Shown here piece by piece: positions 1 to 43,087 of a DNA stretch of 43,087 nt. How positions within the stretch are numbered: the stretch's first letter is position 1; every line of letters starts with the position of its first letter. The notes beneath the pieces were generated by a model. It had not been told where the DNA came from. It was given only the letters and a program-made list of their open reading frames with translations, and ran no database searches. Source of the DNA: a bacterium (GTDB lineage Bacteria; Patescibacteriota; Minisyncoccia; Minisyncoccales; UBA10102); contig JAUSJT010000004.1 in assembly GCA_030647485.1 (NCBI GenBank), positions 1 through 43,087 of the forward strand, written 5' to 3'. The position numbers and the translations under genes are program-made.

Positions 1-3000
1 GGCAACGTCGGCATCAACGATACAACTCCTGATGGACTTTTGGATCTTGATAGCTCCGCAACTGCTACCAATGTACTTGGCATTACAAATACAGCAATAT
101 TCACAGGAACAGGAACCTCATCGGTAGCACAAATTACCGCAAACTCTCTCACCGCTGGTACTGGTATTACTCTTTCTATTACCGGCCTCACCACAGGCAC
201 AGGACTTTCCATTGCAGGAGGAGGAGCGAACCTCGCGGCAGGAGGCGAACTCATAGACCTTGTCATGGGGCTGGCAACCGCAGGCAACGGCATGAACATC
301 ACTTCAACAGGAGCATACGCTGGAACAGGACTTCTTCTCCTGACCGCAGACTCTGCAACCGGAGGCACCATACAGGCAATCACTGCCGACGCCCTTACCA
401 CGGGAACAGGCCTTGCGGTTTCTTCAGATTCCAATGAAGCGCTGGCAGCAGGCAGACTTGCGAGCTTTGTCCATTCCGCAGTTGGAACAGCCGTGGTTGC
501 AAAGACCGGCAGCTTATTCTCTCTCACCTCATCAATTACAGAATCCGGCACTAGCACCCAAGACTTTGACGCGGCGTCCTTCGTACGCACCAGCATTCAC
601 GACACAGCCGGAACCCTTACTGCCACAGGTTCAGTGTTGTACATTGAGAACGTAGCAACCCAGACTGCCGCAACCCTTGCAGACACCACGAAAGGCATTG
701 AGGTAGTAATGGATGCAGACGGCACAGGAGACGGCATTGAGGTTACGCACAACGCTCTTACCGGAGTTGCCCTTGACGTCATATCCCTTGCAAACACAGG
801 TTCGGGGCAGGTGATCACAGCCAACTCGCTGACCACAGGCACCGGCCTAAGAGTTATTTCCTCCGGAGTCATTGCAACCACAGGAGAGCTTGTGGAGTTC
901 ACTGCTTCAGGAGCAACCACGACAACAGGAGCTGTGCGTCTTACAACCGCTGTTCTCTCAACCGGAACAGCCTTGCTCGTGCAGACCAACACTGCAGCCT
1001 TTACCACAGGAGGCAAGGCAATAGAGATTGACCTTGTTGCCGCAGTAGCAGGAAACGGTCTTACCATTGCAACCACCGGAGTATATACCGGCACTGGCCT
1101 TCTCACCATCACAGCCAACGGCCTTACCACAGGCACAGGTCTTGCCATCAGTTCAACCGCTACAGGGCTCACCACAGGCAGTCTGCTCTCGGTCACCACT
1201 TCAACCACTGGAGCTGTTGCCACGAATGGCGTTGTGTCCATATCCTCTTCTGGAGCCTTTACCTCAACCTCTAATGCAGGTCTCTTGAATGTTGCAGCCA
1301 CAGGGCTTGTGGGCACAGGCACCATGGTAAACATCAATCCCTCAAACGTCTCTCAACTTACCAACACCGCCCTGAACATATCCCAAACAGGCGTGACAAC
1401 CGGATACACCGGCACCTTGGTTTCCATCAGCTCAACCTCAACAACAGGAGCTGCCACGTTCTTTGCAATCACTGACAACGTTGCCACTGTTGCCACTGGC
1501 CAAGCAATTTCCATGACAGGCCTCACCACAGGCACAGGACTTTCCATTGCAGGAGGAGGAGCGAACCTCGCGGCAGGAGGCGAACTCATAGACCTTGTCA
1601 TGGGAGCTGCTACTGCAGGGAATGGACTTACGGTGAGCACTACAGGCGCCTACACAGGAACAGGATTGGTGGTTCTCACTGCGAACAGTTTGACCACAGG
1701 CATTGCGTTGAGCATACCTCACACTACCTCGGTCATTGCCAGCGGAGGATCTCTTGCCAGAATATCCTCCACTTCCATAGATACCAGCACAACCACAGGA
1801 GTGCTGCTTGACCTCTCTTCCACCGCATCTCTTGCCGGAACCCAGTTCTTACAAACATACTCTGGTTTAACTACAGGCATTGGACAGTCCATAGTAACTA
1901 ACGCCTTGACCACAGGAACAGCGTTAAATATCAGTTCCACATCTACTGCAGGAGGAGCAAGCGGAGTTTCAAAACTTCTCAACCTTGCAAGGTCAGGGGC
2001 TAATGCCCAGCTTGCGCACACCGCATACGGTCTGTACTCCGCGGTTACCAATACCAACGCAACTTCTGGCACCAATGTCGCGGGATACTTTTCCGCATCT
2101 GGTGCAACCACTGCAAACTACGCCATTCAGGTGGCGCAGAACAACTGGATTGGCGGCATAGACAGCGCAACAACCGGAGTAGTGCGAATGTTTAAGATAA
2201 ACGCTTCAGATCAAATTCAAGTGGGAGCTGCCTTAAGCATGGACGGGGGCATTACCCTTCCAACAGACGCGGGAGCCGTAACGTTGGTTGACCTGCCCCT
2301 TAGTCTTACCTCGTCAACTGCGAATTCCTATACCTTCAAAATAGGTTCCGACAATATCTTAACAATATATGGGGAGTCTGGCGCAACAGCAGGCCTTTTG
2401 TATAACGGTAGGGTGGGCATTGGCGACATTACTCCAGATGCTATCTTTGACATAGACGGAACAGCAATATCCGGTGGCATTGGAACAGTTCTCGTCACCC
2501 CAGGAGCCCATACCGCAGTCGTTGCAGAAGTGATTGATATATCTGTTGCTGCGCATACAAATACCATCACAGGAGCTATTACAACTCAAAGATTCACTAA
2601 CTTTGCACAGCCAGTCATCTCTGCTGCTTCTGGCCTTACCGTCACTACCGCAGCCAATATTGCTATCGCAGGAACTCCCAACCCAACAGGAGCGGGGCCA
2701 GCTACTATTACTAATGCATTTGGCTTAATGCTTGGAACCGCCCTTGCAACTGTTCCTGCGTATAGCGCTTCTAACGCAACTACTATTACCAGTGCCGCCA
2801 TGCTCTATGTTGCTGGTGCTCCTGTAACAGGAGGTAATGTTACAGTAACCAATGGCTATGCTCTCTGGGTAGACGGGGGAAAGACGCGATTAGATGGAGG
2901 AGGCACATCTGCCCAAGCTAGCGCAGCAGGCGGAGTATTAGAAATACAAGCGTCCACCGTTAATGGAAACAATGCCAGTAGCACTATTGCCATTGGAGCG

Positions 3001-4731
3001 TCAGTGTCTATAGGCGTGACAACCTATACGAACAATACCGCTACCCTAACAATGACTAATGCCGCAAGTATGTATATTGCAGGAATACCTGTGGCAAGTA
3101 CAAATGTAGCGTTCACAAATCCTGCCTACGCCCTCTGGGTGGATGCGGGAACGAGCAGGTTTGACGGCGCAGTAACCTATGGCTCCCAAGCTACATTCAC
3201 CGATTCGGATGCCACTCCTGATGTTTCTGCGGGTTCCCATTTTATAACCAACACCACGGCAGTAACCATTACCGACTTTGACGCGGGGGCTGGAACCTTG
3301 CAGGCAGGCCATATTATATATGTAGAGAGTAATGGAACCATTACCTATGATGTTGACGGGGGTCTTCTTGAAGCTGGGGCAGTTGACTTGGTGACTGCAG
3401 CAGGAGATCTTACTACTTGGATATACGATGGAGTTGATGACTGGATCCTTGTTTCCTGGATGAAGAATTCTGCCACCCAAACCGGCGCTGACGTTGCAGA
3501 ACTTTTCCCAAGCCAAGAGCAGCTTGAACCAGGAGATGTGGTGTCTGCTGACACCGGATATCCAGTGAATGTGAAAAAGAGCGTGGCAAAGTATGAGAGA
3601 CAGCTTCTCGGTGTTGTGTCCACCCAGCCCCATATTACGCTTGGTCAAGGCACCGAAGGCACCACCTATCCTATAGCTCTTGCAGGACGCGTGCCAGTGA
3701 AGGTTTCGCTTGAGAACGGCCCGATTGTCATTGGCGATCATCTTACTTCTTCTACTATTCCTGGAGTTGCAATGAAAGCTACGTCTACGGGGAACACCAT
3801 AGGTATTGCCTTGGGAGCATACGACGGCACACAGCTAGAAGCAAAGATTATGGTGTTTATTCAGCTTGGCTGGCAAGGAGGGAGCGCCTTGAGCGTGTAT
3901 CAAAACGCAGACGGCACTCTTTCTTATGAGGCTCTTACGGTTAAGGCAGGCTTTGAAGAGCTCGGTTTTACAATAACAGGGCAGGGAGAGCTTCAGGTTA
4001 ACAAACTTACGACACAAGAACTTTGCGTGGGAGCAACCTGTATCACCGAAACCACCCTCTTAAACTTAATGGGATTAAGTTCTCCACAGCCTGGCACCAC
4101 ATTGGCGGTAGAAGAACAGAATAGCCAGCTTGTAAACACAACTCCTCTCCAGACGCAGTTAGCCGAGCTGGGCTTGGTAGTAAACACCAACGGGGCATTG
4201 GAGGTAAACATCTTAAAAGCCCAGCGGGTGGAGATTACCAGTCCTTATGGCCTTACTATATATGATGTAGTGACGGGTCAGCCCCAGTGCGTGTTCTCGC
4301 AAGAAGGCCAGCTAAGAACTATTGCAGGCAAATGCGACGGCATTGTAGCCAACGTACAGCCTAGTGGAAGTGAGACTTCACCCGGAGGGGGCAGTCTCAC
4401 TTCGGCCCCAATAGAGGAGCCAGTAGCCCCAGCTCCAAGCCCAGTTAGCAGTGAAGTCGAACCTCAATCAGCAGAGGGCGGTTCGACTTCGACACTAATA
4501 GAGCCAGAACCAGCTCCCGCGCCAGTGCCAAGCCCTGAACCAATCCTAGAGCCTGCCTCAGTCTTAGAGCCAACTCTTGAGCCCACGCCTACGCCAAGTC
4601 CTGAACCAGCTCCAACCCCAGAGTCTGTTCTAGAACCTGCCCCAGCCCCTGCCCCAGAACCAGCTCCTGCCCCAGCTCCTGAACCAACCCCCGAACCTAT
4701 TCCATCAGAAACCTCAGCAGTCATTCAGTAA
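1..4731 (+). CDS. Giant Thr/Gly/Ala-rich surface/fibre protein (5'-partial), with a peptidase_G2/intramolecular-chaperone-like autocleavage domain and a Pro-Glu-rich tail
   Basis: Frame is open from base 1 (GNVGINDTTPDGLLD...), so the true start is upstream. Repeated LTTGTGL motifs; GADVAELF...LGVVSTQP...PIALAGRVPVKV...GDHLTSS block; (EPAP/EPTP)n tail. Confidence 0.75.
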   Translation, partial: GNVGINDTTPDGLLDLDSSATATNVLGITNTAIFTGTGTSSVAQITANSLTAGTGITLSITGLTTGTGLSIAGGGANLAAGGELIDLVMGLATAGNGMNITSTGAYAGTGLLLLTADSATGGTIQAITADALTTGTGLAVSSDSNEALAAGRLASFVHSAVGTAVVAKTGSLFSLTSSITESGTSTQDFDAASFVRTSIHDTAGTLTATGSVLYIENVATQTAATLADTTKGIEVVMDADGTGDGIEVTHNALTGVALDVISLANTGSGQVITANSLTTGTGLRVISSGVIATTGELVEFTASGATTTTGAVRLTTAVLSTGTALLVQTNTAAFTTGGKAIEIDLVAAVAGNGLTIATTGVYTGTGLLTITANGLTTGTGLAISSTATGLTTGSLLSVTTSTTGAVATNGVVSISSSGAFTSTSNAGLLNVAATGLVGTGTMVNINPSNVSQLTNTALNISQTGVTTGYTGTLVSISSTSTTGAATFFAITDNVATVATGQAISMTGLTTGTGLSIAGGGANLAAGGELIDLVMGAATAGNGLTVSTTGAYTGTGLVVLTANSLTTGIALSIPHTTSVIASGGSLARISSTSIDTSTTTGVLLDLSSTASLAGTQFLQTYSGLTTGIGQSIVTNALTTGTALNISSTSTAGGASGVSKLLNLARSGANAQLAHTAYGLYSAVTNTNATSGTNVAGYFSASGATTANYAIQVAQNNWIGGIDSATTGVVRMFKINASDQIQVGAALSMDGGITLPTDAGAVTLVDLPLSLTSSTANSYTFKIGSDNILTIYGESGATAGLLYNGRVGIGDITPDAIFDIDGTAISGGIGTVLVTPGAHTAVVAEVIDISVAAHTNTITGAITTQRFTNFAQPVISAASGLTVTTAANIAIAGTPNPTGAGPATITNAFGLMLGTALATVPAYSASNATTITSAAMLYVAGAPVTGGNVTVTNGYALWVDGGKTRLDGGGTSAQASAAGGVLEIQASTVNGNNASSTIAIGASVSIGVTTYTNNTATLTMTNAASMYIAGIPVASTNVAFTNPAYALWVDAGTSRFDGAVTYGSQATFTDSDATPDVSAGSHFITNTTAVTITDFDAGAGTLQAGHIIYVESNGTITYDVDGGLLEAGAVDLVTAAGDLTTWIYDGVDDWILVSWMKNSATQTGADVAELFPSQEQLEPGDVVSADTGYPVNVKKSVAKYERQLLGVVSTQPHITLGQGTEGTTYPIALAGRVPVKVSLENGPIVIGDHLTSSTIPGVAMKATSTGNTIGIALGAYDGTQLEAKIMVFIQLGWQGGSALSVYQNADGTLSYEALTVKAGFEELGFTITGQGELQVNKLTTQELCVGATCITETTLLNLMGLSSPQPGTTLAVEEQNSQLVNTTPLQTQLAELGLVVNTNGALEVNILKAQRVEITSPYGLTIYDVVTGQPQCVFSQEGQLRTIAGKCDGIVANVQPSGSETSPGGGSLTSAPIEEPVAPAPSPVSSEVEPQSAEGGSTSTLIEPEPAPAPVPSPEPILEPASVLEPTLEPTPTPSPEPAPTPESVLEPAPAPAPEPAPAPAPEPTPEPIPSETSAVIQ
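184..1604 (+). repeat. Identical 86-nt direct repeat (184-269 and 1519-1604) inside the giant gene
   Basis: ggcctcaccacaggcacaggactttcc...gaccttgtcatggg occurs twice with no mismatch. Confidence 0.9.
4367..4490. repeat. Two REP-like inverted doublets inside the giant gene 3' end
   Basis: GAAGTGAGACT (4367-4377) / AGTCTCACTTC (4393-4403) and GAAGTCGAACC (4453-4463) / GGTTCGACTTC (4480-4490) are both perfect 11-bp inverted repeats. Confidence 0.75.
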
Positions 4732-4737
4732 TATGCT

Positions 4738-4854
4738 ATGAGAAAACTTTTTCTTCGTTCACCCATCATAATTATTCTTCTTGGGGTATCCCTTTTGCTC
4801 GGTGGTGGGCTTGGCTATGCCTTCTTTTTCGGGGTGCTCCCCGTTAGAAATTAA
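4738..4854 (+). pseudogene. 38-codon ORF, probable truncated N-terminal anchor of a LamG-protein paralogue
   Basis: MRKLFLRSPIIIILLGVSLLLGGGLGYAFFFGVLPVRN resembles the N-terminus of 5149..6558 (MKKRLFTIPVIAIIIFVLIGAGTAFSMIFFGG). Similarity ends where the inverted repeat begins. Confidence 0.5.
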
Positions 4855-5139
4855 TATATGATGTGGTACACTTATGTATTGAAAAGTAAAAAGGATAATC
4901 AATGGTATACAGGATATACCGAAGATTTGCGAAAAAGATTTTCAGATCACAACAAGGGCCTTGTCTATGCAACAAGAAAACGCAGACCTTTTACCCTCAT
5001 CTATTACGAAGCATGTATAGATGAACGCGATGCAAAAATGCGAGAGCAATATTTAAAATCAGGACAAGGTAAAAGGTATATTAAGAACAGGTTAAAATTC
5101 TTTTTCGCAAATCAATAATTTCTAACGGGGCTACCCCGA
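4829..5139. mobile_element. Putative GIY-YIG cassette bounded by terminal inverted repeats
   Basis: TCGGGGTGCTCCCCGTTAGAAATTA (4829-4853) and TAATTTCTAACGGGGCTACCCCGA (5116-5139), with a perfect 15-bp core. Confidence 0.6.
4858..5118 (+). CDS. Stand-alone GIY-YIG nuclease family protein
   Basis: YTYVL...WYTGYTEDLRKRFSDHNKG...YYE...REQYLKSGQG; 86 aa. Confidence 0.9.
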   Translation: MMWYTYVLKSKKDNQWYTGYTEDLRKRFSDHNKGLVYATRKRRPFTLIYYEACIDERDAKMREQYLKSGQGKRYIKNRLKFFFANQ

Positions 5140-5148
5140 TAAAAATCT

Positions 5149-6558
5149 ATGAAGAAGAGATTGTTTACTATTCCAGTTATTGCCATCATTATATTCGTCC
5201 TCATTGGAGCAGGTACTGCCTTTTCAATGATTTTTTTCGGGGGCACCAGCGTGAATCTCCAAAAAGGATTGGTAGGCTGGTGGAAAATGGATGGCAATGC
5301 CAAAGACGCAACCCCCAATAGTAATCATGGAACATTAGTTAACAATACAGTTCTAACAACAGACCGCAAAGGACAGACGGACAAAGCGTACAGCTTCCCC
5401 CAATCGGGGACTCTTGATTCTATAGGTCTGGGGACAGGCTCAATTCTAAACCCAGGAACAAGTGATTTCACTTATGCTTTTTGGGCTAACGGAACATCCT
5501 CTGGTTGGGGGGAAATTTTGAATAAAGCTAATGGTGATTATTCTGTCTTAACAGCTGGCTTTAATATCACTTTCAGGTCTGGCCCGCCTGCCTATATTGT
5601 ATATACGCATTCCGCCTATGACAATGGGGTGACGTGGTCAAATGTTACAAATATGACTGATGGTACTTGGCATCACTGGGCTATTGTCGGCAATAGAGCG
5701 GCAGGGACCGTTATATTATACAAAGATGGCGTGAGTCAAGGAGCGAATAGTCCTGGCGGCAGTTTTACCACGGCAAATATCACGACTTCTAGCCCAATGA
5801 ATTTTGGCAACCAAGTTCCATTCTGGACAAGCAGAGTATACACAGGTTCCATGGATGATGTTCGTATCTACAACCGCGCCCTGTCTGCAACTGAAATCAC
5901 CGCATTGTATGAATCCTACAACCCCGGCATCGTGATATCAGACCTCCAAAAAGGCCTTGTTGGAAACTGGAAAATGGACGGCAACGCCAAGGACTCAACC
6001 CCCAACAGCAACCACGGCACAGTAACAGGCGCAACTCTCACCACCGACCGCAAGGGCCAAACCAACAAGGCGTATAGTTTTAACGGAACGACTAATTATG
6101 TGAGTGTTCCTACGTCAAGTTCATTGCAAATTACAGGATCCGTTTCCATAAGCGTATGGGTTAATGCAGCTACCCAGGCAGGAGATGTCCGCATCGTGAA
6201 TAAAGAGAGCGCCGCGGATACTGATGGATACGCTCTTGGTTTGGCTTCAAACAATATTGCGGGGAAAATTGGCGATGGAACGAATTGTTATCTCAACTCG
6301 ACCAGCGCCGTTTCTACGGGTGCCTGGAATCATCTTGTTATGACGGGAGATGGCGTTACGATGAAAATGTATATCAATGGAGTACAAATTTCGCAAACAA
6401 AAAGCTGCGGTAGTGTAGCGTCAAATACTTCAATTCTCGCGATAGGCGCCCGTTACAGTGCTACCCAGTTTTTTACTGGAAGCATAGACGACGTTCGCAT
6501 CTACAACCGCGCGCTGTCTGCGACGGAAGTTTTGGCATTGTACGAAAGCTATCGCTAA
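5149..6558 (+). CDS. Membrane-anchored protein with two LamG/concanavalin-like domains
   Basis: N-terminal TM segment; two GLVGxWKMDGNAKD...WxH...GS(M/I)DDVRIYNRALS units. Confidence 0.9.
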   Translation: MKKRLFTIPVIAIIIFVLIGAGTAFSMIFFGGTSVNLQKGLVGWWKMDGNAKDATPNSNHGTLVNNTVLTTDRKGQTDKAYSFPQSGTLDSIGLGTGSILNPGTSDFTYAFWANGTSSGWGEILNKANGDYSVLTAGFNITFRSGPPAYIVYTHSAYDNGVTWSNVTNMTDGTWHHWAIVGNRAAGTVILYKDGVSQGANSPGGSFTTANITTSSPMNFGNQVPFWTSRVYTGSMDDVRIYNRALSATEITALYESYNPGIVISDLQKGLVGNWKMDGNAKDSTPNSNHGTVTGATLTTDRKGQTNKAYSFNGTTNYVSVPTSSSLQITGSVSISVWVNAATQAGDVRIVNKESAADTDGYALGLASNNIAGKIGDGTNCYLNSTSAVSTGAWNHLVMTGDGVTMKMYINGVQISQTKSCGSVASNTSILAIGARYSATQFFTGSIDDVRIYNRALSATEVLALYESYR

Positions 6559-6580
6559 AGCGCATGAATCCTCCGTTTCC

Positions 6581-6698
6581 AACTAAATTCCATTTAGTTA
6601 TCCACAGCTAAACGTCCACAGCTAAACGAGATTTAAGCACTAGCAAAACATTTGCACATAAACTTATAATAGAATGGCACTACTAAATCTCATTTAAG
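6581..6698. repeat. Hairpin/DnaA-box-like repeat copy with a 14-nt tandem duplication, plus a solo hairpin
   Basis: AACTAAAT-TCC-ATTTAGTT (6581-6599); TTATCCACA (6598-6606); TCCACAGCTAAACG x2 (6601-6628); CTAAAT-CTC-ATTTA (6683-6696). Confidence 0.75.
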
Positions 6699-6709
6699 AA
6701 TAACAAGAA

Positions 6710-6796
6710 ATGATAAGGAAAAAGTTTGAGCAAGGTAATATTTATCACGTGTATAATAGAGGCGTTGAAAAACGCGACGTTTTTCTTCTGCTTTAG
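6710..6796 (+). pseudogene. Truncated 5' fragment of a RAYT-like transposase
   Basis: MIRKKFEQGNIYHVYNRGVEKRDVFLLL* versus MKRVRFEKGKIYHVYNRGVEKRSIFL of 6967..7686. Confidence 0.8.
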
Positions 6797-6957
6797 AATC
6801 CTGCCTAAGTCAATCCTGCCTAAGCCTCGCTCAATCCTGCCTAAGCCTCGCTTAGTTATCCCCACCTAAGCGAGGCTTAGGTGGTAGCCAGGACCCTTTC
6901 TTTAAGATTATAATTATGAATATAAGAGAATCCTAAGCCTCGCTTAGGCAAGCTTAG
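6797..6957. repeat. REP-like hairpin cluster CCTAAGC-CTC/GAG-GCTTAGG
   Basis: Three AATCCTGCCTAAG units of increasing length; doublet 6840-6881 with TTATCCCCA linker; further copy at 6932-6948. Confidence 0.9.
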
Positions 6958-6966
6958 ACGATTGTT

Positions 6967-7686
6967 ATGAAACGGGTTCGATTTGAAAAAGGGAAAATTT
7001 ATCACGTATATAATCGAGGCGTTGAGAAACGGTCCATTTTTCTCTCCGAGGGCGATCGCTGGAGATTTCTTCAAGGTCTGTATTTATTTAATGATGAAAC
7101 TGGATCTGCCAATCTTTTGTATCGTCTTGAACAAGAAAAAGGCAAGATGCACTTTGGTATTTTGCGCGAGTATATGGCCCGGCACGGCGCTAAACGGAAA
7201 CCATTGGTTCGCATTATGGCAGATTGCTTGAAATCAAATCACTTTCATATGGCAATTGAAGAAACAACGGAAAACGGCATTTCAAGATTTATGCAGAAAT
7301 TGGGCACTGGTTATACAAAGTACTTTAATACTAAGTACGAACGAGTAGGTCCTTTATTCCAGGGCCCATTCAAGGCAGTAGAGGTGAAGAGCGATGAACA
7401 GCTTATGTATCTTCTTGCGTACATAAACGCAATCAATCCAGGACAGGAACTGGAACCGGAACTGAAGTCTGCCGCGCAAAACCCCGAAGAAATATTGAGT
7501 TTTATAGAGGATCATTTTCTGTGGAGCACGCACTTGGAATATCTTGGGAAGCGCGATTCTATTATCGTTGACAAGGGTATTGCAGGTGAGCTTTTTTCTA
7601 GCCCTGTACGATACAGGAAGTTCATAGCAGATATTATACGAGGTAAACAAAGATCGGGATTGCAGGATAATCTCCTGTTAGATTAA
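6967..7686 (+). CDS. HUH/Y1 tyrosine transposase (RAYT/IS200-like)
   Basis: YHVYNRGVEKR, HUH motif NHFH, YFNTKYERVGPLFQGPFK, YINAINP; flanked by hairpins. Confidence 0.85.
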   Translation: MKRVRFEKGKIYHVYNRGVEKRSIFLSEGDRWRFLQGLYLFNDETGSANLLYRLEQEKGKMHFGILREYMARHGAKRKPLVRIMADCLKSNHFHMAIEETTENGISRFMQKLGTGYTKYFNTKYERVGPLFQGPFKAVEVKSDEQLMYLLAYINAINPGQELEPELKSAAQNPEEILSFIEDHFLWSTHLEYLGKRDSIIVDKGIAGELFSSPVRYRKFIADIIRGKQRSGLQDNLLLD

Positions 7687-7688
7687 TT

Positions 7689-7712
7689 TGTTGATAACTT
7701 AACCAGGCTAAG
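7689..7712. repeat. Half copy of the hairpin/DnaA-box-like repeat
   Basis: TGTTGATAA-CTTAAC-CAG-GCTAAG immediately after the transposase stop codon. Confidence 0.6.
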
Positions 7713-7715
7713 GAT

Positions 7716-8501
7716 ATGAGAGAGATGTTGGAAAAAGTGAGGAATGGGGTGCTTGGAACAAACGGAGTACTGGGCAGAGTAGGCAGGGGTATTTTAGACG
7801 TGGTGTTTCCGGTACGATGTGTTGGGTGTGGAGAAGAAGGACACTATATATGTAGGAGATGTGAAGGTTTTACAAGTGAAGCTGCTTTGATTTGCCCTTT
7901 GTGCCAGCAATCTAGCTTGACTGGAGAACGCCACGAGAATTGCAGGTCACTGTATGGGTTAGAGGGTTTGGCAAGCGTGTGGGAATACGAGGGGGTGGTG
8001 AAAAGTCTTCTTCATAATATAAAGTACAATGGCATGACCCATGCGATTGCAGAAACAGTTCAGAGCGCATATATAAGCATGGCAGGCGATACAATGCGAT
8101 TTAAAACATTTCTCTCTTATTTGTTTTCCAAAGACACCTGCATAACATATGTGCCAATGTTTAAGAGAAAAGAAAAGTTCCGCGGTTTTAACCAGGCTAC
8201 TGTATTTGCAAGAGAAATGGGAAAAGTAGTTAAGAGGGAGGCGGTTTCTTTACTCGAAAAAATAGTAGATACAAAACCGCAGGTAGATCTTACAAAAGAA
8301 GAACGGTTGCAAAACCTGAAAGGGGCCTTTCAAGTAAAATTCGAAATCCCTGCCTCGCCGGCAGGCAGGCGAATCCCCAAAAACGTTGTACTTGTTGATG
8401 ACGTCTGGACTACCGGTGCTACTATGAAAGAGTGTTGCAAAGTTTTGAAAAAGTCGGGAATCCAGCAGGTATGGGGTTTTACGGTGGCGAGAACACCTTG
8501 A
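7716..8501 (+). CDS. comF: ComF family protein (zinc ribbon + phosphoribosyltransferase)
   Basis: FPVRCVGC...CRRC...CPLC; RGFNQA; VVLVDDVWTTGATM. Confidence 0.9.
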   Translation: MREMLEKVRNGVLGTNGVLGRVGRGILDVVFPVRCVGCGEEGHYICRRCEGFTSEAALICPLCQQSSLTGERHENCRSLYGLEGLASVWEYEGVVKSLLHNIKYNGMTHAIAETVQSAYISMAGDTMRFKTFLSYLFSKDTCITYVPMFKRKEKFRGFNQATVFAREMGKVVKREAVSLLEKIVDTKPQVDLTKEERLQNLKGAFQVKFEIPASPAGRRIPKNVVLVDDVWTTGATMKECCKVLKKSGIQQVWGFTVARTP

Positions 8502-8510
8502 TAGAGAACT

Positions 8511-8580
8511 AAAACCGAGCACCCAATTGAGTGCTCGGCACTGGCGATCTCGCACAGTACGAGATTCCGGCTTGCCATCC
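8511..8580 (-). ncRNA. Candidate ~70-nt small RNA
   Basis: Lies between a near-consensus promoter and the terminator hairpin CCGAGCAC/GTGCTCGG + TTTT; internal hairpin ATCTCG/CGAGAT. Confidence 0.5.
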
Positions 8581-8586
8581 ATTATT

Positions 8587-8615
8587 ATTCTACCAACCCC
8601 GGGCATAGCTGTCAA
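8587..8615 (-). promoter_or_regulatory. Sigma70-type promoter
   Basis: TTGACA-17 nt-TAGAAT on the minus strand. Confidence 0.65.
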
Positions 8616-8724
8616 ATTATACCCCGGGGCATTTTATACGCTCACCACGGAGGGCTCGCTAAAATGCCCGTTGAAGACAAGCAGTTGTCTTCAACCCCCG
8701 CGGGTCCACTGCCAGGTAAACTAT

Positions 8725-9627
8725 ATGACTACAATTATACAAAGAGAAAATAAAAAGTATCCAAAGCTGTTGGCTCAGATTGGAGACGCGCCAAAGCAGC
8801 TGTATTATAAAGGTACTTGGGATGCTACGATTTTTGAACATTGTCTTGCGGTGGTAGGTACGAGAAAAATGACAACGTATGGCAAGCGCATGACAGAGCA
8901 GCTGGTAGGGGAAATTGCCAGCGCAGGAATCACCATTGTTTCTGGATTCATGTATGGTATTGATGCTGCCGCTCACAAAGCCGCGCTACGGGCTGGCGGT
9001 AGAACCATTGCGGTAATGCCATGTGGTATTGACATGATTCATCCTTCAGACCAAGCAGACCTGTACAAAGAAATTGTAGACATGGGAGGGCTTGTGCTTT
9101 CTGAATACGAAGGGAATTTTCAGCCTTTACTCTGGACATATCCAAAGCGAAACCGCATTGTGGCAGGCCTTTCTCAAGCAACGCTTGTGGTAGAGGCGGG
9201 AGAAAAATCTGGTTCTCTGATTACTGCACATTTTGCCAAGAAATACAGAAGAAAACTTTTTGTGGTGCCAGGCCCACTTACCAGCAGCGTATCAGTCGGA
9301 ATTATGCAGCTTATCAAAGAAGGGGCAGAAGTGGTTGGCGGCGCAAAAGATGTGCTGGATTTTTATCGCTCGAATCTTGGATTTTCTTTGCGCTTTATCC
9401 CGCCAGCTGGCGGGAGCCCTACGCGTCTGCAGAAAACCCAAGATCCTCGCTCTCTTTCTACTCTCGAAGAAAAAGTTCTAGAGGAGTTGCGAGCGGAGCC
9501 AAAAGAAGTTGACGAATTGGCTCGTTTGTTTGGCGCTTCAGCTGCTCACATTGGAAGCGTTCTCTCTTTTCTTGAATTATCTGGTGCGATAACAAATGAA
9601 AATGGAAAGTACGGTATCATTTCCTAA
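8725..9627 (+). CDS. dprA: DNA-processing protein DprA
   Basis: LAVVGTR, IVSGFMYGIDAAAH, RNRIVAGLS, VVEAGEKSGSLITA; C-terminal winged helix. Start reassigned to ATG 8725. Confidence 0.93.
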   Translation: MTTIIQRENKKYPKLLAQIGDAPKQLYYKGTWDATIFEHCLAVVGTRKMTTYGKRMTEQLVGEIASAGITIVSGFMYGIDAAAHKAALRAGGRTIAVMPCGIDMIHPSDQADLYKEIVDMGGLVLSEYEGNFQPLLWTYPKRNRIVAGLSQATLVVEAGEKSGSLITAHFAKKYRRKLFVVPGPLTSSVSVGIMQLIKEGAEVVGGAKDVLDFYRSNLGFSLRFIPPAGGSPTRLQKTQDPRSLSTLEEKVLEELRAEPKEVDELARLFGASAAHIGSVLSFLELSGAITNENGKYGIIS

Positions 9628-11159
9628 TGCTTATTAAAGTTTCATCTGCGGCAAATTCCGGTTTGGAAGCAATAGGAGTAGATGTTGAAGTAAGCGTTTC
9701 AAACAGGGGACTGCCCGGTTTTGACATTGTTGGCTTGGCGGGCAAAGCGGTAGAAGAAAGCAAGGAGCGCGTACGAGCTGCGATTGGCAACTCGCGCATG
9801 GAATTTCCACAGCGAAAAATCACGGTAAATCTTGCGCCGGCAGATATTCTTAAGGAGGGCTCTTTTTACGATTTGCCCATTGCCGTTGGCATTATGGCTT
9901 CTGTTCTTCAATACGAAGTTCCTAAAGACAGTTTATTTTTTGGAGAGCTTTCGCTCGACGGCTCTTTGCGCCACACCAGGGGAGCGGTGCTTATGGCGTT
10001 TTTTGCAAAAGAGCAGGGGCTGAAAAACATTTTTGTACCGTTTCCATCGGCAAATGAAGCGGCAATTATCAAGGGCGTTCATGTATATGCAGTAGAAAAT
10101 CTTTCACAATTGGCTGGGTTTTTATTAGGTAAAGTTGTATTGCAGCCCATCGTGTATGAGGAGCACGTTGAACACATTGAAGATATAGAGTTTGATATGG
10201 CAGAGGTGCTTGGCCAGGAGTATGCCAAACGAGCCATAGAAATTGCAGCTGCCGGAGGGCATAATATTTTAATGATAGGAAGTCCTGGTTCTGGAAAAAC
10301 TATGCTGGCGCGGGCATTGCCAGGCATTCTGCCGCACCTTAACGAAGAGGAGTCGTTAGAGGTGACAAAATTATATTCTGTTGCAGGGTCTATGCCTCCG
10401 CAAGGTTCGCTTATTACTACGCGTCCGTTTCGTTCTCCGCATCACACTATTTCTCAAATTGGGTTAATCGGCGGAGGTAGTAAGCCCCAGCCAGGCGAAG
10501 TGAGCTTGGCGCACAGGGGGGTACTGTTTTTAGATGAATTTAATGAGTTCCCTCGATCAGTGTTAGAATCTTTGCGCCAGCCCGTAGAAGACGGTGTGCT
10601 CACCATATCAAGAGCCAGAGAGCGGGTAACGTATCCATGCCGCTTTATGCTTGTGGCGTCATCTAACCCTTGCCCTTGCGGTTATTTAGGTCATTCAAAA
10701 AAACCGTGCGTGTGTTCTCCACGAGAAATAAGAAAATACAGAAAACGGGCATCCGGCCCTATTCTTGACCGCATTGATCTTCATGTGGATGTTCCAGAAG
10801 TTGATATTGAGAAATTTGCAGAAAATCAGAGAGCTTCTTCATTGTCCGAGCCGTCGTCTGTTATTCGAGAAAGAATAGCAGCGGTTCGCCGCAAGCAGAC
10901 AATGCGCCTTGAGGGGGAGCACATTTTTACCAACGGGGAGATGAAAAACTCTCACATCAAAAAATACGCGAAACTTTCTAGGGAGGCGGAGTTGATTCTG
11001 ACGAGAGCGGGGTTGCAGTATCAGTTGTCTGCCCGGTCGTACATGAAGTTAATAAAGATTTCACGCACCATAGCAGATTTGGCAGACGCAGAGCATATTG
11101 AGAGGGATCATGCGCTAGAAGCGCTACAGTATCGTCCAAAAACATACGAACTTGACTAA
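9627..11159 (+). CDS. comM: YifB/ComM Mg-chelatase-like AAA+ helicase
   Basis: ITVNLAPAD, GSPGSGKT, PFRSPHH, GEVSLAHRGVLFLDE, NPCPCG, LDRID. Confidence 0.95.
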   Translation: MLIKVSSAANSGLEAIGVDVEVSVSNRGLPGFDIVGLAGKAVEESKERVRAAIGNSRMEFPQRKITVNLAPADILKEGSFYDLPIAVGIMASVLQYEVPKDSLFFGELSLDGSLRHTRGAVLMAFFAKEQGLKNIFVPFPSANEAAIIKGVHVYAVENLSQLAGFLLGKVVLQPIVYEEHVEHIEDIEFDMAEVLGQEYAKRAIEIAAAGGHNILMIGSPGSGKTMLARALPGILPHLNEEESLEVTKLYSVAGSMPPQGSLITTRPFRSPHHTISQIGLIGGGSKPQPGEVSLAHRGVLFLDEFNEFPRSVLESLRQPVEDGVLTISRARERVTYPCRFMLVASSNPCPCGYLGHSKKPCVCSPREIRKYRKRASGPILDRIDLHVDVPEVDIEKFAENQRASSLSEPSSVIRERIAAVRRKQTMRLEGEHIFTNGEMKNSHIKKYAKLSREAELILTRAGLQYQLSARSYMKLIKISRTIADLADAEHIERDHALEALQYRPKTYELD

Positions 11160-11201
11160 AACTAAACCGAGTTTAGTTGTGGAGAACTAAACTCGGTTTA
11201 A
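11160..11201. repeat. Hairpin-linker-hairpin repeat
   Basis: AACTAAAC-CGA-GTTTAGT TGTGGAGAA CTAAAC-TCG-GTTTA. Confidence 0.85.
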
Positions 11202-11208
11202 GCAACAT

Positions 11209-11592
11209 ATGGCGGAACATAATACAATAGGGGAAGAAGGGGAAGAGACTGCTAAGAGGTATTTGGAGAGCAAGGGATATAAAATTATTGCAAGAAATTG
11301 GAAGACTAAACGAGCGGAAATTGACATTATTGCTTGTCTTAACCAGGGGTTTTTGGGGCTAGGCAAGAGCCTGCTTGTCTTTGTAGAGGTGCGGACAAAA
11401 CGTCATGAACAGTACGGCACGCCGGAAGAAACCATTGATTATGAAAAACGCATGAGACTGCGGCGAAACGCAACAGCATATATTCATCGAACAAAATACC
11501 GCGGTCCATACCGTATAGACGCCATTTGTTTGATTATTGGGAGCAACGGACTTCAACGTATAGATCACTACGAAAGTATTGTCGAAACTTAG
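11209..11592 (+). CDS. yraN: YraN family (UPF0102) nuclease
   Basis: GEETAKRYLESKGYKIIARNW...EIDII...LVFVEVRT...RIDAI. Confidence 0.92.
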   Translation: MAEHNTIGEEGEETAKRYLESKGYKIIARNWKTKRAEIDIIACLNQGFLGLGKSLLVFVEVRTKRHEQYGTPEETIDYEKRMRLRRNATAYIHRTKYRGPYRIDAICLIIGSNGLQRIDHYESIVET

Positions 11593-11627
11593 TCTCACTA
11601 AGGTGTGAATAACTTAACCTGGTTAAG
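11588..11627. repeat. Hairpin-linker-hairpin repeat overlapping the yraN stop codon
   Basis: CTTAGT-CTC-ACTAAG G TGTGAATAA CTTAAC-CTG-GTTAAG. Confidence 0.85.
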
Positions 11628-11655
11628 GATATAATGGTATACTGATACATTATAT

Positions 11656-13902
11656 ATGCGCAAGATTCTGAATTTTATTACGAGTATAAGCATTTGGGGA
11701 GTGGTGTTTCTGGTTCCTCTAGCTTTTTCCCCATGGACCTTTGAGGCGTTTGAGTTCAACAAGCTGTACCTTCTTTTCTTTCTGGTTCTTATAGGAACCA
11801 TTGCGTGGTTGGCAAAGATGGTGTTCGTGGACCGGGAGATACGACTCAAGAGAACTCCCTTGGATATTCCAATCATTCTTTTTGCAACCCTGGCGAATAT
11901 CTCGTCATTCTTCTCTTCTGACCGCTGGTCTTCTATGTTTGGGTATTATGGGAGGTTCTCTGACAGCGCAATGGCCTTGGGAAGCTTTGTGGGCCTTTAC
12001 TTCTTGATTATCAATACCGTAGAAAAGCCCCAGCGCCTTCTTAACTGGTTTTTGGGAGCTGTGGCTATTGTTATTGCTACAAGCTATCTCTCTTTGTTCC
12101 AGGTATGGCAGCAGTTTTCCGTCTCTGTGTGGCCGATGATAAAGCAGGTAGGATTTAACCCTGTTTCAGCAAGTCTGGAAGGATTCTCGGTTTTTCTTGC
12201 AGCCATTGCGGCTTTTTTGGCTTTTCAGAGCGTAAAACCAGAGGTACGGGTTTTTTCTAGGATAGGGTATGGAGTGCTTGCCTTGGGGGGCTTGGGGATT
12301 TTGCTTTTGGCAGATATCTCAAAAGCGTGGGTTGTGCTATTGCTTGGTCTCTTGTTCGCGCTTGTAGCCGGCTTCATGGTTCACTTTCGTGCTAGCAAAA
12401 AAGGAGGGATGTGGAATCTATGGTTTCCTTTCTCGTTATTGCTGTTCGCAGTCGTCTTCCTCTTTTCTCCTGCTTTTGTAAGCACGAGTATCCGCATGCC
12501 AGCAGTTCCTCAAGAACCAATGCTTTCCCAGGAATTATCCTGGAGTATTGCATGGAACACGGCGACAGAGGACATAAAGCATATACTGGTAGGATCTGGT
12601 CCTGGAACCTTTGCCATTGATTTTTCAAAATATCGGCCAGCAGAATTCAATACGGGAGGCCTCTGGCAGACTCGTTTTGACCGATCGCAAAGCCACTGGA
12701 GCGAAATACTCGCTACCACAGGATTTCTCGGCATTCTTTCATATATTCTTTTAATAGGATTTTTCTTGCTGGCTTCTTGGTTGCTGCTTTCTAAAAAGAA
12801 TATGTGGCCGTTCTTGGTAGTACTTCTTTCTCTTCTTGTTTCCCAGTTTGTCTATTATCAGACCTTGAGTCTTGGTCTTGCGTTTTGGCTATTTTTGGCA
12901 TTGGGCGTGTTGTCGTGGGAACGTCCAGTTCAAGAATTCGTGTTTTCTTTGCGCAAGTTCCCGGAGTTTGAGATTGGGGCAAAAGTGCTGTTTTTGGCTG
13001 TTGCTTTGGTGGCAGGAGGAATGTCGTACAATGCCGCGAGATTTTACCTTGCCGATACGCATTATCTCCTAGCGCAGAATACAGGCCGTTCAGGCTCAAA
13101 AGATCCTTCAGGCTCGATGAGAGGAGTAAATATTGCGAGGAGTATTGACCATGGGTTAGAGGCGATACGCCTGAATCCGTATCAGGCAGAGTATAAAATG
13201 TTTGCTAGCCGTTCGTATCTTTCTCGTGCATTGGCGGAATTGCAAAAACCAGAGAGTGAACGCGACCAAGCTGGAATTTCAAGAGACGTGCAGCTTGCCA
13301 TTGCTCATGCCACCAGAGCAACCCAGATGAGCCCAAAAAGGGTGGCAACATGGGAGACTCAGGGTTCTGTGTATCGGGATATCAAGCTTGCAGCCGGAGC
13401 CTTAGAGTGGGGGATCAGTTCTTTTGAAACAGCCATTGTTTTGGAACCCACCAACCCTATACTGCATACTGAATTAGGCAAGCTTTATGCAGCAAACGAA
13501 CAGAACGACAAGGCAAAGGAGCAGTTTGAGAAAGCAGCAGCGCTAAAAGCCGATTACGTGGAGGCGCAGCTGCAGCTTGCCCTTATCTTTGAGAAAGAGA
13601 AGGATGTGCCTGGCGCTATTGCAAAGATAAAAGCTATTGCGCTACAATATCCTTTAGACGCAGAGTCTTTGTTCCAGTTGGGGCGGCTGCAATACAACAA
13701 CGGGCAGGTTCAAGAAGCGGTTTCGCAGTTTGAGCAGGTTCTCTTGTTGGCTCCCGCGAATTCTAATGCTAGATTCGCCTTGGGCGTTGCCTTAGAAAAG
13801 CAGGGGAAGATTGAGCAGGCAGTACAAGAGTTTAAAAGGGTTTTAGAGCTCAACCCCGGGAACGAAGCAGTCCTGCAGAAGTTGCAGGGGCTGGAGAAAT
13901 AG
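11656..13902 (+). CDS. Polytopic membrane protein, O-antigen-ligase-like, with C-terminal TPRs
   Basis: Many TM segments; GSGPGTF...HWSEILATTGFLG motif; TPR repeats at the C-terminus. Confidence 0.7.
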   Translation: MRKILNFITSISIWGVVFLVPLAFSPWTFEAFEFNKLYLLFFLVLIGTIAWLAKMVFVDREIRLKRTPLDIPIILFATLANISSFFSSDRWSSMFGYYGRFSDSAMALGSFVGLYFLIINTVEKPQRLLNWFLGAVAIVIATSYLSLFQVWQQFSVSVWPMIKQVGFNPVSASLEGFSVFLAAIAAFLAFQSVKPEVRVFSRIGYGVLALGGLGILLLADISKAWVVLLLGLLFALVAGFMVHFRASKKGGMWNLWFPFSLLLFAVVFLFSPAFVSTSIRMPAVPQEPMLSQELSWSIAWNTATEDIKHILVGSGPGTFAIDFSKYRPAEFNTGGLWQTRFDRSQSHWSEILATTGFLGILSYILLIGFFLLASWLLLSKKNMWPFLVVLLSLLVSQFVYYQTLSLGLAFWLFLALGVLSWERPVQEFVFSLRKFPEFEIGAKVLFLAVALVAGGMSYNAARFYLADTHYLLAQNTGRSGSKDPSGSMRGVNIARSIDHGLEAIRLNPYQAEYKMFASRSYLSRALAELQKPESERDQAGISRDVQLAIAHATRATQMSPKRVATWETQGSVYRDIKLAAGALEWGISSFETAIVLEPTNPILHTELGKLYAANEQNDKAKEQFEKAAALKADYVEAQLQLALIFEKEKDVPGAIAKIKAIALQYPLDAESLFQLGRLQYNNGQVQEAVSQFEQVLLLAPANSNARFALGVALEKQGKIEQAVQEFKRVLELNPGNEAVLQKLQGLEK

Positions 13903-14062
13903 AATATACTATATGTAGGGAATTCCCCCGACCCCCCACTTTTCACAACCCTCGGTTTTGAATAATTTCCTACACGGGGGCATTCCAAAATTTCTTTGAG
14001 AAATTTTCAGTGCAACGTCGTTACTAATGCATTTATAATTAACTCATTAATTCACGCCCACT

Positions 14063-16393
14063 ATGCAGTCAGCAAATCTTTTAGAGGGGGTTCGCAAGGT
14101 CAGTCTATATCTCGTTCTTTTACTCATTCCACTGTGGTTCCTGCCCTTGACCCAGGATCCGCTCGTGTACCAAAAACAAGCTCTTTTAATTGTTTTGGTT
14201 TTTCTTGCGTTACTGTCCTGGCTGGGCCGTGCGGTCCAGCAAGGAGAGGTATCGTTCCGAGTGACATGGCTTTATCTTCCTATAGCCCTGGTTGTTGGCG
14301 CAGTAGGGGCTTCCACGATGTTTTCTTTGTGGCGGTATGGAAGTTTCTGGGGCTTTCCCCTTAACGTTGCAGACAGTTTTCTTACCATTGCGTTTTTCGC
14401 GCTCTTGTCTGTGGTGATTATGAATAGCGTGGAGCGGGTGGCTCAGCTTGCAAAGCCCCTATTTCTTCTCTTGGTTTCAGGAGCGGTTGCGGGTATATTT
14501 GCGCTTTTGCAGGCATACGGCGTGTTCTTGGTGCCTGCGGCTTTTGCAAAAGCAGCAACCTTCAATACCGTGGGAGCCATGAATAGCGTTGCTATTCTTT
14601 CTGCGGCGCTCTTGCCATTAGCTCTTGCGCTTGCGGTAGGCGCCCAGTCTTTGAAAAAGTGGGTCTTATGGGGAACCGTTGCGGCATTCTTTGCCGTTCT
14701 GGCAGTTATCAACTTCTTTGATGCCTGGGTTGCCTTGGCAGTCGGGCTCTTGATTTTGCTTGCTTTTGGCATGTGGAATTTGAAAAAGCAAGCGCAGTCA
14801 GGATGGGTTTCAGTTCCCATGGCGCTTATCATTGTTGCTTTGTTCTTCACCATGTTCAGATTCTCTTTACCAGGTTCTCCCCAGATGCCCGTGGAGGTAA
14901 GCCCAAGCATGCAGGGGGAGTGGGGAATTGCCAAAGAAGTGTTAAAAGAGCGTGCCATTACAGGATCTGGTCCCGGCACCTTTGTATTTGATTACGCAAA
15001 GTATCGCCCCGAGTCCTTGAATCAGACCGTATTTTGGGGGACGAGATTCTCAAGTGGAGCTTCAGAGATATTGGGATGGCTTTCCCAAAAGGGCATTCTT
15101 GGGGTTCTCTCTCTTATCTTCCTTATAGCCGCCTCGGTATTCCTGGGCGTGAAGGCGCTTTTGCGCTCTTCACAAGATAGTTCTTCCTGGATGATAGGCC
15201 TGGGGCTGTTGGCATCCTTTGGAGCAACGATTGCCGCATTTGTCTTGTATCCTTCTACGCTTGTTCTTTCTTTCGTATTCTGGGTGCTTGTAGGAGGGCT
15301 TGGGGTGTTTGTAGCCGAGAATGTTAAAAAGGTTCAAGTTGCTTCCCAATCTGTTGTTGCTTTAGGTTCCTCATTTGCATTCTTGCTCGTGTTAATATTC
15401 GGTCTTGGCCTTTTGTTTGTAGGGGGACAAAAGTATATTGCAGAAGCAAAGTATCTCCAGGGAGTACGGGCTTCACAGCAGGGAAACATACAGGGGGCAA
15501 TTGAAGGTGTGGCTGGTGCCGCGACCTTGAACCCTTCGGTGGATTTGTATTGGAGAGATCTTTCCCAGTTGTATCTTTCAAGGCTTAACGAAATAAGCCA
15601 GGATGCGTCATTGTCTCAAGATCAAAAGCGCGAGCAGAGCCAGGCTGTCATACAGAACGCAGTGAATGCAGTCCAGAAGGCGGCAGCGGCAGCTCCCGCA
15701 AACATCGCAAACTGGAATGTGCAGGGATTCGTGTACCGCAGTCTTATTGGAGTTCCCGGGGCTGATACTCTTGCATTTGCTGCGTATGAGAAGGCAAAGG
15801 AGTTGGAACCATCGTCTCCTTTCAGCTGGACTGAATTGGGAAGGGTGTATATTCTTCAGGCTCAAAGCTTGACAAGCCAGAAGGGGAAAGAGGTAGAGCG
15901 CGAGACCGCATTGGCCAAAGCATTGGAGAATCTTCAGAGAGCAATTGAGTTGAAAGCGGATTATGCTCCAGCCCATTTCTTGACTGCGGCGGTATATGAG
16001 CAGCAAGGGAAAGAAGACGAAGCCATTGCAAAGCTGGAAGAAACCAAGCAGGTTGCTCCAAACGACACAGGCTTGGCATTCCAGTTGGGTACCGTGTATT
16101 GGCAAAAGAAAGACTTAGACAAGGCCCAGGCAGAGTTGGAGCGCGCCATCTCGCTTAATGCAAACTACTCTAATGCCAGGTATATTCTTGGCTTGGTGTT
16201 TGACGCAAAGAAAGATAAGGCAAAGGCATTGGAACAGTTCAATAAAATCGCAGAGCTGAATCCTGACAACGAGGAAGTAAAGAAAATTATTGCAAATATT
16301 GAAGCAGGGAAGGCGCCTCTGGATGGCATTCAGGTAAGCCAGCCCCCTGTGCCAGAAGCGCCCCCCGAGATCCAGAAAGAGGAAGGAAGGTAA
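14063..16393 (+). CDS. Paralogous O-antigen-ligase-like/TPR membrane protein
   Basis: Same layout; GSGPGTFVFDYAKYRP motif shared with the upstream gene. Confidence 0.7.
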   Translation: MQSANLLEGVRKVSLYLVLLLIPLWFLPLTQDPLVYQKQALLIVLVFLALLSWLGRAVQQGEVSFRVTWLYLPIALVVGAVGASTMFSLWRYGSFWGFPLNVADSFLTIAFFALLSVVIMNSVERVAQLAKPLFLLLVSGAVAGIFALLQAYGVFLVPAAFAKAATFNTVGAMNSVAILSAALLPLALALAVGAQSLKKWVLWGTVAAFFAVLAVINFFDAWVALAVGLLILLAFGMWNLKKQAQSGWVSVPMALIIVALFFTMFRFSLPGSPQMPVEVSPSMQGEWGIAKEVLKERAITGSGPGTFVFDYAKYRPESLNQTVFWGTRFSSGASEILGWLSQKGILGVLSLIFLIAASVFLGVKALLRSSQDSSSWMIGLGLLASFGATIAAFVLYPSTLVLSFVFWVLVGGLGVFVAENVKKVQVASQSVVALGSSFAFLLVLIFGLGLLFVGGQKYIAEAKYLQGVRASQQGNIQGAIEGVAGAATLNPSVDLYWRDLSQLYLSRLNEISQDASLSQDQKREQSQAVIQNAVNAVQKAAAAAPANIANWNVQGFVYRSLIGVPGADTLAFAAYEKAKELEPSSPFSWTELGRVYILQAQSLTSQKGKEVERETALAKALENLQRAIELKADYAPAHFLTAAVYEQQGKEDEAIAKLEETKQVAPNDTGLAFQLGTVYWQKKDLDKAQAELERAISLNANYSNARYILGLVFDAKKDKAKALEQFNKIAELNPDNEEVKKIIANIEAGKAPLDGIQVSQPPVPEAPPEIQKEEGR

Positions 16394-16431
16394 GGGAGTT
16401 GACACTTCACCTTTGAAAAAAAAGTGAAGGG

Positions 16432-16460
16432 TTGACAAGAAATCCTTGCCGCTGTATACT
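16432..16460 (+). promoter_or_regulatory. rpoBC promoter
   Basis: TTGACA-17 nt-TATACT. Confidence 0.7.
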
Positions 16461-16579
16461 AGGGTTTAGCTTAAATTACTCCCGATTTATTACCTTGCAT
16501 TATCTTCCTTTGCAACGGAATTAAGGCAGTGGATTCATTCACCCTTTTTGGGATTCAAAAGGGTATTTTATATTGAAGA

Positions 16580-19500
16580 ATGACCCAACCTCTCTACATC
16601 AAGAGTTTTAGCAAGGCAAAAGTTCATCTTGATTTTCCCTATCTTGTGGAAATCCAGCATGACAGCTGGAAGCGTTTCTGGAAACAAGACTTCAAGGAAC
16701 TTTTGCAAGAGCTTTCTCCTATACGTGATTACACGAAAAAGGAGTTTGAGCTTTGGTTTCTTGATTTCAAGCTTGGCGAGCAGAATTACAAGACAGATCT
16801 TGCCGCAAAAGAGAACGACGATTCCTTTGAGGCGCCCTTGAGGATTAAGGTCCGTCTCATCAATACAAAAACAAAAGAAATTAAAGAGCAGGAAGTGTTC
16901 CTTGCTGATTTTCCTTTGATGACAGAACGAGGCACTTTCATTATCAACGGGGTGGAGCGCGTCGCCATTTCCCAGCTCATCCGTTCTCCTGGAGCGTTCT
17001 TTACATCCCAGGTGGCACGGGCAAAGAAACTGTTTGGAGCGAAAATAATCCCAAACCGTGGCGCATGGCTGGAATTAGAAACTGAACCCTCCGGTTTTAT
17101 TGCAATTCGTATTGACCGAAAGAGAAAGGCTCCGGTCACTACGCTCTTGCGAGCTTTGGGGGTTCAGACAGAGGAAGAAATGTTGGCATTATTCAAGGAC
17201 GTAGACACGGGTGAAACCAAATACATTGAAGAGACCTTAAAGAAAGATTCTGCCAAGAACCAACAAGAGGCTTTAGTTGAGATTTACAGAAGATTGAGGC
17301 CGGGAGACTATGTTACTCCAGATACCGCAAAGGAACTTATATGGAACATGTTCTTTAACTTTGAACGGTATGATCTTTCTAGGGTGGGGAGGTGGAAAAC
17401 GCTTCAGCGTTTGCCTCAACTTCAGCCAAAGAACAAAACTCCCGAAGGGGAATATAGTATTGAAGACAGGGTGTTAAAACTCCAAGATGTGGTGGAAGTG
17501 GTGAGAGAGATAATCCGGTTGAATAACACTCCAGGAGCTTTGCCTGACCAAATAGATCATTTGGGGAACAGAAGAGTAAGGACATTCGCAGAGTTTTTGC
17601 AAAACAGGCTGCGCGTAGGATTCATGCGTATGGAACGCATCATCAAAGACCGCATGTCTACGTTAGACCCTTCTACCATTACTCCGGCCCAGCTGGTGAA
17701 CCCGCGGCCTGTCATGGCAATGATAAAGGAGTTCTTCACGTCTTCTCAAATCACACAGTTCATGGACAACGAGAACCCGTTAGCAGAGCTAGAGCACAAG
17801 AGGCGGGTGTCAGCCACTGGACCCGGGGGACTGACGAGAGAGAGGGCAGGGTTCGAGGTACGAGACGTGCAGCCTTCCCACTATGGAAGGATTTGCCCTA
17901 TTCAAACCCCAGAAGGCCCCAACATTGGCTTGGTGGGGCATTTGGCGTCGTTCGCAAAGATTAATTCGTATGGGTTTATTGAAACCCCGTACTTTAAAGT
18001 AGAAAAAGGGAAAGTGACCGACAAAGTTGAATATCTCAATGCATTTGAGGAAGAGCGGCACACCATTGCTCATGCAGGAGTTCTTCTAGACGACCATGGA
18101 AAGATTATTGCAGACAAGGTTGGGGCAAGAATCCACGGGGAGCCTGGCACTGCGTCAAGAGACCAGGTTGACTATATTGACGTATCTCCTAATCAATCCA
18201 TATCCGTGGGTACGGCCTTGATTCCGTTTTTGCGGAACGATGACGCGAACCGCGCGCTCATGGGCTCTAATATGCAGCGCCAAGCAGTCCCCTTAGTAAA
18301 GCCAGAGGCTCCATACGTTGGCACTGGATTGGAAGAGATTGTTGCCAAAGACTCGGGCCTTGCCATTGTGGCTAAAGAAGATGGCGTGGTCCTTGCGGTA
18401 GACGCTAGGCATATTGTTATCACGCCCCAAAAAGCAGGGGGGAAAGCGCACGAGTATGAGTTAAAGAACTTTGTGCGAACGAACCAGTATACTTCTTTCC
18501 ATCAAAAACCCATTGTTGCAAAAGGAGAAAAAGTGAAGACAGGGCAGGTCATAGCAGACGGAGGGGGAATCGATCATGGGCGTCTTGCCCTGGGACGCAA
18601 CCTGCTGGTCGCATTCGTGCCATGGCGGGGAGGGAACTACGAAGACGCCATTATTCTTTCAGAGCGTCTGGTCAAGGAGGACGCGTACACCTCCATTCAT
18701 TTGGAAGACTTTACGTGCGACGTGAGGGAAACCAAGCTAGGCCCGGAAGTCACCACAGGAGACATCCCCAACGTGGGAGAAGAAAAGCTCAAGGACTTAG
18801 ATGAGGAAGGCGTGGTGCGCATAGGAGCCCAAGTCCGACCTAACGATATTCTCGTAGGAAAGATTTCTCCAAAGGGAGAAGCAGACCTCACGTCAGAAGA
18901 GAGGTTGCTTCGCGCTATATTCGGAGAAAAAGCCAGGGATGTGAAAGACAGCTCCCTGAATATGCCCCATGGTAAAAGAGGGAGAGTGGTGAACGTGCGA
19001 GTCTTTACCAGGGAAGAGGGCCATAAACTGGATCCCGGCGTTATGAAGAGAATTCACGTGGAGGTAGCCGAGATAAGAAGGATTCAGCCTGGAGACAAGC
19101 TAGCTGGCCGCCACGGAAACAAAGGGGTGGTGTCTTTGGTGCTTCCGGAAGAAGATATGCCGTTCATGGAAGACGGCACTCCGGTTGATATCATATTGAA
19201 TCCTTTGGGAGTTGCGTCTCGTATGAATATAGGGCAGATTTTAGAGACTCACTTGGGATGGGCCGCCAAAAAGCTCGGATATTTGGCAGTTACCCCTGGA
19301 CTGGCAGGAGCGACAGAAGAAGATATTAAGGTGGAACTGAAGAAAGCCGGTCTTCCAGAAGACGGAAAGGTTGTTTTGTACGATGGAAGAGACGGCAAGG
19401 TGTTCCCCCAGAGAATAACGGTAGGCATCATATACATGATGAAGCTTATACATATGGTGGAGGATAAGATACACATGAGGTCTATTGGGCCGTACTCTTT

Positions 19501-19804
19501 GATTACGCAGCAGCCCTTGGGAGGGAAAGCGCAATTTGGAGGCCAGCGCTTTGGAGAAATGGAGGTATGGGCCCTGGAAGGATATGGCGCTGCCCACACT
19601 TTGCAAGAGATGCTCACTATAAAGTCTGACGACGTTCCAGGAAGAGCGGCAACATACGAGGCCATTCTGCGCGGGCAGAACATACAAACCCCTAACCTTC
19701 CTGCTTCTTTTAACTTGCTGCTAGCCGAGATGCGGTCATTAGGTCTGAATGTAGAAGTGAAAGAAAAAACAGTAAAGTCAAAGACTGAAAAAGAACAATC
19801 ATGA
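16580..19804 (+). CDS. rpoB: RNA polymerase beta subunit
   Basis: GTFIINGVERV, QTPEGPNIGL, GDKLAGRHGNKG, GGQRFGEMEVWALE. Confidence 0.99.
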   Translation: MTQPLYIKSFSKAKVHLDFPYLVEIQHDSWKRFWKQDFKELLQELSPIRDYTKKEFELWFLDFKLGEQNYKTDLAAKENDDSFEAPLRIKVRLINTKTKEIKEQEVFLADFPLMTERGTFIINGVERVAISQLIRSPGAFFTSQVARAKKLFGAKIIPNRGAWLELETEPSGFIAIRIDRKRKAPVTTLLRALGVQTEEEMLALFKDVDTGETKYIEETLKKDSAKNQQEALVEIYRRLRPGDYVTPDTAKELIWNMFFNFERYDLSRVGRWKTLQRLPQLQPKNKTPEGEYSIEDRVLKLQDVVEVVREIIRLNNTPGALPDQIDHLGNRRVRTFAEFLQNRLRVGFMRMERIIKDRMSTLDPSTITPAQLVNPRPVMAMIKEFFTSSQITQFMDNENPLAELEHKRRVSATGPGGLTRERAGFEVRDVQPSHYGRICPIQTPEGPNIGLVGHLASFAKINSYGFIETPYFKVEKGKVTDKVEYLNAFEEERHTIAHAGVLLDDHGKIIADKVGARIHGEPGTASRDQVDYIDVSPNQSISVGTALIPFLRNDDANRALMGSNMQRQAVPLVKPEAPYVGTGLEEIVAKDSGLAIVAKEDGVVLAVDARHIVITPQKAGGKAHEYELKNFVRTNQYTSFHQKPIVAKGEKVKTGQVIADGGGIDHGRLALGRNLLVAFVPWRGGNYEDAIILSERLVKEDAYTSIHLEDFTCDVRETKLGPEVTTGDIPNVGEEKLKDLDEEGVVRIGAQVRPNDILVGKISPKGEADLTSEERLLRAIFGEKARDVKDSSLNMPHGKRGRVVNVRVFTREEGHKLDPGVMKRIHVEVAEIRRIQPGDKLAGRHGNKGVVSLVLPEEDMPFMEDGTPVDIILNPLGVASRMNIGQILETHLGWAAKKLGYLAVTPGLAGATEEDIKVELKKAGLPEDGKVVLYDGRDGKVFPQRITVGIIYMMKLIHMVEDKIHMRSIGPYSLITQQPLGGKAQFGGQRFGEMEVWALEGYGAAHTLQEMLTIKSDDVPGRAATYEAILRGQNIQTPNLPASFNLLLAEMRSLGLNVEVKEKTVKSKTEKEQS

Positions 19805-22800
19805 GAGTCACCGATCTAGAATCATTGCGCATTAAGCTTGCTTCTCCAGACGATATTTTGTCATGGTCCCACGGAGAGGTAACCAAGCCTGAAACCATCA
19901 ATTACCGCACCCAGAAGGCGGAGAAGGACGGTCTTTTTGACGAGCGTATTTTCGGCCCCGAAAAGGATTTTGAGTGCTACTGCGGCAAGTACAGAAAGAT
20001 ACGGTACAAGGGCGTGGTGTGCGACCGGTGCGGGGTTGAGGTAACCAAGTCTTCTGTCCGCAGAGAGCGCATGGGCCATATCAAGCTTGCCGTTCCTTGT
20101 TCCCATATCTGGTTTTTGCGCGGAGTCCCTTCCCGCATGGGATTGATTGTAGATATTCCCGCTCAATCTCTAGAACGCGTCATCTATTTTGCTTCCTATA
20201 TCGTAACCAAGGTTGATGAGAAAGCAAAGGAGAGGGCGCAAGAAGAGATTGAGTCTGAATTCAAACAAAAGACAAAAGGGGTTGCAGACAAGGAAAAGCA
20301 GCAGCTCAAGGAAGCAAAAGAGCGCGCCCGCCAAGAGCTTCTCTCGCTAGAGCCCAGGAAGGTATTGTCTGAAGTTGAATACCAGGCGCTGTCTTTGAAA
20401 TACGGAGAGGTGTTTGAAGCTGGAACCGGAGCTGAAGTGTTGCGCAAGATATTCTGCGAGGTGGATATGAAGAAAGCGATAGGGGTAATGAAAAAACAGC
20501 TTGAAGAAGCATCTCCGTTAAACAGAAAGAAGATTTTGTCTCGGCTACGAGTATTCCAAGGCATGGTGAATGCGGGTATTAGGCCAGAATGGATGTTCTG
20601 GACCATGCTTCCCATTCTCCCTCCTGATTTGAGGCCCATGGTGCAGTTAGACGGAGGACGGTACGCGTCTTCCGACCTCAACGATTTGTACCGGAGGGTC
20701 ATTAACAGGAACAACAGGTTAAAATATCTTCTTGAGATAGGAGCTCCTGATGTTATTGTGCGCAATGAAAAGCGTATGCTCCAAGAGTCGGTGGACGCCT
20801 TGATAGACAATTCCATGAGAAAGGGGACCATGACGCAGGCCACCACTGGGGGCAAACGTTTGTTAAAATCCTTGGCTGATATGCTCAAGGGAAAGCAAGG
20901 AAGATTCCGTCAGAACCTCTTGGGCAAGCGCGTAGACTATTCGGGGAGATCTGTTATCGTGGTGGGGCCGGAACTCAAACTAAATCAGTGCGGGCTTCCA
21001 AAGCAAATGGCCTTAGAATTGTTTAAGCCTTTTGTCATCCAGAAGGTATTGGAGAAAGAGCTTGCGTTCAACGTGAGGGGAGCGAACCGCTTGATTGAAC
21101 AGGAGACCGATGATATCTGGGCCATTGTGGAAGAAGTGGTGGCGAATAAGGTTGTGTTGCTGAACCGCGCCCCTACGCTTCATCGTTTGGGCATCCAGGC
21201 CTTTTATCCAATACTAGTTGGAGGAGAGGCCATACGGCTGCATCCTTTAGTGTGTTCTGCGTTTAATGCGGATTTTGATGGAGACCAAATGGCGGTCCAT
21301 GTTCCTTTATCCAAGGAAGCGCAAGACGAGGCAAAAGAGCTTATGCTTTCTTCTTTGAATCTATTCAAGCCTGCAACAGGAAATCCCGTGGTGGGGCCCA
21401 GGCAAGACATGGTGCTGGGGTGCTACTATCTTACTGGCTTGGACGATATGAAGGAGGGGACTCCTTTGAAAGTTTTTAGCTCTGAAAAAGAAGCTACTTT
21501 GGCGCATGAATTGTATGACCTTTCGTTGAGAGAGAAGATAAAAGTGCTGTATAGGGGAGAGATGACTGAAACCACGCTGGGAAGAATGATATTCAATGGT
21601 TTTCTTCCAGACGGCATGCCCTTTCTTAACGACCAAATAAATGCAAAGAAAATGGAAGGGTTGGTTGGTCTTATCTTAAGACGGTATGAAAAAGAGGATG
21701 CCCATGAAGTGTTAGACAAGATAAAAACATTGGGATTTGAATACGCGACCAAGTCTGGCATCACATGGGGCATGGATGATTTACTTGTTCCTCCAGAAAA
21801 GGCAGGCCTCTTGGAACAGGCAGAAAAAGAAATTGAAATTGTAGACTCACATTGGAAACGAGGCTTGCTGTCTCGAGAGGAGAGGAGCGTGAAGGTTATT
21901 GGAATATGGCAGGGCGTGAAGTCTGCCATTGAAAAGCTGGTGCCCAAGATTTTGCCTCATGGAGGTTCGGTGTTCTCCATTATTGATTCAGGATCGCGCG
22001 CCTCCTGGTCCCAGCCGGTTCAAATGGCAGGCATGAAAGGGCTTGTGATAAATCCTGCAGGCAGAATCATTGAACTTCCCGTAAAGAGCTCTTTTAAGGA
22101 AGGATTTGACGTGTTGGAGTACTTTATCGCGACACATGGAGCCAGAAAAGGAACCGCGGACACAGCTTTAAGAACGTCTACCGCGGGGTACTTGACCCGC
22201 CGTCTCATTGATGTATCTCATGACGTGCTTATCACAGAGGCAGACTGCAAGGATGACAAGGGTATTGTTATCACAAAAGCTGCGGCGCTTGCCTTGGGGC
22301 AGAACCTTGGGTTTAAAATAGCGAGCAGGTTCGCTCTTGAAGATATTGAGGGAGTTGTGAAAAAAGGAGAGGTTATTGATTTAGAATCTGCGCAGAAAAT
22401 AGCAGAAATGGATGAAGTGAAGGAAATCCGAATTCGTTCCCCGCTGTCTTGTAAGATTGCCCGCGGCATATGCCAAAAGTGCTATGGTTGGGATCTCGGC
22501 CTGAACACCGAGGTTGCTTTCGGGTCTGCGGTAGGCATTGTAGCAGCCCAGTCCATTGGAGAGCCAGGAACCCAGCTTACTATGAGAACTTTTCATACAG
22601 GAGGCGTGGCAGGAGGAGGAGACATCACCCAGGGTCTGCCAAGGGTGGAGGAAATCTTTGAAGGGAGAGTCCCTTCGGGCAAGGCTCTTATCGCAGAGGC
22701 GGAGGGAATAGTCCAAGAGATTTCTCTGGAGGGAGTCATTAAGATATTGTCTACACAAGATTCTTCCCCAAAGTTAAAGGCAGGTAAGAAATCTACCTCC

Positions 22801-23406
22801 GCTGAAGCTCCCGCCTTCGCCAAGGCTTTAGCGGGCAAGACGGTAGAAAAGGAAACAAAAGAGTATACCGCTCCTTTAAAAAGAGCTATTTGGGTGAAGG
22901 TGGGTGATCTTGTACAGCAAGGGCAGCAGCTTTGCGAGGGGCATGTGGACTTGGGAGAGCTGTTCAAGAGCGCAGGAAAAGAAGCAACCGAGAAATACAT
23001 TGTGCAAGAGGTGCAGCGCATTTATACCTCCCAGGGAGCTTCCATACACGACAAGCACATTGAGGTCATATGCCGTCAGATGTTCTCAAGAGTCAGGGTC
23101 AAGGATACGGGAGACAGTAAGTTCACCGAAGGAGAGGTTGTAGAGCGCCCCGCCTTTGTGGAAGAGAATAGAAAGTTAAAGAAACAAGAAAAGAAGCTCG
23201 CGTCTGCTGTGCAGTTGCTTTTGGGAGTGTCTAAAATCGCGCTTACCACCGAAAGCTTCCTCTCTTCTGCTTCCTTCCAGGAAACGTCCCGCGTACTCAT
23301 TCGAGCCTCTCTTGAAGGAAAAGAAGACAAACTGCGAGGATTAAAGGAGAATGTGATTATAGGGAAGCTCATTCCCGCAGGCCGTGGATTCAGACCGCAG
23401 GCATAA
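19801..23406 (+). CDS. rpoC: RNA polymerase beta' subunit
   Basis: NADFDGDQMAVH, GKRVDYSGRS, GEPGTQLTMRTFH. Confidence 0.99.
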   Translation: MRVTDLESLRIKLASPDDILSWSHGEVTKPETINYRTQKAEKDGLFDERIFGPEKDFECYCGKYRKIRYKGVVCDRCGVEVTKSSVRRERMGHIKLAVPCSHIWFLRGVPSRMGLIVDIPAQSLERVIYFASYIVTKVDEKAKERAQEEIESEFKQKTKGVADKEKQQLKEAKERARQELLSLEPRKVLSEVEYQALSLKYGEVFEAGTGAEVLRKIFCEVDMKKAIGVMKKQLEEASPLNRKKILSRLRVFQGMVNAGIRPEWMFWTMLPILPPDLRPMVQLDGGRYASSDLNDLYRRVINRNNRLKYLLEIGAPDVIVRNEKRMLQESVDALIDNSMRKGTMTQATTGGKRLLKSLADMLKGKQGRFRQNLLGKRVDYSGRSVIVVGPELKLNQCGLPKQMALELFKPFVIQKVLEKELAFNVRGANRLIEQETDDIWAIVEEVVANKVVLLNRAPTLHRLGIQAFYPILVGGEAIRLHPLVCSAFNADFDGDQMAVHVPLSKEAQDEAKELMLSSLNLFKPATGNPVVGPRQDMVLGCYYLTGLDDMKEGTPLKVFSSEKEATLAHELYDLSLREKIKVLYRGEMTETTLGRMIFNGFLPDGMPFLNDQINAKKMEGLVGLILRRYEKEDAHEVLDKIKTLGFEYATKSGITWGMDDLLVPPEKAGLLEQAEKEIEIVDSHWKRGLLSREERSVKVIGIWQGVKSAIEKLVPKILPHGGSVFSIIDSGSRASWSQPVQMAGMKGLVINPAGRIIELPVKSSFKEGFDVLEYFIATHGARKGTADTALRTSTAGYLTRRLIDVSHDVLITEADCKDDKGIVITKAAALALGQNLGFKIASRFALEDIEGVVKKGEVIDLESAQKIAEMDEVKEIRIRSPLSCKIARGICQKCYGWDLGLNTEVAFGSAVGIVAAQSIGEPGTQLTMRTFHTGGVAGGGDITQGLPRVEEIFEGRVPSGKALIAEAEGIVQEISLEGVIKILSTQDSSPKLKAGKKSTSAEAPAFAKALAGKTVEKETKEYTAPLKRAIWVKVGDLVQQGQQLCEGHVDLGELFKSAGKEATEKYIVQEVQRIYTSQGASIHDKHIEVICRQMFSRVRVKDTGDSKFTEGEVVERPAFVEENRKLKKQEKKLASAVQLLLGVSKIALTTESFLSSASFQETSRVLIRASLEGKEDKLRGLKENVIIGKLIPAGRGFRPQA

Positions 23407-23416
23407 AGAGACAAAG

Positions 23417-23439
23417 AATCGCCACGGGGGCGGTTTTTT
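23417..23439 (+). terminator. Intrinsic terminator after rpoC
   Basis: AATCGCC-ACGGG-GGCGGTT followed by a T tract. Confidence 0.7.
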
Positions 23440-23527
23440 GATAGAGTAGTGATATGCAAGAGATGTATTTTTTGATAGATAAGAATAATACAGACAAGTT
23501 TTAACATCGTCCACGACACGGAGCAGA

Positions 23528-23556
23528 TTGACATGGACGAGTAAGAAAGATAGCAT
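23528..23556 (+). promoter_or_regulatory. Promoter of the DUF4258/DUF2283 pair with a possible operator
   Basis: TTGACA-17 nt-TAGCAT; inverted repeat TCGTCCA (23507-13) / TGGACGA (23534-40) around the -35. Confidence 0.55.
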
Positions 23557-23570
23557 AAGCATACAAGAAG

Positions 23571-23813
23571 ATGAACATCAAGATTCATCCCCATGCAAGA
23601 GTACGGATGCAGGAACGTGGGGCTACAAAACAAGAAGTGATAGCCACCGTGCAGCAGGGAGAACAATTTAGGGCAAAGTTTGGGAGAACTGGATTTCGTA
23701 TGAACTTTCCGATACCAGCCAAGAAAGGTTATCGAACAAAGCAGCTTGAAGTATACGGACTCGAAGAAAATAATAAATTTACTGTTATTAGCATCATTGT
23801 AAAGTACTTTTGA
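23571..23813 (+). CDS. DUF4258-like (RelE/BrnT-fold) putative toxin
   Basis: IHPHARVRMQERGAT...EV...VISII; 80 aa. Confidence 0.7.
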   Translation: MNIKIHPHARVRMQERGATKQEVIATVQQGEQFRAKFGRTGFRMNFPIPAKKGYRTKQLEVYGLEENNKFTVISIIVKYF

Positions 23814-23818
23814 TTACC

Positions 23819-24061
23819 ATGAAGGTTACCTACGATTCAAAATATAATATTGCATATATCGTACTGCGAGAGAAACGAACCAAGATAAAAACAATCAGCC
23901 TGAGTGACGAGGTTAATGTTGATATTGCTCCCGACGGTACCTTGTACGGCATTGAACTTCTCAACGCCAACAAACAACTCAAAACTAGATCAAGGGGCGT
24001 TGGCTTTACTATTTCCAATATTTCTACCGGCAAGAGCGTTGTCGTTCCCTTGGGAGTATAA
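23819..24061 (+). CDS. DUF2283 family protein (putative antitoxin)
   Basis: MKVTYDSKYNIAYI...VNVDIAPDGTLYGIELLNA. Confidence 0.8.
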   Translation: MKVTYDSKYNIAYIVLREKRTKIKTISLSDEVNVDIAPDGTLYGIELLNANKQLKTRSRGVGFTISNISTGKSVVVPLGV

Positions 24062-24095
24062 AACCAATTATATTCTTTCTTCTTAAAACACAAAG

Positions 24096-24129
24096 AATCG
24101 TCCTGAGCGTTACCGAAGGACGGTTTTTT
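24096..24129 (+). terminator. Intrinsic terminator
   Basis: AATCGTCCT...AGGACGGTT followed by a T tract. Confidence 0.65.
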
Positions 24130-24182
24130 GTATGACAGTGCATAAGAATATTTGTTTTTGTTCCGAATTTCCTTTATACTGT

Positions 24183-26345
24183 ATGAATACCGTGGCAAAA
24201 AAGAACAGATCAAAACATACCAAGGCTCCCGCAAGGAAATTATTCTCTGTTTCAGAGTACGCGCAACGCACAATGTTTGGCATTGGCATGATTGCGCTGG
24301 CTGGCATATTCCTTTTCTCTTTTTTTGAGAAGGCTGGAGGGGCGGGCCAGCTGTTTTTCTCTCTCTTCTCTTTTCTTATGGGGAAAATAGTATTTCTGGT
24401 TCCTTTATTGTGCATATTGGCCGGTCTTGTGTTCTTGGGCATGAAAGGCATGAAGGCGGGTTCTTTATTTTTTGCCATGCTGTTGCTTCTCGTAGGAGTA
24501 GAGGGCATAGTGGGAAGCGCGGCACGGGCAACCAGCTTGGACGTGGAGGCAACCTCGGGAATGCTGGGCCTTATTCTTTCCTGGCCTGTGTTTGGCGCGT
24601 TCGGATTTTGGGTTTCTGAAATTATTTTTTCTAGCGTAGCCGTGGCTGCAGCTTCTATGCTTTGGCATTTGCTGGATCACAGCCTCGCAGCACCGAGCGC
24701 GTTTTTCAAGAATCCTGTGGTGAAGGTAAAGAAGATTGAAGAAGAGCCGAAGTTTGAGGTGAATGGAGTACAAGACGAGCCTAAGATCATGAATGGAAAT
24801 GTTGATAAGAACGTGGAAGTAAAAGAAGAAAAGTCCTCAAAAGCCCCAAAGCCCTTTGAGCCCCTTCCCGTGGTGGGGGATTATCAGTTTCCTCCTTTAG
24901 ATCTTTTGGAGGCGGAGCACGGCACTCCTAATGCGGGAGATGTGAAAATATACTCTGCGATTATCAAGAAAACGCTTGCGAATTTTGATATTCCCGTAGA
25001 AATTTCAGAGGTGAATATCGGGCCTGCGGTCACGCAATACGCATTCAAGCCCGCGGAAGGCATTAAACTATCCCGTATTGTGGCGCTGTCCAATGATTTG
25101 TCTTTGGCCTTGGCAGCCCATCCTATACGCATTGAAGCGCCCATCCCTGGGCGATCTCTGGTTGGCATTGAAATCCCAAATCGCGTGAGGACCGTTGTGC
25201 GCCTGCGCAATATTATGGAGAATATGCAGTTTAAAGATTCTGTGTCTCCTCTATTGATTGGGTTGGGTAAGGATGTGGCAGGGAATCATATATTCGCAGA
25301 CTTGGCTCGCATGCCCCACTTGCTTATCGCAGGGGCAACGGGTACGGGAAAGACCATAGGATTGAACAATATTATCTTAAGCCTTATTTACCGCAACCCT
25401 CCTTCTCGCCTTCGGTTTATCTTGGTAGACCCAAAGCGCGTGGAGTTTCCCGTGTATAACGAGCTTCCGCATTTGCTGACTCCTGTGATTCTTGATACCC
25501 AGCGCGCTATAAACGCATTAAAGTGGCTCGTAAAGGAAATGGAAAGAAGGTTCCAAGTTCTTTCCCAGGCGCGGTGCCGCGACATTGGGTCATATCATCA
25601 GATGAGCCAAACTACGGCTAAGAGTGCTGAAGAATTTGAGCCCATGCCCTATATCGTGCTTGTTATTGATGAATTAGCAGATCTCATGGCTTCTCGGGGC
25701 AAGGAGTTAGAAGGAATGATTGTACGCTTGGCTCAAATGGCTAGAGCCGTGGGTATTCACCTTGTGCTTGCAACACAGAGGCCTTCTGTGGAGGTTATCA
25801 CCGGCCTTATCAAAGCGAATATTACGAGCAGAGTTGCGTTTCAGGTCGCCTCGCAAGTGGATTCCCGCACCATATTAGATGGCGCTGGAGCAGAAAAGCT
25901 CTTGGGTCAGGGAGATATGCTCTATGTCTCATCGGATTTTACCCGGCCAAGGAGAATCCAAGGAGCGTACGTGTCAGATAAAGACGTAAAGAAGGTTGCG
26001 AGCTGGATTTCCAAGGAATCAAAAGATTTTGTTGCCGACCATATCGGAGAAGACGAATTAAGCCAGAGCGCACAGGAAGGAGTTTTGGCTCCGGGCGTCT
26101 CACAAACGTCTGAATCAGACGACCCTTTGTATGAAGAGGCAAAGCGGGTAGTGATTGAGGCTAAAAAAGCTTCAGCTTCTCTTCTTCAGAGGCGTTTGAA
26201 AGTTGGATATGCAAGAGCGGCACGACTTCTTGATATTTTAGAGGAGCGGGGAGTTGTGGGCCCAGGAGAAGGGGCAAAACCCAGAGAGGTATATGGCATT
26301 TCTCAAGAAGAAGGAGGAGAAGCTTCCAATTGGTTCAGTCCTTAA
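24183..26345 (+). CDS. ftsK: DNA translocase FtsK/SpoIIIE
   Basis: N-terminal TMs; PHLLIAGATGTGKT, IDELADLM, gamma domain SASLLQRRLKVGYARAARL. Start uncertain. Confidence 0.95.
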   Translation: MNTVAKKNRSKHTKAPARKLFSVSEYAQRTMFGIGMIALAGIFLFSFFEKAGGAGQLFFSLFSFLMGKIVFLVPLLCILAGLVFLGMKGMKAGSLFFAMLLLLVGVEGIVGSAARATSLDVEATSGMLGLILSWPVFGAFGFWVSEIIFSSVAVAAASMLWHLLDHSLAAPSAFFKNPVVKVKKIEEEPKFEVNGVQDEPKIMNGNVDKNVEVKEEKSSKAPKPFEPLPVVGDYQFPPLDLLEAEHGTPNAGDVKIYSAIIKKTLANFDIPVEISEVNIGPAVTQYAFKPAEGIKLSRIVALSNDLSLALAAHPIRIEAPIPGRSLVGIEIPNRVRTVVRLRNIMENMQFKDSVSPLLIGLGKDVAGNHIFADLARMPHLLIAGATGTGKTIGLNNIILSLIYRNPPSRLRFILVDPKRVEFPVYNELPHLLTPVILDTQRAINALKWLVKEMERRFQVLSQARCRDIGSYHQMSQTTAKSAEEFEPMPYIVLVIDELADLMASRGKELEGMIVRLAQMARAVGIHLVLATQRPSVEVITGLIKANITSRVAFQVASQVDSRTILDGAGAEKLLGQGDMLYVSSDFTRPRRIQGAYVSDKDVKKVASWISKESKDFVADHIGEDELSQSAQEGVLAPGVSQTSESDDPLYEEAKRVVIEAKKASASLLQRRLKVGYARAARLLDILEERGVVGPGEGAKPREVYGISQEEGGEASNWFSP

Positions 26346-26369
26346 CTTTTCAGCGGGCTGTGTGCAACT

Positions 26370-26398
26370 GGCTGGGCGAAACCGGGTTTCGCCCAGCC
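26370..26398. repeat. Left REP-like hairpin of transposase 2
   Basis: GGCTGGGCGAAAC-CGG-GTTTCGCCCAGCC. Confidence 0.9.
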
Positions 26399-26415
26399 CA
26401 TCGGGCAGTAATATT

Positions 26416-27135
26416 ATGAGAAGAAAAATTCCATTCGTCGTAGGGAAAATCTACCATATTTATAATCGAGGTGTTGCTAAGTGCCAAATTTGCAATGGAG
26501 AAGCGGACTGCTGGAGATTTATGCAAGGATTATGTTTATTTAATGATACTAAGAGTACAAGCAGTATACTCTGGCATCTTGAGCGAGATCGAAGTAGACT
26601 CACTATGAATGTGTTGAAGCAATATCTTGTTGATCACGGGAAAAGTAGAGAGCCGCTCGTGCGTATTATGGCGTATTGCCTTATGGGTAATCACTATCAT
26701 CTTATATCTGAAGAAATCCAGGAGGGCGGAATTACAAAATTTATGCACAAGCTCGGCGTTGGATATGCAAATTATTTCAATAACAAACATAAGCGAGTGG
26801 GAAGTTTGTTCCAGGGCAGGTTTAAAAACGTGTTAGTTGAAACCGACCAGCAGCTTCTTTACTTGCTGGTCTATATTAACGTGTTGAATCCTGCTGAGTT
26901 TGTTGCGCCAAATTGGAAAGAACAAGGAATACCAAATATAGGAAAAGTGTTACAATACGCAGAGAGTTACATCTGGGGTACGCATTTGGAGTATTTAGGA
27001 AAGCGGAAGTCACTGATTATTGATAAAGGAATTCTTGATGAGATGCTTCCCACGCCAGAAGCGTATCTTGAATTAGTATGTGGTGTGTTGAGGGGAAAGA
27101 AATACGAAGCAGTAGCTGAACTTATGCTCGAGTAA
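26416..27135 (+). CDS. Second HUH/Y1 tyrosine transposase (RAYT-like)
   Basis: YHIYNRG, NHYH, YFNNKHKRVGSLFQGRFK, YINVLNP; 239 aa from ATG 26416. Confidence 0.85.
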   Translation: MRRKIPFVVGKIYHIYNRGVAKCQICNGEADCWRFMQGLCLFNDTKSTSSILWHLERDRSRLTMNVLKQYLVDHGKSREPLVRIMAYCLMGNHYHLISEEIQEGGITKFMHKLGVGYANYFNNKHKRVGSLFQGRFKNVLVETDQQLLYLLVYINVLNPAEFVAPNWKEQGIPNIGKVLQYAESYIWGTHLEYLGKRKSLIIDKGILDEMLPTPEAYLELVCGVLRGKKYEAVAELMLE

Positions 27136-27146
27136 GGTTTAGGCTT

Positions 27147-27177
27147 GGGCTGGGCGAAACCCGGTTTCGCCCAGCCC
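27147..27177. repeat. Right REP-like hairpin of transposase 2 (inverted orientation)
   Basis: GGGCTGGGCGAAAC-CCG-GTTTCGCCCAGCCC. Confidence 0.9.
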
Positions 27178-27189
27178 GAAAACACATGG

Positions 27190-28047
27190 ATGCAAAAAAC
27201 TCTGAACAAAAAAATATTGAACGGGGGGGGCGGATTTACTCTCATTGAACTGCTGGTGGTCATTGCGGTTATCGGTATGCTTGCTTCCATTGTGCTGGTC
27301 TCTCTCAAGGGCACGAGAGAAAAAACATCTATTGCAAAAGGGAAAAATCTTTCTTCTCAGATTGCTCATGTTCTCGGCATTGAGGCGCGCGGAATCTGGC
27401 ACTTTGAAGAAACAAGCGGTCCGTCCCTGGATTCCTCCGGATACGGAGGAAATGGAACATGGAATAACGTTCAAAGTAAGACGGTAGCGGAGTGTGGATT
27501 GGATTTAGGGGGGTGTCTGTATTTCAATGGGAATGCGAACGTAGATGTTGGCAGTTCTTCTGCTCAGGGCCTGCAGAACACCGTGACTGTTTCTGCCTGG
27601 GTGTATTATTCCGGGGACCCCTCTTGGAGAACATATTTTGGGAGAAAGAGTTGGGCTACGCAGCAGTTTTTCAATCTCGCGTACAATATTAATTGTGGCC
27701 CTACCGTCCCTTGGATGGTATACTACGGCAACTTCCAGAGTTTCTGTTGGGGTGATGATCTGCGGAATCAATGGGTGCATTTGGTTGTAACCTATGACAG
27801 TTCATTATCTTCGGCGAACTTCAAGACATATCAGAATGGTGTTGCAAAGCAAACAAGGAACTTTAACGGAATTGCAATCCTTGACGGTAGCGCCTCGTTG
27901 ATTGGAAACAGCGTTGACGTTCGTCCTTGGAATGGATATATAGATGAGGTTGCGATTTACGCAGCCACTTTCACTGCAGGCGAAATTCAGCAACTGTACG
28001 CGGAAGGCGCCCCGCGTCATCAAGTGGCCTCCGTTCCAGGGATGTGA
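27190..28047 (+). CDS. Type IV prepilin-like protein with LamG domain
   Basis: G|[20 protein letters not shown] cleavage/methylation motif; WHFEE...WVHLVVTYD...GYIDEVAIY. Confidence 0.88.
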
Positions 28048-28060
28048 TAAGATAAAAAAG

Positions 28061-29056
28061 ATGGTGAAGAAAAAAGAACCAAAACAGTACGCTGGAGACT
28101 TGAAGGAAGCTATTGAGGAAATCAAGCAGCGTTTTGGAGAGGGGGCGATTATGAAGCTGTCAGAGGCAAAAGCAATGGACGTGGAGATCATACCCACGGG
28201 ATCTGTTTCTATTGATATTGCCTTGGGAGCCGGAGGAGTGCCCAGGGGCAGGGTTATTGAGATTTACGGTCCAGAAGCTTCGGGAAAGACGACTCTTGCA
28301 CTCCATATTATTGCAGAAGCCCAAAAGCAGGGAGGAGTTGGAGCGTTTATTGACGCAGAGCATGCGTTAGACCCTGAATACGCCAAGCGCATCGGAGTCA
28401 ACGTGAACGAACTTCTCATATCCCAGCCAGACTCGGGCGAGCAGGCCCTGCAAATCTTGGAAACCCTGGTGCGCTCGGGAGAGGTTGATGTCATAGTGAT
28501 AGACTCGGTGGCAGCCCTGACCCCAAAGACCGAGATCGCAGGAGAAATGGGGGAATTCCAAATAGGGCTTCAGGCGCGGTTGATGTCTGCCGCTCTCAGA
28601 AAGTTGTCTTCCATTGTTTCTAAAACAAAAACATGCGTCATCTTTATTAATCAGATCCGCATGAAGATTGGAGTTTTCTTTGGGAATCCGGAAACTACTC
28701 CGGGAGGGTTGGCTTTGAAGTTTTATGCCTCGGTCCGTATTGAGCTGCGGAGAATAGCGCAGCTAAAGCACGGGGATGAGATTACGGGAAATAGGGTTCG
28801 CGCAAAAATAGTGAAGAATAAGGTTGCGGCTCCTTTCAGGACCTGCGAGTTTGATATCTATTACAACGAAGGTATTTCGTATAACGCGGATATTGTAAAC
28901 GCGGGGATACGAGACGGTATTATCAAAAAACAAGGCAGTTGGCTTCAGTTTGATGTTGTGAAACTCGGGCAAGGATTTGAGCAGGCGAGAACCTTCCTTG
29001 GGGAGAATCCAAAAGTTGTAAAGGAAATCCGAGACCGTTTGCTCGAGAAAAAGTAA
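28061..29056 (+). CDS. recA: Recombinase A
   Basis: [30 protein letters not shown]. Start reassigned to ATG 28061. Confidence 0.98.
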
Positions 29057-29067
29057 TAAGAATATTA

Positions 29068-29265
29068 CTACTTTGAGGTAGCAGAGAGCAATCCTATATG
29101 TCTTGCTCTTTTGATTGCGTTTGCAACATGTCTCTGGTGAGAAGAACAGAGTCCTGTCTTCTCTTTTGAGCGTATCTTGCCGAGTCCGGAGATATAGTTT
29201 CTCAATAGGTAGGTATCCTTAAAGTCTATATCCTGTATATTTTTTTTGCACAGATAGCAGTCCAT
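29068..29265 (-). CDS. rpsR: 30S ribosomal protein S18
   Basis: CYLC...IDFKD...TGLCSSHQRHVANAIKRAR. Confidence 0.93.
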   Translation of the reverse strand: MDCYLCKKNIQDIDFKDTYLLRNYISGLGKIRSKEKTGLCSSHQRHVANAIKRARHIGLLSATSK

Positions 29266-29269
29266 GGTG

Positions 29270-29719
29270 TTAAAATGGTATATCTTTTACGTCTATTTCT
29301 TGGTTTTCTTCAATGATAGGAATTTCTTCTTGAATGGGCGCTTCTTCCTTTTCTTTTTTCTGATTTGATTCAGAGCTCATAGTTCCTCCACCTGACTTTG
29401 GGCCTAATTGCAGGCGGTCTGCAATGATTTCTGTTCGGTACTTTTTTGAGCCATCGGCTCCTTGCCAAGAGCGTGTCTCCAAGTGTCCTTCCACAAATAC
29501 GAGGCCTCCTTTTGCAAGATACTGGGATGCGATTTCCGCCAATCTGCGCCATGCTATCACGGTATGGTATTCTACTCGTTCTTGTTTTGTCCCCTGGCGA
29601 TCGGTCCATGCCCTATTGGTTGCCATGCGGAACGAGCATACTTGTTGTCCTCCTGGAGTAGTGCGGCTCTCTGGGTTATCGGTTAGTCTCCCCACTAAGA
29701 TGACAATGTTTACATTCAT
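29270..29719 (-). CDS. ssb: Single-stranded DNA-binding protein
   Basis: VILVGRLT, VFVEGHLETRSW, C-terminal DIPF. Confidence 0.97.
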   Translation of the reverse strand: MNVNIVILVGRLTDNPESRTTPGGQQVCSFRMATNRAWTDRQGTKQERVEYHTVIAWRRLAEIASQYLAKGGLVFVEGHLETRSWQGADGSKKYRTEIIADRLQLGPKSGGGTMSSESNQKKEKEEAPIQEEIPIIEENQEIDVKDIPF

Positions 29720-30177
29720 GGCTGTTTGAAGATTTCCTCTAGCTTTTTATCTATTTCTCCAAGATCTATACTTCTTGTTTCTGTTTCTTTCTGTTCTTGC
29801 GGAATTCTTAAAGCAGACATTCGCCCCGAGGACTCAGTCCCGAGGAATCCTAGGGATGGAACGAGATGCGGGGTCTTATTTTTTGTTTTTCTAGAGATTG
29901 AGATAAGGCAGAGAAAACGGAGAATCTTTGTATTCTCTTTGAGGTGTTTTTCCAGGTCTTGCATATGTGAAGCATCTATGGTGAATTTTAACATTGCAAC
30001 GGTACCCTCTTTATGGTTCTTGATAGGAGCTAAAAGCGCTTTCTTTCCTTTTATATCCTGGCTTAACAGAATCCCGCCTTTCCCCTGGATGAGGGAAACA
30101 ACGCTTTCCACAGCCTGGGTAAGTTGTTCTGTTCCAAGGTCTGCGGCAAAGATAAGAGTAAGCTCGTAATTTCTCAT
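29716..30177 (-). CDS. rpsF: 30S ribosomal protein S6 with C-terminal extension
   Basis: MRNYELTLIF...GKKALLAPIK...ILRFL; rpsF-ssb-rpsR synteny. Confidence 0.9.
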   Translation of the reverse strand: MRNYELTLIFAADLGTEQLTQAVESVVSLIQGKGGILLSQDIKGKKALLAPIKNHKEGTVAMLKFTIDASHMQDLEKHLKENTKILRFLCLISISRKTKNKTPHLVPSLGFLGTESSGRMSALRIPQEQKETETRSIDLGEIDKKLEEIFKQP

Positions 30178-30233
30178 ATCTTTATATATACCATTTCTTT
30201 TCTTAGGGGTCAACTCGTGGTAAAATAGGGTCT

Positions 30234-31649
30234 ATGAAGGTGAATCCCGGCATATTCCGTACATATGACATCAGGGGAAAGTACGGAGAGGAGATCTCGC
30301 AAGAGTTTGCGACGCAGCTTGCGCACGCCTTTTTAGTTCTCTATCCGCATATGAAAAAAATAGCAGTTGCGCACGATCCCGCGCCCAACTCTCCTTTACT
30401 TGCGGCAACTTTAAAAGAAGTTTTCCTACAGCAAGGTAAAGAAGTCATTGATCTTGGCTTGAGTCCTGATCCTCTATACTATTTCTCTTTATTTTTTTAC
30501 GGGTACGACGGAGGGGTAATGGTTTCCAGTTCTCACGTGATAGAGTTTAGCGGCTTTACCTTAACCGTGAGAAAGCCAGGATCTCCATACGTAGAAGATG
30601 TTGTTGAGGAAGAGTTAGAGAAAATTAAGGAATTGGTTGGAGCTGACGCAAAAACAAACATAGGAGAATCTCGCGGGAGCGTTACCGCCCTTGATCCCAG
30701 TAAAGACTACCAAGAATACGTGTCTTCGCGCATTCGTTTTGCGGCTCCCTTGAAGATTATTGTTGACTGTGGGAACGGAGCCATGGGATTTCTTCCAGAA
30801 CGTGTATTCAAGGCCTTAGGATGCGAAGTTATCACGCTCTATGGAGAATTTGATGGAACATATCCTAATCATATTCCCGATCCATACGTTGAGGCAAATC
30901 TCCAAGACCTCAAAAGGGCAGTGTTGAGAGAGCGTGCGGATGTTGGATTCGCATACGACGCAGACGGAGACCGCGTTGCCCTTATTGATAACCGAGGTAG
31001 GGTTGTGTCTGGAGATTTTTGCCTTCTCATGCTTGCTTTGCAAGCTATAGAAAAGAAGAAAGGCCCTGTAGTGCATGATATGAGGGTGTCGCAGGCGTTT
31101 CTTGATGAGGTGCGAAAACAGGGCGTGGAAACGTATTTTGCGGTTTCCCACCATAACGCCATTATACGCAAGCTAAGAGAGGTGAATGGGGTGTTCGGGG
31201 GGGAAGTAACCCTCCACTTCCTGTTTCCTTCAGATTACTACTTGTGCGATGACGCGCTGTTCGCTTCCTTAAAGCTGGCTGAAATTATGTCAGATAAAAA
31301 AGACTTCGCGGCGTTTGTTGATACCCTACCTCGATATGTTGCAAGCCCGGAGCTTTTCATTGCGACTCCCGATGACAAAAAGTTTTTGATTATTAATAAA
31401 CTCACCTTATACCTAAAAGAACATGGGTATGATGTTGTTGATGTGGACGGAGCGAGGATTCAATTCAAGAACGGATGGGCTTTGGCGCGCGCTGCAAACA
31501 CCTCGCCCTTCATCAAATGCCGCTTTGAAGGAAAAACAAAAGAAGACCTTTTTGTAATAGAGAAAGAATCCTTGGAGCTGTTCAAAAAACTCGGAATCCC
31601 CGTAGAGAAGAAACACTACGAAGAACTGGGATTAGAGTCAACTACTTGA
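30234..31649 (+). CDS. Phosphomannomutase/phosphoglucomutase family protein
   Basis: IFRTYDIRG, DCGNG, DADGDR, DGARI, RAANTSP. Confidence 0.88.
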   Translation: MKVNPGIFRTYDIRGKYGEEISQEFATQLAHAFLVLYPHMKKIAVAHDPAPNSPLLAATLKEVFLQQGKEVIDLGLSPDPLYYFSLFFYGYDGGVMVSSSHVIEFSGFTLTVRKPGSPYVEDVVEEELEKIKELVGADAKTNIGESRGSVTALDPSKDYQEYVSSRIRFAAPLKIIVDCGNGAMGFLPERVFKALGCEVITLYGEFDGTYPNHIPDPYVEANLQDLKRAVLRERADVGFAYDADGDRVALIDNRGRVVSGDFCLLMLALQAIEKKKGPVVHDMRVSQAFLDEVRKQGVETYFAVSHHNAIIRKLREVNGVFGGEVTLHFLFPSDYYLCDDALFASLKLAEIMSDKKDFAAFVDTLPRYVASPELFIATPDDKKFLIINKLTLYLKEHGYDVVDVDGARIQFKNGWALARAANTSPFIKCRFEGKTKEDLFVIEKESLELFKKLGIPVEKKHYEELGLESTT

Positions 31650-31727
31650 CTCCAGCGGGTATTCTAGCAATTCGTCCTCGAATTGCGTTGCAGAATGCCC
31701 AGGGGTTTACCGAAGGTGAGCTACATA

Positions 31728-31755
31728 TTGACATAGGAGGTTAAAAGTTTACAAT
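31728..31755 (+). promoter_or_regulatory. hicBA promoter
   Basis: TTGACA-16 nt-TACAAT, ATG 8 nt downstream. Confidence 0.6.
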
Positions 31756-31763
31756 ACAAGTAT

Positions 31764-32024
31764 ATGAAAAGACAATCAAAAAAATCTGTGGAAGTACAGA
31801 CAAAATATGGGAAGCACGTGTGTCTTTTTGAGCCAGATGATCAAGAAGGATATATCGTAACTGTTCCGGGATTGCCTGGTACAGTAACATGGGGTAAAAC
31901 TACCGCACAGGCAAAAAAAATGGCTCAAGAAGCAATTGAGCTCTGCGTTGAGTGTCTTGCCCGAGAAACACTCATGCTAAAGAAGAAGACAACGAAAGGA
32001 TTGATGAGGTTGTCTGTTGCATGA
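31764..32024 (+). CDS. hicB: HicB family antitoxin
   Basis: GYIVTVPGLPGTVTWGKT...AQEAI. Confidence 0.88.
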   Translation: MKRQSKKSVEVQTKYGKHVCLFEPDDQEGYIVTVPGLPGTVTWGKTTAQAKKMAQEAIELCVECLARETLMLKKKTTKGLMRLSVA

Positions 32025-32251
32025 GTATTATCCCAATCATTACTCCAAGGCAAATTCTTTTACTCCTGCTCAAAGCAGGGCTTAAAATTATTGGCCAGAA
32101 AGGAAGTCATATTCGTTTGAAGCATCCTGTCACGGGTAAACAGACTACCGTTGCCATGCATGCGAAAGATTTATCTAGGAGTTTGATTACTACAATTTTG
32201 AAACAAGCTGGGATTTCTATTCAAGAGTTCCTCCGCTTATTAGGAAAGTAG
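32021..32251 (+). CDS. hicA: HicA family mRNase toxin
   Basis: QKGSHIRLKH...VAMH...ILKQAGI; ATGA overlap with hicB. Confidence 0.88.
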   Translation: MSIIPIITPRQILLLLLKAGLKIIGQKGSHIRLKHPVTGKQTTVAMHAKDLSRSLITTILKQAGISIQEFLRLLGK

Positions 32252-32255
32252 AAGA

Positions 32256-33248
32256 TTAAAAAGACAGGAGACCGATTTTTTCTCGCACTTCCTCCATGGT
32301 ATTTTGAGCAGTAGACTGTGCTTTCTTTTGCCCTTGCCGCAGGATTTCTTGGATATATAATTCTCTTCTTTTTAATTCCTCGTATTTTTTCCGAAAAGGC
32401 TCAAGTTTCTCAACGAGAAGTTCTCCCAGCGCTTTTTTAAAAGGAGCATATCCTTTCTTTTGGAATTTCTTTTCTACTTCTTTGATTGACTGTTCACTGA
32501 AAAGGGAAAAAATGACCAGGAGGTTTGAAATCCCTGGTTTCTCTGCAGGATTAAAAACGATCTGTTTCCCTGAGTCTGTTACTGCGTTTGCAATCTTTCT
32601 GCGAATGGAATCTGGATCTTCCAGCATTCCTAGTTGGCTATCCGGGGGATCGGATTTAGACATCTTTCTTTTAGGATCTTGCAAGGAAAGGATCTTTGCC
32701 CCCATCTCTAGGGAAGGGACCATGGCCTTGGGTACAGGAAAGGTATCGCCGAATTTCTGGTTAAATCTCTTTGCAAGATTTCTGGAAAGTTCAAGGTGCT
32801 GAACCTGATCCTTTCCAATCGGAACCCCCTCTGTCTTATACAGTAGAATATCCGCAGCCTGGAGAACGGGGTAGTTTAACAGCCCCATATTCGCACTTTC
32901 TTTTCCTTTCTTTTTTGATTTCTCTTTGTATTGGGTCATCCGTTCCAATTCTCCCACAGGGACTATGGTACTTAATATCCAGGCAAGCTCTGTGGGTTCT
33001 TTGATCTGGGATTGGACAAAGATGGTGGACCTTGCAGGATCCAAACCCAAGGCAACGAGTTCTATTGCCTTCTCTATGGTTGAGTTTCTAAGGATTTTAG
33101 GATCTTGGGGTTGGGTTAACGCATGCAGGTCTGCAATGAAAAAGAAGCATTCGTTGTCCTCTTGGAGCTTGACCCAATGCCTGATTGCTCCCAGATAGTT
33201 GCCAATATGGTAGGCTCCTGTAGGTTGTATGCCGCTCAAAATCCTCAT
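32256..33248 (-). CDS. trpS: Tryptophanyl-tRNA synthetase
   Basis: SGIQPTG, HIGNYLG, YPVLQAADIL, KMSKS. Confidence 0.97.
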   Translation of the reverse strand: MRILSGIQPTGAYHIGNYLGAIRHWVKLQEDNECFFFIADLHALTQPQDPKILRNSTIEKAIELVALGLDPARSTIFVQSQIKEPTELAWILSTIVPVGELERMTQYKEKSKKKGKESANMGLLNYPVLQAADILLYKTEGVPIGKDQVQHLELSRNLAKRFNQKFGDTFPVPKAMVPSLEMGAKILSLQDPKRKMSKSDPPDSQLGMLEDPDSIRRKIANAVTDSGKQIVFNPAEKPGISNLLVIFSLFSEQSIKEVEKKFQKKGYAPFKKALGELLVEKLEPFRKKYEELKRRELYIQEILRQGQKKAQSTAQNTMEEVREKIGLLSF

Positions 33249-33255
33249 ACGTGTA

Positions 33256-35001
33256 TTATACTTCAATGATGACGGGCAGCACCATAGGCCGCCGTTCGGT
33301 CTTAAGGAACAAGAAATCCGTTATCTTGTTCCTTACGTTGTCTCTCACATACACCCAGTTCACGGCTCCTCCTGTTCCCACGGATTTGTTTACAATATCA
33401 ATGACGTGCCTGCGAACCTGGTGCAAGAGATCCTTTGATTCTCGGAGATAGACAAAGCCCCGAGAGATGATGTCTGGAGATCCTTTCACTTCTCCTTTCT
33501 GGCGGTCCACCACGACAATAATTACAAACATGCCATCTTTAGCCAGGCTTTGGCGATCTCTCAATACTACTTCTCCAACGTCTCCTACTCCTAGTCCGTC
33601 CACCATGACGTAGTTTGCGGGCACCAACCTCTTCTCAATGACAATTTGATTTTTAGTAAGGCTAACTACGTTGCCGTTCTCTGGAACGATGACATTTTTT
33701 TCTGGCATCCCCGTGTTGCGCGCGAGCAAGGCATGGTTTACCAGCATGGAGAACTGGCCGTGAATAGGAATGAAGAACTTGGGCTTTAAGTACCCTATAA
33801 TCTCTTTCAGCTCTTCCTGATTTGCGTGCCCTGATGCGTGGATATCCATCATCTTGTAATGGAACACGTTTGCTCCCTGGCGGTAGAGGTTGTCTTTCAC
33901 GTATTGCACGGTCCGTTCGTTGCCTGGGATCACAGAAGAAGAGAAGATGGCCGTGTCTCCCTTTCGGATCTTTAGAAGCTTGTGCTCTCCGGTGATAATG
34001 CGCATTAAGACGGCCCGTTCTTCTCCCTGGGCTCCGGTGCACGCAATAGTTATCTTGGGGTCTGGGCTGTTCAGGATTTCTTTCGTGGTCACAATGGTGC
34101 CTTTCTTTGCCTTGATGTATCCTATCTGTCTTGCGATTTCCACATTTGTCTTCATGGAGAATCCTTCTAAGGCAACCCTCCTTCCGTATTTTTCAGAGAG
34201 AGTGATGATTTGCTGCACTCGATTAAGCAGAGATGCAAAGGTTGCGGTAATAATTCTTCCCTCCGCTTTTTTGAAGACCTCGTCCAAGTTCGCCATGATA
34301 TGCTTTTCTGACAGAGAATGGTTTGGCTCTTCCGAGTTCGTGGAGTCGGACATAAGCAAGAGAACGCCCTCCTGTCCCATGTGCTTGAGCCTATCATAGT
34401 CAGTGGAGGGTTCATTCACTGGAGCGTCGTCAAACTTAAAGTCTGATGTATGGACAATGGTGCCCACGGGGGTGGATATGGTAAAGCCGAAGTTGTCTGG
34501 AATATTGTGGTTCTGGCGGAAGGGTTCAATGTCAAAGGGGCCCAAGCGAAAGCGCTTTTTGTCTTGAATGAGAGCAATGTTGAGTTTCCCCTTGTTTGGG
34601 AAATCTTCCTGGCGCCGCAGGATGATTGCTTTTGCTATCTCTCCCGCAAAAAGCGGGGGATTCCCTAGTTGAGGGATAAGATAGGGTATGGCTCCGATGT
34701 GGTCATAATGTCCATGGGTGATGAGAACTCCTACAATATCTTTCTCCCTTCCTTTGAGGGAAGTAACATTGGGTATGATGTAGTCAATACCTGGCATGTC
34801 TTCTTCCGGCATGCGGAACCCCATGTCTATGATGAGGATTTTCCCTTCGTATTCCAACACCATCATGTTTCTGCCGACCTCTCCTAGTCCCCCCAAGGGG
34901 GTAATGTGCACAGCTCCTTCTTGAGTTGGCCTGTTGTGAAGTAATGGTTCAGCTTTCTGAACGCGCATTCCCTCGTTTCTTCTTACTGCTGTTCGCTCCA
35001 T
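33256..35001 (-). CDS. rnj: Ribonuclease J
   Basis: PLGGLGEVGRNM, THGHYDHIG, IHASGH, RRPMVLPVIIEV. Confidence 0.96.
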   Translation of the reverse strand: MERTAVRRNEGMRVQKAEPLLHNRPTQEGAVHITPLGGLGEVGRNMMVLEYEGKILIIDMGFRMPEEDMPGIDYIIPNVTSLKGREKDIVGVLITHGHYDHIGAIPYLIPQLGNPPLFAGEIAKAIILRRQEDFPNKGKLNIALIQDKKRFRLGPFDIEPFRQNHNIPDNFGFTISTPVGTIVHTSDFKFDDAPVNEPSTDYDRLKHMGQEGVLLLMSDSTNSEEPNHSLSEKHIMANLDEVFKKAEGRIITATFASLLNRVQQIITLSEKYGRRVALEGFSMKTNVEIARQIGYIKAKKGTIVTTKEILNSPDPKITIACTGAQGEERAVLMRIITGEHKLLKIRKGDTAIFSSSVIPGNERTVQYVKDNLYRQGANVFHYKMMDIHASGHANQEELKEIIGYLKPKFFIPIHGQFSMLVNHALLARNTGMPEKNVIVPENGNVVSLTKNQIVIEKRLVPANYVMVDGLGVGDVGEVVLRDRQSLAKDGMFVIIVVVDRQKGEVKGSPDIISRGFVYLRESKDLLHQVRRHVIDIVNKSVGTGGAVNWVYVRDNVRNKITDFLFLKTERRPMVLPVIIEV

Positions 35002-35053
35002 ATATAGGTTGAGTAATTAGATAATTATATAGATGTAATGAGAATTACATTAG

Positions 35054-35135
35054 TGCCCTCGGTGGGACTCGAACCCACAAGCCTTGCGGCATAGCGTTCT
35101 GAACGCTACACGTATTCCGATTCCGTCACGAGGGC
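35054..35135 (-). tRNA. tRNA-Leu (anticodon CAG), CCA not encoded
   Basis: GCCCTCG/CGAGGGC acceptor stem; TAGCG-TTCAGAA-CGCTA anticodon arm; long variable arm; GGTTCGAGTCC T arm. Confidence 0.95.
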
Positions 35136-35144
35136 TTAATTCTG

Positions 35145-35552
35145 TTAGGAGATAATCTCAAAAGTATCGTGATCCTTTTCAAATTTTATTCGATAAGAAT
35201 CAAAGAATCCTTCTTCCCCAAGCAGGAGTCCTACGGTGGGGCTTTGTATAAAACACACAGGAATTTTAATAGGTCGATCTATACCGTCTACTTTTATTTC
35301 TACCTCTGGCAAATAATAACTAGCAATGGTACCGCTAATACCTGTAAACTTCCTCTCTTTTGCTTTCGAGAGATCAATTTCTAACAATTCAGCGATTTCC
35401 AAGTTGAAGAGGGAACAGTCTGCACCCGAATCAACGAGTGCATCAAAAGCTCTTTTTGTCTTGGGTCCAAATACCTCTATTCTTATGAGAGGTCTTTTAA
35501 CCCATTTAAGTGTTTTTTCGGGAGGGAAGAAAGAGGTATAGCGATATTTCAT
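35145..35552 (-). CDS. Retropepsin-like aspartyl protease
   Basis: ALVDSGAD motif and LLGEEGFF. Start ATG 35552 overlaps the upstream stop. Confidence 0.8.
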   Translation of the reverse strand: MKYRYTSFFPPEKTLKWVKRPLIRIEVFGPKTKRAFDALVDSGADCSLFNLEIAELLEIDLSKAKERKFTGISGTIASYYLPEVEIKVDGIDRPIKIPVCFIQSPTVGLLLGEEGFFDSYRIKFEKDHDTFEIIS

Positions 35553-35755
35553 ATTGTGCCGAGTGGCATATAGAAAGCATCTCCAGAGAACACCTTTAAA
35601 AAGATACCATCTTTTGGTCCCATTTTTTGTGCTACCTCTTTTAAAGTATTTCCATCTCCAAGTACTTTCTTTTGATCGCGAGACAATGCAACCCACTTAT
35701 TCGCATATGACTTAAGCAGTTTTCTAAAGTCGTAATTTACGTTTTGTGTTTTCAT
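35549..35755 (-). CDS. DUF5678-like small protein
   Basis: YANKWVALSRDQKKVLGDG.TLKEV. Confidence 0.65.
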   Translation of the reverse strand: MKTQNVNYDFRKLLKSYANKWVALSRDQKKVLGDGNTLKEVAQKMGPKDGIFLKVFSGDAFYMPLGTI

Positions 35756-35793
35756 GAGTATATTATATCAGATAAGAAGGAATCTTGCAACCT

Positions 35794-37707
35794 TTATTTC
35801 AACACCCTTTTTGTCTCTATATACCAGCTTTTCATTCCTGCAAAGCGCTGAGACGGATCTCCTACGATATGCTCTTTAATGCCCTTTACTTCCTGCGCCG
35901 CTTCATACGTATACGGCATATCATACAAGAATAAAGCAGGAACGTCTTTGAGGAGCAATGCCTGAAGGCTTTCATACATTGTAGCGCGCGCTTGTTCGTC
36001 AAGTTCTTTCCTTATTGATCCTAAAAGCTTGTCTGCCTCTTTTGATTCATAGGAAGAAAGGTTTAGGCCAGGGTCCTTTTTTTGGGAAGAATGCCAGAAC
36101 GGGAAAGGATCGGGTATTTTCCCCACTATTTCTCCAAAGAGAAGCGTTTGATAATTCCTTGGCTTTATAACATCCCGTTCCAGTTCTACCTGGGGATATG
36201 TTTGAATAATAGTTTCAATGCCTAGCTCGTTCCATTGCGCCTGCAAGAATTTTGCAACATCGGTAAGAGGGGATTGGTCAAGCGTTGTTATAGTAATGGT
36301 TAAAGGTAAATCCTCTTTAAGTTTAACTCCGCAAAGCTCGTTGAGTTTTGCCCTTGTTCCTGCTTTGACCGCTCCTGTTCCCTTGGTTAGCCCTGAAGAG
36401 GTCAGGATTTCCGCCCTGTACTTTTCCTGGAATTTTATCACTGCTTTCTCGGTAAGAGCTCCAAATATTCCTGTGATGCTTTCTTCGGGGTACACCCCAG
36501 GATCCCTTGCCAGGCATTCTTGGAGCTTGCGTACTTCAGCCCCCTGGCTGCCCTTCACGAGATCAACGCGGAATTCTCCTATGGGATTCTGTTGCTGTAC
36601 GAGTTTGCCGTCCTTTTGCGCGTATCCTTCTCTGGCGAACAGAGAAAGAGCCTTTTCAATGTCTTTTCTTTGTGGTTGTTCAGGGGTCTTAAATCCAAAG
36701 AGGTCTGCTCGTACCGGAGAGTCTACCACGGTTCCGTCCCCTTTTAACACTTGCTCATTAAGAAGGTTTTTATCAATGGCGTAGTTTAACGCTTCTCGTA
36801 TATTCTTTTCTTTCACAACTGCCTGCTCTTTGGAAGCATCAAGATTAAAGAAAAGGGCAAAATACCTGGCAAGCGGGAATTGGTAGGTTATAGTGCGCTT
36901 GGAGAATTGTGTAGTGATAGAGCTTTCTTCCTTGTCAGAGAATGCGAAGAGGATTGAACCAATGAAGGGATCTTTTCCGTGGTATGCGCGGTATCGCTCC
37001 AGCCGTATCGTATTTACCCGTCCTGATTTGTCCTGTGAGATTTTCTCTAGCTTGTATGGTCCTGTCCCGATGGGCTGGAGGTTGTAGAAAGAAAGGGCAA
37101 AGTTTTCAGGATTAATGTTTTCCCAAATATGCGCGGGGATGATCTTTAATGTCAGCCGATCGGGAAACGCGGCGTAGGGCTGCGAAAGCGAGAACCGTAC
37201 TGTTTGAGCATTTACCTTCTCCACCTCAACTCCTACCCAGTTTGCTCGTATAGGGCTCTTATATTTTGGATCTTGTATGGTCTTTATTGTGAATACCACG
37301 TCATCTGCGCTGAACGGGTATCCGTCATGCCATTTCACATTTTCTTTCAGGTTGAATGCGAATACCTTCCCGCCTTCCTGAATCTCATAATCCTGCGCAA
37401 GGTCAGGTACTAGCACTCCTTCCTCATTATACTCCAACAGCCCCGAGAATAGGAACTGCACCAAATCTCGGTCCGCATCGTTCACGTCAGAGTACACAGG
37501 ATTCAAGAATCTGGGAGATCCTACGATATGTTCTTGGAGGAGTCCTCCATAAGCCGCAACTTCTTTGGTGAGCCTCAAATAGGATCCTTGTATAAGATTT
37601 CCAGAGCTTATGAGAAACACTGCGATGGCGAACAACGCCACCAGTTTCTCTCTACGAGAAAGAACCTCGGGAAGTTTTTTCCATTGAGAAAATGAAGGAA
37701 GTCGCAT
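35794..37707 (-). CDS. Family-5 ABC substrate-binding protein with inserted peptidoglycan-binding domain
   Basis: PDLAQDY, KWHDGYPFSADDVVFT, PIGTGPY; internal GSQGAEVRKLQECL...TGIFGALTEKAVIKFQ. Confidence 0.88.
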   Translation of the reverse strand: MRLPSFSQWKKLPEVLSRREKLVALFAIAVFLISSGNLIQGSYLRLTKEVAAYGGLLQEHIVGSPRFLNPVYSDVNDADRDLVQFLFSGLLEYNEEGVLVPDLAQDYEIQEGGKVFAFNLKENVKWHDGYPFSADDVVFTIKTIQDPKYKSPIRANWVGVEVEKVNAQTVRFSLSQPYAAFPDRLTLKIIPAHIWENINPENFALSFYNLQPIGTGPYKLEKISQDKSGRVNTIRLERYRAYHGKDPFIGSILFAFSDKEESSITTQFSKRTITYQFPLARYFALFFNLDASKEQAVVKEKNIREALNYAIDKNLLNEQVLKGDGTVVDSPVRADLFGFKTPEQPQRKDIEKALSLFAREGYAQKDGKLVQQQNPIGEFRVDLVKGSQGAEVRKLQECLARDPGVYPEESITGIFGALTEKAVIKFQEKYRAEILTSSGLTKGTGAVKAGTRAKLNELCGVKLKEDLPLTITITTLDQSPLTDVAKFLQAQWNELGIETIIQTYPQVELERDVIKPRNYQTLLFGEIVGKIPDPFPFWHSSQKKDPGLNLSSYESKEADKLLGSIRKELDEQARATMYESLQALLLKDVPALFLYDMPYTYEAAQEVKGIKEHIVGDPSQRFAGMKSWYIETKRVLK

Positions 37708-37714
37708 GAATGGT

Positions 37715-37933
37715 TCAGAACAAAAGGTTAGAGAGGGAAAGCGCGATGAAGAGAATGCCAAGGATAACGGTAGCTGCGTACAGCTTTTGCTGGATTCCTC
37801 TTCTTGTAGCAAAGAACGTCCCTTCGCCTCCCCCGAAAGAAGATCCTAAGGCCGTGCCTCTTTGTTGTAAGAGAATTGATGCTACGAGAAGGACTGCAAC
37901 AATAATTTGAGCGTATAGTGAATAAGAGTTCAT
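37715..37933 (-). CDS. secG: Preprotein translocase SecG
   Basis: ILLQQRGTALGSSFGG...TRRG; 2 TM segments. Confidence 0.92.
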   Translation of the reverse strand: MNSYSLYAQIIVAVLLVASILLQQRGTALGSSFGGGEGTFFATRRGIQQKLYAATVILGILFIALSLSNLLF

Positions 37934-38271
37934 AATTTTCCCCGCCCCAGAAGAGACAGGATAATGCTAGCTCCCCCTATTGCGAGGACTGTCCATGCCA
38001 AAGGAACGAGGCCTACGATATGCAGTTCGGGGAATACGATGTCTAATCCCCAGACTACTCCAAGCAATATAGCTCCCAGTACGATGATTTTTAGAAGAAA
38101 AGACAAAAGGCCAAGCACAGGTTTGACAACGATAAGGATGATTCCGAGAGCGCCTGCCATCATGAAAAAGGTCTGCCAGGATCCCTCAAAAGACACTCCT
38201 GGGATGAATTTCGTTGCTGCCCAGAGTCCTCCTATCCCTGCAACGAGGGAGAGAATTATAGTTTGAACCAT
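37930..38271 (-). CDS. 4-TM membrane protein (phage-holin superfamily IV/YvlD-like)
   Basis: IPGVSF...VKPVLGLLS; four hydrophobic segments. Confidence 0.6.
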   Translation of the reverse strand: MVQTIILSLVAGIGGLWAATKFIPGVSFEGSWQTFFMMAGALGIILIVVKPVLGLLSFLLKIIVLGAILLGVVWGLDIVFPELHIVGLVPLAWTVLAIGGASIILSLLGRGKL

Positions 38272-38283
38272 TGAGCTATGATA

Positions 38284-39618
38284 TCACGAGGATTTAAGTG
38301 CGTCAACCTTTCTAAGTTTCCTGTGATAGGTGACGGCAAAGCGATGGGCTTCGTCGCGCACGTGCAAAAGGAGGTTAGAAACCTCCTGGGGAAGGTTTCG
38401 GAGCAAGACCGGGTCTGCTTTCCCTGGAGAAAAGAGCTCATTATTCCGTTTTGCCAAAGCAACAACCTTAATTTTTTGCAACTTAATCTCATTAAGGTGT
38501 GGATAACTTAATTCCATTAAGTTTGAAATGGCTTTGAGGGCAGAAGAAAGCTGGCCTTTTCCTCCGTCAATGAGCATAAGATCGGGGTAGGGCCATTCCG
38601 TGTGTTTGAGGCGTCGGGAGATGAGCTCTTGCATCATGGCAAAATCATTCGGTTTGCCAGTGATATGGATCTTGAATTTTCGGTACCATTCTTTTGCGGG
38701 TTTTCCTTTTAGAAAGGTTACCATAGATCCCGTAGACTGTTTGCCCTGGATGTTGGATATGTCATACGCTTCTATTCTCGTATACCCTGACCAGGGTTTT
38801 GGGAGAGGAACATCCTGTGAGGGTTGCCAGCGCACTGCGTGAGATAGCACATTCTCTAAGGAGAAAATCTGGTCTCGCAATACTGCTGCTTTTTCAAAGT
38901 CTTGTTCTTTGCTTGCTTGCGCCATTGATTTCTTAAGGTTTTTGAGAACAGAGGTTCTACCTCCCCTAAGAACTGCAGCAAGGTTCTTAATATTCTGTTT
39001 GTATTCTTTTGGGTTAGGATTGGGCCCTGGGCACAGATCAATATGGCAATAAGGACAAGGGAGTATGGGATGTTTCTTTGCGGTGTAGTAAGGGAATGCC
39101 CGTCTCAAAAGGCGCAAGACCTGTTTGATTGCCTTTCCCTCAACGAAAGGCCCGATGTAGTTAAAATTCAAGTTAGTGTCCAAGCGGCTAGTGCCTAAGC
39201 TAGTGCCTAAGCGAGGCTTAGGCATTCCTAAGCCTCGCTTAGGCAGAAATCGCTTAGGCAGAAAGGGTTGATGGGTTAGAAATACTCGAGGGAATTTCTC
39301 TTTTGTGATGGCGACATAGAAATACTTCTTGTCGTCCTTCCACATAACGTTGTACTTTGGCTGGTGTGATTTTATAAGTTGGGATTCAAGTAATAGAGCG
39401 TCAATTTCAGATTGAGTTTCAAAGTATCCTACTCTGGTTACTTGGGATATGAAAAGATTGTCTCGGTATGAGGCTTTGGCAAAGTGGTTTTTTACGCGGT
39501 CTCGCAGGTTTGCAGCCTTTCCGATATACAAGATTTCTTTTCCTCCCAAGAAAGTATATACTCCCGCAGTTTTTGGGATTGGGTTGATGTTTTTTTTGGC
39601 GATATACCTGAATTTCAT
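38284..39618 (-). CDS. uvrC: Excinuclease ABC subunit C (short form)
   Basis: GVYTF...YIGKAANLRDRV, UVR domain, RIEAYDISN, IDGGKGQL, RDEAHRFA. Confidence 0.93.
   Translation of the reverse strand: MKFRYIAKKNINPIPKTAGVYTFLGGKEILYIGKAANLRDRVKNHFAKASYRDNLFISQVTRVGYFETQSEIDALLLESQLIKSHQPKYNVMWKDDKKYFYVAITKEKFPRVFLTHQPFLPKRFLPKRGLGMPKPRLGTSLGTSRLDTNLNFNYIGPFVEGKAIKQVLRLLRRAFPYYTAKKHPILPCPYCHIDLCPGPNPNPKEYKQNIKNLAAVLRGGRTSVLKNLKKSMAQASKEQDFEKAAVLRDQIFSLENVLSHAVRWQPSQDVPLPKPWSGYTRIEAYDISNIQGKQSTGSMVTFLKGKPAKEWYRKFKIHITGKPNDFAMMQELISRRLKHTEWPYPDLMLIDGGKGQLSSALKAISNLMELSYPHLNEIKLQKIKVVALAKRNNELFSPGKADPVLLRNLPQEVSNLLLHVRDEAHRFAVTYHRKLRKVDALKSS
38482..38521. repeat. Hairpin-DnaA box-hairpin repeat inside uvrC
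   Basis: CTTAAT-CTC-ATTAAG G TGTGGATAA CTTAAT-TCC-ATTAAG. Confidence 0.85.
39187..39264. repeat. CCTAAGC-GAG/CTC-GCTTAGG doublet with duplicated flanks inside uvrC
   Basis: Same 17-mer as at 6840-6948; GCTAGTGCCTAA x2 and TCGCTTAGGCAGAAA x2. Confidence 0.9.
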
Positions 39619-39729
39619 AGTGCCATTATAACAAATTTATTTACGTCAAGAAGTCGTGAGGGAATAAAAAGCACCTACTGAGACAATGTCTGTCTGAGAC
39701 AATGTCTGTTCGGTGCGAAAATGAGTGCA

Positions 39730-39962
39730 GAGAGGGAGATGGGAGCGGGGTTGCCTTAAGGAGGTTATCGGCTCCTCTGCTCTGTGCTTTTTTTAGGTAA
39801 GCACGGTATGGCCTTTTGCACGGAGCCAATTGTCGTCCAAACAAAGCGTCTGAAGGCTTGAATCGACTGGTACTGGCGCGGTGTTCCTCTTTTTGCGCTG
39901 GCCTTCGCCCTAAAAGAGGAGTGGTGCCGCACGGTTCCGAGGTCATCTCATCTCCCCCTCTC
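39730..39962. ncRNA. Candidate structured RNA between uvrC and uvrA
   Basis: Long-range closing helix plus several internal stems. Confidence 0.35.
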
Positions 39963-40063
39963 ATAATAACAAAGAACAGCTTATATTATCTTTACACCCT
40001 AATTCGTACAATACAATAGCTAGCCTTGATTTCTTTTATGTTTGAATGTATACTAACGTCCTA

Positions 40064-42874
40064 ATGAAGACTAGGGACTCTATTAAAATCCGGGGAGCGA
40101 GAGTGCACAATTTAAAGAATATCAATGTTGATATTCCCAAGAATAAACTTGTGGTTATAACCGGGCTTTCGGGTTCTGGCAAAAGTTCTCTTGCATTTGA
40201 CACTTTGTATGCAGAAGGGCAGAGGAGATATGTAGAGAGTTTGTCTGCGTATGCCCGCCAGTTCTTGGGGGTTATGGATAAGCCGGATGTAGACAGTATT
40301 GAGGGTATTTCCCCTGCCATTGCCATTGACCAAAGAAAGGGATCACATAATCCAAGGTCCACGGTAGGGACCATTACGGAGGTATATGATTATCTCCGTT
40401 TATTGTTTTCCAGGATAGGAATTCCTCATTGCCCCAAGTGCAAGCGGGTGGTAAAACGCCAGAGCCCCAGTCAAATTGCCTTGCAGGTTGCCAGTTTGTC
40501 TCCTGGTTCTGAAGTTATGATTTTAGGTCCCGTAATCCGAGACAAAAAAGGAGAGCATCGGGGCATTCTGGAAGAAATACAGAAGGGAGGGTTCGTGAGG
40601 GTGCGTGTTGACGGTATTGTGTACCGCATAGAGGAAGCGTTGCAAAAAGAGCTAGACCGCAAGAAGAAGCACTCTATAGAAGTAGTGGTGGACCGTATTG
40701 TTGCGGGCACTGACTTGGACCGTCCTCGTTTGGTGGATTCTCTTGAGACCGCGCTCAAGCTTGGAAAGGGCATTGCGATTGTTGCCCGAATCGGAAAGTC
40801 AGATACAGTGTTCTCCGAGCACTTTGCATGCGAAAATTGCCACATCAGTTTACCTGACATTGAGCCTCGTCTGTTTTCTTTTAATTCTCCTTTTGGGGCG
40901 TGTTCTGCGTGCCAGGGGTTGGGAGCTAAGCTTCAGGTTGACCCTGCGTTGGTTATTCCAAACCCCCGTCTTTCTCTCGCAGAAGGCGCTGTGTTCCCTT
41001 GGGCGCATGCGTCTCATAAGATAGGAAGACAGGGGTTCTTTTGGTGGAAGCTGGAAGAAGTTGCAAAAAAGTACGGGTTTTCTCTAGATACTCCGGTGCA
41101 AGATTTATCAAAAAAATCCATTGACTTGGTACTCTATGGAGATAAAGGGTTTTCCGCCGAAGGCGGACCAGCCTCTGGCTGGGAAGGAGTGATTCCATGG
41201 TTGGAGCGTAGATACCATGAAACAGATTCTGACTGGGCCAGAGAAGAGATTGAACAGTACATGATAGAGAAGGTCTGCGAAGAATGCCGAGGCAAGAGAT
41301 TGAAGCCCGAAGTGCTGGCTGTGTTGGTGGGAGAGAAATCCATTGATGATATTGTGAGCATGCAGGTTAACGACCTTCAGAAATTCTTTAGGACTCTCAA
41401 GCTTTCAGAGCACGATAGAAAGATTGCGTCCCTCATTATTAAAGAGATCCTTAACCGTGTACAGTTTTTGGTTGACGTGGGCTTGGAGTACTTAACTTTG
41501 GGAAGAAAAGCAGGAACCTTGTCTGGGGGAGAAGAGCAAAGAATACGGCTGGCTACTCAAATAGGGTCAAAGCTTACCGGGGTGCTCTACATATTGGATG
41601 AGCCTTCTGTTGGTTTGCATGCAAGAGATCAGCATCGCTTAATAGCAACGCTTCATGAGTTGAGGGAATTGGGAAACACCATTGTGGTGGTGGAGCACGA
41701 TCCCCAAACCATACTTGCCGCAGACTGGGTCATAGACATAGGCCCTGGGGCAGGCAAGCAAGGGGGCAAGGTTATGTTCCAGGGAACTCCCAAAGCGTTA
41801 TTGAAATCAGCCACTCTTACTGGGGAATATCTTTCTGGCAGAAAGAGCATAGATATGAAGGGGTCTGCTCCTGCGGCAAAGCAGAGGTACCTGGTTGTGA
41901 AAGGAGCTAAGGAACATAATCTAAAAGATATTGACGTAAAGATTCCTCTAGAGAAGCTAGTATGCGTCACTGGAGTTTCAGGGTCTGGGAAAAGTTCTTT
42001 AGTAAACGACATCCTCGCAAAGGCGTTGCTTAAACATTTCTTTCACGCAAAAGATGAGCCAGGAACATATGACAAGATTGAAGGGCTTGAGCTTTTGAAT
42101 AAGGCAGTGGTGGTGGATCAGTCTCCCATTGGAAGAACACCCAGGTCTAATCCTGCCACATATACAGGAGCTTTCTCTGCTATTCGGGATTTATTCAGCT
42201 CTACCAAGGAGGCAAAGATACGGGGGTATGCTCCAGGCCGTTTCTCTTTCAATGTAAAGGGAGGAAGATGCGAGGTGTGCGAAGGCCAAGGGTTAAAGAA
42301 AATTGAGATGTATTTTCTTCCTGACGTGTATGTGGAATGTGAGGAATGTCAGGGGCAAAGGTATATGAAAGAGGTTTTGGAAGTGGATTATAGGGGGAAG
42401 AGTATTGCGCAGGTGCTCGGCCTTTCCGTGGAAGAGGCGTTAGAGTTCTTCAAGAATATTCCTTCTTTGGTGCAGAAATTTCAGACCCTCAAGGATGTGG
42501 GCTTGGGATATGTGCAGGTGGGGCAGTCAGCTCCTTCTTTGTCTGGGGGAGAAGCGCAGAGGGTAAAACTTGCGACAGAACTTTCCAAGAAGTCCACAGG
42601 CAAAACCATCTATATATTAGACGAGCCAACAACTGGGCTGCATTTTGAAGATATAAAAAAACTATTGTATGTTCTGCGGGAGCTGGTAAAGAAAGGTAAT
42701 ACAGTTATAGTTGTTGAACACAATTTGGACATTGTACGAAATTCAGACTGGGTAATAGATCTGGGTCCCGAAGGAGGAGAGAGGGGAGGAGAGATTGTTG
42801 CAGAGGGGATTCCAGAAGATATTGCAAAGGTAAAGAAAAGCTACACTGGGCAATACTTAAAGATGATCGTTTAG
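40064..42874 (+). CDS. uvrA: Excinuclease ABC subunit A
   Basis: GLSGSGKSSLAFDT, LSGGEEQRI, GVSGSGKS, LSGGEAQRVKL, zinc fingers. Confidence 0.99.
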   Translation: MKTRDSIKIRGARVHNLKNINVDIPKNKLVVITGLSGSGKSSLAFDTLYAEGQRRYVESLSAYARQFLGVMDKPDVDSIEGISPAIAIDQRKGSHNPRSTVGTITEVYDYLRLLFSRIGIPHCPKCKRVVKRQSPSQIALQVASLSPGSEVMILGPVIRDKKGEHRGILEEIQKGGFVRVRVDGIVYRIEEALQKELDRKKKHSIEVVVDRIVAGTDLDRPRLVDSLETALKLGKGIAIVARIGKSDTVFSEHFACENCHISLPDIEPRLFSFNSPFGACSACQGLGAKLQVDPALVIPNPRLSLAEGAVFPWAHASHKIGRQGFFWWKLEEVAKKYGFSLDTPVQDLSKKSIDLVLYGDKGFSAEGGPASGWEGVIPWLERRYHETDSDWAREEIEQYMIEKVCEECRGKRLKPEVLAVLVGEKSIDDIVSMQVNDLQKFFRTLKLSEHDRKIASLIIKEILNRVQFLVDVGLEYLTLGRKAGTLSGGEEQRIRLATQIGSKLTGVLYILDEPSVGLHARDQHRLIATLHELRELGNTIVVVEHDPQTILAADWVIDIGPGAGKQGGKVMFQGTPKALLKSATLTGEYLSGRKSIDMKGSAPAAKQRYLVVKGAKEHNLKDIDVKIPLEKLVCVTGVSGSGKSSLVNDILAKALLKHFFHAKDEPGTYDKIEGLELLNKAVVVDQSPIGRTPRSNPATYTGAFSAIRDLFSSTKEAKIRGYAPGRFSFNVKGGRCEVCEGQGLKKIEMYFLPDVYVECEECQGQRYMKEVLEVDYRGKSIAQVLGLSVEEALEFFKNIPSLVQKFQTLKDVGLGYVQVGQSAPSLSGGEAQRVKLATELSKKSTGKTIYILDEPTTGLHFEDIKKLLYVLRELVKKGNTVIVVEHNLDIVRNSDWVIDLGPEGGERGGEIVAEGIPEDIAKVKKSYTGQYLKMIV

Positions 42875-42884
42875 ATATAAAATT

Positions 42885-42918
42885 AAAGACCCCCATCAGT
42901 TTCTGATAGGGGTCTTTT
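42885..42918 (+). terminator. Intrinsic terminator after uvrA
   Basis: AAAGACCCCCATCAG-TTT-CTGATAGGGGTCTTTT. Confidence 0.75.
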
Positions 42919-42958
42919 GGTCTCCCCATTTTGAAATATGTGGTATAATGCAAAAAAC

Positions 42959-43087
42959 ATGAAAGAGATTACTCTTCAAGATGTAAAAAAGAATCCTCAC
43001 GTCCTCGCTTTTATTTCAGAGACCGAAAAGTCGCTTAAGGAGCTGAAATATACGAATCACGGCCTTTCTCACGCAAATTTGGTTGCA
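42959..43087 (+). CDS. Probable HD-domain phosphohydrolase (3'-partial)
   Basis: MKEITLQDVKKNPHV...YTNHGLSHANLVA; preceded by TGG-TATAAT at 42941-42949. Confidence 0.55.
   Translation, partial: MKEITLQDVKKNPHVLAFISETEKSLKELKYTNHGLSHANLVA

Follow-up and report, generated by a model that had tools for sequence, protein, structure and literature searches.

A GIY-YIG nuclease gene between terminal inverted repeats as a probable member of a family of very small mobile elements in CPR/Patescibacteria

Judging from the parts of the article used here, the published system closest to the locus analysed in this study is that of the Ssn nucleases and their associated hairpin repeats (Chenal et al. 2025, Nat Commun, PMC11893778). 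According to these parts, Ssn nucleases are single-domain GIY-YIG proteins of about 90-100 amino acids (roughly 94), their genes have inverted, hairpin-forming NTS/SRM repeats on both sides, and many solo repeats occur in the genome. Nuclease and repeat appear to co-vary, and the layout was called 'identical' to that of an insertion sequence. The same parts describe no duplications, gene-less copies or start-codon targeting, and a search of 12 of the 14 supplements of the article found no Patescibacteria. GIY-YIG genes have also been reported from non-intron insertions in CPR rRNA genes (J Bacteriol 2024, PMC11270868); the parts of that report used here differ from the present case in that the insertions lie in rRNA genes and no inverted repeats, duplications or gene-less copies are mentioned. 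The locus analysed here lies in a window of 43,087 nucleotides (the window being the whole stretch of DNA that was analysed) from a 630-kb genome of the Patescibacteriota.

Insertion sequences and their MITEs, such as Correia/NEMIS in Neisseria, have terminal inverted repeats, a short duplication and gene-less derivatives that outnumber the coding copy. Elements of the IS200/IS605 and REP/RAYT type (HUH Y1) make, to our knowledge, no target duplication and have sub-terminal hairpins but no long terminal inverted repeats. Among proteins with the GIY-YIG fold, Slx1 cuts branched DNA, has a RING/zinc domain and has Slx4 as its partner, and we know of no function or mobile context for the UPF0213 proteins. 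Penelope-like retroelements have a GIY-YIG domain fused to a reverse transcriptase and show short target duplications of variable length. Features of the present locus are as follows.

4738..4854, + strand: hydrophobic upstream ORF of 38 codons; the stop codon (4852-4854) overlaps the left repeat at its inner end
4830..4843, + strand: left-end hairpin CGGGG-TGCT-CCCCG; its outer half (4830-4838) is flank
4839..5130, + strand: whole element (terminal inverted repeats and GIY-YIG gene), 292 bp between repeat ends
4839..4853, + strand: left terminal inverted repeat CCCCGTTAGAAATTA (repeat finder, 100% complementary to the right arm)
4858..5118, + strand: single-domain GIY-YIG nuclease gene, 86 aa (Pfam PF01541)
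4924..4942, + strand: first arm of an inner inverted repeat, within the nuclease gene and coding for DLRKRF (19 nt, 95%)
5095..5113, + strand: second arm of the inner inverted repeat, coding for KFFFAN; pairs with 4924-4942 in the single-strand fold
5116..5130, + strand: right terminal inverted repeat TAATTTCTAACGGGG, with the nuclease stop TAA (5116-5118) inside
5126..5138, + strand: right-end hairpin CGGGG-CTA-CCCCG; its outer half (5131-5138) is flank
5134..5242, + strand: adjacent 109-nt segment bounded by CCCCGATAAAAAT / ATTTTTTTCGGGG (repeat finder 20 nt, 85%; 1 mismatch in 13)
5149..6558, + strand: downstream host gene of 469 aa with two LamG-type domains (Pfam Laminin_G_3, E 1.5e-50)

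A sequence-only reading of this locus had proposed that the nuclease gene fills the space between the two repeats, with its stop codon inside the right one, and our analysis agrees: the terminal repeats are perfectly inverted at 15 of 15 nt and separated by 262 nt, the 86-aa ORF is the only ORF between them, its ATG follows the left repeat after four bases, and the TAA stop makes up bases 1-3 of the right repeat. The proposed CGGGG-N3/4-CCCCG hairpin was likewise found at each end, with stem arms at 4830-4834 and 4839-4843 on the left and at 5126-5130 and 5134-5138 on the right. Only five such hairpins occur in the whole genome, two of them being the ends of this element, and at each end the hairpin adjoins a conserved TTAGAAATTA. 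The proposed size of about 310 bp holds if the outer hairpin halves are included, while the element proper is 292 bp; the mobile nature proposed with it is supported at the family level. The single strand of 4815-5155 folds at -55.2 kcal/mol (z = -8.8). Comparison with 200 first-order Markov resamples (minimum repeat length 15 nt, minimum loop 20 nt, maximum span 450 nt) gave three perfect inverted repeats in the real window and none in any resample.

Two absences that had been noted earlier were also confirmed. The element encodes no recognised class of transposase (DDE, DEDD, HUH, Ser or Tyr), the GIY-YIG gene being its only ORF, and the window copy has no clear target duplication, its flanks TGCT (left) and CTAC (right) having only CT in common; the duplication is either just CT or has decayed. 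The window copy is atypical within its family in having no clean duplication and in lying off a start codon: it is situated 18 nt upstream of the start of the LamG gene and is directly preceded by a CGGGG-N4 motif resembling the 5' end of a tRNA-Pro gene. No empty allele of the window locus was found in the available sequencing runs, which comprise contigs of the probable source sample only; one such contig covers 3817-5310 and contains the element, which no joint bypasses.

Analysis of the 86-aa protein revealed a clear match to Pfam GIY-YIG PF01541 over residues 2-72 (E 3.4e-16; 59.7 bits against a cut-off of 22.6). Y6, Y17, R27 and H31 are invariant across 56 sequences and E63 is nearly so, with E51 and E63 at least 90% conserved. 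The AlphaFold2 model (mean pLDDT 96.5) shows a compact single fold of three strands and helices. The top fold matches in Foldseek were UPF0213 (1zg2) and Slx1, with I-TevI also matched; query TM-scores were 0.54-0.67 against Slx1 (7cq2, 6sei, 4xm5) and UPF0213 (1zg2, 1ywl). UPF0213 proteins are the nearest solved relatives, 1zg2 being matched in sequence at E 1.5e-7. Conserved catalytic-type residues, the confident model and the Slx1/UPF0213-like fold together make the enzyme look functional.

The termini of the window element also bound at least seven gene-less copies in the same genome. Four of these are 152 nt long and 89-94% identical to one another, and their ends share the first 14 nt of the left repeat (4839-4853). 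Exact target duplications of 4-5 nt were found around 11 CCCCG-type elements of this genome, seven of which sit on the initial start codon of an ORF no shorter than 77 aa (P = 4.6e-9), against a background of 2.85% of same-tetramer sites genome-wide; in a looser test the background was 19%, because internal in-frame codons were counted. The genome contains four small GIY-YIG genes. A second nuclease-bearing element has different repeats and a TATG duplication, and its nuclease ORF begins at the host ATG. Since the window copy is the sole nuclease-bearing element with CCCCGTTAGAA-type ends, it is the likely helper of the gene-less copies of this type. A search for empty sites had been suggested earlier and was successful for one gene-less copy: a 152-nt element fills the gap between rpmC and rpsQ, which is at most 12 nt in 20 of 25 relatives, where the orthologous site is empty; no empty site was found for the window copy.

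Close homologues without these flanks, and a lack of non-autonomous copies, had been named earlier as findings that would speak against mobility; the data contradict both. Apart from the gene-less copies with the same termini described above, NCCCG...CGGGN repeats were found to flank 45 of 57 homologous loci of other CPR genomes, the remaining 12 having no repeats under the criterion used; among related genomes (41 including this one), flanking repeats were present at 11 of 28 loci and absent or weak at 17. The same ends occur around homologues in other phyla-level CPR groups. Target duplications were at least 4 nt long at 30 of the 45 repeat-bearing loci, 3 nt at five and shorter than 3 nt at ten, and element length ranged from 275 to 347 bp, 282 bp being the commonest (15/45). 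The insertion sites are unrelated genes, namely rpsQ, a dnaA-like gene, tRNA-Pro and many more. Genome G039 holds two identical nuclease proteins at different ATGAA sites, and four of 59 nuclease copies are pseudogenised by in-frame stops. From these loci it is evident that members of the family have entered numerous unrelated positions, the usual duplication being four bases, mostly TGAA or TATG.

A host start codon occupies the right junction in 21 of the 45 elements, while an opposite-strand start codon at the left junction was found at one locus only (L063). The distance between nuclease stop and host start is -4 to +11 nt in 19 of the 21 start-codon elements, and in nine of the 45 the nuclease ORF is fused to the displaced host ATG. 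The left-hairpin geometry of the window copy recurs at seven of the 45 loci, five of which are tRNA-Pro 5' ends; in most relatives the outer hairpin halves belong to the flank and not to the element. The comparison thus points clearly to a strong enrichment of start codons as insertion sites, together with tRNA-Pro 5' ends and TTGAC.. sites resembling -35 promoter boxes. It equally indicates that the nuclease gene points in the same direction as the host gene downstream and terminates within the right repeat or slightly beyond it, a few nucleotides away from the rebuilt host start. At least six YCCCGTTAGAR motifs were found in seven genomes, all seven of which have a nuclease homologue, and never more than three in the 19 genomes without one; gene-less copies with the same ends have evidently spread in genomes that hold the nuclease.

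The family unit would accordingly be described as terminal inverted repeats of 13-20 nt starting with (C/T/G)CCCG and one gene for a single-domain GIY-YIG nuclease of 80-90 residues. Positions 4839-5130 are best read as an intact, autonomous-looking copy of this family of very small, cut-and-paste-like elements, which is common among the ultra-small CPR/Patescibacteria, a reading to which we assign a probability of roughly 0.6.

The immediate surroundings of the window copy are less regular. The stop of the 38-codon upstream ORF, which has no paralogue in the genome, precedes the nuclease ATG by 3 nt, a spacing that would permit translational coupling. On the other side, the LamG-domain gene has its start codon and membrane helix in the segment 5134-5242, which is similar to the region upstream of the element (alignment of 4720-4838 with 5131-5246, z 3.5); a mirror-image arrangement was found at another locus, L036 (486-584). 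The segment may be a separate gene-less element; alternatively, 4720-4838 and 5131-5246 may represent an old long duplication of the head of the host gene. The LamG gene has no orthologue among 40 relatives, where a single partial match of 36% identity was found. We also considered that the flanks CGGGGTGCT / CTACCCCGA might derive from a tRNA-Pro gene that has collapsed, each flank being one half of its acceptor stem. Both are similar to the three tRNA-Pro genes of the genome, but no tRNA was predicted across positions 1-12000 of the window and all three isoacceptors are present elsewhere in the genome.

The locus shares features with several known systems. As in Ssn, the protein is a single domain (86 aa) with no additional DNA-binding domain, and its gene has inverted hairpin-forming repeats at both sides; the published SRM motif, on the other hand, is not matched by the flanks in this genome. 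Unlike Ssn as described in the parts of PMC11893778 used here, the CPR elements combine long-range terminal inverted repeats with 4-nt duplications and with targeting of start codons and tRNA-Pro genes, and translational coupling would be a further difference. With insertion sequences and MITEs they share terminal inverted repeats, a short duplication, abundant gene-less derivatives and co-transcription with host genes. They differ in that the sole protein is an 86-aa GIY-YIG nuclease in place of a transposase of the DDE, HUH, serine or tyrosine type, that the coding element of about 280-290 bp is several-fold below the usual size of insertion sequences, and that the CPR insertions rebuild start codons. 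A small nuclease-type enzyme tied to hairpin repeats is also the theme of IS200/IS605 and REP/RAYT, a likeness taken up in the discussion of PMC11893778 in so far as used here; in contrast to REP/RAYT, the present family makes duplications, and the Y1 genes of this genome pair with other hairpins. The fold is that of Slx1 and UPF0213, and the branched-DNA cutting of Slx1 would suit a cruciform or hairpin substrate, while the RING/zinc domain and Slx4 partnership belong to Slx1. As in Penelope elements, a GIY-YIG nuclease would serve a mobile element, here without a reverse transcriptase. Unlike GIY-YIG homing endonucleases, the window protein has no C-terminal DNA-binding module, and the sites of the family are not one conserved homologous site.

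Several other explanations of the locus were weighed. It is unlikely that the gene encodes a domesticated Ssn-type single-strand DNase, with the flanking repeats as its recognition sites and the locus no longer mobile; such an enzyme could, for example, restrict or modulate incoming single-stranded DNA in natural transformation. Known Ssn proteins share the small single domain, the hairpin repeats on both sides and the many solo repeats, and domestication of an IS-like unit has been proposed for them in the parts of PMC11893778 used here. Y6, Y17 and E63 of the window protein, which occupy positions equivalent to Tyr6, Tyr17 and Glu64 of Ssn, parallel the dead mutants Y6A, Y17A and E64A in the same source, and the window copy itself has a hairpin at either end and no duplication. 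Against this, duplications of 4 nt are found at unrelated sites across the family, single genomes hold several copies that are identical or nearly so, and some copies are pseudogenised; matches to the published SRM motif are no more frequent in the genome than in resamples (three against 1-3 in 10 resamples), and none lies closer than 400 nt to the four small GIY-YIG genes. A host role and mobility can, moreover, coexist. Still less probable is mobilisation in trans by another enzyme, Y1/RAYT-like or unrecognised, with the GIY-YIG gene as cargo or a selfish addition. This explanation draws on the five Y1_Tnp (RAYT-like) genes of the genome, one of which lies 1.8 kb from the element (6967-7686), on the gene-less copies with other ends (CCCCCACACC.., CCCCGCCCCAATTT.., TCCCGTACGAGAT..), for which the genome holds no cognate nuclease copy, and on the fact that joining activity is unreported for GIY-YIG enzymes. 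Yet the Y1 genes carry their own flanking hairpins, different from the element ends (e.g. CCTAAGCGAGGCTTAGG at 6819-6948), and neither target duplications nor long terminal inverted repeats are expected of HUH Y1 elements. All 45 repeat-bearing loci enclose 275-347 bp, space for the nuclease gene alone, and every motif-rich genome has the nuclease. The four other transposase families searched besides Y1 (DDE_Tnp_1, rve, DDE_3 and TnpB) gave no match in this 98.7%-complete genome.

Intronless homing of a free-standing endonuclease gene between homologous loci by double-strand-break repair, the repeat being incidental, is improbable. GIY-YIG is a classical homing-endonuclease fold and the best NCBIfam match is a group I intron endonuclease model, at 16.5 bits far below its 56-bit cut-off; diverged copies of host-gene ends on either side of the element, in the window and at L036, could reflect co-conversion. 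Against homing stand sites in unrelated genes with short duplications and conserved element ends, the spread of gene-less repeat copies and a protein that, with one domain of 86 aa, has no I-TevI-type DNA-binding extension. That there is no element at all, the repeat being due to chance or belonging to a common regulatory hairpin or terminator that flanks a housekeeping gene, has a negligible probability. The mismatch-tolerant repeat count (at most three mismatches) is indeed not above chance, with two matches against a mean of 1.1, but none of the 200 resampled windows had a perfect in-range inverted repeat of at least 15 nt, and the same ends recur across CPR groups. Positions 4600-5400 contain no terminator-like site and no excess of promoter-like sites, Rfam gave sub-threshold chance matches only, and PADLOC gave no usable match.

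Within the mobile-element reading, we infer that the nuclease itself moves the element. It would recognise its own element ends, possibly as a folded single strand or cruciform as in Slx1 or Ssn enzymes, and make staggered cuts at the element ends and the target, and host repair or ligation would finish transposition. The strong single-strand fold makes a mechanism based on single strands and hairpins plausible. Neither strand transfer nor joining is known to us from any GIY-YIG enzyme, and integration would therefore need an additional partner or host repair. The nuclease would be expressed via borrowed host translation signals: with the target rebuilt by the element's own end and the 4-nt duplication, host translation would be borrowed without killing the gene. 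Related gene-less copies might even supply an interrupted gene with a substitute for its displaced end, as suggested by 5134-5242 in the window and by 486-584 at L036. Chances are even that the family represents a class of prokaryotic DNA transposon not described before, and perhaps the smallest that is autonomous (about 280-290 bp), with a GIY-YIG nuclease of about 86 residues as transposase, landing on and rebuilding start codons, promoter boxes and the 5' ends of tRNA-Pro genes.

If a nuclease of 86 residues suffices to move a 290-bp element, it would add a new enzyme class to the few kinds of transposase and push the size minimum of autonomous mobile DNA further down. Together with its cognate repeat, so small a sequence-specific nuclease may also serve as a molecular tool. 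The same reading, if true, would trace the Ssn nucleases and their repeats, described only recently, back to a mobile element, and would account for the many small GIY-YIG genes and palindromic repeats in the tiny genomes of CPR bacteria. The rebuilt start codons and tRNA ends would show how a parasite can persist inside the essential operons of a 630-kb genome.

The sequence-only reading had described a GIY-YIG gene bracketed by terminal repeats with a hairpin at each end, and this observation was confirmed. The features of the window copy and its surroundings, together with those of L036, the locus of the closest homologue, are as follows.

4738-4854: 38-codon hydrophobic ORF, its stop inside the inner end of the left repeat, 3 nt before the nuclease ATG
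4830-4843: left-end hairpin, CGGGG-TGCT-CCCCG
4839-4853, forward strand: left terminal repeat CCCCGTTAGAAATTA (sequence and repeat finder)
4858-5118, forward strand: nuclease ORF, 86 aa, the single ORF between the repeats (ORF call; Pfam GIY-YIG, E 3.4e-16)
4924-4942 / 5095-5113: inner inverted repeat in the nuclease gene, 19 nt, 95%
5116-5130, forward strand: right terminal repeat, exact reverse complement of CCCCGTTAGAAATTA (sequence and repeat finder)
5126-5138: right-end hairpin, CGGGG-CTA-CCCCG
5134-5242: 109-nt segment directly 3' of the element, bounded by CCCCGATAAAAAT / ATTTTTTTCGGGG
L036, 486-584: repeat-bounded 99-nt segment, CCCCGTTACAAGT / ACTTGTAACGGGG, coding the last 24 residues of the upstream LamG-like ORF

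The nuclease ATG lies 4 nt past the left repeat and the right repeat opens with the stop codon TAA. Each repeat end faces its own complement over 3-4 nt; hairpins of the form CGGGG-N3/4-CCCCG number five in the 630-kb genome, and no terminator-like site, promoter excess or Rfam family was found to account for those at the element ends. Folded as a single strand, 4815-5155 forms one long stem with interruptions (-55.2 kcal/mol, z = -8.8), built from the flanks, the terminal repeats and the inner repeat, whose DLRKRF codons pair with KFFFAN codons and extend the stem. The same inner-repeat pairing was observed at the homologous locus L056. The flanks are TGCT on the left and CTAC on the right and there is therefore no clean target duplication at this copy, in agreement with the earlier reading.

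Analysis of the source genome (629,943 bp, 98.7% complete; the window is C2:1-43087) revealed that the first 12-14 nt of the window repeat recur genome-wide in a motif search as inward-facing pairs, 80-152 nt apart, which enclose no notable ORF. A scan for pairs of 13-nt arms starting (C/T)CCC(C/G), with at most 2 mismatches and 40-450 nt apart, identified 17 pairs, nine of which have identical 4-nt flanks. One further element has the 5-nt duplication TCATA, and one copy with a TGAA duplication escaped the scan owing to an indel. The 11 elements with duplications comprise four with TATG, three with TGAA/TTCA and one each with TGGA, TTGA, TATA and TCATA. Mutual identity among four 152-nt copies is 89-94%, and their ends have CCCCGTTAGAAATT in common with the window copy. 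The genome also holds a second element that carries a nuclease (C2:162891-163185), with repeats of another sequence, CCCCGTAACATTACATC, and TATG as its duplication. Other end types were seen in the gene-less copies C3:53132-53173 (CCCCCACACC.., TATA duplication) and C4:151135-151286 (CCCCGCCCCAATTTTGC, TTGA before CA); no nuclease copy with matching ends was found in this genome, and nuclease-bearing elements matching them occur in the relatives G003/G039 and G030.

When each element and one duplication copy were removed in silico, seven of the 11 sites coincided with the first start codon of an ORF (at least 77 aa); rpsQ is among the genes. Only 2.85% of sites with the same tetramers (472/16,557) lie on first start codons (P = 4.6e-9); a looser form of the test has a 19% background. 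Two more sites coincide with an ATG start of a long ORF (418 aa and 452 aa) that falls outside the first-start rule. With a TGAA or TGGA duplication, the last G of the element joins TG to give a GTG start. In four of the nine start-codon copies the displaced host ATG opens an ORF that crosses the element and ends within the right repeat, 4-11 nt short of the rebuilt start. In one gene-less 152-nt copy (C1:21779-21930) an extra A in the right repeat removes the TAA and the ORF reads through in frame, which would lengthen a 411-aa membrane protein by 51 residues.

The earlier reading had also called for empty sites, and one was obtained, at a sibling copy rather than at the window copy. Ribosomal protein S17 was detected in 41/41 genomes searched. 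Among 28 examined of 29 fetched related loci, L29 is upstream in 25, with the rpmC stop between -20 and +102 nt relative to the start of rpsQ (at most 12 nt in 20/25). Several relatives have TATGCC at this junction, and the source genome carries a 152-nt element on that TATG. This is an orthologous empty site.

Homologues (E <=1e-5) were found in 22 of 41 related genomes including the source, often several in each; all relatives but two belong to different genera. Among 28 loci of this set, 11 have flanking inverted repeats of at least 12 nt with CCCC/CCCG-type starts, three have weak repeats and 14 have none. The three closest proteins (56-62% identity) are among the 11 and have CCCGTTAGA in common, and in G039 identical proteins occur at two different ATGAA sites. 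In a second set, with each species represented by a single genome (63 loci, nearly all labelled CPR/Patescibacteria), 45 of 57 near-full-length matches have NCCCG...CGGGN repeats, enclosing 275-347 bp. Comparison across the loci and copies shows the boundaries, the duplications, the use of multiple sites and the existence of gene-less copies. Among the 45 loci, a duplication of at least 4 nt is present in 30 (TGAA in 10, TATG in five), of 3 nt in five and shorter in 10. A host start codon lies at the right junction in 21 and, on the opposite strand, at the left junction in one (L063), which establishes an orientation bias. The coupling geometry is shown as well: the right-repeat TAA serves as the nuclease stop in 26/45, and relative to the host start the nuclease stop falls at -4 to +11 nt in 19/21 start-codon loci. 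At nine loci a displaced host ATG is fused to the nuclease ORF, and seven of these ORFs lack their own start. In-frame stops in four of 59 nuclease copies (L045, L070, L086, L089), with repeats retained, are as expected for decaying mobile elements.

A left flank like that of the window copy (CGGGS-N3-5 directly before the element) was found in 7/45. Five of these elements (L037, L040, L041, L048, L053; around 560-945) interrupt a tRNA-Pro gene at its 5' end; the first five bases of the gene equal the element's last five (CGGGC or CGGGG), which restores the tRNA gene. The tRNAs start CGGGC at the four copies whose outermost base is G/C. In five of the 45 loci the right flank starts TTGAC, like a -35 box. 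The window-copy flanks CGGGGTGCT / CTACCCCGA resemble tRNA-Pro acceptor ends; the simplest reading of this copy is an insertion 4 nt past a CGGGG motif, as at tRNA-Pro sites, with the right duplication copy two bases shorter.

The LamG-domain gene starts at 5149, 31 nt past the nuclease stop, and segment 5134-5242 contains its start and membrane helix; the right end of this segment repeats TTTTTCGGGG, also found before the element in identical codon phase. Alignment of the left and right flanking regions beats all 500 shuffles (z 3.5). L036 (72% identity) mirrors this arrangement, in the order 99-nt segment, 3 nt, nuclease element and diverged copy of the same LamG-like tail. Each of the two segments may be a 'patch' element, an old long duplication or a co-converted flank. 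No paralogue of the 38-codon ORF was found. Upstream, 1-4731 is a huge open frame (at least 1576 aa, extending beyond the window start), rich in Thr/Gly/Ala repeats with a Pro/Ala/Glu-rich tail at its end, and probably encodes a surface protein.

Counts of the motif YCCCGTTAGAR are 14 in the source genome (reversed control, 4), 32 in the relative G030 and 28 in the relative G004 (controls, 1-2). In the latter two most copies form pairs that face inward across 36-120 nt; gene-less copies have thus multiplied in these genomes. A nuclease homologue is present in all seven genomes with at least six motifs, and the 19 genomes without one have three motifs at most; this association is suggestive only, because kin are not independent.

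The nuclease is conserved and well folded (AlphaFold2 mean pLDDT 96.5). Y6, Y17, R27, H31, T39, R62, L66 and K67 are invariant in 56 aligned sequences, and conservation reaches at least 90% at G19, E51 and E63. In structure the model most closely resembles UPF0213 BH0048 (1zg2) and the Slx1 nuclease domain (query TM-score 0.64-0.67), followed by HIGLE and I-TevI; UPF0213 is also nearest among solved proteins by sequence (E 1.5e-7). NCBIfam and PADLOC contained no fitting family.

We assign a probability of roughly 0.6 to a mobile family moved by its own GIY-YIG nuclease with host joining. The nuclease would bind the element's own ends and cut with a 4-nt stagger at ends and target; the GC-rich termini may set the base of a cruciform or hairpin recognised by an Slx1-like or Ssn-like enzyme, and joining would be left to host functions. 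For the family as a whole, the evidence supports the mobility in the earlier proposal of a nuclease-driven element, with the nuclease as its putative catalyst. Mobilisation in trans by another enzyme is rather improbable. Profiles DDE_Tnp_1, rve, DDE_3 and TnpB-type gave nothing in the source genome and matched in control genomes. Five Y1_Tnp (RAYT-like) genes are present, each apparently with a REP-like hairpin of its own: tandem CCTAAGCGAGGCTTAGG hairpins (6819-6948) precede the gene at 6967-7686 (239 aa), and a second match (26644-26877) lies between GGGCTGGGCGAAACC-type hairpins. These flanking hairpins differ from the nuclease-element ends. Further sites are as follows.

26370-26398, 27147-27177, 39204-39245: hairpin sites noted alongside the window's Y1_Tnp genes

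A domesticated Ssn-type nuclease is unlikely, though more probable than any other rival. Ssn enzymes are described as 94-aa single-domain GIY-YIG proteins whose cleavage of single-stranded DNA falls a few bases away from a hairpin repeat; the same repeats flank their genes, a layout the authors call identical to an insertion sequence, and domestication is suggested (PMC11893778). Neither target duplications nor terminal inverted repeats nor insertion at start codons, all seen in the CPR elements, are reported in the sections of that paper covered here. Its search motif does not fit the source genome, and the 12 supplements searched, of 14, contain no CPR names (PMC11893778). The other two small GIY-YIG genes of the source genome (L103, C1:62927-63064; L104, C2:205330-205440), after tRNA-Ser and tRNA-Trp genes, have upstream runs of 17-bp-stem hairpins (NNACGTTNAAATTT-type) without terminal inverted repeats, nearer the Ssn/NTS layout. 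Homing is very improbable. Chance has a negligible probability, with three perfect inverted repeats of at least 15 nt within 450 nt in the window versus none in 200 resamples.

In the full-text literature searched, no description of a GIY-YIG-only transposon and no use of the phrase 'GIY-YIG transposase' was found. A 2024 paper reports GIY-YIG ORFs within non-intron insertions of CPR rRNA genes (PMC11270868), and another paper lists a GIY-YIG protein among genes transferred from Patescibacteria (PMC12455944). The window element is rated an IS/MITE-like element with an Ssn-like nuclease; should the nuclease alone suffice for movement, the family would constitute a new class of transposon.

Follow-up and report, generated by a model that had tools for sequence, protein, structure and literature searches.

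Short hairpins set around a sequence that resembles a DnaA box recur in the window (the whole stretch of 43,087 nucleotides analysed here), which also encodes a RAYT-like transposase. An earlier note, made from the sequence alone, had proposed a REPIN-like element that carries a DnaA site and is mobilised by this enzyme, with operators for a dimeric repressor as the alternative. Are these repeats mobile DNA belonging to the enzyme, are they spread by something else, or are they regulatory sites, and what does the linker have to do with DnaA? In the following, G000 is the genome that contains the window, that of a tiny uncultured bacterium, and the other G numbers are genomes compared with it.

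Results

Paired hairpins with variable stems surround a fixed linker

The unit is about 46 nt long and consists of a hairpin, TTATCCACAC and a second hairpin. Each hairpin is AT-rich with a 6-bp stem and a 3-nt loop, and the two hairpins of one unit are often unrelated. All six loci described earlier were found at their coordinates (Table 1). For the locus at 6581-6636 the element itself is present, but its second hairpin, which had been called degenerate, is really interrupted by a perfect 14-nt tandem duplication.

Searching the window for CTWARY-N3-RYTWAG returned 13 matches, whereas 100 shuffles averaged 0.21 and never exceeded 2. The doublet with a 10-nt linker (at most one mismatch) was found four times, with 0.00 in the shuffles, so that both are enriched over shuffled sequence. 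Genome-wide (630 kb) the hairpin pattern occurs 74 times, and 60 of the 74 matches have perfectly complementary stems, where about 1 in 8 would be expected from the pattern alone. G000 carries about 17 full and 8 half copies, spread over all four contigs.

Among 16 full copies of G000, pairing holds in 97.4% of cells and 34 cells carry a change on each side, a result that none of 500 shuffles reached; the count is partly circular since these copies were picked by the pattern or with at most one stem mismatch. In forty distinct copies from other genomes, with 17 different 5' stems between them, 97.7% of cells pair and 111 carry a change on each side (again none of 500 shuffles). As the earlier note had claimed, it is structure and not stem sequence that is conserved: the stems covary both in G000 and across related genomes, and the linker is fixed. 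The conserved part across copies is AG-TTATCC(A/C)CAC-CT, with neither GTAG nor CGTC at the hairpin foot, in agreement with the remark that the tag differs from the classical ones. Exact TTATCCACA linkers are present at two of the six window loci, in 8 of the 16 full copies of G000 and in 26 of the 40 copies of other genomes.

Symmetric copies (7/16 in G000, 23/40 in relatives) fold as long hairpins of -15 to -18.5 kcal/mol as DNA, the lower value being that of the element at 6838-6883; asymmetric copies are foldable only as two small hairpins of -5 to -8 kcal/mol as DNA. The landing sites are gene ends and tolerant protein loops. Called ORFs contain 9 of the 25 box-bearing loci of G000 and all six of its box-less doublets. 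Of the unit's six possible frames only one is open, and every in-gene copy that lies on the strand of the gene uses it. The box strand shows no replication-strand bias (13 leading, 12 lagging). Stem mismatches of the G-T and A-C types stand at 7 to 1 in G000 and 11 to 9 in relatives, which is no consistent signal, and a strand or RNA inference from them was rejected on this disagreement.

Table 1. Repeat elements and RAYT genes in the window
Feature	Position	Strand	Remarks
Half element, hairpin + TTCTCCACA	4062..4096	+	In frame within large ORF 1-4731; missed by the earlier note
Element, exact TTATCCACA	6580..6639	+	Tandem duplication splitting the second hairpin at 6601-6628
RAYT fragment, first 26 residues	6710..6787	+	73% identical to 6967-7044
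Full symmetric element, linker TTATCCCCAC	6838..6883	+	84 nt upstream of RAYT
Lone hairpin CTAAGC-CTC-GCTTAG	6933..6947	.	Just upstream of RAYT start; missed by the earlier note
RAYT-type Y1 HUH transposase gene (predicted), 239 aa	6967..7686	+	H92/H94, Y152-x4-N157-P158
Half element, TTGTTGATAA + hairpin on + strand	7672..7715	-	Between RAYT stop and comF-like start
Full symmetric element	11159..11204	-	comM-yraN spacer
Full asymmetric element	11585..11630	-	yraN 3' end; its hairpin holds the yraN stop codon
Second RAYT paralogue	26422-27120		Without such repeats; missed by the earlier note
Full asymmetric element, exact TTATCCACA	38479..38524	-	Within uvrC, in-frame translation NLMELSYPHLNEIKL
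Box-less doublet, two CCTAAGC-N3-GCTTAGG hairpins, short linker	39204..39245	.	In frame in uvrC; missed by the earlier note

Orthologous sites differ in element content

At the comM-yraN spacer, G000, G168 and G003 have a full element and G002 and G013 a lone hairpin, whereas the site is empty in G169, G167, G005, G180 and G018; G168, G002, G169 and G167 belong to one genus. The uvrC loop carries a 45-nt in-frame insert in G000 and lacks it in G017 and others. Other copies are shared: the half element at 7672-7715 has orthologous copies in G169, G002, G013 and G005, and the box and hairpin half of the 11585-11630 element is orthologous in four other genomes. With presence/absence variation at both the spacer and the loop, and with the element in 17 of 35 further genomes from this family (1-38 matches each), the repeats behave as the dispersed family that had been suspected. 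A sample of 150 further genomes from the order, 147 of them from outside the family, yielded no element.

The 6967-7686 gene is a resident RAYT accompanied by the element

The protein encoded at 6967-7686 matches Pfam Y1_Tnp at 25.9 bits (cut-off 23), and H92, H94, Y152, N157 and P158 are invariant in 20 homologues. Its AlphaFold model (pLDDT 85.7) has as best PDB fold match 4ER8 (E 8e-6), E. coli TnpA-REP bound to a REP hairpin, with IS200/IS605 transposases behind. The sequence profile compared with 4ER8 is marginal (E 0.056), a single-sequence search against solved structures gave no match, and a search of NCBIfam gave no family at E up to 0.1. Catalytic motifs and predicted fold together identify the gene as encoding a RAYT-type Y1 HUH enzyme. 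The same comF-like gene lies downstream of the RAYT orthologue in at least nine genomes, and the locus is syntenic across genera; the closest paralogue within G000 is about 48% identical, and G018 has two copies of the orthologue. Judged by sequence comparison, the RAYT is a low-copy, vertically inherited gene, unlike a multi-copy IS, and the fragment at 6710-6787 reads as a local partial duplication.

Box-bearing elements adjoin the gene at 11 of the 13 loci of close orthologues (at least 65% identity), which together with the RAYT fold and motifs upholds the proposed link between element and enzyme. Beside orthologues in other genera the same hairpin-box-hairpin unit is found with different stems. 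The two also co-occur, the element being present in 10 of 11 genomes with a RAYT orthologue versus 7 of 24 without one. Seventeen loci of more distant paralogues gave no flank match above 13.8 bits, and the other four RAYT paralogues of G000 have no adjoining hairpin-box elements, two of them being flanked by their own, different palindromes. In G009 the orthologue, at 73% identity, has different flanking repeats and the genome has no element; in G004 the RAYT is flanked by palindromes with another linker, TTGCGCAA.

We therefore favour, at a probability of roughly 0.7, a REP/REPIN-like family of miniature palindromic elements belonging to the resident RAYT, that is, a 'REPtron' of Patescibacteria with an unusual tag. 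The stems would need only to pair, and a fixed single-stranded tag, TTATCC(A/C)CAC, would take the place of the classical GTAG/CGTC tag. A unit whose two hairpins are mutually reverse-complementary may instead form a single long hairpin that carries the tag in its loop. The Y1 HUH enzyme would bind the hairpin or hairpins in single-stranded DNA and cut at or beside the tag, and in this way would copy, move and recombine the units. Mobilisation of the element by the RAYT is what we infer from these associations. The low copy number, the even split between replication strands, the marginal profile match and the exceptions in G009 and G004 speak against this reading, as do three assemblies with elements and no RAYT-family match (below).

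The linker resembles the DnaA box of the host

The linker 9-mer is the canonical DnaA box sequence. Together with variants it flanks dnaA (G000:C3:25896-27254) at G000:C3:25772-25904 and 27401-27420, where the GC skew turns from negative to positive. Exact boxes number 27 in G000, 12 of them within elements. Outside elements 10 of 15 are intergenic in a genome that is about 91% coding, and the commonest intergenic variants there, TTATCCCCA and TTTTCCACA (five each), recur in element linkers. Its position around dnaA and its enrichment in intergenic DNA make the 9-mer look like the organism's own DnaA box.

These observations speak for a linker that is a working DnaA box, at which host DnaA would bind the duplex element. 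This possibility, which is compatible with repeats belonging to the RAYT, we regard as less likely than not, and with the same reserve we consider two versions of it: DnaA may help to open the AT-rich arms for the RAYT, or the repeats may titrate DnaA. A precedent exists in RAYT subclass 2.1.2, some members of which carry a C-terminal Bac_DnaA_C-like domain, according to Quentin et al. 2018 (PMC6006769), where the DnaA-box consensus is given as TT[AT]TNCACA. On the other side, a tag fixed by RAYT recognition alone would give the same picture, and decay of former elements could account for the intergenic boxes outside elements. Symmetric copies, moreover, would put the box in a single-stranded loop, whereas DnaA domain IV reads duplex DNA. 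The elements are dispersed with one box each, unlike the clusters of oriC, datA and DARS; true box clusters lie on G000:C3 around dnaA and at G000:C2:217177-217325. Near-box matches in the flanks of distant RAYTs amount to about 16 in 26 Patescibacteria-labelled loci versus 8 in 17 others (labels assigned from record titles), no clear excess, and the box as a general trait of such flanks was rejected. A replication origin formed by the window elements was also discarded, dnaA and the skew turn being on another contig. Within the RAYT a DnaA-like domain gave no Pfam match at E up to 10, for the whole protein or for residues 152-239, and hhalign against the genome's own DnaA returned a probability of 0.8%; a C-terminal Bac_DnaA_C or HTH domain, the subclass 2.1.2 trait, was rejected accordingly. 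Bolder, and to our mind doubtful, is the proposal that in these ultra-small bacteria host DnaA is a working partner of the RAYT, with a true DnaA box as the REP tag.

Other routes of spread and regulatory readings

The repeats might instead be spread by another nuclease, or by hairpin-driven replication slippage and gene conversion, the RAYT being merely a frequent neighbour. G177 (38 matches, at least six with the same top score), G176 (10) and G175 (6) carry elements and have no RAYT-family match. Perfect short tandem duplications of a slippage-like kind overlap element edges in G000, among them a 21-nt duplication (x2) at 6810-6852 across the left edge of the 6838-6883 element and duplications of 12 and 15 nt at the edges of the box-less doublet at 39204-39245, and are found beside the RAYTs of G018 and G180. 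The three assemblies say little, however: comF and yraN, the neighbours of the RAYT, were likewise not found there and the assemblies are 80-91% complete, so the RAYT locus may be unassembled, although the RAYT may also have been lost and the repeats have survived. Slippage leaves 45-nt units at unrelated sites unexplained, and another spreader does not account for an element that flanks the RAYT orthologue across genera with stems differing between genera. We judge this route unlikely.

Less probable again is that the repeats are regulatory or RNA-level punctuation, that is, operators for a dimeric regulator, promoter modules, terminators or processing sites, rather than mobile DNA. Many copies do lie exactly at gene boundaries, several supplying or touching the stop codon, and in five genomes compensatory changes preserve the hairpin of the yraN 3' half-element, pointing to a retained function. 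Several boxes outside elements are followed, 0-25 nt downstream, by TTGACA-like hexamers, and at 11604-11640 the box, a 15-nt hairpin and GATATAAT appear spaced like -35, spacer and -10 before the next gene. A general promoter reading suits 11604-11640 but was rejected, as it fails at 7689-7715 and 11180-11211, where the conserved start codon follows too closely for a -10 element and a leader to fit in between. Punctuation of any kind is further opposed by copies translated in frame in uvrC and other genes, by orthologous sites that are empty in close relatives, by inconsistent orientation relative to neighbouring genes and by the weakness of the small hairpins. The operator alternative of the earlier note fits poorly with in-frame copies inside genes and empty orthologous sites, and covarying stems speak against half-site reading by a protein dimer.

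Discussion

To our knowledge, REP/RAYT systems are known almost only from Proteobacteria and with GTAG or CGTC tags, and a literature search, with most subscription journals outside its coverage, found no description of DnaA-box REPs or of Patescibacteria REP/RAYT systems. In-frame insertion has a parallel in the Rickettsia palindromic elements, which are about 100-150 bp long and are inserted in frame into conserved protein-coding genes, whose surface loops tolerate them; we know of no dedicated transposase for them. The present element shares with these the palindromic repeats in frame within conserved protein-coding genes, and differs in its length of 45 nt, its tie to a RAYT and the lack of any sequence relation. 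Transposases of the IS200/IS605 family and its palindrome-associated derivatives (IS608, ISDra2; PDB 2VJV, 2XM3) have the same catalytic fold, are the second-best structural matches and recognise single-stranded hairpins, but their genes are multi-copy and belong to an element whose left and right ends differ and whose target is a short tetra- or pentanucleotide, whereas the gene here is syntenic across genera.

The closest likeness is to the REPtron of E. coli and Pseudomonas (PDB 4ER8; see PMC3116915, PMC3479197 and PMC6006769): a Y1 HUH enzyme with HUH and Y-x-x-x-N-P motifs, whose gene is inherited vertically, keeps its synteny and has its own short palindromic repeats on its flanks. The repeats are genome-dispersed and of a separate type for each RAYT paralogue, and about half of the copies here are inverted doublets that could fold as one long hairpin. 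The differences are that the tag here is a 9-10-nt TTATCC(A/C)CAC identical to a DnaA box instead of GTAG or CGTC, and it lies between two very short AT-rich hairpins instead of outside the hairpins. The paired hairpins are often unrelated, copies number tens instead of hundreds, and several lie in frame within genes. Subclass 2.1.2 likewise links a RAYT-type enzyme to a DnaA-type DNA-reading module. PMC6006769 reports that the repeats beside subclass 2.1 genes are unlike DnaA boxes, while here the RAYT is without a DnaA_C-like domain and its flanking repeats do resemble them.

Repeats belonging to the resident RAYT would extend REP/RAYT systems to Patescibacteria, with a different architecture, in which essential genes of a minimal genome receive 15-residue inserts from a selfish or domesticated repeat. 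With stems conserved in structure alone and strictly set apart from a fixed tag, the element would be a clean substrate on which to work out the features that a RAYT recognises. If DnaA were indeed a working partner, box-bound DnaA would separate the strands of the AT-rich palindromes on either side, from which hairpins could then extrude for the HUH enzyme, and repeat processing would be tied to the replication cycle. The repeats, with 12 of the 27 exact boxes, would then nearly double the high-affinity DnaA sites of this 0.63-Mb genome and buffer initiation, and the DnaA_C-like fusion in RAYTs of other phyla would be a one-protein version of the same partnership. Hairpins of this kind around such a tag offer a concrete, testable link between an HUH transposase system and the replication initiator, and bear on the role of RAYTs and REPs in their hosts.

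Structure of the hairpin-box-hairpin element

All six loci for which the earlier note had described a hairpin / DnaA-box / hairpin layout read as stated, and this family of repeats is confirmed. In the window, the single hairpin CTWARY-N3-RYTWAG matches 13 times against a mean of 0.21 (maximum 2) over 100 dinucleotide-preserving shuffles, and doublets with a 10-nt linker number four at up to one mismatch against 0.00. The enrichment over shuffled sequence, whose absence the note had named as refuting, is present. The window is C2:1-43087 of the source genome G000 (629,943 bases in four contigs, 45-47% G+C, estimated completeness 98.7%). A search across that genome, also proposed by the note, returned 74 hairpin matches in 48 clusters; in 60 of them the stems are fully complementary, against about one in eight expected from the pattern by itself.

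Sixteen full copies in G000 give an ungapped alignment of the form (AAA)-hairpin 1-TTATCCACAC-hairpin 2-(GTT/GGA/GGC). Invariant are the C-G and T-A pairs that close each of the two hairpins, together with the linker, AG-TTATCC(A/C)CAC-CT; the four inner positions of the stem vary, yielding 13 different 5' stems. The box within the linker reads TTATCCACA in eight copies and TTATCCCCA in three, and five further variants with one or two mismatches occur once each. Pairing holds in 97.4% of cells, with 34 cells changed on both sides relative to the commonest pair (equalled in 0 of 500 shuffles), a covariation count that is partly circular because copies were chosen by the pattern or by allowing at most one stem mismatch. 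When the 3' partner is shifted by one to three columns, pairing falls to 8-55%. Structure rather than stem sequence is conserved, as the note had proposed. Among 40 distinct copies from 39 fetched loci of family genomes with matches, 97.7% of cells pair and 111 differ on both sides, which none of 500 shuffles reached; these figures lean towards structure since this alignment was fitted to the model. These copies add stem types such as CTTGCC/GGCAAG and CTTGGC/GCCAAG, and their linkers comprise 26 exact TTATCCACA, five TTATCCCCA and four TTATTCACA.

Trained on the 16 copies, a covariance model recovered them in G000 at 52-67 bits, together with one extra full copy (C2:283863-283908, 37 bits) and eight half copies that end just past the box. 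G000 also holds lone AAA-hairpin-TTT units and a box-less class, two CCTAAGC-N3-GCTTAGG hairpins with a short linker, at six loci that all lie within ORFs. Seven of the 16 full copies are symmetric, hairpin 2 being the reverse complement of hairpin 1, and fold into a single long DNA hairpin (-15 to -18.5 kcal/mol) whose loop contains the box; asymmetric copies form only two small hairpins (-5 to -8 kcal/mol).

Placement relative to genes

By an approximate gene call made from ORFs (about 91% coding), box-bearing copies in G000 lie mostly at gene boundaries, where several supply or touch a stop codon. The element consensus is stop-free in only one of six frames, and the in-gene box copies on the gene's own strand all use this open frame (offset 2).

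Members of the repeat and RAYT families in the window
Feature	Position	Remarks
Half copy	4062-4096	inside large ORF 1-4731
RAYT fragment	6710-6787	first 26 residues, 73% identical to start of the RAYT; preceded by its own element, 6580-6639
RAYT	6967-7686	239 aa
yraN stop codon	11590-11592	within hairpin stem of an element
Second RAYT paralogue	26422-27120	about 48% identical; followed by G+C-rich hairpin; no hairpin-box repeats
Element in uvrC	38479-38524	translated as NLMELSYPHLNEIKL
Box-less doublet in uvrC	39204-39245

The same two UvrC loops carry other in-frame low-complexity DNA repeats in other genera (loci L003, L005, L011, L012 and L018), for example AATTTCC and GAAATCC units; in general, both loops are places where DNA lands or expands. 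Short, perfect tandem duplications (12-21 nt, about two copies) overlap element edges at 6601-6628, 6810-6852, 39187-39212 and 39235-39264, and also occur at the RAYT genes of two relatives, G018 and G180, which would fit slippage, or recurrent cleavage and rejoining at hairpins. Elsewhere in G000, six hairpins of the family lie within 300 bases (C4:85187-85477) inside a 1547-aa ORF, where they encode repeated KLNxIK-like peptide motifs, and two elements (C1:30423-30463 and C2:179539-179584) lie directly 3' of putative tRNA genes, judged by T-arm-like sequence.

The RAYT and its association with the element

The RAYT product matches Pfam Y1_Tnp above the curated cut-off and has no NCBIfam match. 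Residues Y12-H13, R17, N91-H92-x-H94 and Y152-I153-x3-N157-P158 are invariant in it and 19 homologues. Searched against solved structures, the single sequence found no match and a sequence profile only weak ones (E 0.026-0.056). The best PDB match of its AlphaFold model (mean pLDDT 85.7, pTM 0.85) was 4ER8, the E. coli REP-associated tyrosine transposase with a REP hairpin (E 8e-6, target TM 0.64), ranked above the ISDra2 and IS608 transposases. Public records encoding its closest relatives bear the labels of metagenome bins from uncultured Saccharibacteria or Patescibacteria, on which basis G000 is treated as a Patescibacteria (CPR) genome. G000 encodes four other paralogues (33-48% identity), two of them flanked by different palindromes of their own; no hairpin-box elements were found beside the four. 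In the RAYT fragment, the 5' part of the RAYT locus is partially duplicated.

Orthologues of at least 65% identity occur in 11 of the 35 other family genomes, and box-bearing elements adjoin the gene at 11 of the 13 orthologue loci fetched (G000 counted, two from G018). The adjoining stems vary by genus (CTAAAT in G167, CTTGCC in G018, CTTGGC in G180, CTAAGC in G002). The exceptions are G004, with flanking palindromes joined by the linker TTGCGCAA, and G009, with unrelated direct repeats. At 17 loci of more distant paralogues, the best covariance-model match reached only 13.8 bits. In at least nine genomes the RAYT lies upstream of the same comF-like gene in a RAYT-comF-dprA-comM-yraN block, a conserved placement that points to vertical inheritance.

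The element is present in 10 of the 11 family genomes with an orthologue versus 7 of the 24 without, the co-occurrence with this transposase clade that the earlier note had proposed to check. In four element-bearing genomes without an orthologue, G177, G176, G175 and G008 (38, 10, 6 and 7 matches), searches for comF and yraN gave no match, and G177, G175 and G176 returned no RAYT-family gene of any kind. As these assemblies are 80-91% complete, they may lack the entire block; alternatively, the RAYT may have been lost while its repeats survived. In G017, which has a single element, comF is preceded by another gene and no orthologue lies there. Despite 24 element matches in its genome, the orthologue of G168 (C1:356345-357058) contains a single in-frame TAG and may be a recent pseudogene.

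Distribution and empty sites

No match to the covariance model (E<=0.001, stricter filters) was obtained in 150 other genomes sampled evenly across the order, 147 from other families and only three from that of G000. Within the family, 17 of the 35 other genomes match at E<=0.01, with 1-38 matches each.

Empty orthologous sites, which the note had proposed to look for, were found at two positions. The comM-yraN spacer holds a full or box-bearing element in G000, G168 and G003, a lone hairpin in G002 and G013, and nothing in G169, G167, G005, G180 and G018; G168, G002, G169 and G167 belong to a single genus. In the uvrC loop, G000 has the insert of 45 nt, G008 a half copy and G002 a lone hairpin; the loop is empty in G017, the genome with the UvrC closest to that of G000 over this part (76% identity). 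A box-plus-hairpin at the yraN 3' end is common to G000, G169, G002, G005 and G013, the box providing the stop codon in G005 and G013, and its stem varies through compensatory changes; therefore, some copies are old and their hairpin has been maintained.

The DnaA-box question

Exact TTATCCACA sites number 27 in G000, where a rough estimate from base composition gives about 6, and 12 lie within elements. Ten of the other 15 are intergenic, and several of the 15 precede TTGACA-like hexamers by 0-25 nt. Boxes occur on both sides of dnaA (C3:25896-27254), where GC skew turns from negative to positive, and this is therefore the likely origin. Of the variants with one mismatch, TTATCCCCA and TTTTCCACA are the most frequent in intergenic DNA, at five each, and both are found in element linkers too. 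A separate cluster of four boxes within 150 bases outside the window (C2:217177-217325; two TTATCCACA, two TTATCCCCA) coincides with a positive-to-negative change in GC skew and gene orientation, a terminus pattern and not that of an origin.

From these sequence patterns, the 9-mer probably serves this organism as a genuine protein site, with DnaA as the natural candidate, and an element carrying it would be predicted to be bound while double-stranded. A linker fixed by RAYT recognition alone, with no role for DnaA, would look the same, and some of the bare boxes could be decayed elements. According to Quentin et al. (PMC6006769), some subclass 2.1.2 RAYTs have a Bac_DnaA_C-like domain and their genes are flanked by repeats unlike DnaA boxes. 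This domain was looked for in the RAYT and not found; the arrangement is reversed here, in that the DNA has the box but the enzyme lacks a domain to read it, which leaves host DnaA acting in trans on the element as a candidate, if bold, reading.

Relation to known systems

The interpretation of the element and its RAYT as a REP/RAYT system, in line with the REPIN-like element proposed earlier, is well supported by genome comparison. The system would work like a REPtron (REP/REPIN repeats with a resident RAYT) and shows the tested features of one except the GTAG/CGTC tag and, in part, the extragenic habit. No published description was found in the literature searched, whose coverage was limited. 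Four points are particular to this window: a hairpin-tag-hairpin layout whose covarying stems are very short, a shuffling of the hairpin pairs, copies in frame within genes and a presence/absence series across orthologous sites.

What the first reader, a model, noticed from the sequence alone, without database searches (positions are those of the whole stretch)
39187..39264. The transposase-adjacent REP 17-mer reappears 32 kb away as an in-frame insertion in uvrC
Seen: CCTAAGC-GAG-GCTTAGG and CCTAAGC-CTC-GCTTAGG match the hairpins upstream of transposase 1. They encode FLPKRFLPKRGLGMPKPRLGTSLGTS between the ...VFLTH and YIGPF blocks, with the frame intact. Flank duplications are 12 and 15 nt, both multiples of three. 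Inference: the best evidence here that this repeat moves and is tolerated in coding DNA. uvrC also carries a second copy (NLMELSYPHLNEIK).
Basis: partly seen in the sequence, partly recalled or inferred. Interest (0 to 1): 0.75.

Follow-up and report, generated by a model that had tools for sequence, protein, structure and literature searches.

The report
Translated REP hairpin doublet inside uvrC
A small palindromic "selfish" DNA repeat, the same one that flanks a hairpin-specific transposase gene 32 kb away, sits in frame in a floppy linker of the DNA-repair gene uvrC of a tiny groundwater bacterium; such in-gene repeats are already known from other bacteria.

Summary
uvrC (window 38284-39618, minus strand) carries two inverted 17-nt hairpins 4 nt apart, identical to the hairpins upstream of a Y1/HUH transposase gene (6967-7686). 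In-frame tandem duplications of 12 and 15 nt flank them.

The unit is a REPIN-like doublet with a 19-20 bp long hairpin. The genome holds six such doublets, all in the single open frame and all in linkers or loops: UvrC, TsaD, LigA, IleRS, Pth and an unnamed protein. The AlphaFold2 model puts the uvrC insert in a disordered loop.

Mobility of the family is supported:
- Relative G002 has 15 near-identical copies.
- Three genomes each carry their own sequence variant, and each variant matches the hairpins flanking that genome's transposase orthologue.
- G024 lacks the orthologue and shows only decayed or empty sites.

The uvrC copy itself is not a fresh insertion. The same site is occupied in another genus. 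The flank duplications are better read as local tandem duplications than as target-site duplications.

REPs inside repair genes and Rickettsia palindromic elements are already published. This scan had also found the same kind of element in other Patescibacteria. I rate it a new variant of a known kind, of moderate interest.

The parts
38284..39618 (-). uvrC coding sequence (444 aa), host of both elements
   Evidence: ORF. Pfam GIY-YIG, UVR and UvrC_RNaseH. TIGR00194 at 319.5 bits. Catalytic-type residues are invariant in the 19-sequence alignment.
39204..39245 (.). Core palindrome TG-CCTAAGCGAGGCTTAGG-CATT-CCTAAGCCTCGCTTAGG-CA: two inverted 17-nt REP-like arms with a 4-nt spacer and a 19-bp long hairpin. 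On the coding strand it reads L-PKRGLGMPKPRLG-T.
   Evidence: Fold as DNA -32 kcal/mol (z -8.8) and as RNA -52.5 kcal/mol (z -8.6); both folds cover 39180-39270 and include the outer helix. Long-hairpin covariation.
39188..39211 (.). 12-nt tandem duplication CTAGTGCCTAAG x2 (element end plus unique flank). On the coding strand it gives the repeated LGTS.
   Evidence: period 12, 2.2 copies, 100% match.
39235..39264 (.). 15-nt tandem duplication TCGCTTAGGCAGAAA x2 (element end plus unique flank). On the coding strand it gives the repeated FLPKR. Its outer copy pairs with the outer copy of the 12-nt duplication as a second 9-bp helix.
   Evidence: period 15, 2.0 copies, 100% match; predicted outer helix.
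38481..38523 (-). Second, related in-frame element: hairpin CTTAAT-GGA-ATTAAG, spacer TTATCCACA, hairpin CTTAAT-GAG-ATTAAG. It encodes NLMELSYPHLNEIK in a variable loop of the RNase H-like domain.
   Evidence: The same peptide type (NLIPLSYPQLN.IK) occurs in other ORFs. pLDDT is about 79-90 there.
6967..7686 (+). RAYT-like Y1 (HUH) transposase gene, 'RAYT-1' (239 aa). HUH motif NHFH at residues 91-94; Tyr motif YINAINP at 152-158.
   Evidence: Pfam PF01797 (11 of 11 aligned homologues). Invariant H92, H94, Y152, N157 and P158.
6811..6948 (.). REP cluster upstream of RAYT-1: three partial tandem copies of AATCCTGCCTAAG..., the doublet CCTAAGCCTCGCTTAG-TTATCCCCA-CCTAAGCGAGGCTTAGG (6840-6881), and a single hairpin CCTAAGCCTCGCTTAGG (6932-6948) 19 nt before the start codon.
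7698..7712 (.). Imperfect hairpin CTTAACCAGGCTAAG just downstream of RAYT-1, the other flank of the REP-RAYT-REP arrangement.
   Evidence: downstream sequence. Orthologues in G002, G041, G018, G023 and G007 show a hairpin downstream as well.
6713..6787 (+). Fragment of a second RAYT N-terminus (72% identical to residues 2-26 of RAYT-1), cut off by the REP cluster.
   Evidence: sequence.

Best explanation
The uvrC insert is one copy of a REPIN-type element. [quoted passage not shown] It belongs to the hairpin family that flanks, and is probably handled in trans by, the RAYT-like Y1/HUH transposase at 6967-7686.

The 17+4 nt register (21 nt) and the fact that only one of three frames lacks a stop let the doublet be read through as PKRGLGxPKPRLG. 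Copies therefore survive only where about 14 extra residues are harmless, that is in disordered linkers and loops of otherwise conserved proteins. In uvrC the site is the linker between the GIY-YIG nuclease domain and the Cys-rich/UVR region.

The uvrC copy is an old resident of that site, not a fresh jump. In each genome that keeps a cognate transposase, the resident copies stay perfect palindromes and carry that genome's own sequence variant. I infer re-copying or conversion from the active master, or repeated re-insertion at the same permissive sites. Where the transposase orthologue is missing the copies decay.

The 12- and 15-nt flank repeats are in-frame local tandem duplications at the foot of the hairpin.

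Shown: sequence identity with the transposase flanks, in-frame position, disordered location, covariation of the long hairpin, copy numbers, cross-genome variant matching, presence/absence differences.
Inferred: that this transposase is the enzyme, how copies are homogenised, and that the peptide is neutral.
For: (1) The same 17-mers lie at uvrC and upstream of RAYT-1: 4 matches against 0 expected.

(2) Genome-wide there are 22 hits with up to 2 mismatches, against 0-4 in 20 shuffles. All 6 of 6 doublets with a 4-nt spacer lie in long ORFs in the one open frame. None of the 3 doublets with a 9-nt spacer, which carry stops in all six frames, lies in an ORF. Hosts are UvrC, TsaD, LigA (between HHH_2 and BRCT), an IleRS-type synthetase (between the catalytic and anticodon domains), Pth and an unnamed 446-aa ORF.

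(3) Of 18 UvrC orthologues aligned, 16 lack the peptide, G002 has the doublet at the same site and G024 has a decayed one.

(4) In the AF2 model, residues 124-148 have pLDDT below 50 and the rest of the protein is confident (mean 81).

(5) Long hairpin: 7 of 20 pairs carry compensatory changes in 31 cells; 0 of 500 shuffles reach that. The two small hairpins show none within this set.

(6) The doublet occurs in 3 of 36 family genomes: G000 6, G002 15 (13 identical), G043 1; the backwards control gives 0.

(7) RAYT-1 orthologues in G002 and G042 are flanked by that genome's own hairpin variant. The same variant makes up that genome's dispersed doublets: G002 15 and G042 11.

(8) G024 has no RAYT-1 orthologue (best match 34% identity). 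It shows only decayed copies (uvrC, 446-aa ORF, ileS) or no element (tsaD, pth).

(9) At five shared sites the element is 156/190 (82%) identical between G000 and G002, against 527/840 (63%) for the flanking coding DNA.

(10) All 11 of 11 aligned homologues match Pfam Y1_Tnp, with invariant HUH and Tyr motifs.
Against: - No enzyme activity or transposition intermediate was seen.
- RAYT-1 matches no NCBIfam model and no solved structure by sequence or profile. Its fold model was unusable.
- The hairpins lack the GTAG or CGTC tag of described REPs: 2 of 61 and 1 of 61 arms.
- Several genomes have a close RAYT-1 orthologue but no doublet of the variants I searched: G041, G004, G011, G018, G009, G013.
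- The G042 orthologue carries an in-frame TAG, yet G042 has 11 copies.
- Occupancy of the same sites by unrelated hairpin elements in other genomes could mean that the sites, not the enzyme, drive the pattern.
- Perfect palindromy can also be kept by template-switch repair without any transposase (established mechanism, recalled).
- Translation of the insert was not shown.
Confidence: 0.78

Rival explanations
1. Selected function rather than selfish passenger. The hairpin (as RNA, pausing ribosomes between domains, or as DNA) or the PK..LG peptide is kept because it helps the host, which would explain why the same linker sites stay occupied across genera.
For: - The same sites are occupied in G000, G002 and G042.
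- The element is more conserved than the flanking coding DNA, 82% against 63%.
- Five of the six G000 copies lie in mapped linkers or variable loops; the sixth host has no Pfam domain.
- The RNA hairpin is very stable, -52.5 kcal/mol.
Against: - 16 of 18 UvrC orthologues do without it.
- G024 and G043 have intact tsaD and pth with no element.
- The sequence follows the genome's transposase flanks, not the host gene.
- Other genomes have unrelated repeats at the same sites.
- The insert is predicted to be disordered.
Confidence: 0.1
2. In-situ origin without transposition. The palindromes arise and are perfected locally by slippage and template-switch synthesis at permissive linker sites, and their resemblance to the transposase flanks is secondary.
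For: - Tandem partial duplications at element borders are frequent: uvrC on both sides, window about 6811-6840 (three copies), C2:93799, C2:257785, and G002 ileS.
- Unique flanking bases are also complementary: gtg/cac, ctg/cag, gct/agc.
- Different palindromes occupy the same sites in different genomes.
Against: - Thirteen identical 38-mers sit at unrelated loci in G002.
- The sequence is identical to the RAYT-1 flanks in G000 and G002, and matches them in G042.
- Chance expectation is zero.
- G002 has copies at sites that are empty in G000, for example the L042 host.
Confidence: 0.08
3. Assembly artefact. The repeat-rich linker in uvrC was mis-joined in this metagenome-assembled genome.
For: The genome is a 4-contig metagenomic assembly. 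No public contig that I could lay spans the whole 901-nt stretch.
Against: - The reading frame is intact across 78 nt of repeat, and both duplications are multiples of three.
- An independently assembled genome (G002) has the doublet at the same uvrC site.
- One run holds all sampled 31-mers of the stretch, but it may be the source sample.
Confidence: 0.03

Closest known systems
REP / REPIN elements with RAYT (REP-associated tyrosine transposases). Bertels & Rainey 2011, PMC3116915 and PMC3337134 (abstracts read); passages of PMC8049555.
   Same: - Two inverted REP hairpins, separated by a short spacer, form a longer hairpin.
- Hairpins of the same sequence flank a Y1/HUH transposase gene on both sides.
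- Each transposase paralogue has its own hairpin type.
- Variants are genome-specific, and copies decay where the cognate transposase is absent.
   Different: - The copies with a 4-nt spacer lie inside genes and appear to be translated, whereas REPINs are defined as extragenic.
- There is no GTAG tag (2 of 61 arms). Instead a conserved TTATCC(A/C)CA spacer sits in the intergenic form.
- The spacer is very short (4 nt) and copy numbers are small (6-15).
- The genome has five transposase paralogues, not a single-copy RAYT.
- The transposase matches no NCBIfam model.
Intragenic GTAG/CGTC REPs in replication and repair genes. Di Nocera et al. 2013, PMC3733652 (abstract and passages read).
   Same: - Single REPs and REP dimers lie in frame inside known proteins.
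- Hosts include excinuclease ABC genes, often twice in one gene.
- Dimers encode 20-30 residues.
- The authors propose a location in flexible linkers.
   Different: - Those elements carry GTAG or CGTC tags and come from other phyla, for example Opitutus terrae, Rickettsia conorii and Thioalkalivibrio.
- The text I read names uvrA and uvrB, not uvrC. I did not open its Additional file 3.
- It reports no cross-genome tracking of variants with the transposase flanks.
Rickettsia palindromic elements (RPEs), as summarised in the MITE review PMC10969869 (passages read).
   Same: Palindromic repeats inserted in frame in unrelated housekeeping genes of a reduced genome, giving extra peptide segments compatible with protein function.
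   Different: - RPEs are about 150 bp as summarised there; this unit is 38-44 nt.
- The passages I read name no transposase for RPEs.
- The phylum differs.

Membership tests
REP/REPIN-RAYT system | Transposase of the Y1 HUH (IS200/IS605-like) superfamily with an HUH motif and a catalytic Tyr | tested here: met
   PF01797 at 25.9 bits against a cut-off of 23. All 11 of 11 homologues match, best E-value 2.3e-8. Invariant NH(F/Y)H and YIN..NP motifs.
REP/REPIN-RAYT system | Transposase gene flanked on both sides by the repeated hairpins | tested here: met
   Upstream doublet and single hairpin, and an imperfect hairpin downstream of 6967-7686. Among the orthologue loci, G002, G041, G018, G023 and G007 show a hairpin on both sides; G011 and G042 show the upstream doublet only.
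REP/REPIN-RAYT system | Doublets of inverted REPs forming a hairpin, better conserved than chance, with complementarity kept between the arms | tested here: met
   7 of 20 pairs carry compensatory changes; 0 of 500 shuffles reach that. Fold z-scores are -8.8 and -8.6.
REP/REPIN-RAYT system | Extragenic location | tested here: not met
   6 of 6 doublets with a 4-nt spacer in G000 lie in long ORFs. 37 of 61 perfect hairpin arms lie in ORFs of 120 aa or more.
GTAG- or CGTC-tagged REP superfamilies (PMC3733652) | GTAG or CGTC tetranucleotide at one end of the stem-loop | tested here: not met
   GTAG lies within 10 nt of 2 of 61 arms and CGTC of 1 of 61.
RAYT as modelled by NCBI / solved RAYT and IS200 TnpA structures | Match to a curated RAYT model or to a solved RAYT/TnpA chain | tested here: not met
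   No NCBIfam family at E-value up to 0.01. No PDB chain by phmmer. The only profile hit is spurious (atlastin, E 0.21). The AF2 model has pLDDT 45.9, so no fold search was run.
REP/REPIN-RAYT system | Transposase cleaves and joins the REP hairpin DNA | not testable with these tools
   Needs biochemistry.
Rickettsia palindromic elements (RPE) | Sequence or size class of an RPE family (about 150 bp, Rickettsia; PMC10969869) | tested here: not met
   The unit is 38-44 nt. An exact-pattern scan of one genome for each of 185,579 species found it in only one other genome, a relative from this family, and G000's own records may be left out of that scan.
UvrC (host gene) | GIY-YIG, UVR and RNase H-like endonuclease domains with conserved catalytic-type residues | tested here: met
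   Invariant Y21, Y31, G33, R41, E78, N90, D286, D351 and H425. No C-terminal HhH domain was found: the TIGR00194 match ends at profile position 540 of 574.

The most novel reading that the evidence does not exclude
In these ultra-small Patescibacteria, coding-compatible REPINs may be long-term residents of fixed inter-domain linker sites in essential genes. They would be actively overwritten to each genome's current master sequence by a RAYT-like enzyme, a homing-like copy-replacement that acts inside open reading frames. The conserved TTATCC(A/C)CA tag of the intergenic form, identical to the E. coli-type DnaA box (recalled), might couple them to replication. They would then be a maintained genomic symbiont population living inside proteins, not decaying junk.
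Probability: 0.2. Interest if true: 0.8.

Novelty: new variant of a known kind. Interest (0 to 1): 0.5.

Why it matters
The finding extends the REPIN/RAYT system to a coding-compatible form in Patescibacteria (CPR). These genomes have almost no intergenic space, so the repeats live in protein linkers. My full-text searches found no paper linking REP/RAYT elements to this phylum.

The cross-genome pattern gives a directly testable handle on how REPIN populations are maintained. The same sites carry genome-specific variants that match the transposase flanks, and the copies decay where the orthologue is absent.

There are also practical consequences:
- Such inserts inflate and blur alignments of marker genes (uvrC, tsaD, ileS, pth, ligA).
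- They can split genes. ileS in G041 reads in two frames at the element site.

For uvrC itself the insert looks harmless.

Tried and rejected
- Read laying. Only Logan contigs were available and no record spans the 901-nt stretch. The run that holds all sampled words may be the source sample, so this is no independent check of the assembly. No RNA holder was listed, so nothing can be said about expression. One 1520-nt contig in X1, from a diverged relative, joins 39159 to 39298 with 54 other letters in place of 138. The similarity is too low to call it an empty site.
- Sequence and profile searches of RAYT-1 against solved structures found nothing usable.
- The AF2 model of RAYT-1 from an 11-sequence alignment had pLDDT 45.9, so I ran no fold search.
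- NCBIfam gave no family for RAYT-1.
- A pattern search for 21-register doublets of the G018-type hairpin (CTTGCC...GGCAAG) found none in G018 or G050. The CTAAAT-type pattern found none in G041, G043 or G024. The downstream doublet in G041 has a 5-nt offset, which that pattern cannot match.
- I considered reading the flank repeats as target-site duplications and rejected it. Each contains part of the element's arm, their lengths differ (12 and 15 nt), and comparable one-sided duplications occur at other copies.
- I considered that 'all copies are coding' reflects targeting to genes. G042 has 5 of 10 examined doublets outside ORFs of 80 aa or more, and 4 of 15 G002 copies lie at or upstream of gene starts, so I dropped that idea.
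- The scan's earlier notes were searched by sequence: nothing was found.
Full report
**Observation**

CCTAAGCGAGGCTTAGG lies at 39206-39222 and CCTAAGCCTCGCTTAGG at 39227-39243. The same two words lie at 6865-6881 and 6932-6948. That is 4 matches to CCTAAGCNNNGCTTAGG in the window, against none in 100 dinucleotide shuffles.

They lie in the minus-strand ORF 38284-39618 (444 aa). This ORF is UvrC by Pfam (GIY-YIG, UVR, UvrC_RNaseH) and by TIGR00194 (319.5 bits). The coding strand reads ...VFLTHQP-FLPKRFLPKRGLGMPKPRLGTSLGTS-RLDTNLNFN-YIGPF.

Tandem Repeats Finder confirms a 12-nt unit x2.2 at 39187-39212 and a 15-nt unit x2.0 at 39235-39264, both 100% matching.

The ORF at 6967-7686 matches Pfam Y1_Tnp. 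It has an invariant NH(F/Y)H (HUH) motif and a YIN..NP tyrosine motif. All 11 of 11 aligned homologues match PF01797.

**Anatomy**

The two arms are reverse complements of each other, separated by 4 nt. With the flanking TG...CA they form a 19-bp hairpin. The outer copies of the two border duplications add a second 9-bp helix. The fold energy is -32 kcal/mol as DNA (z -8.8) and -52.5 kcal/mol as RNA (z -8.6).

Each arm is also a small 7-bp hairpin. Each arm is open in only one of three reading frames, on either strand. Because 17+4 = 21, both arms fall in that frame and give PKRGLG-x-PKPRLG.

A second form has a 9-nt spacer, TTATCCCCA or TTATCCACA. It has stops in all six frames.

**The family in this genome**

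The genome (G000) is 630 kb in 4 contigs.
- There are 22 hits to the 17-mer with up to 2 mismatches, against 0-4 in 20 shuffles.
- All six doublets with a 4-nt spacer lie in long ORFs in the open frame. The hosts are UvrC, TsaD, LigA (between HHH_2 and BRCT), an IleRS-type synthetase (between the catalytic and anticodon domains), Pth and an unnamed 446-aa ORF.
- All three doublets with a 9-nt spacer are intergenic.
- The arms belong to a wider superfamily of small hairpins, CTWARY-NNN-RYTWAG. There are 61 perfect arms, against about 1-3 expected by my own estimate. Of these, 37 lie in ORFs of 120 aa or more.
- The 'second copy' in uvrC (about 38481-38523, NLMELSYPHLNEIK) is a member of that superfamily: CTTAAT hairpin, TTATCCACA, CTTAAT hairpin. 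The same peptide type recurs in other ORFs.

**Is it an insertion?**

UvrC was found in 30 of 41 related genomes. I aligned the 19 full-length ORFs; the truncated L006 was dropped.
- The stretch between THQP and YIGPF is a variable linker.
- 16 of 18 relatives lack the peptide. One of them, L007, has a long unrelated insert.
- G002, from another genus, has the same 38-nt doublet at the same place with other loops (PKLSLGAPKLSLG).
- G024 has a decayed version (QKQSLKTPKSRLE).
- Three further congeners of G002 show other inserts or none recognisable. G041 has an ATACAAG-type palindrome. G042 has a GC-rich insert. For G043 my pattern found no clean linker.

The AlphaFold2 model built on this alignment has mean pLDDT 81. 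Residues 124-148 are below 50, and these are the insert. The second element has pLDDT of about 79-90. Catalytic-type residues of both nuclease domains are invariant. The gene therefore looks functional and the insert looks like a disordered loop.

**Does the family move, and with what?**

- *Distribution.* A pattern search over the 36 genomes of the family found the doublet (up to 3 mismatches) in 3 of 36: G000 has 6, G002 has 15 (13 of them identical 38-mers) and G043 has 1 diverged copy. The backwards control gave none. An exact-pattern scan of one genome for each of 185,579 species found it in only one other genome, the one equivalent to G002.
- *G002 copies.* All 15 lie in an open frame of 80 aa or more. 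For 11 of 15 the G000 orthologue aligns on both sides. The other four (L021, L030, L037, L039) sit at or upstream of gene starts and may be non-coding.
- *Transposase orthologues.* RAYT-1 has orthologues of 70% identity or more in G041, G004, G011, G043, G018, G002, G009, G042 (one in-frame TAG), G013 and G050. It has none in G024, where the best match is 34%.
- *Flanks match the dispersed copies.* In G002 the orthologue is flanked by CCTAAGCTTAGCTTAG-TTATTCACA-GCTAAGCTAAGCTTAGG upstream and ACTAAGCTTAGCTTAGG downstream. That is the loop variant of G002's dispersed copies. In G042 the flank is CCTAAACGAGATTTAAGC. G042 has 11 doublets, nine of them on the CTAAACGAGATTTAGG / CCTAAATCTCGTTTAG theme. 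Of 10 examined, 5 lie in ORFs of 80 aa or more.
- *Shared architecture.* G011, G041, G042 and G018 show the same hairpin-TTATCC(A/C)CA-hairpin architecture with different stems; in G041 the tag reads CTATCCCCA.
- *Other paralogues.* The other four transposase paralogues of G000 have different flanks. Two carry their own hairpin type on both sides, one has only a downstream GC-rich hairpin, and one has none that I recognised.

**Site matrix**

| Site | G000 | G002 | G042 | G024 | G043 | G041 |
|---|---|---|---|---|---|---|
| tsaD | doublet | doublet | single arm | nothing | nothing | other repeat |
| pth | doublet | doublet | doublet (own variant) | empty | empty | no match |
| 446-aa ORF | doublet (own variant) | doublet (own variant) | doublet (own variant) | decayed | different palindrome | not resolved |
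| ileS | doublet | doublet | doublet | decayed, same length | doublet | PRLGLGAPRPSLG; gene reads in two frames |
| ligA | intact doublet | no match with this query | same-length linker | same-length linker | same-length linker | slightly longer linker |

- Five of the six G000 sites also carry a doublet in G002.
- At four further G002 sites, G000 has a different hairpin element: dprA (window 9358-9471), a Mur-type ligase, rnhB (CTTAAT type) and cca (a GGAAACC doublet).
- One G002 site (the L042 host) is empty in G000.
- Across the five shared sites the element is 82% identical between G000 and G002 (156/190). The flanking coding DNA is 63% identical (527/840).
- In an alignment of all 22 doublets, the long hairpin has compensatory changes at 7 of 20 pairs (31 cells; 0 of 500 shuffles reach this). 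These include the three 'loop' positions of each arm and the three flanking bases. The small hairpins show no covariation within this set.

**Reading**

The element is a REPIN-type doublet tied to a RAYT-like transposase. The family has amplified: G002 holds 15 copies, and there are presence/absence differences within a genus.

The uvrC copy, however, is an old occupant of a permissive linker. Its sequence tracks the genome's transposase-flanking hairpin, not the site. This implies either homogenisation of resident copies or repeated re-insertion at the few tolerated sites. I cannot tell these apart.

G024 has no orthologue and only decayed or empty sites. This fits the published picture that REP singlets and REPINs decay without their RAYT (passage of PMC8049555).

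The border duplications include unique flank plus part of an arm. They differ in length and recur one-sidedly elsewhere: window about 6811-6840 (three copies), C2:93799, C2:257785, and G002 ileS. They are best read as local tandem duplications at the hairpin foot, not as target-site duplications. This step is inference.

**Against my reading**

- There is no biochemical evidence.
- The transposase is distant from curated RAYT models and from solved structures.
- The hairpins lack GTAG or CGTC tags (2 of 61 and 1 of 61 arms).
- Six genomes have a close orthologue but none of the doublet variants I searched.
- The G042 orthologue has a stop codon.
- Template-switch repair could keep palindromes perfect without an enzyme.
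- Read laying gave no independent check of the assembly.

**What is known**

- REPINs and RAYTs are described as extragenic elements (abstracts of PMC3116915 and PMC3337134).
- Di Nocera et al. 2013 (PMC3733652; abstract and passages) already report single REPs and REP dimers inside ORFs. Many are in replication and excision-repair genes (uvrA and uvrB are named), and the authors suggest a linker location.
- Rickettsia palindromic elements are the classic in-frame case (passages of PMC10969869).
- My full-text searches found no paper that joins these elements to Patescibacteria/CPR. 'palindromic + in-frame + Patescibacteria + repeat' gave 0 papers. 'RAYT + candidate phyla radiation' gave 3 unrelated papers. 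'Patescibacteria + repetitive extragenic palindromic' gave 1 unrelated paper.
- This scan has noted the same kind of thing before in other Patescibacteria genomes, including a hairpin in another uvrC.

**Verdict**

I rate it a new variant of a known kind: coding-compatible, untagged, and found in CPR. The added value is the cross-genome evidence that in-gene copies follow the transposase-flanking variant. Interest: 0.5.

Noticed in passing
window 9358-9471 (dprA-like ORF 8527-9627); also G000 C3:8173-8271: A different structured repeat (...TTTTCTTTGCGCTTTAyCCC...GGGrGCCCTACGCGTCTGCAGAAAA...) with copy-specific inverted flanks sits in frame in dprA (LGFSLRFIPPAGGSPTRLQK) and in a Mur-type ligase. 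These are exactly the sites where G002 carries the CCTAAGC doublet.
   Followed up: partly
G000 genome-wide; RAYT-1 orthologue loci L074, L076, L078, L079, L081: The 9-nt spacer between intergenic hairpin pairs is TTATCC(A/C)CA, with one-base variants in G041 and G002. The motif is the same as the E. coli-type DnaA box (recalled). It is conserved across genomes while the hairpin stems change. There are 52 TTATCCNCA sites in G000, against about 19 expected by my estimate. By eye about 16 are flanked by family hairpins; a script counted 11 of 61 perfect arms adjacent to one. A cluster of four lies at C2:217177-217317. dnaA itself is at C3:26427-26909.
   Followed up: partly
window 6713-6787: An orphan N-terminal fragment of a second RAYT copy (MIRKKFEQGNIYHVYNRGVEKRDVF...) ends where the REP cluster begins. 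This suggests a past duplication or rearrangement at the transposase locus.
   Followed up: no
window 6583-6640: Another family member (CTAAATTCCATTTAG-TTATCCACA) is followed by a 14-nt tandem duplication (CCACAGCTAAACG x2). This is the same kind of border duplication as at uvrC.
   Followed up: no
window 26422-27120: A second RAYT-like paralogue lies in the window (47% identical to RAYT-1). It has a GC-rich hairpin (GGGCTGGGCGAAACC/GGTTTCGCCCAGCCC) just downstream and none of the CCTAAGC hairpins.
   Followed up: partly
window 4858-5118: A stand-alone 86-aa GIY-YIG nuclease ORF (Pfam E-value 3.4e-16). Earlier notes of this scan link small GIY-YIG genes to other mini-elements of this genome.
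   Followed up: no
window 38284-39618 and 18 orthologues: UvrC in this whole family is short (about 410-460 aa). No C-terminal helix-hairpin-helix domain was detected; the TIGR00194 match ends at profile position 540 of 574.
   Followed up: no
L125/L126 (G041 ileS): In G041 the ileS gene reads in two different frames on either side of the element site (query residues 1-87 and 100-200). This is either a frameshift at the repeat or an assembly error.
   Followed up: no
G000 C3:47426-47506 (CCA-adding enzyme); C2:198534-198632 (rnhB): Other in-frame hairpin doublets occupy sites where G002 or G042 carry the CCTAAGC/CCTAAAC doublet. One is GGAAACCAGGTTTCC-CAA-GGAAACCTGGTTTCC (KPGFPRKPGF). The other is a pair of CTTAAT hairpins (LNFIK...NLIKLS).
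   Followed up: partly
G000 C4:85187-85460: Six family hairpins within 290 nt lie inside a 1546-aa ORF. They read as repeated LN.IKD / LSLAKD / NLIPLS peptides, an in-gene array of REP-like units.
   Followed up: no
window 1-4731: The window opens with a very large (more than 1570 aa, 5'-open) Thr/Gly/Ala-rich repetitive ORF with a Pro/Glu/Ala-rich tail, probably a surface protein.
   Followed up: no
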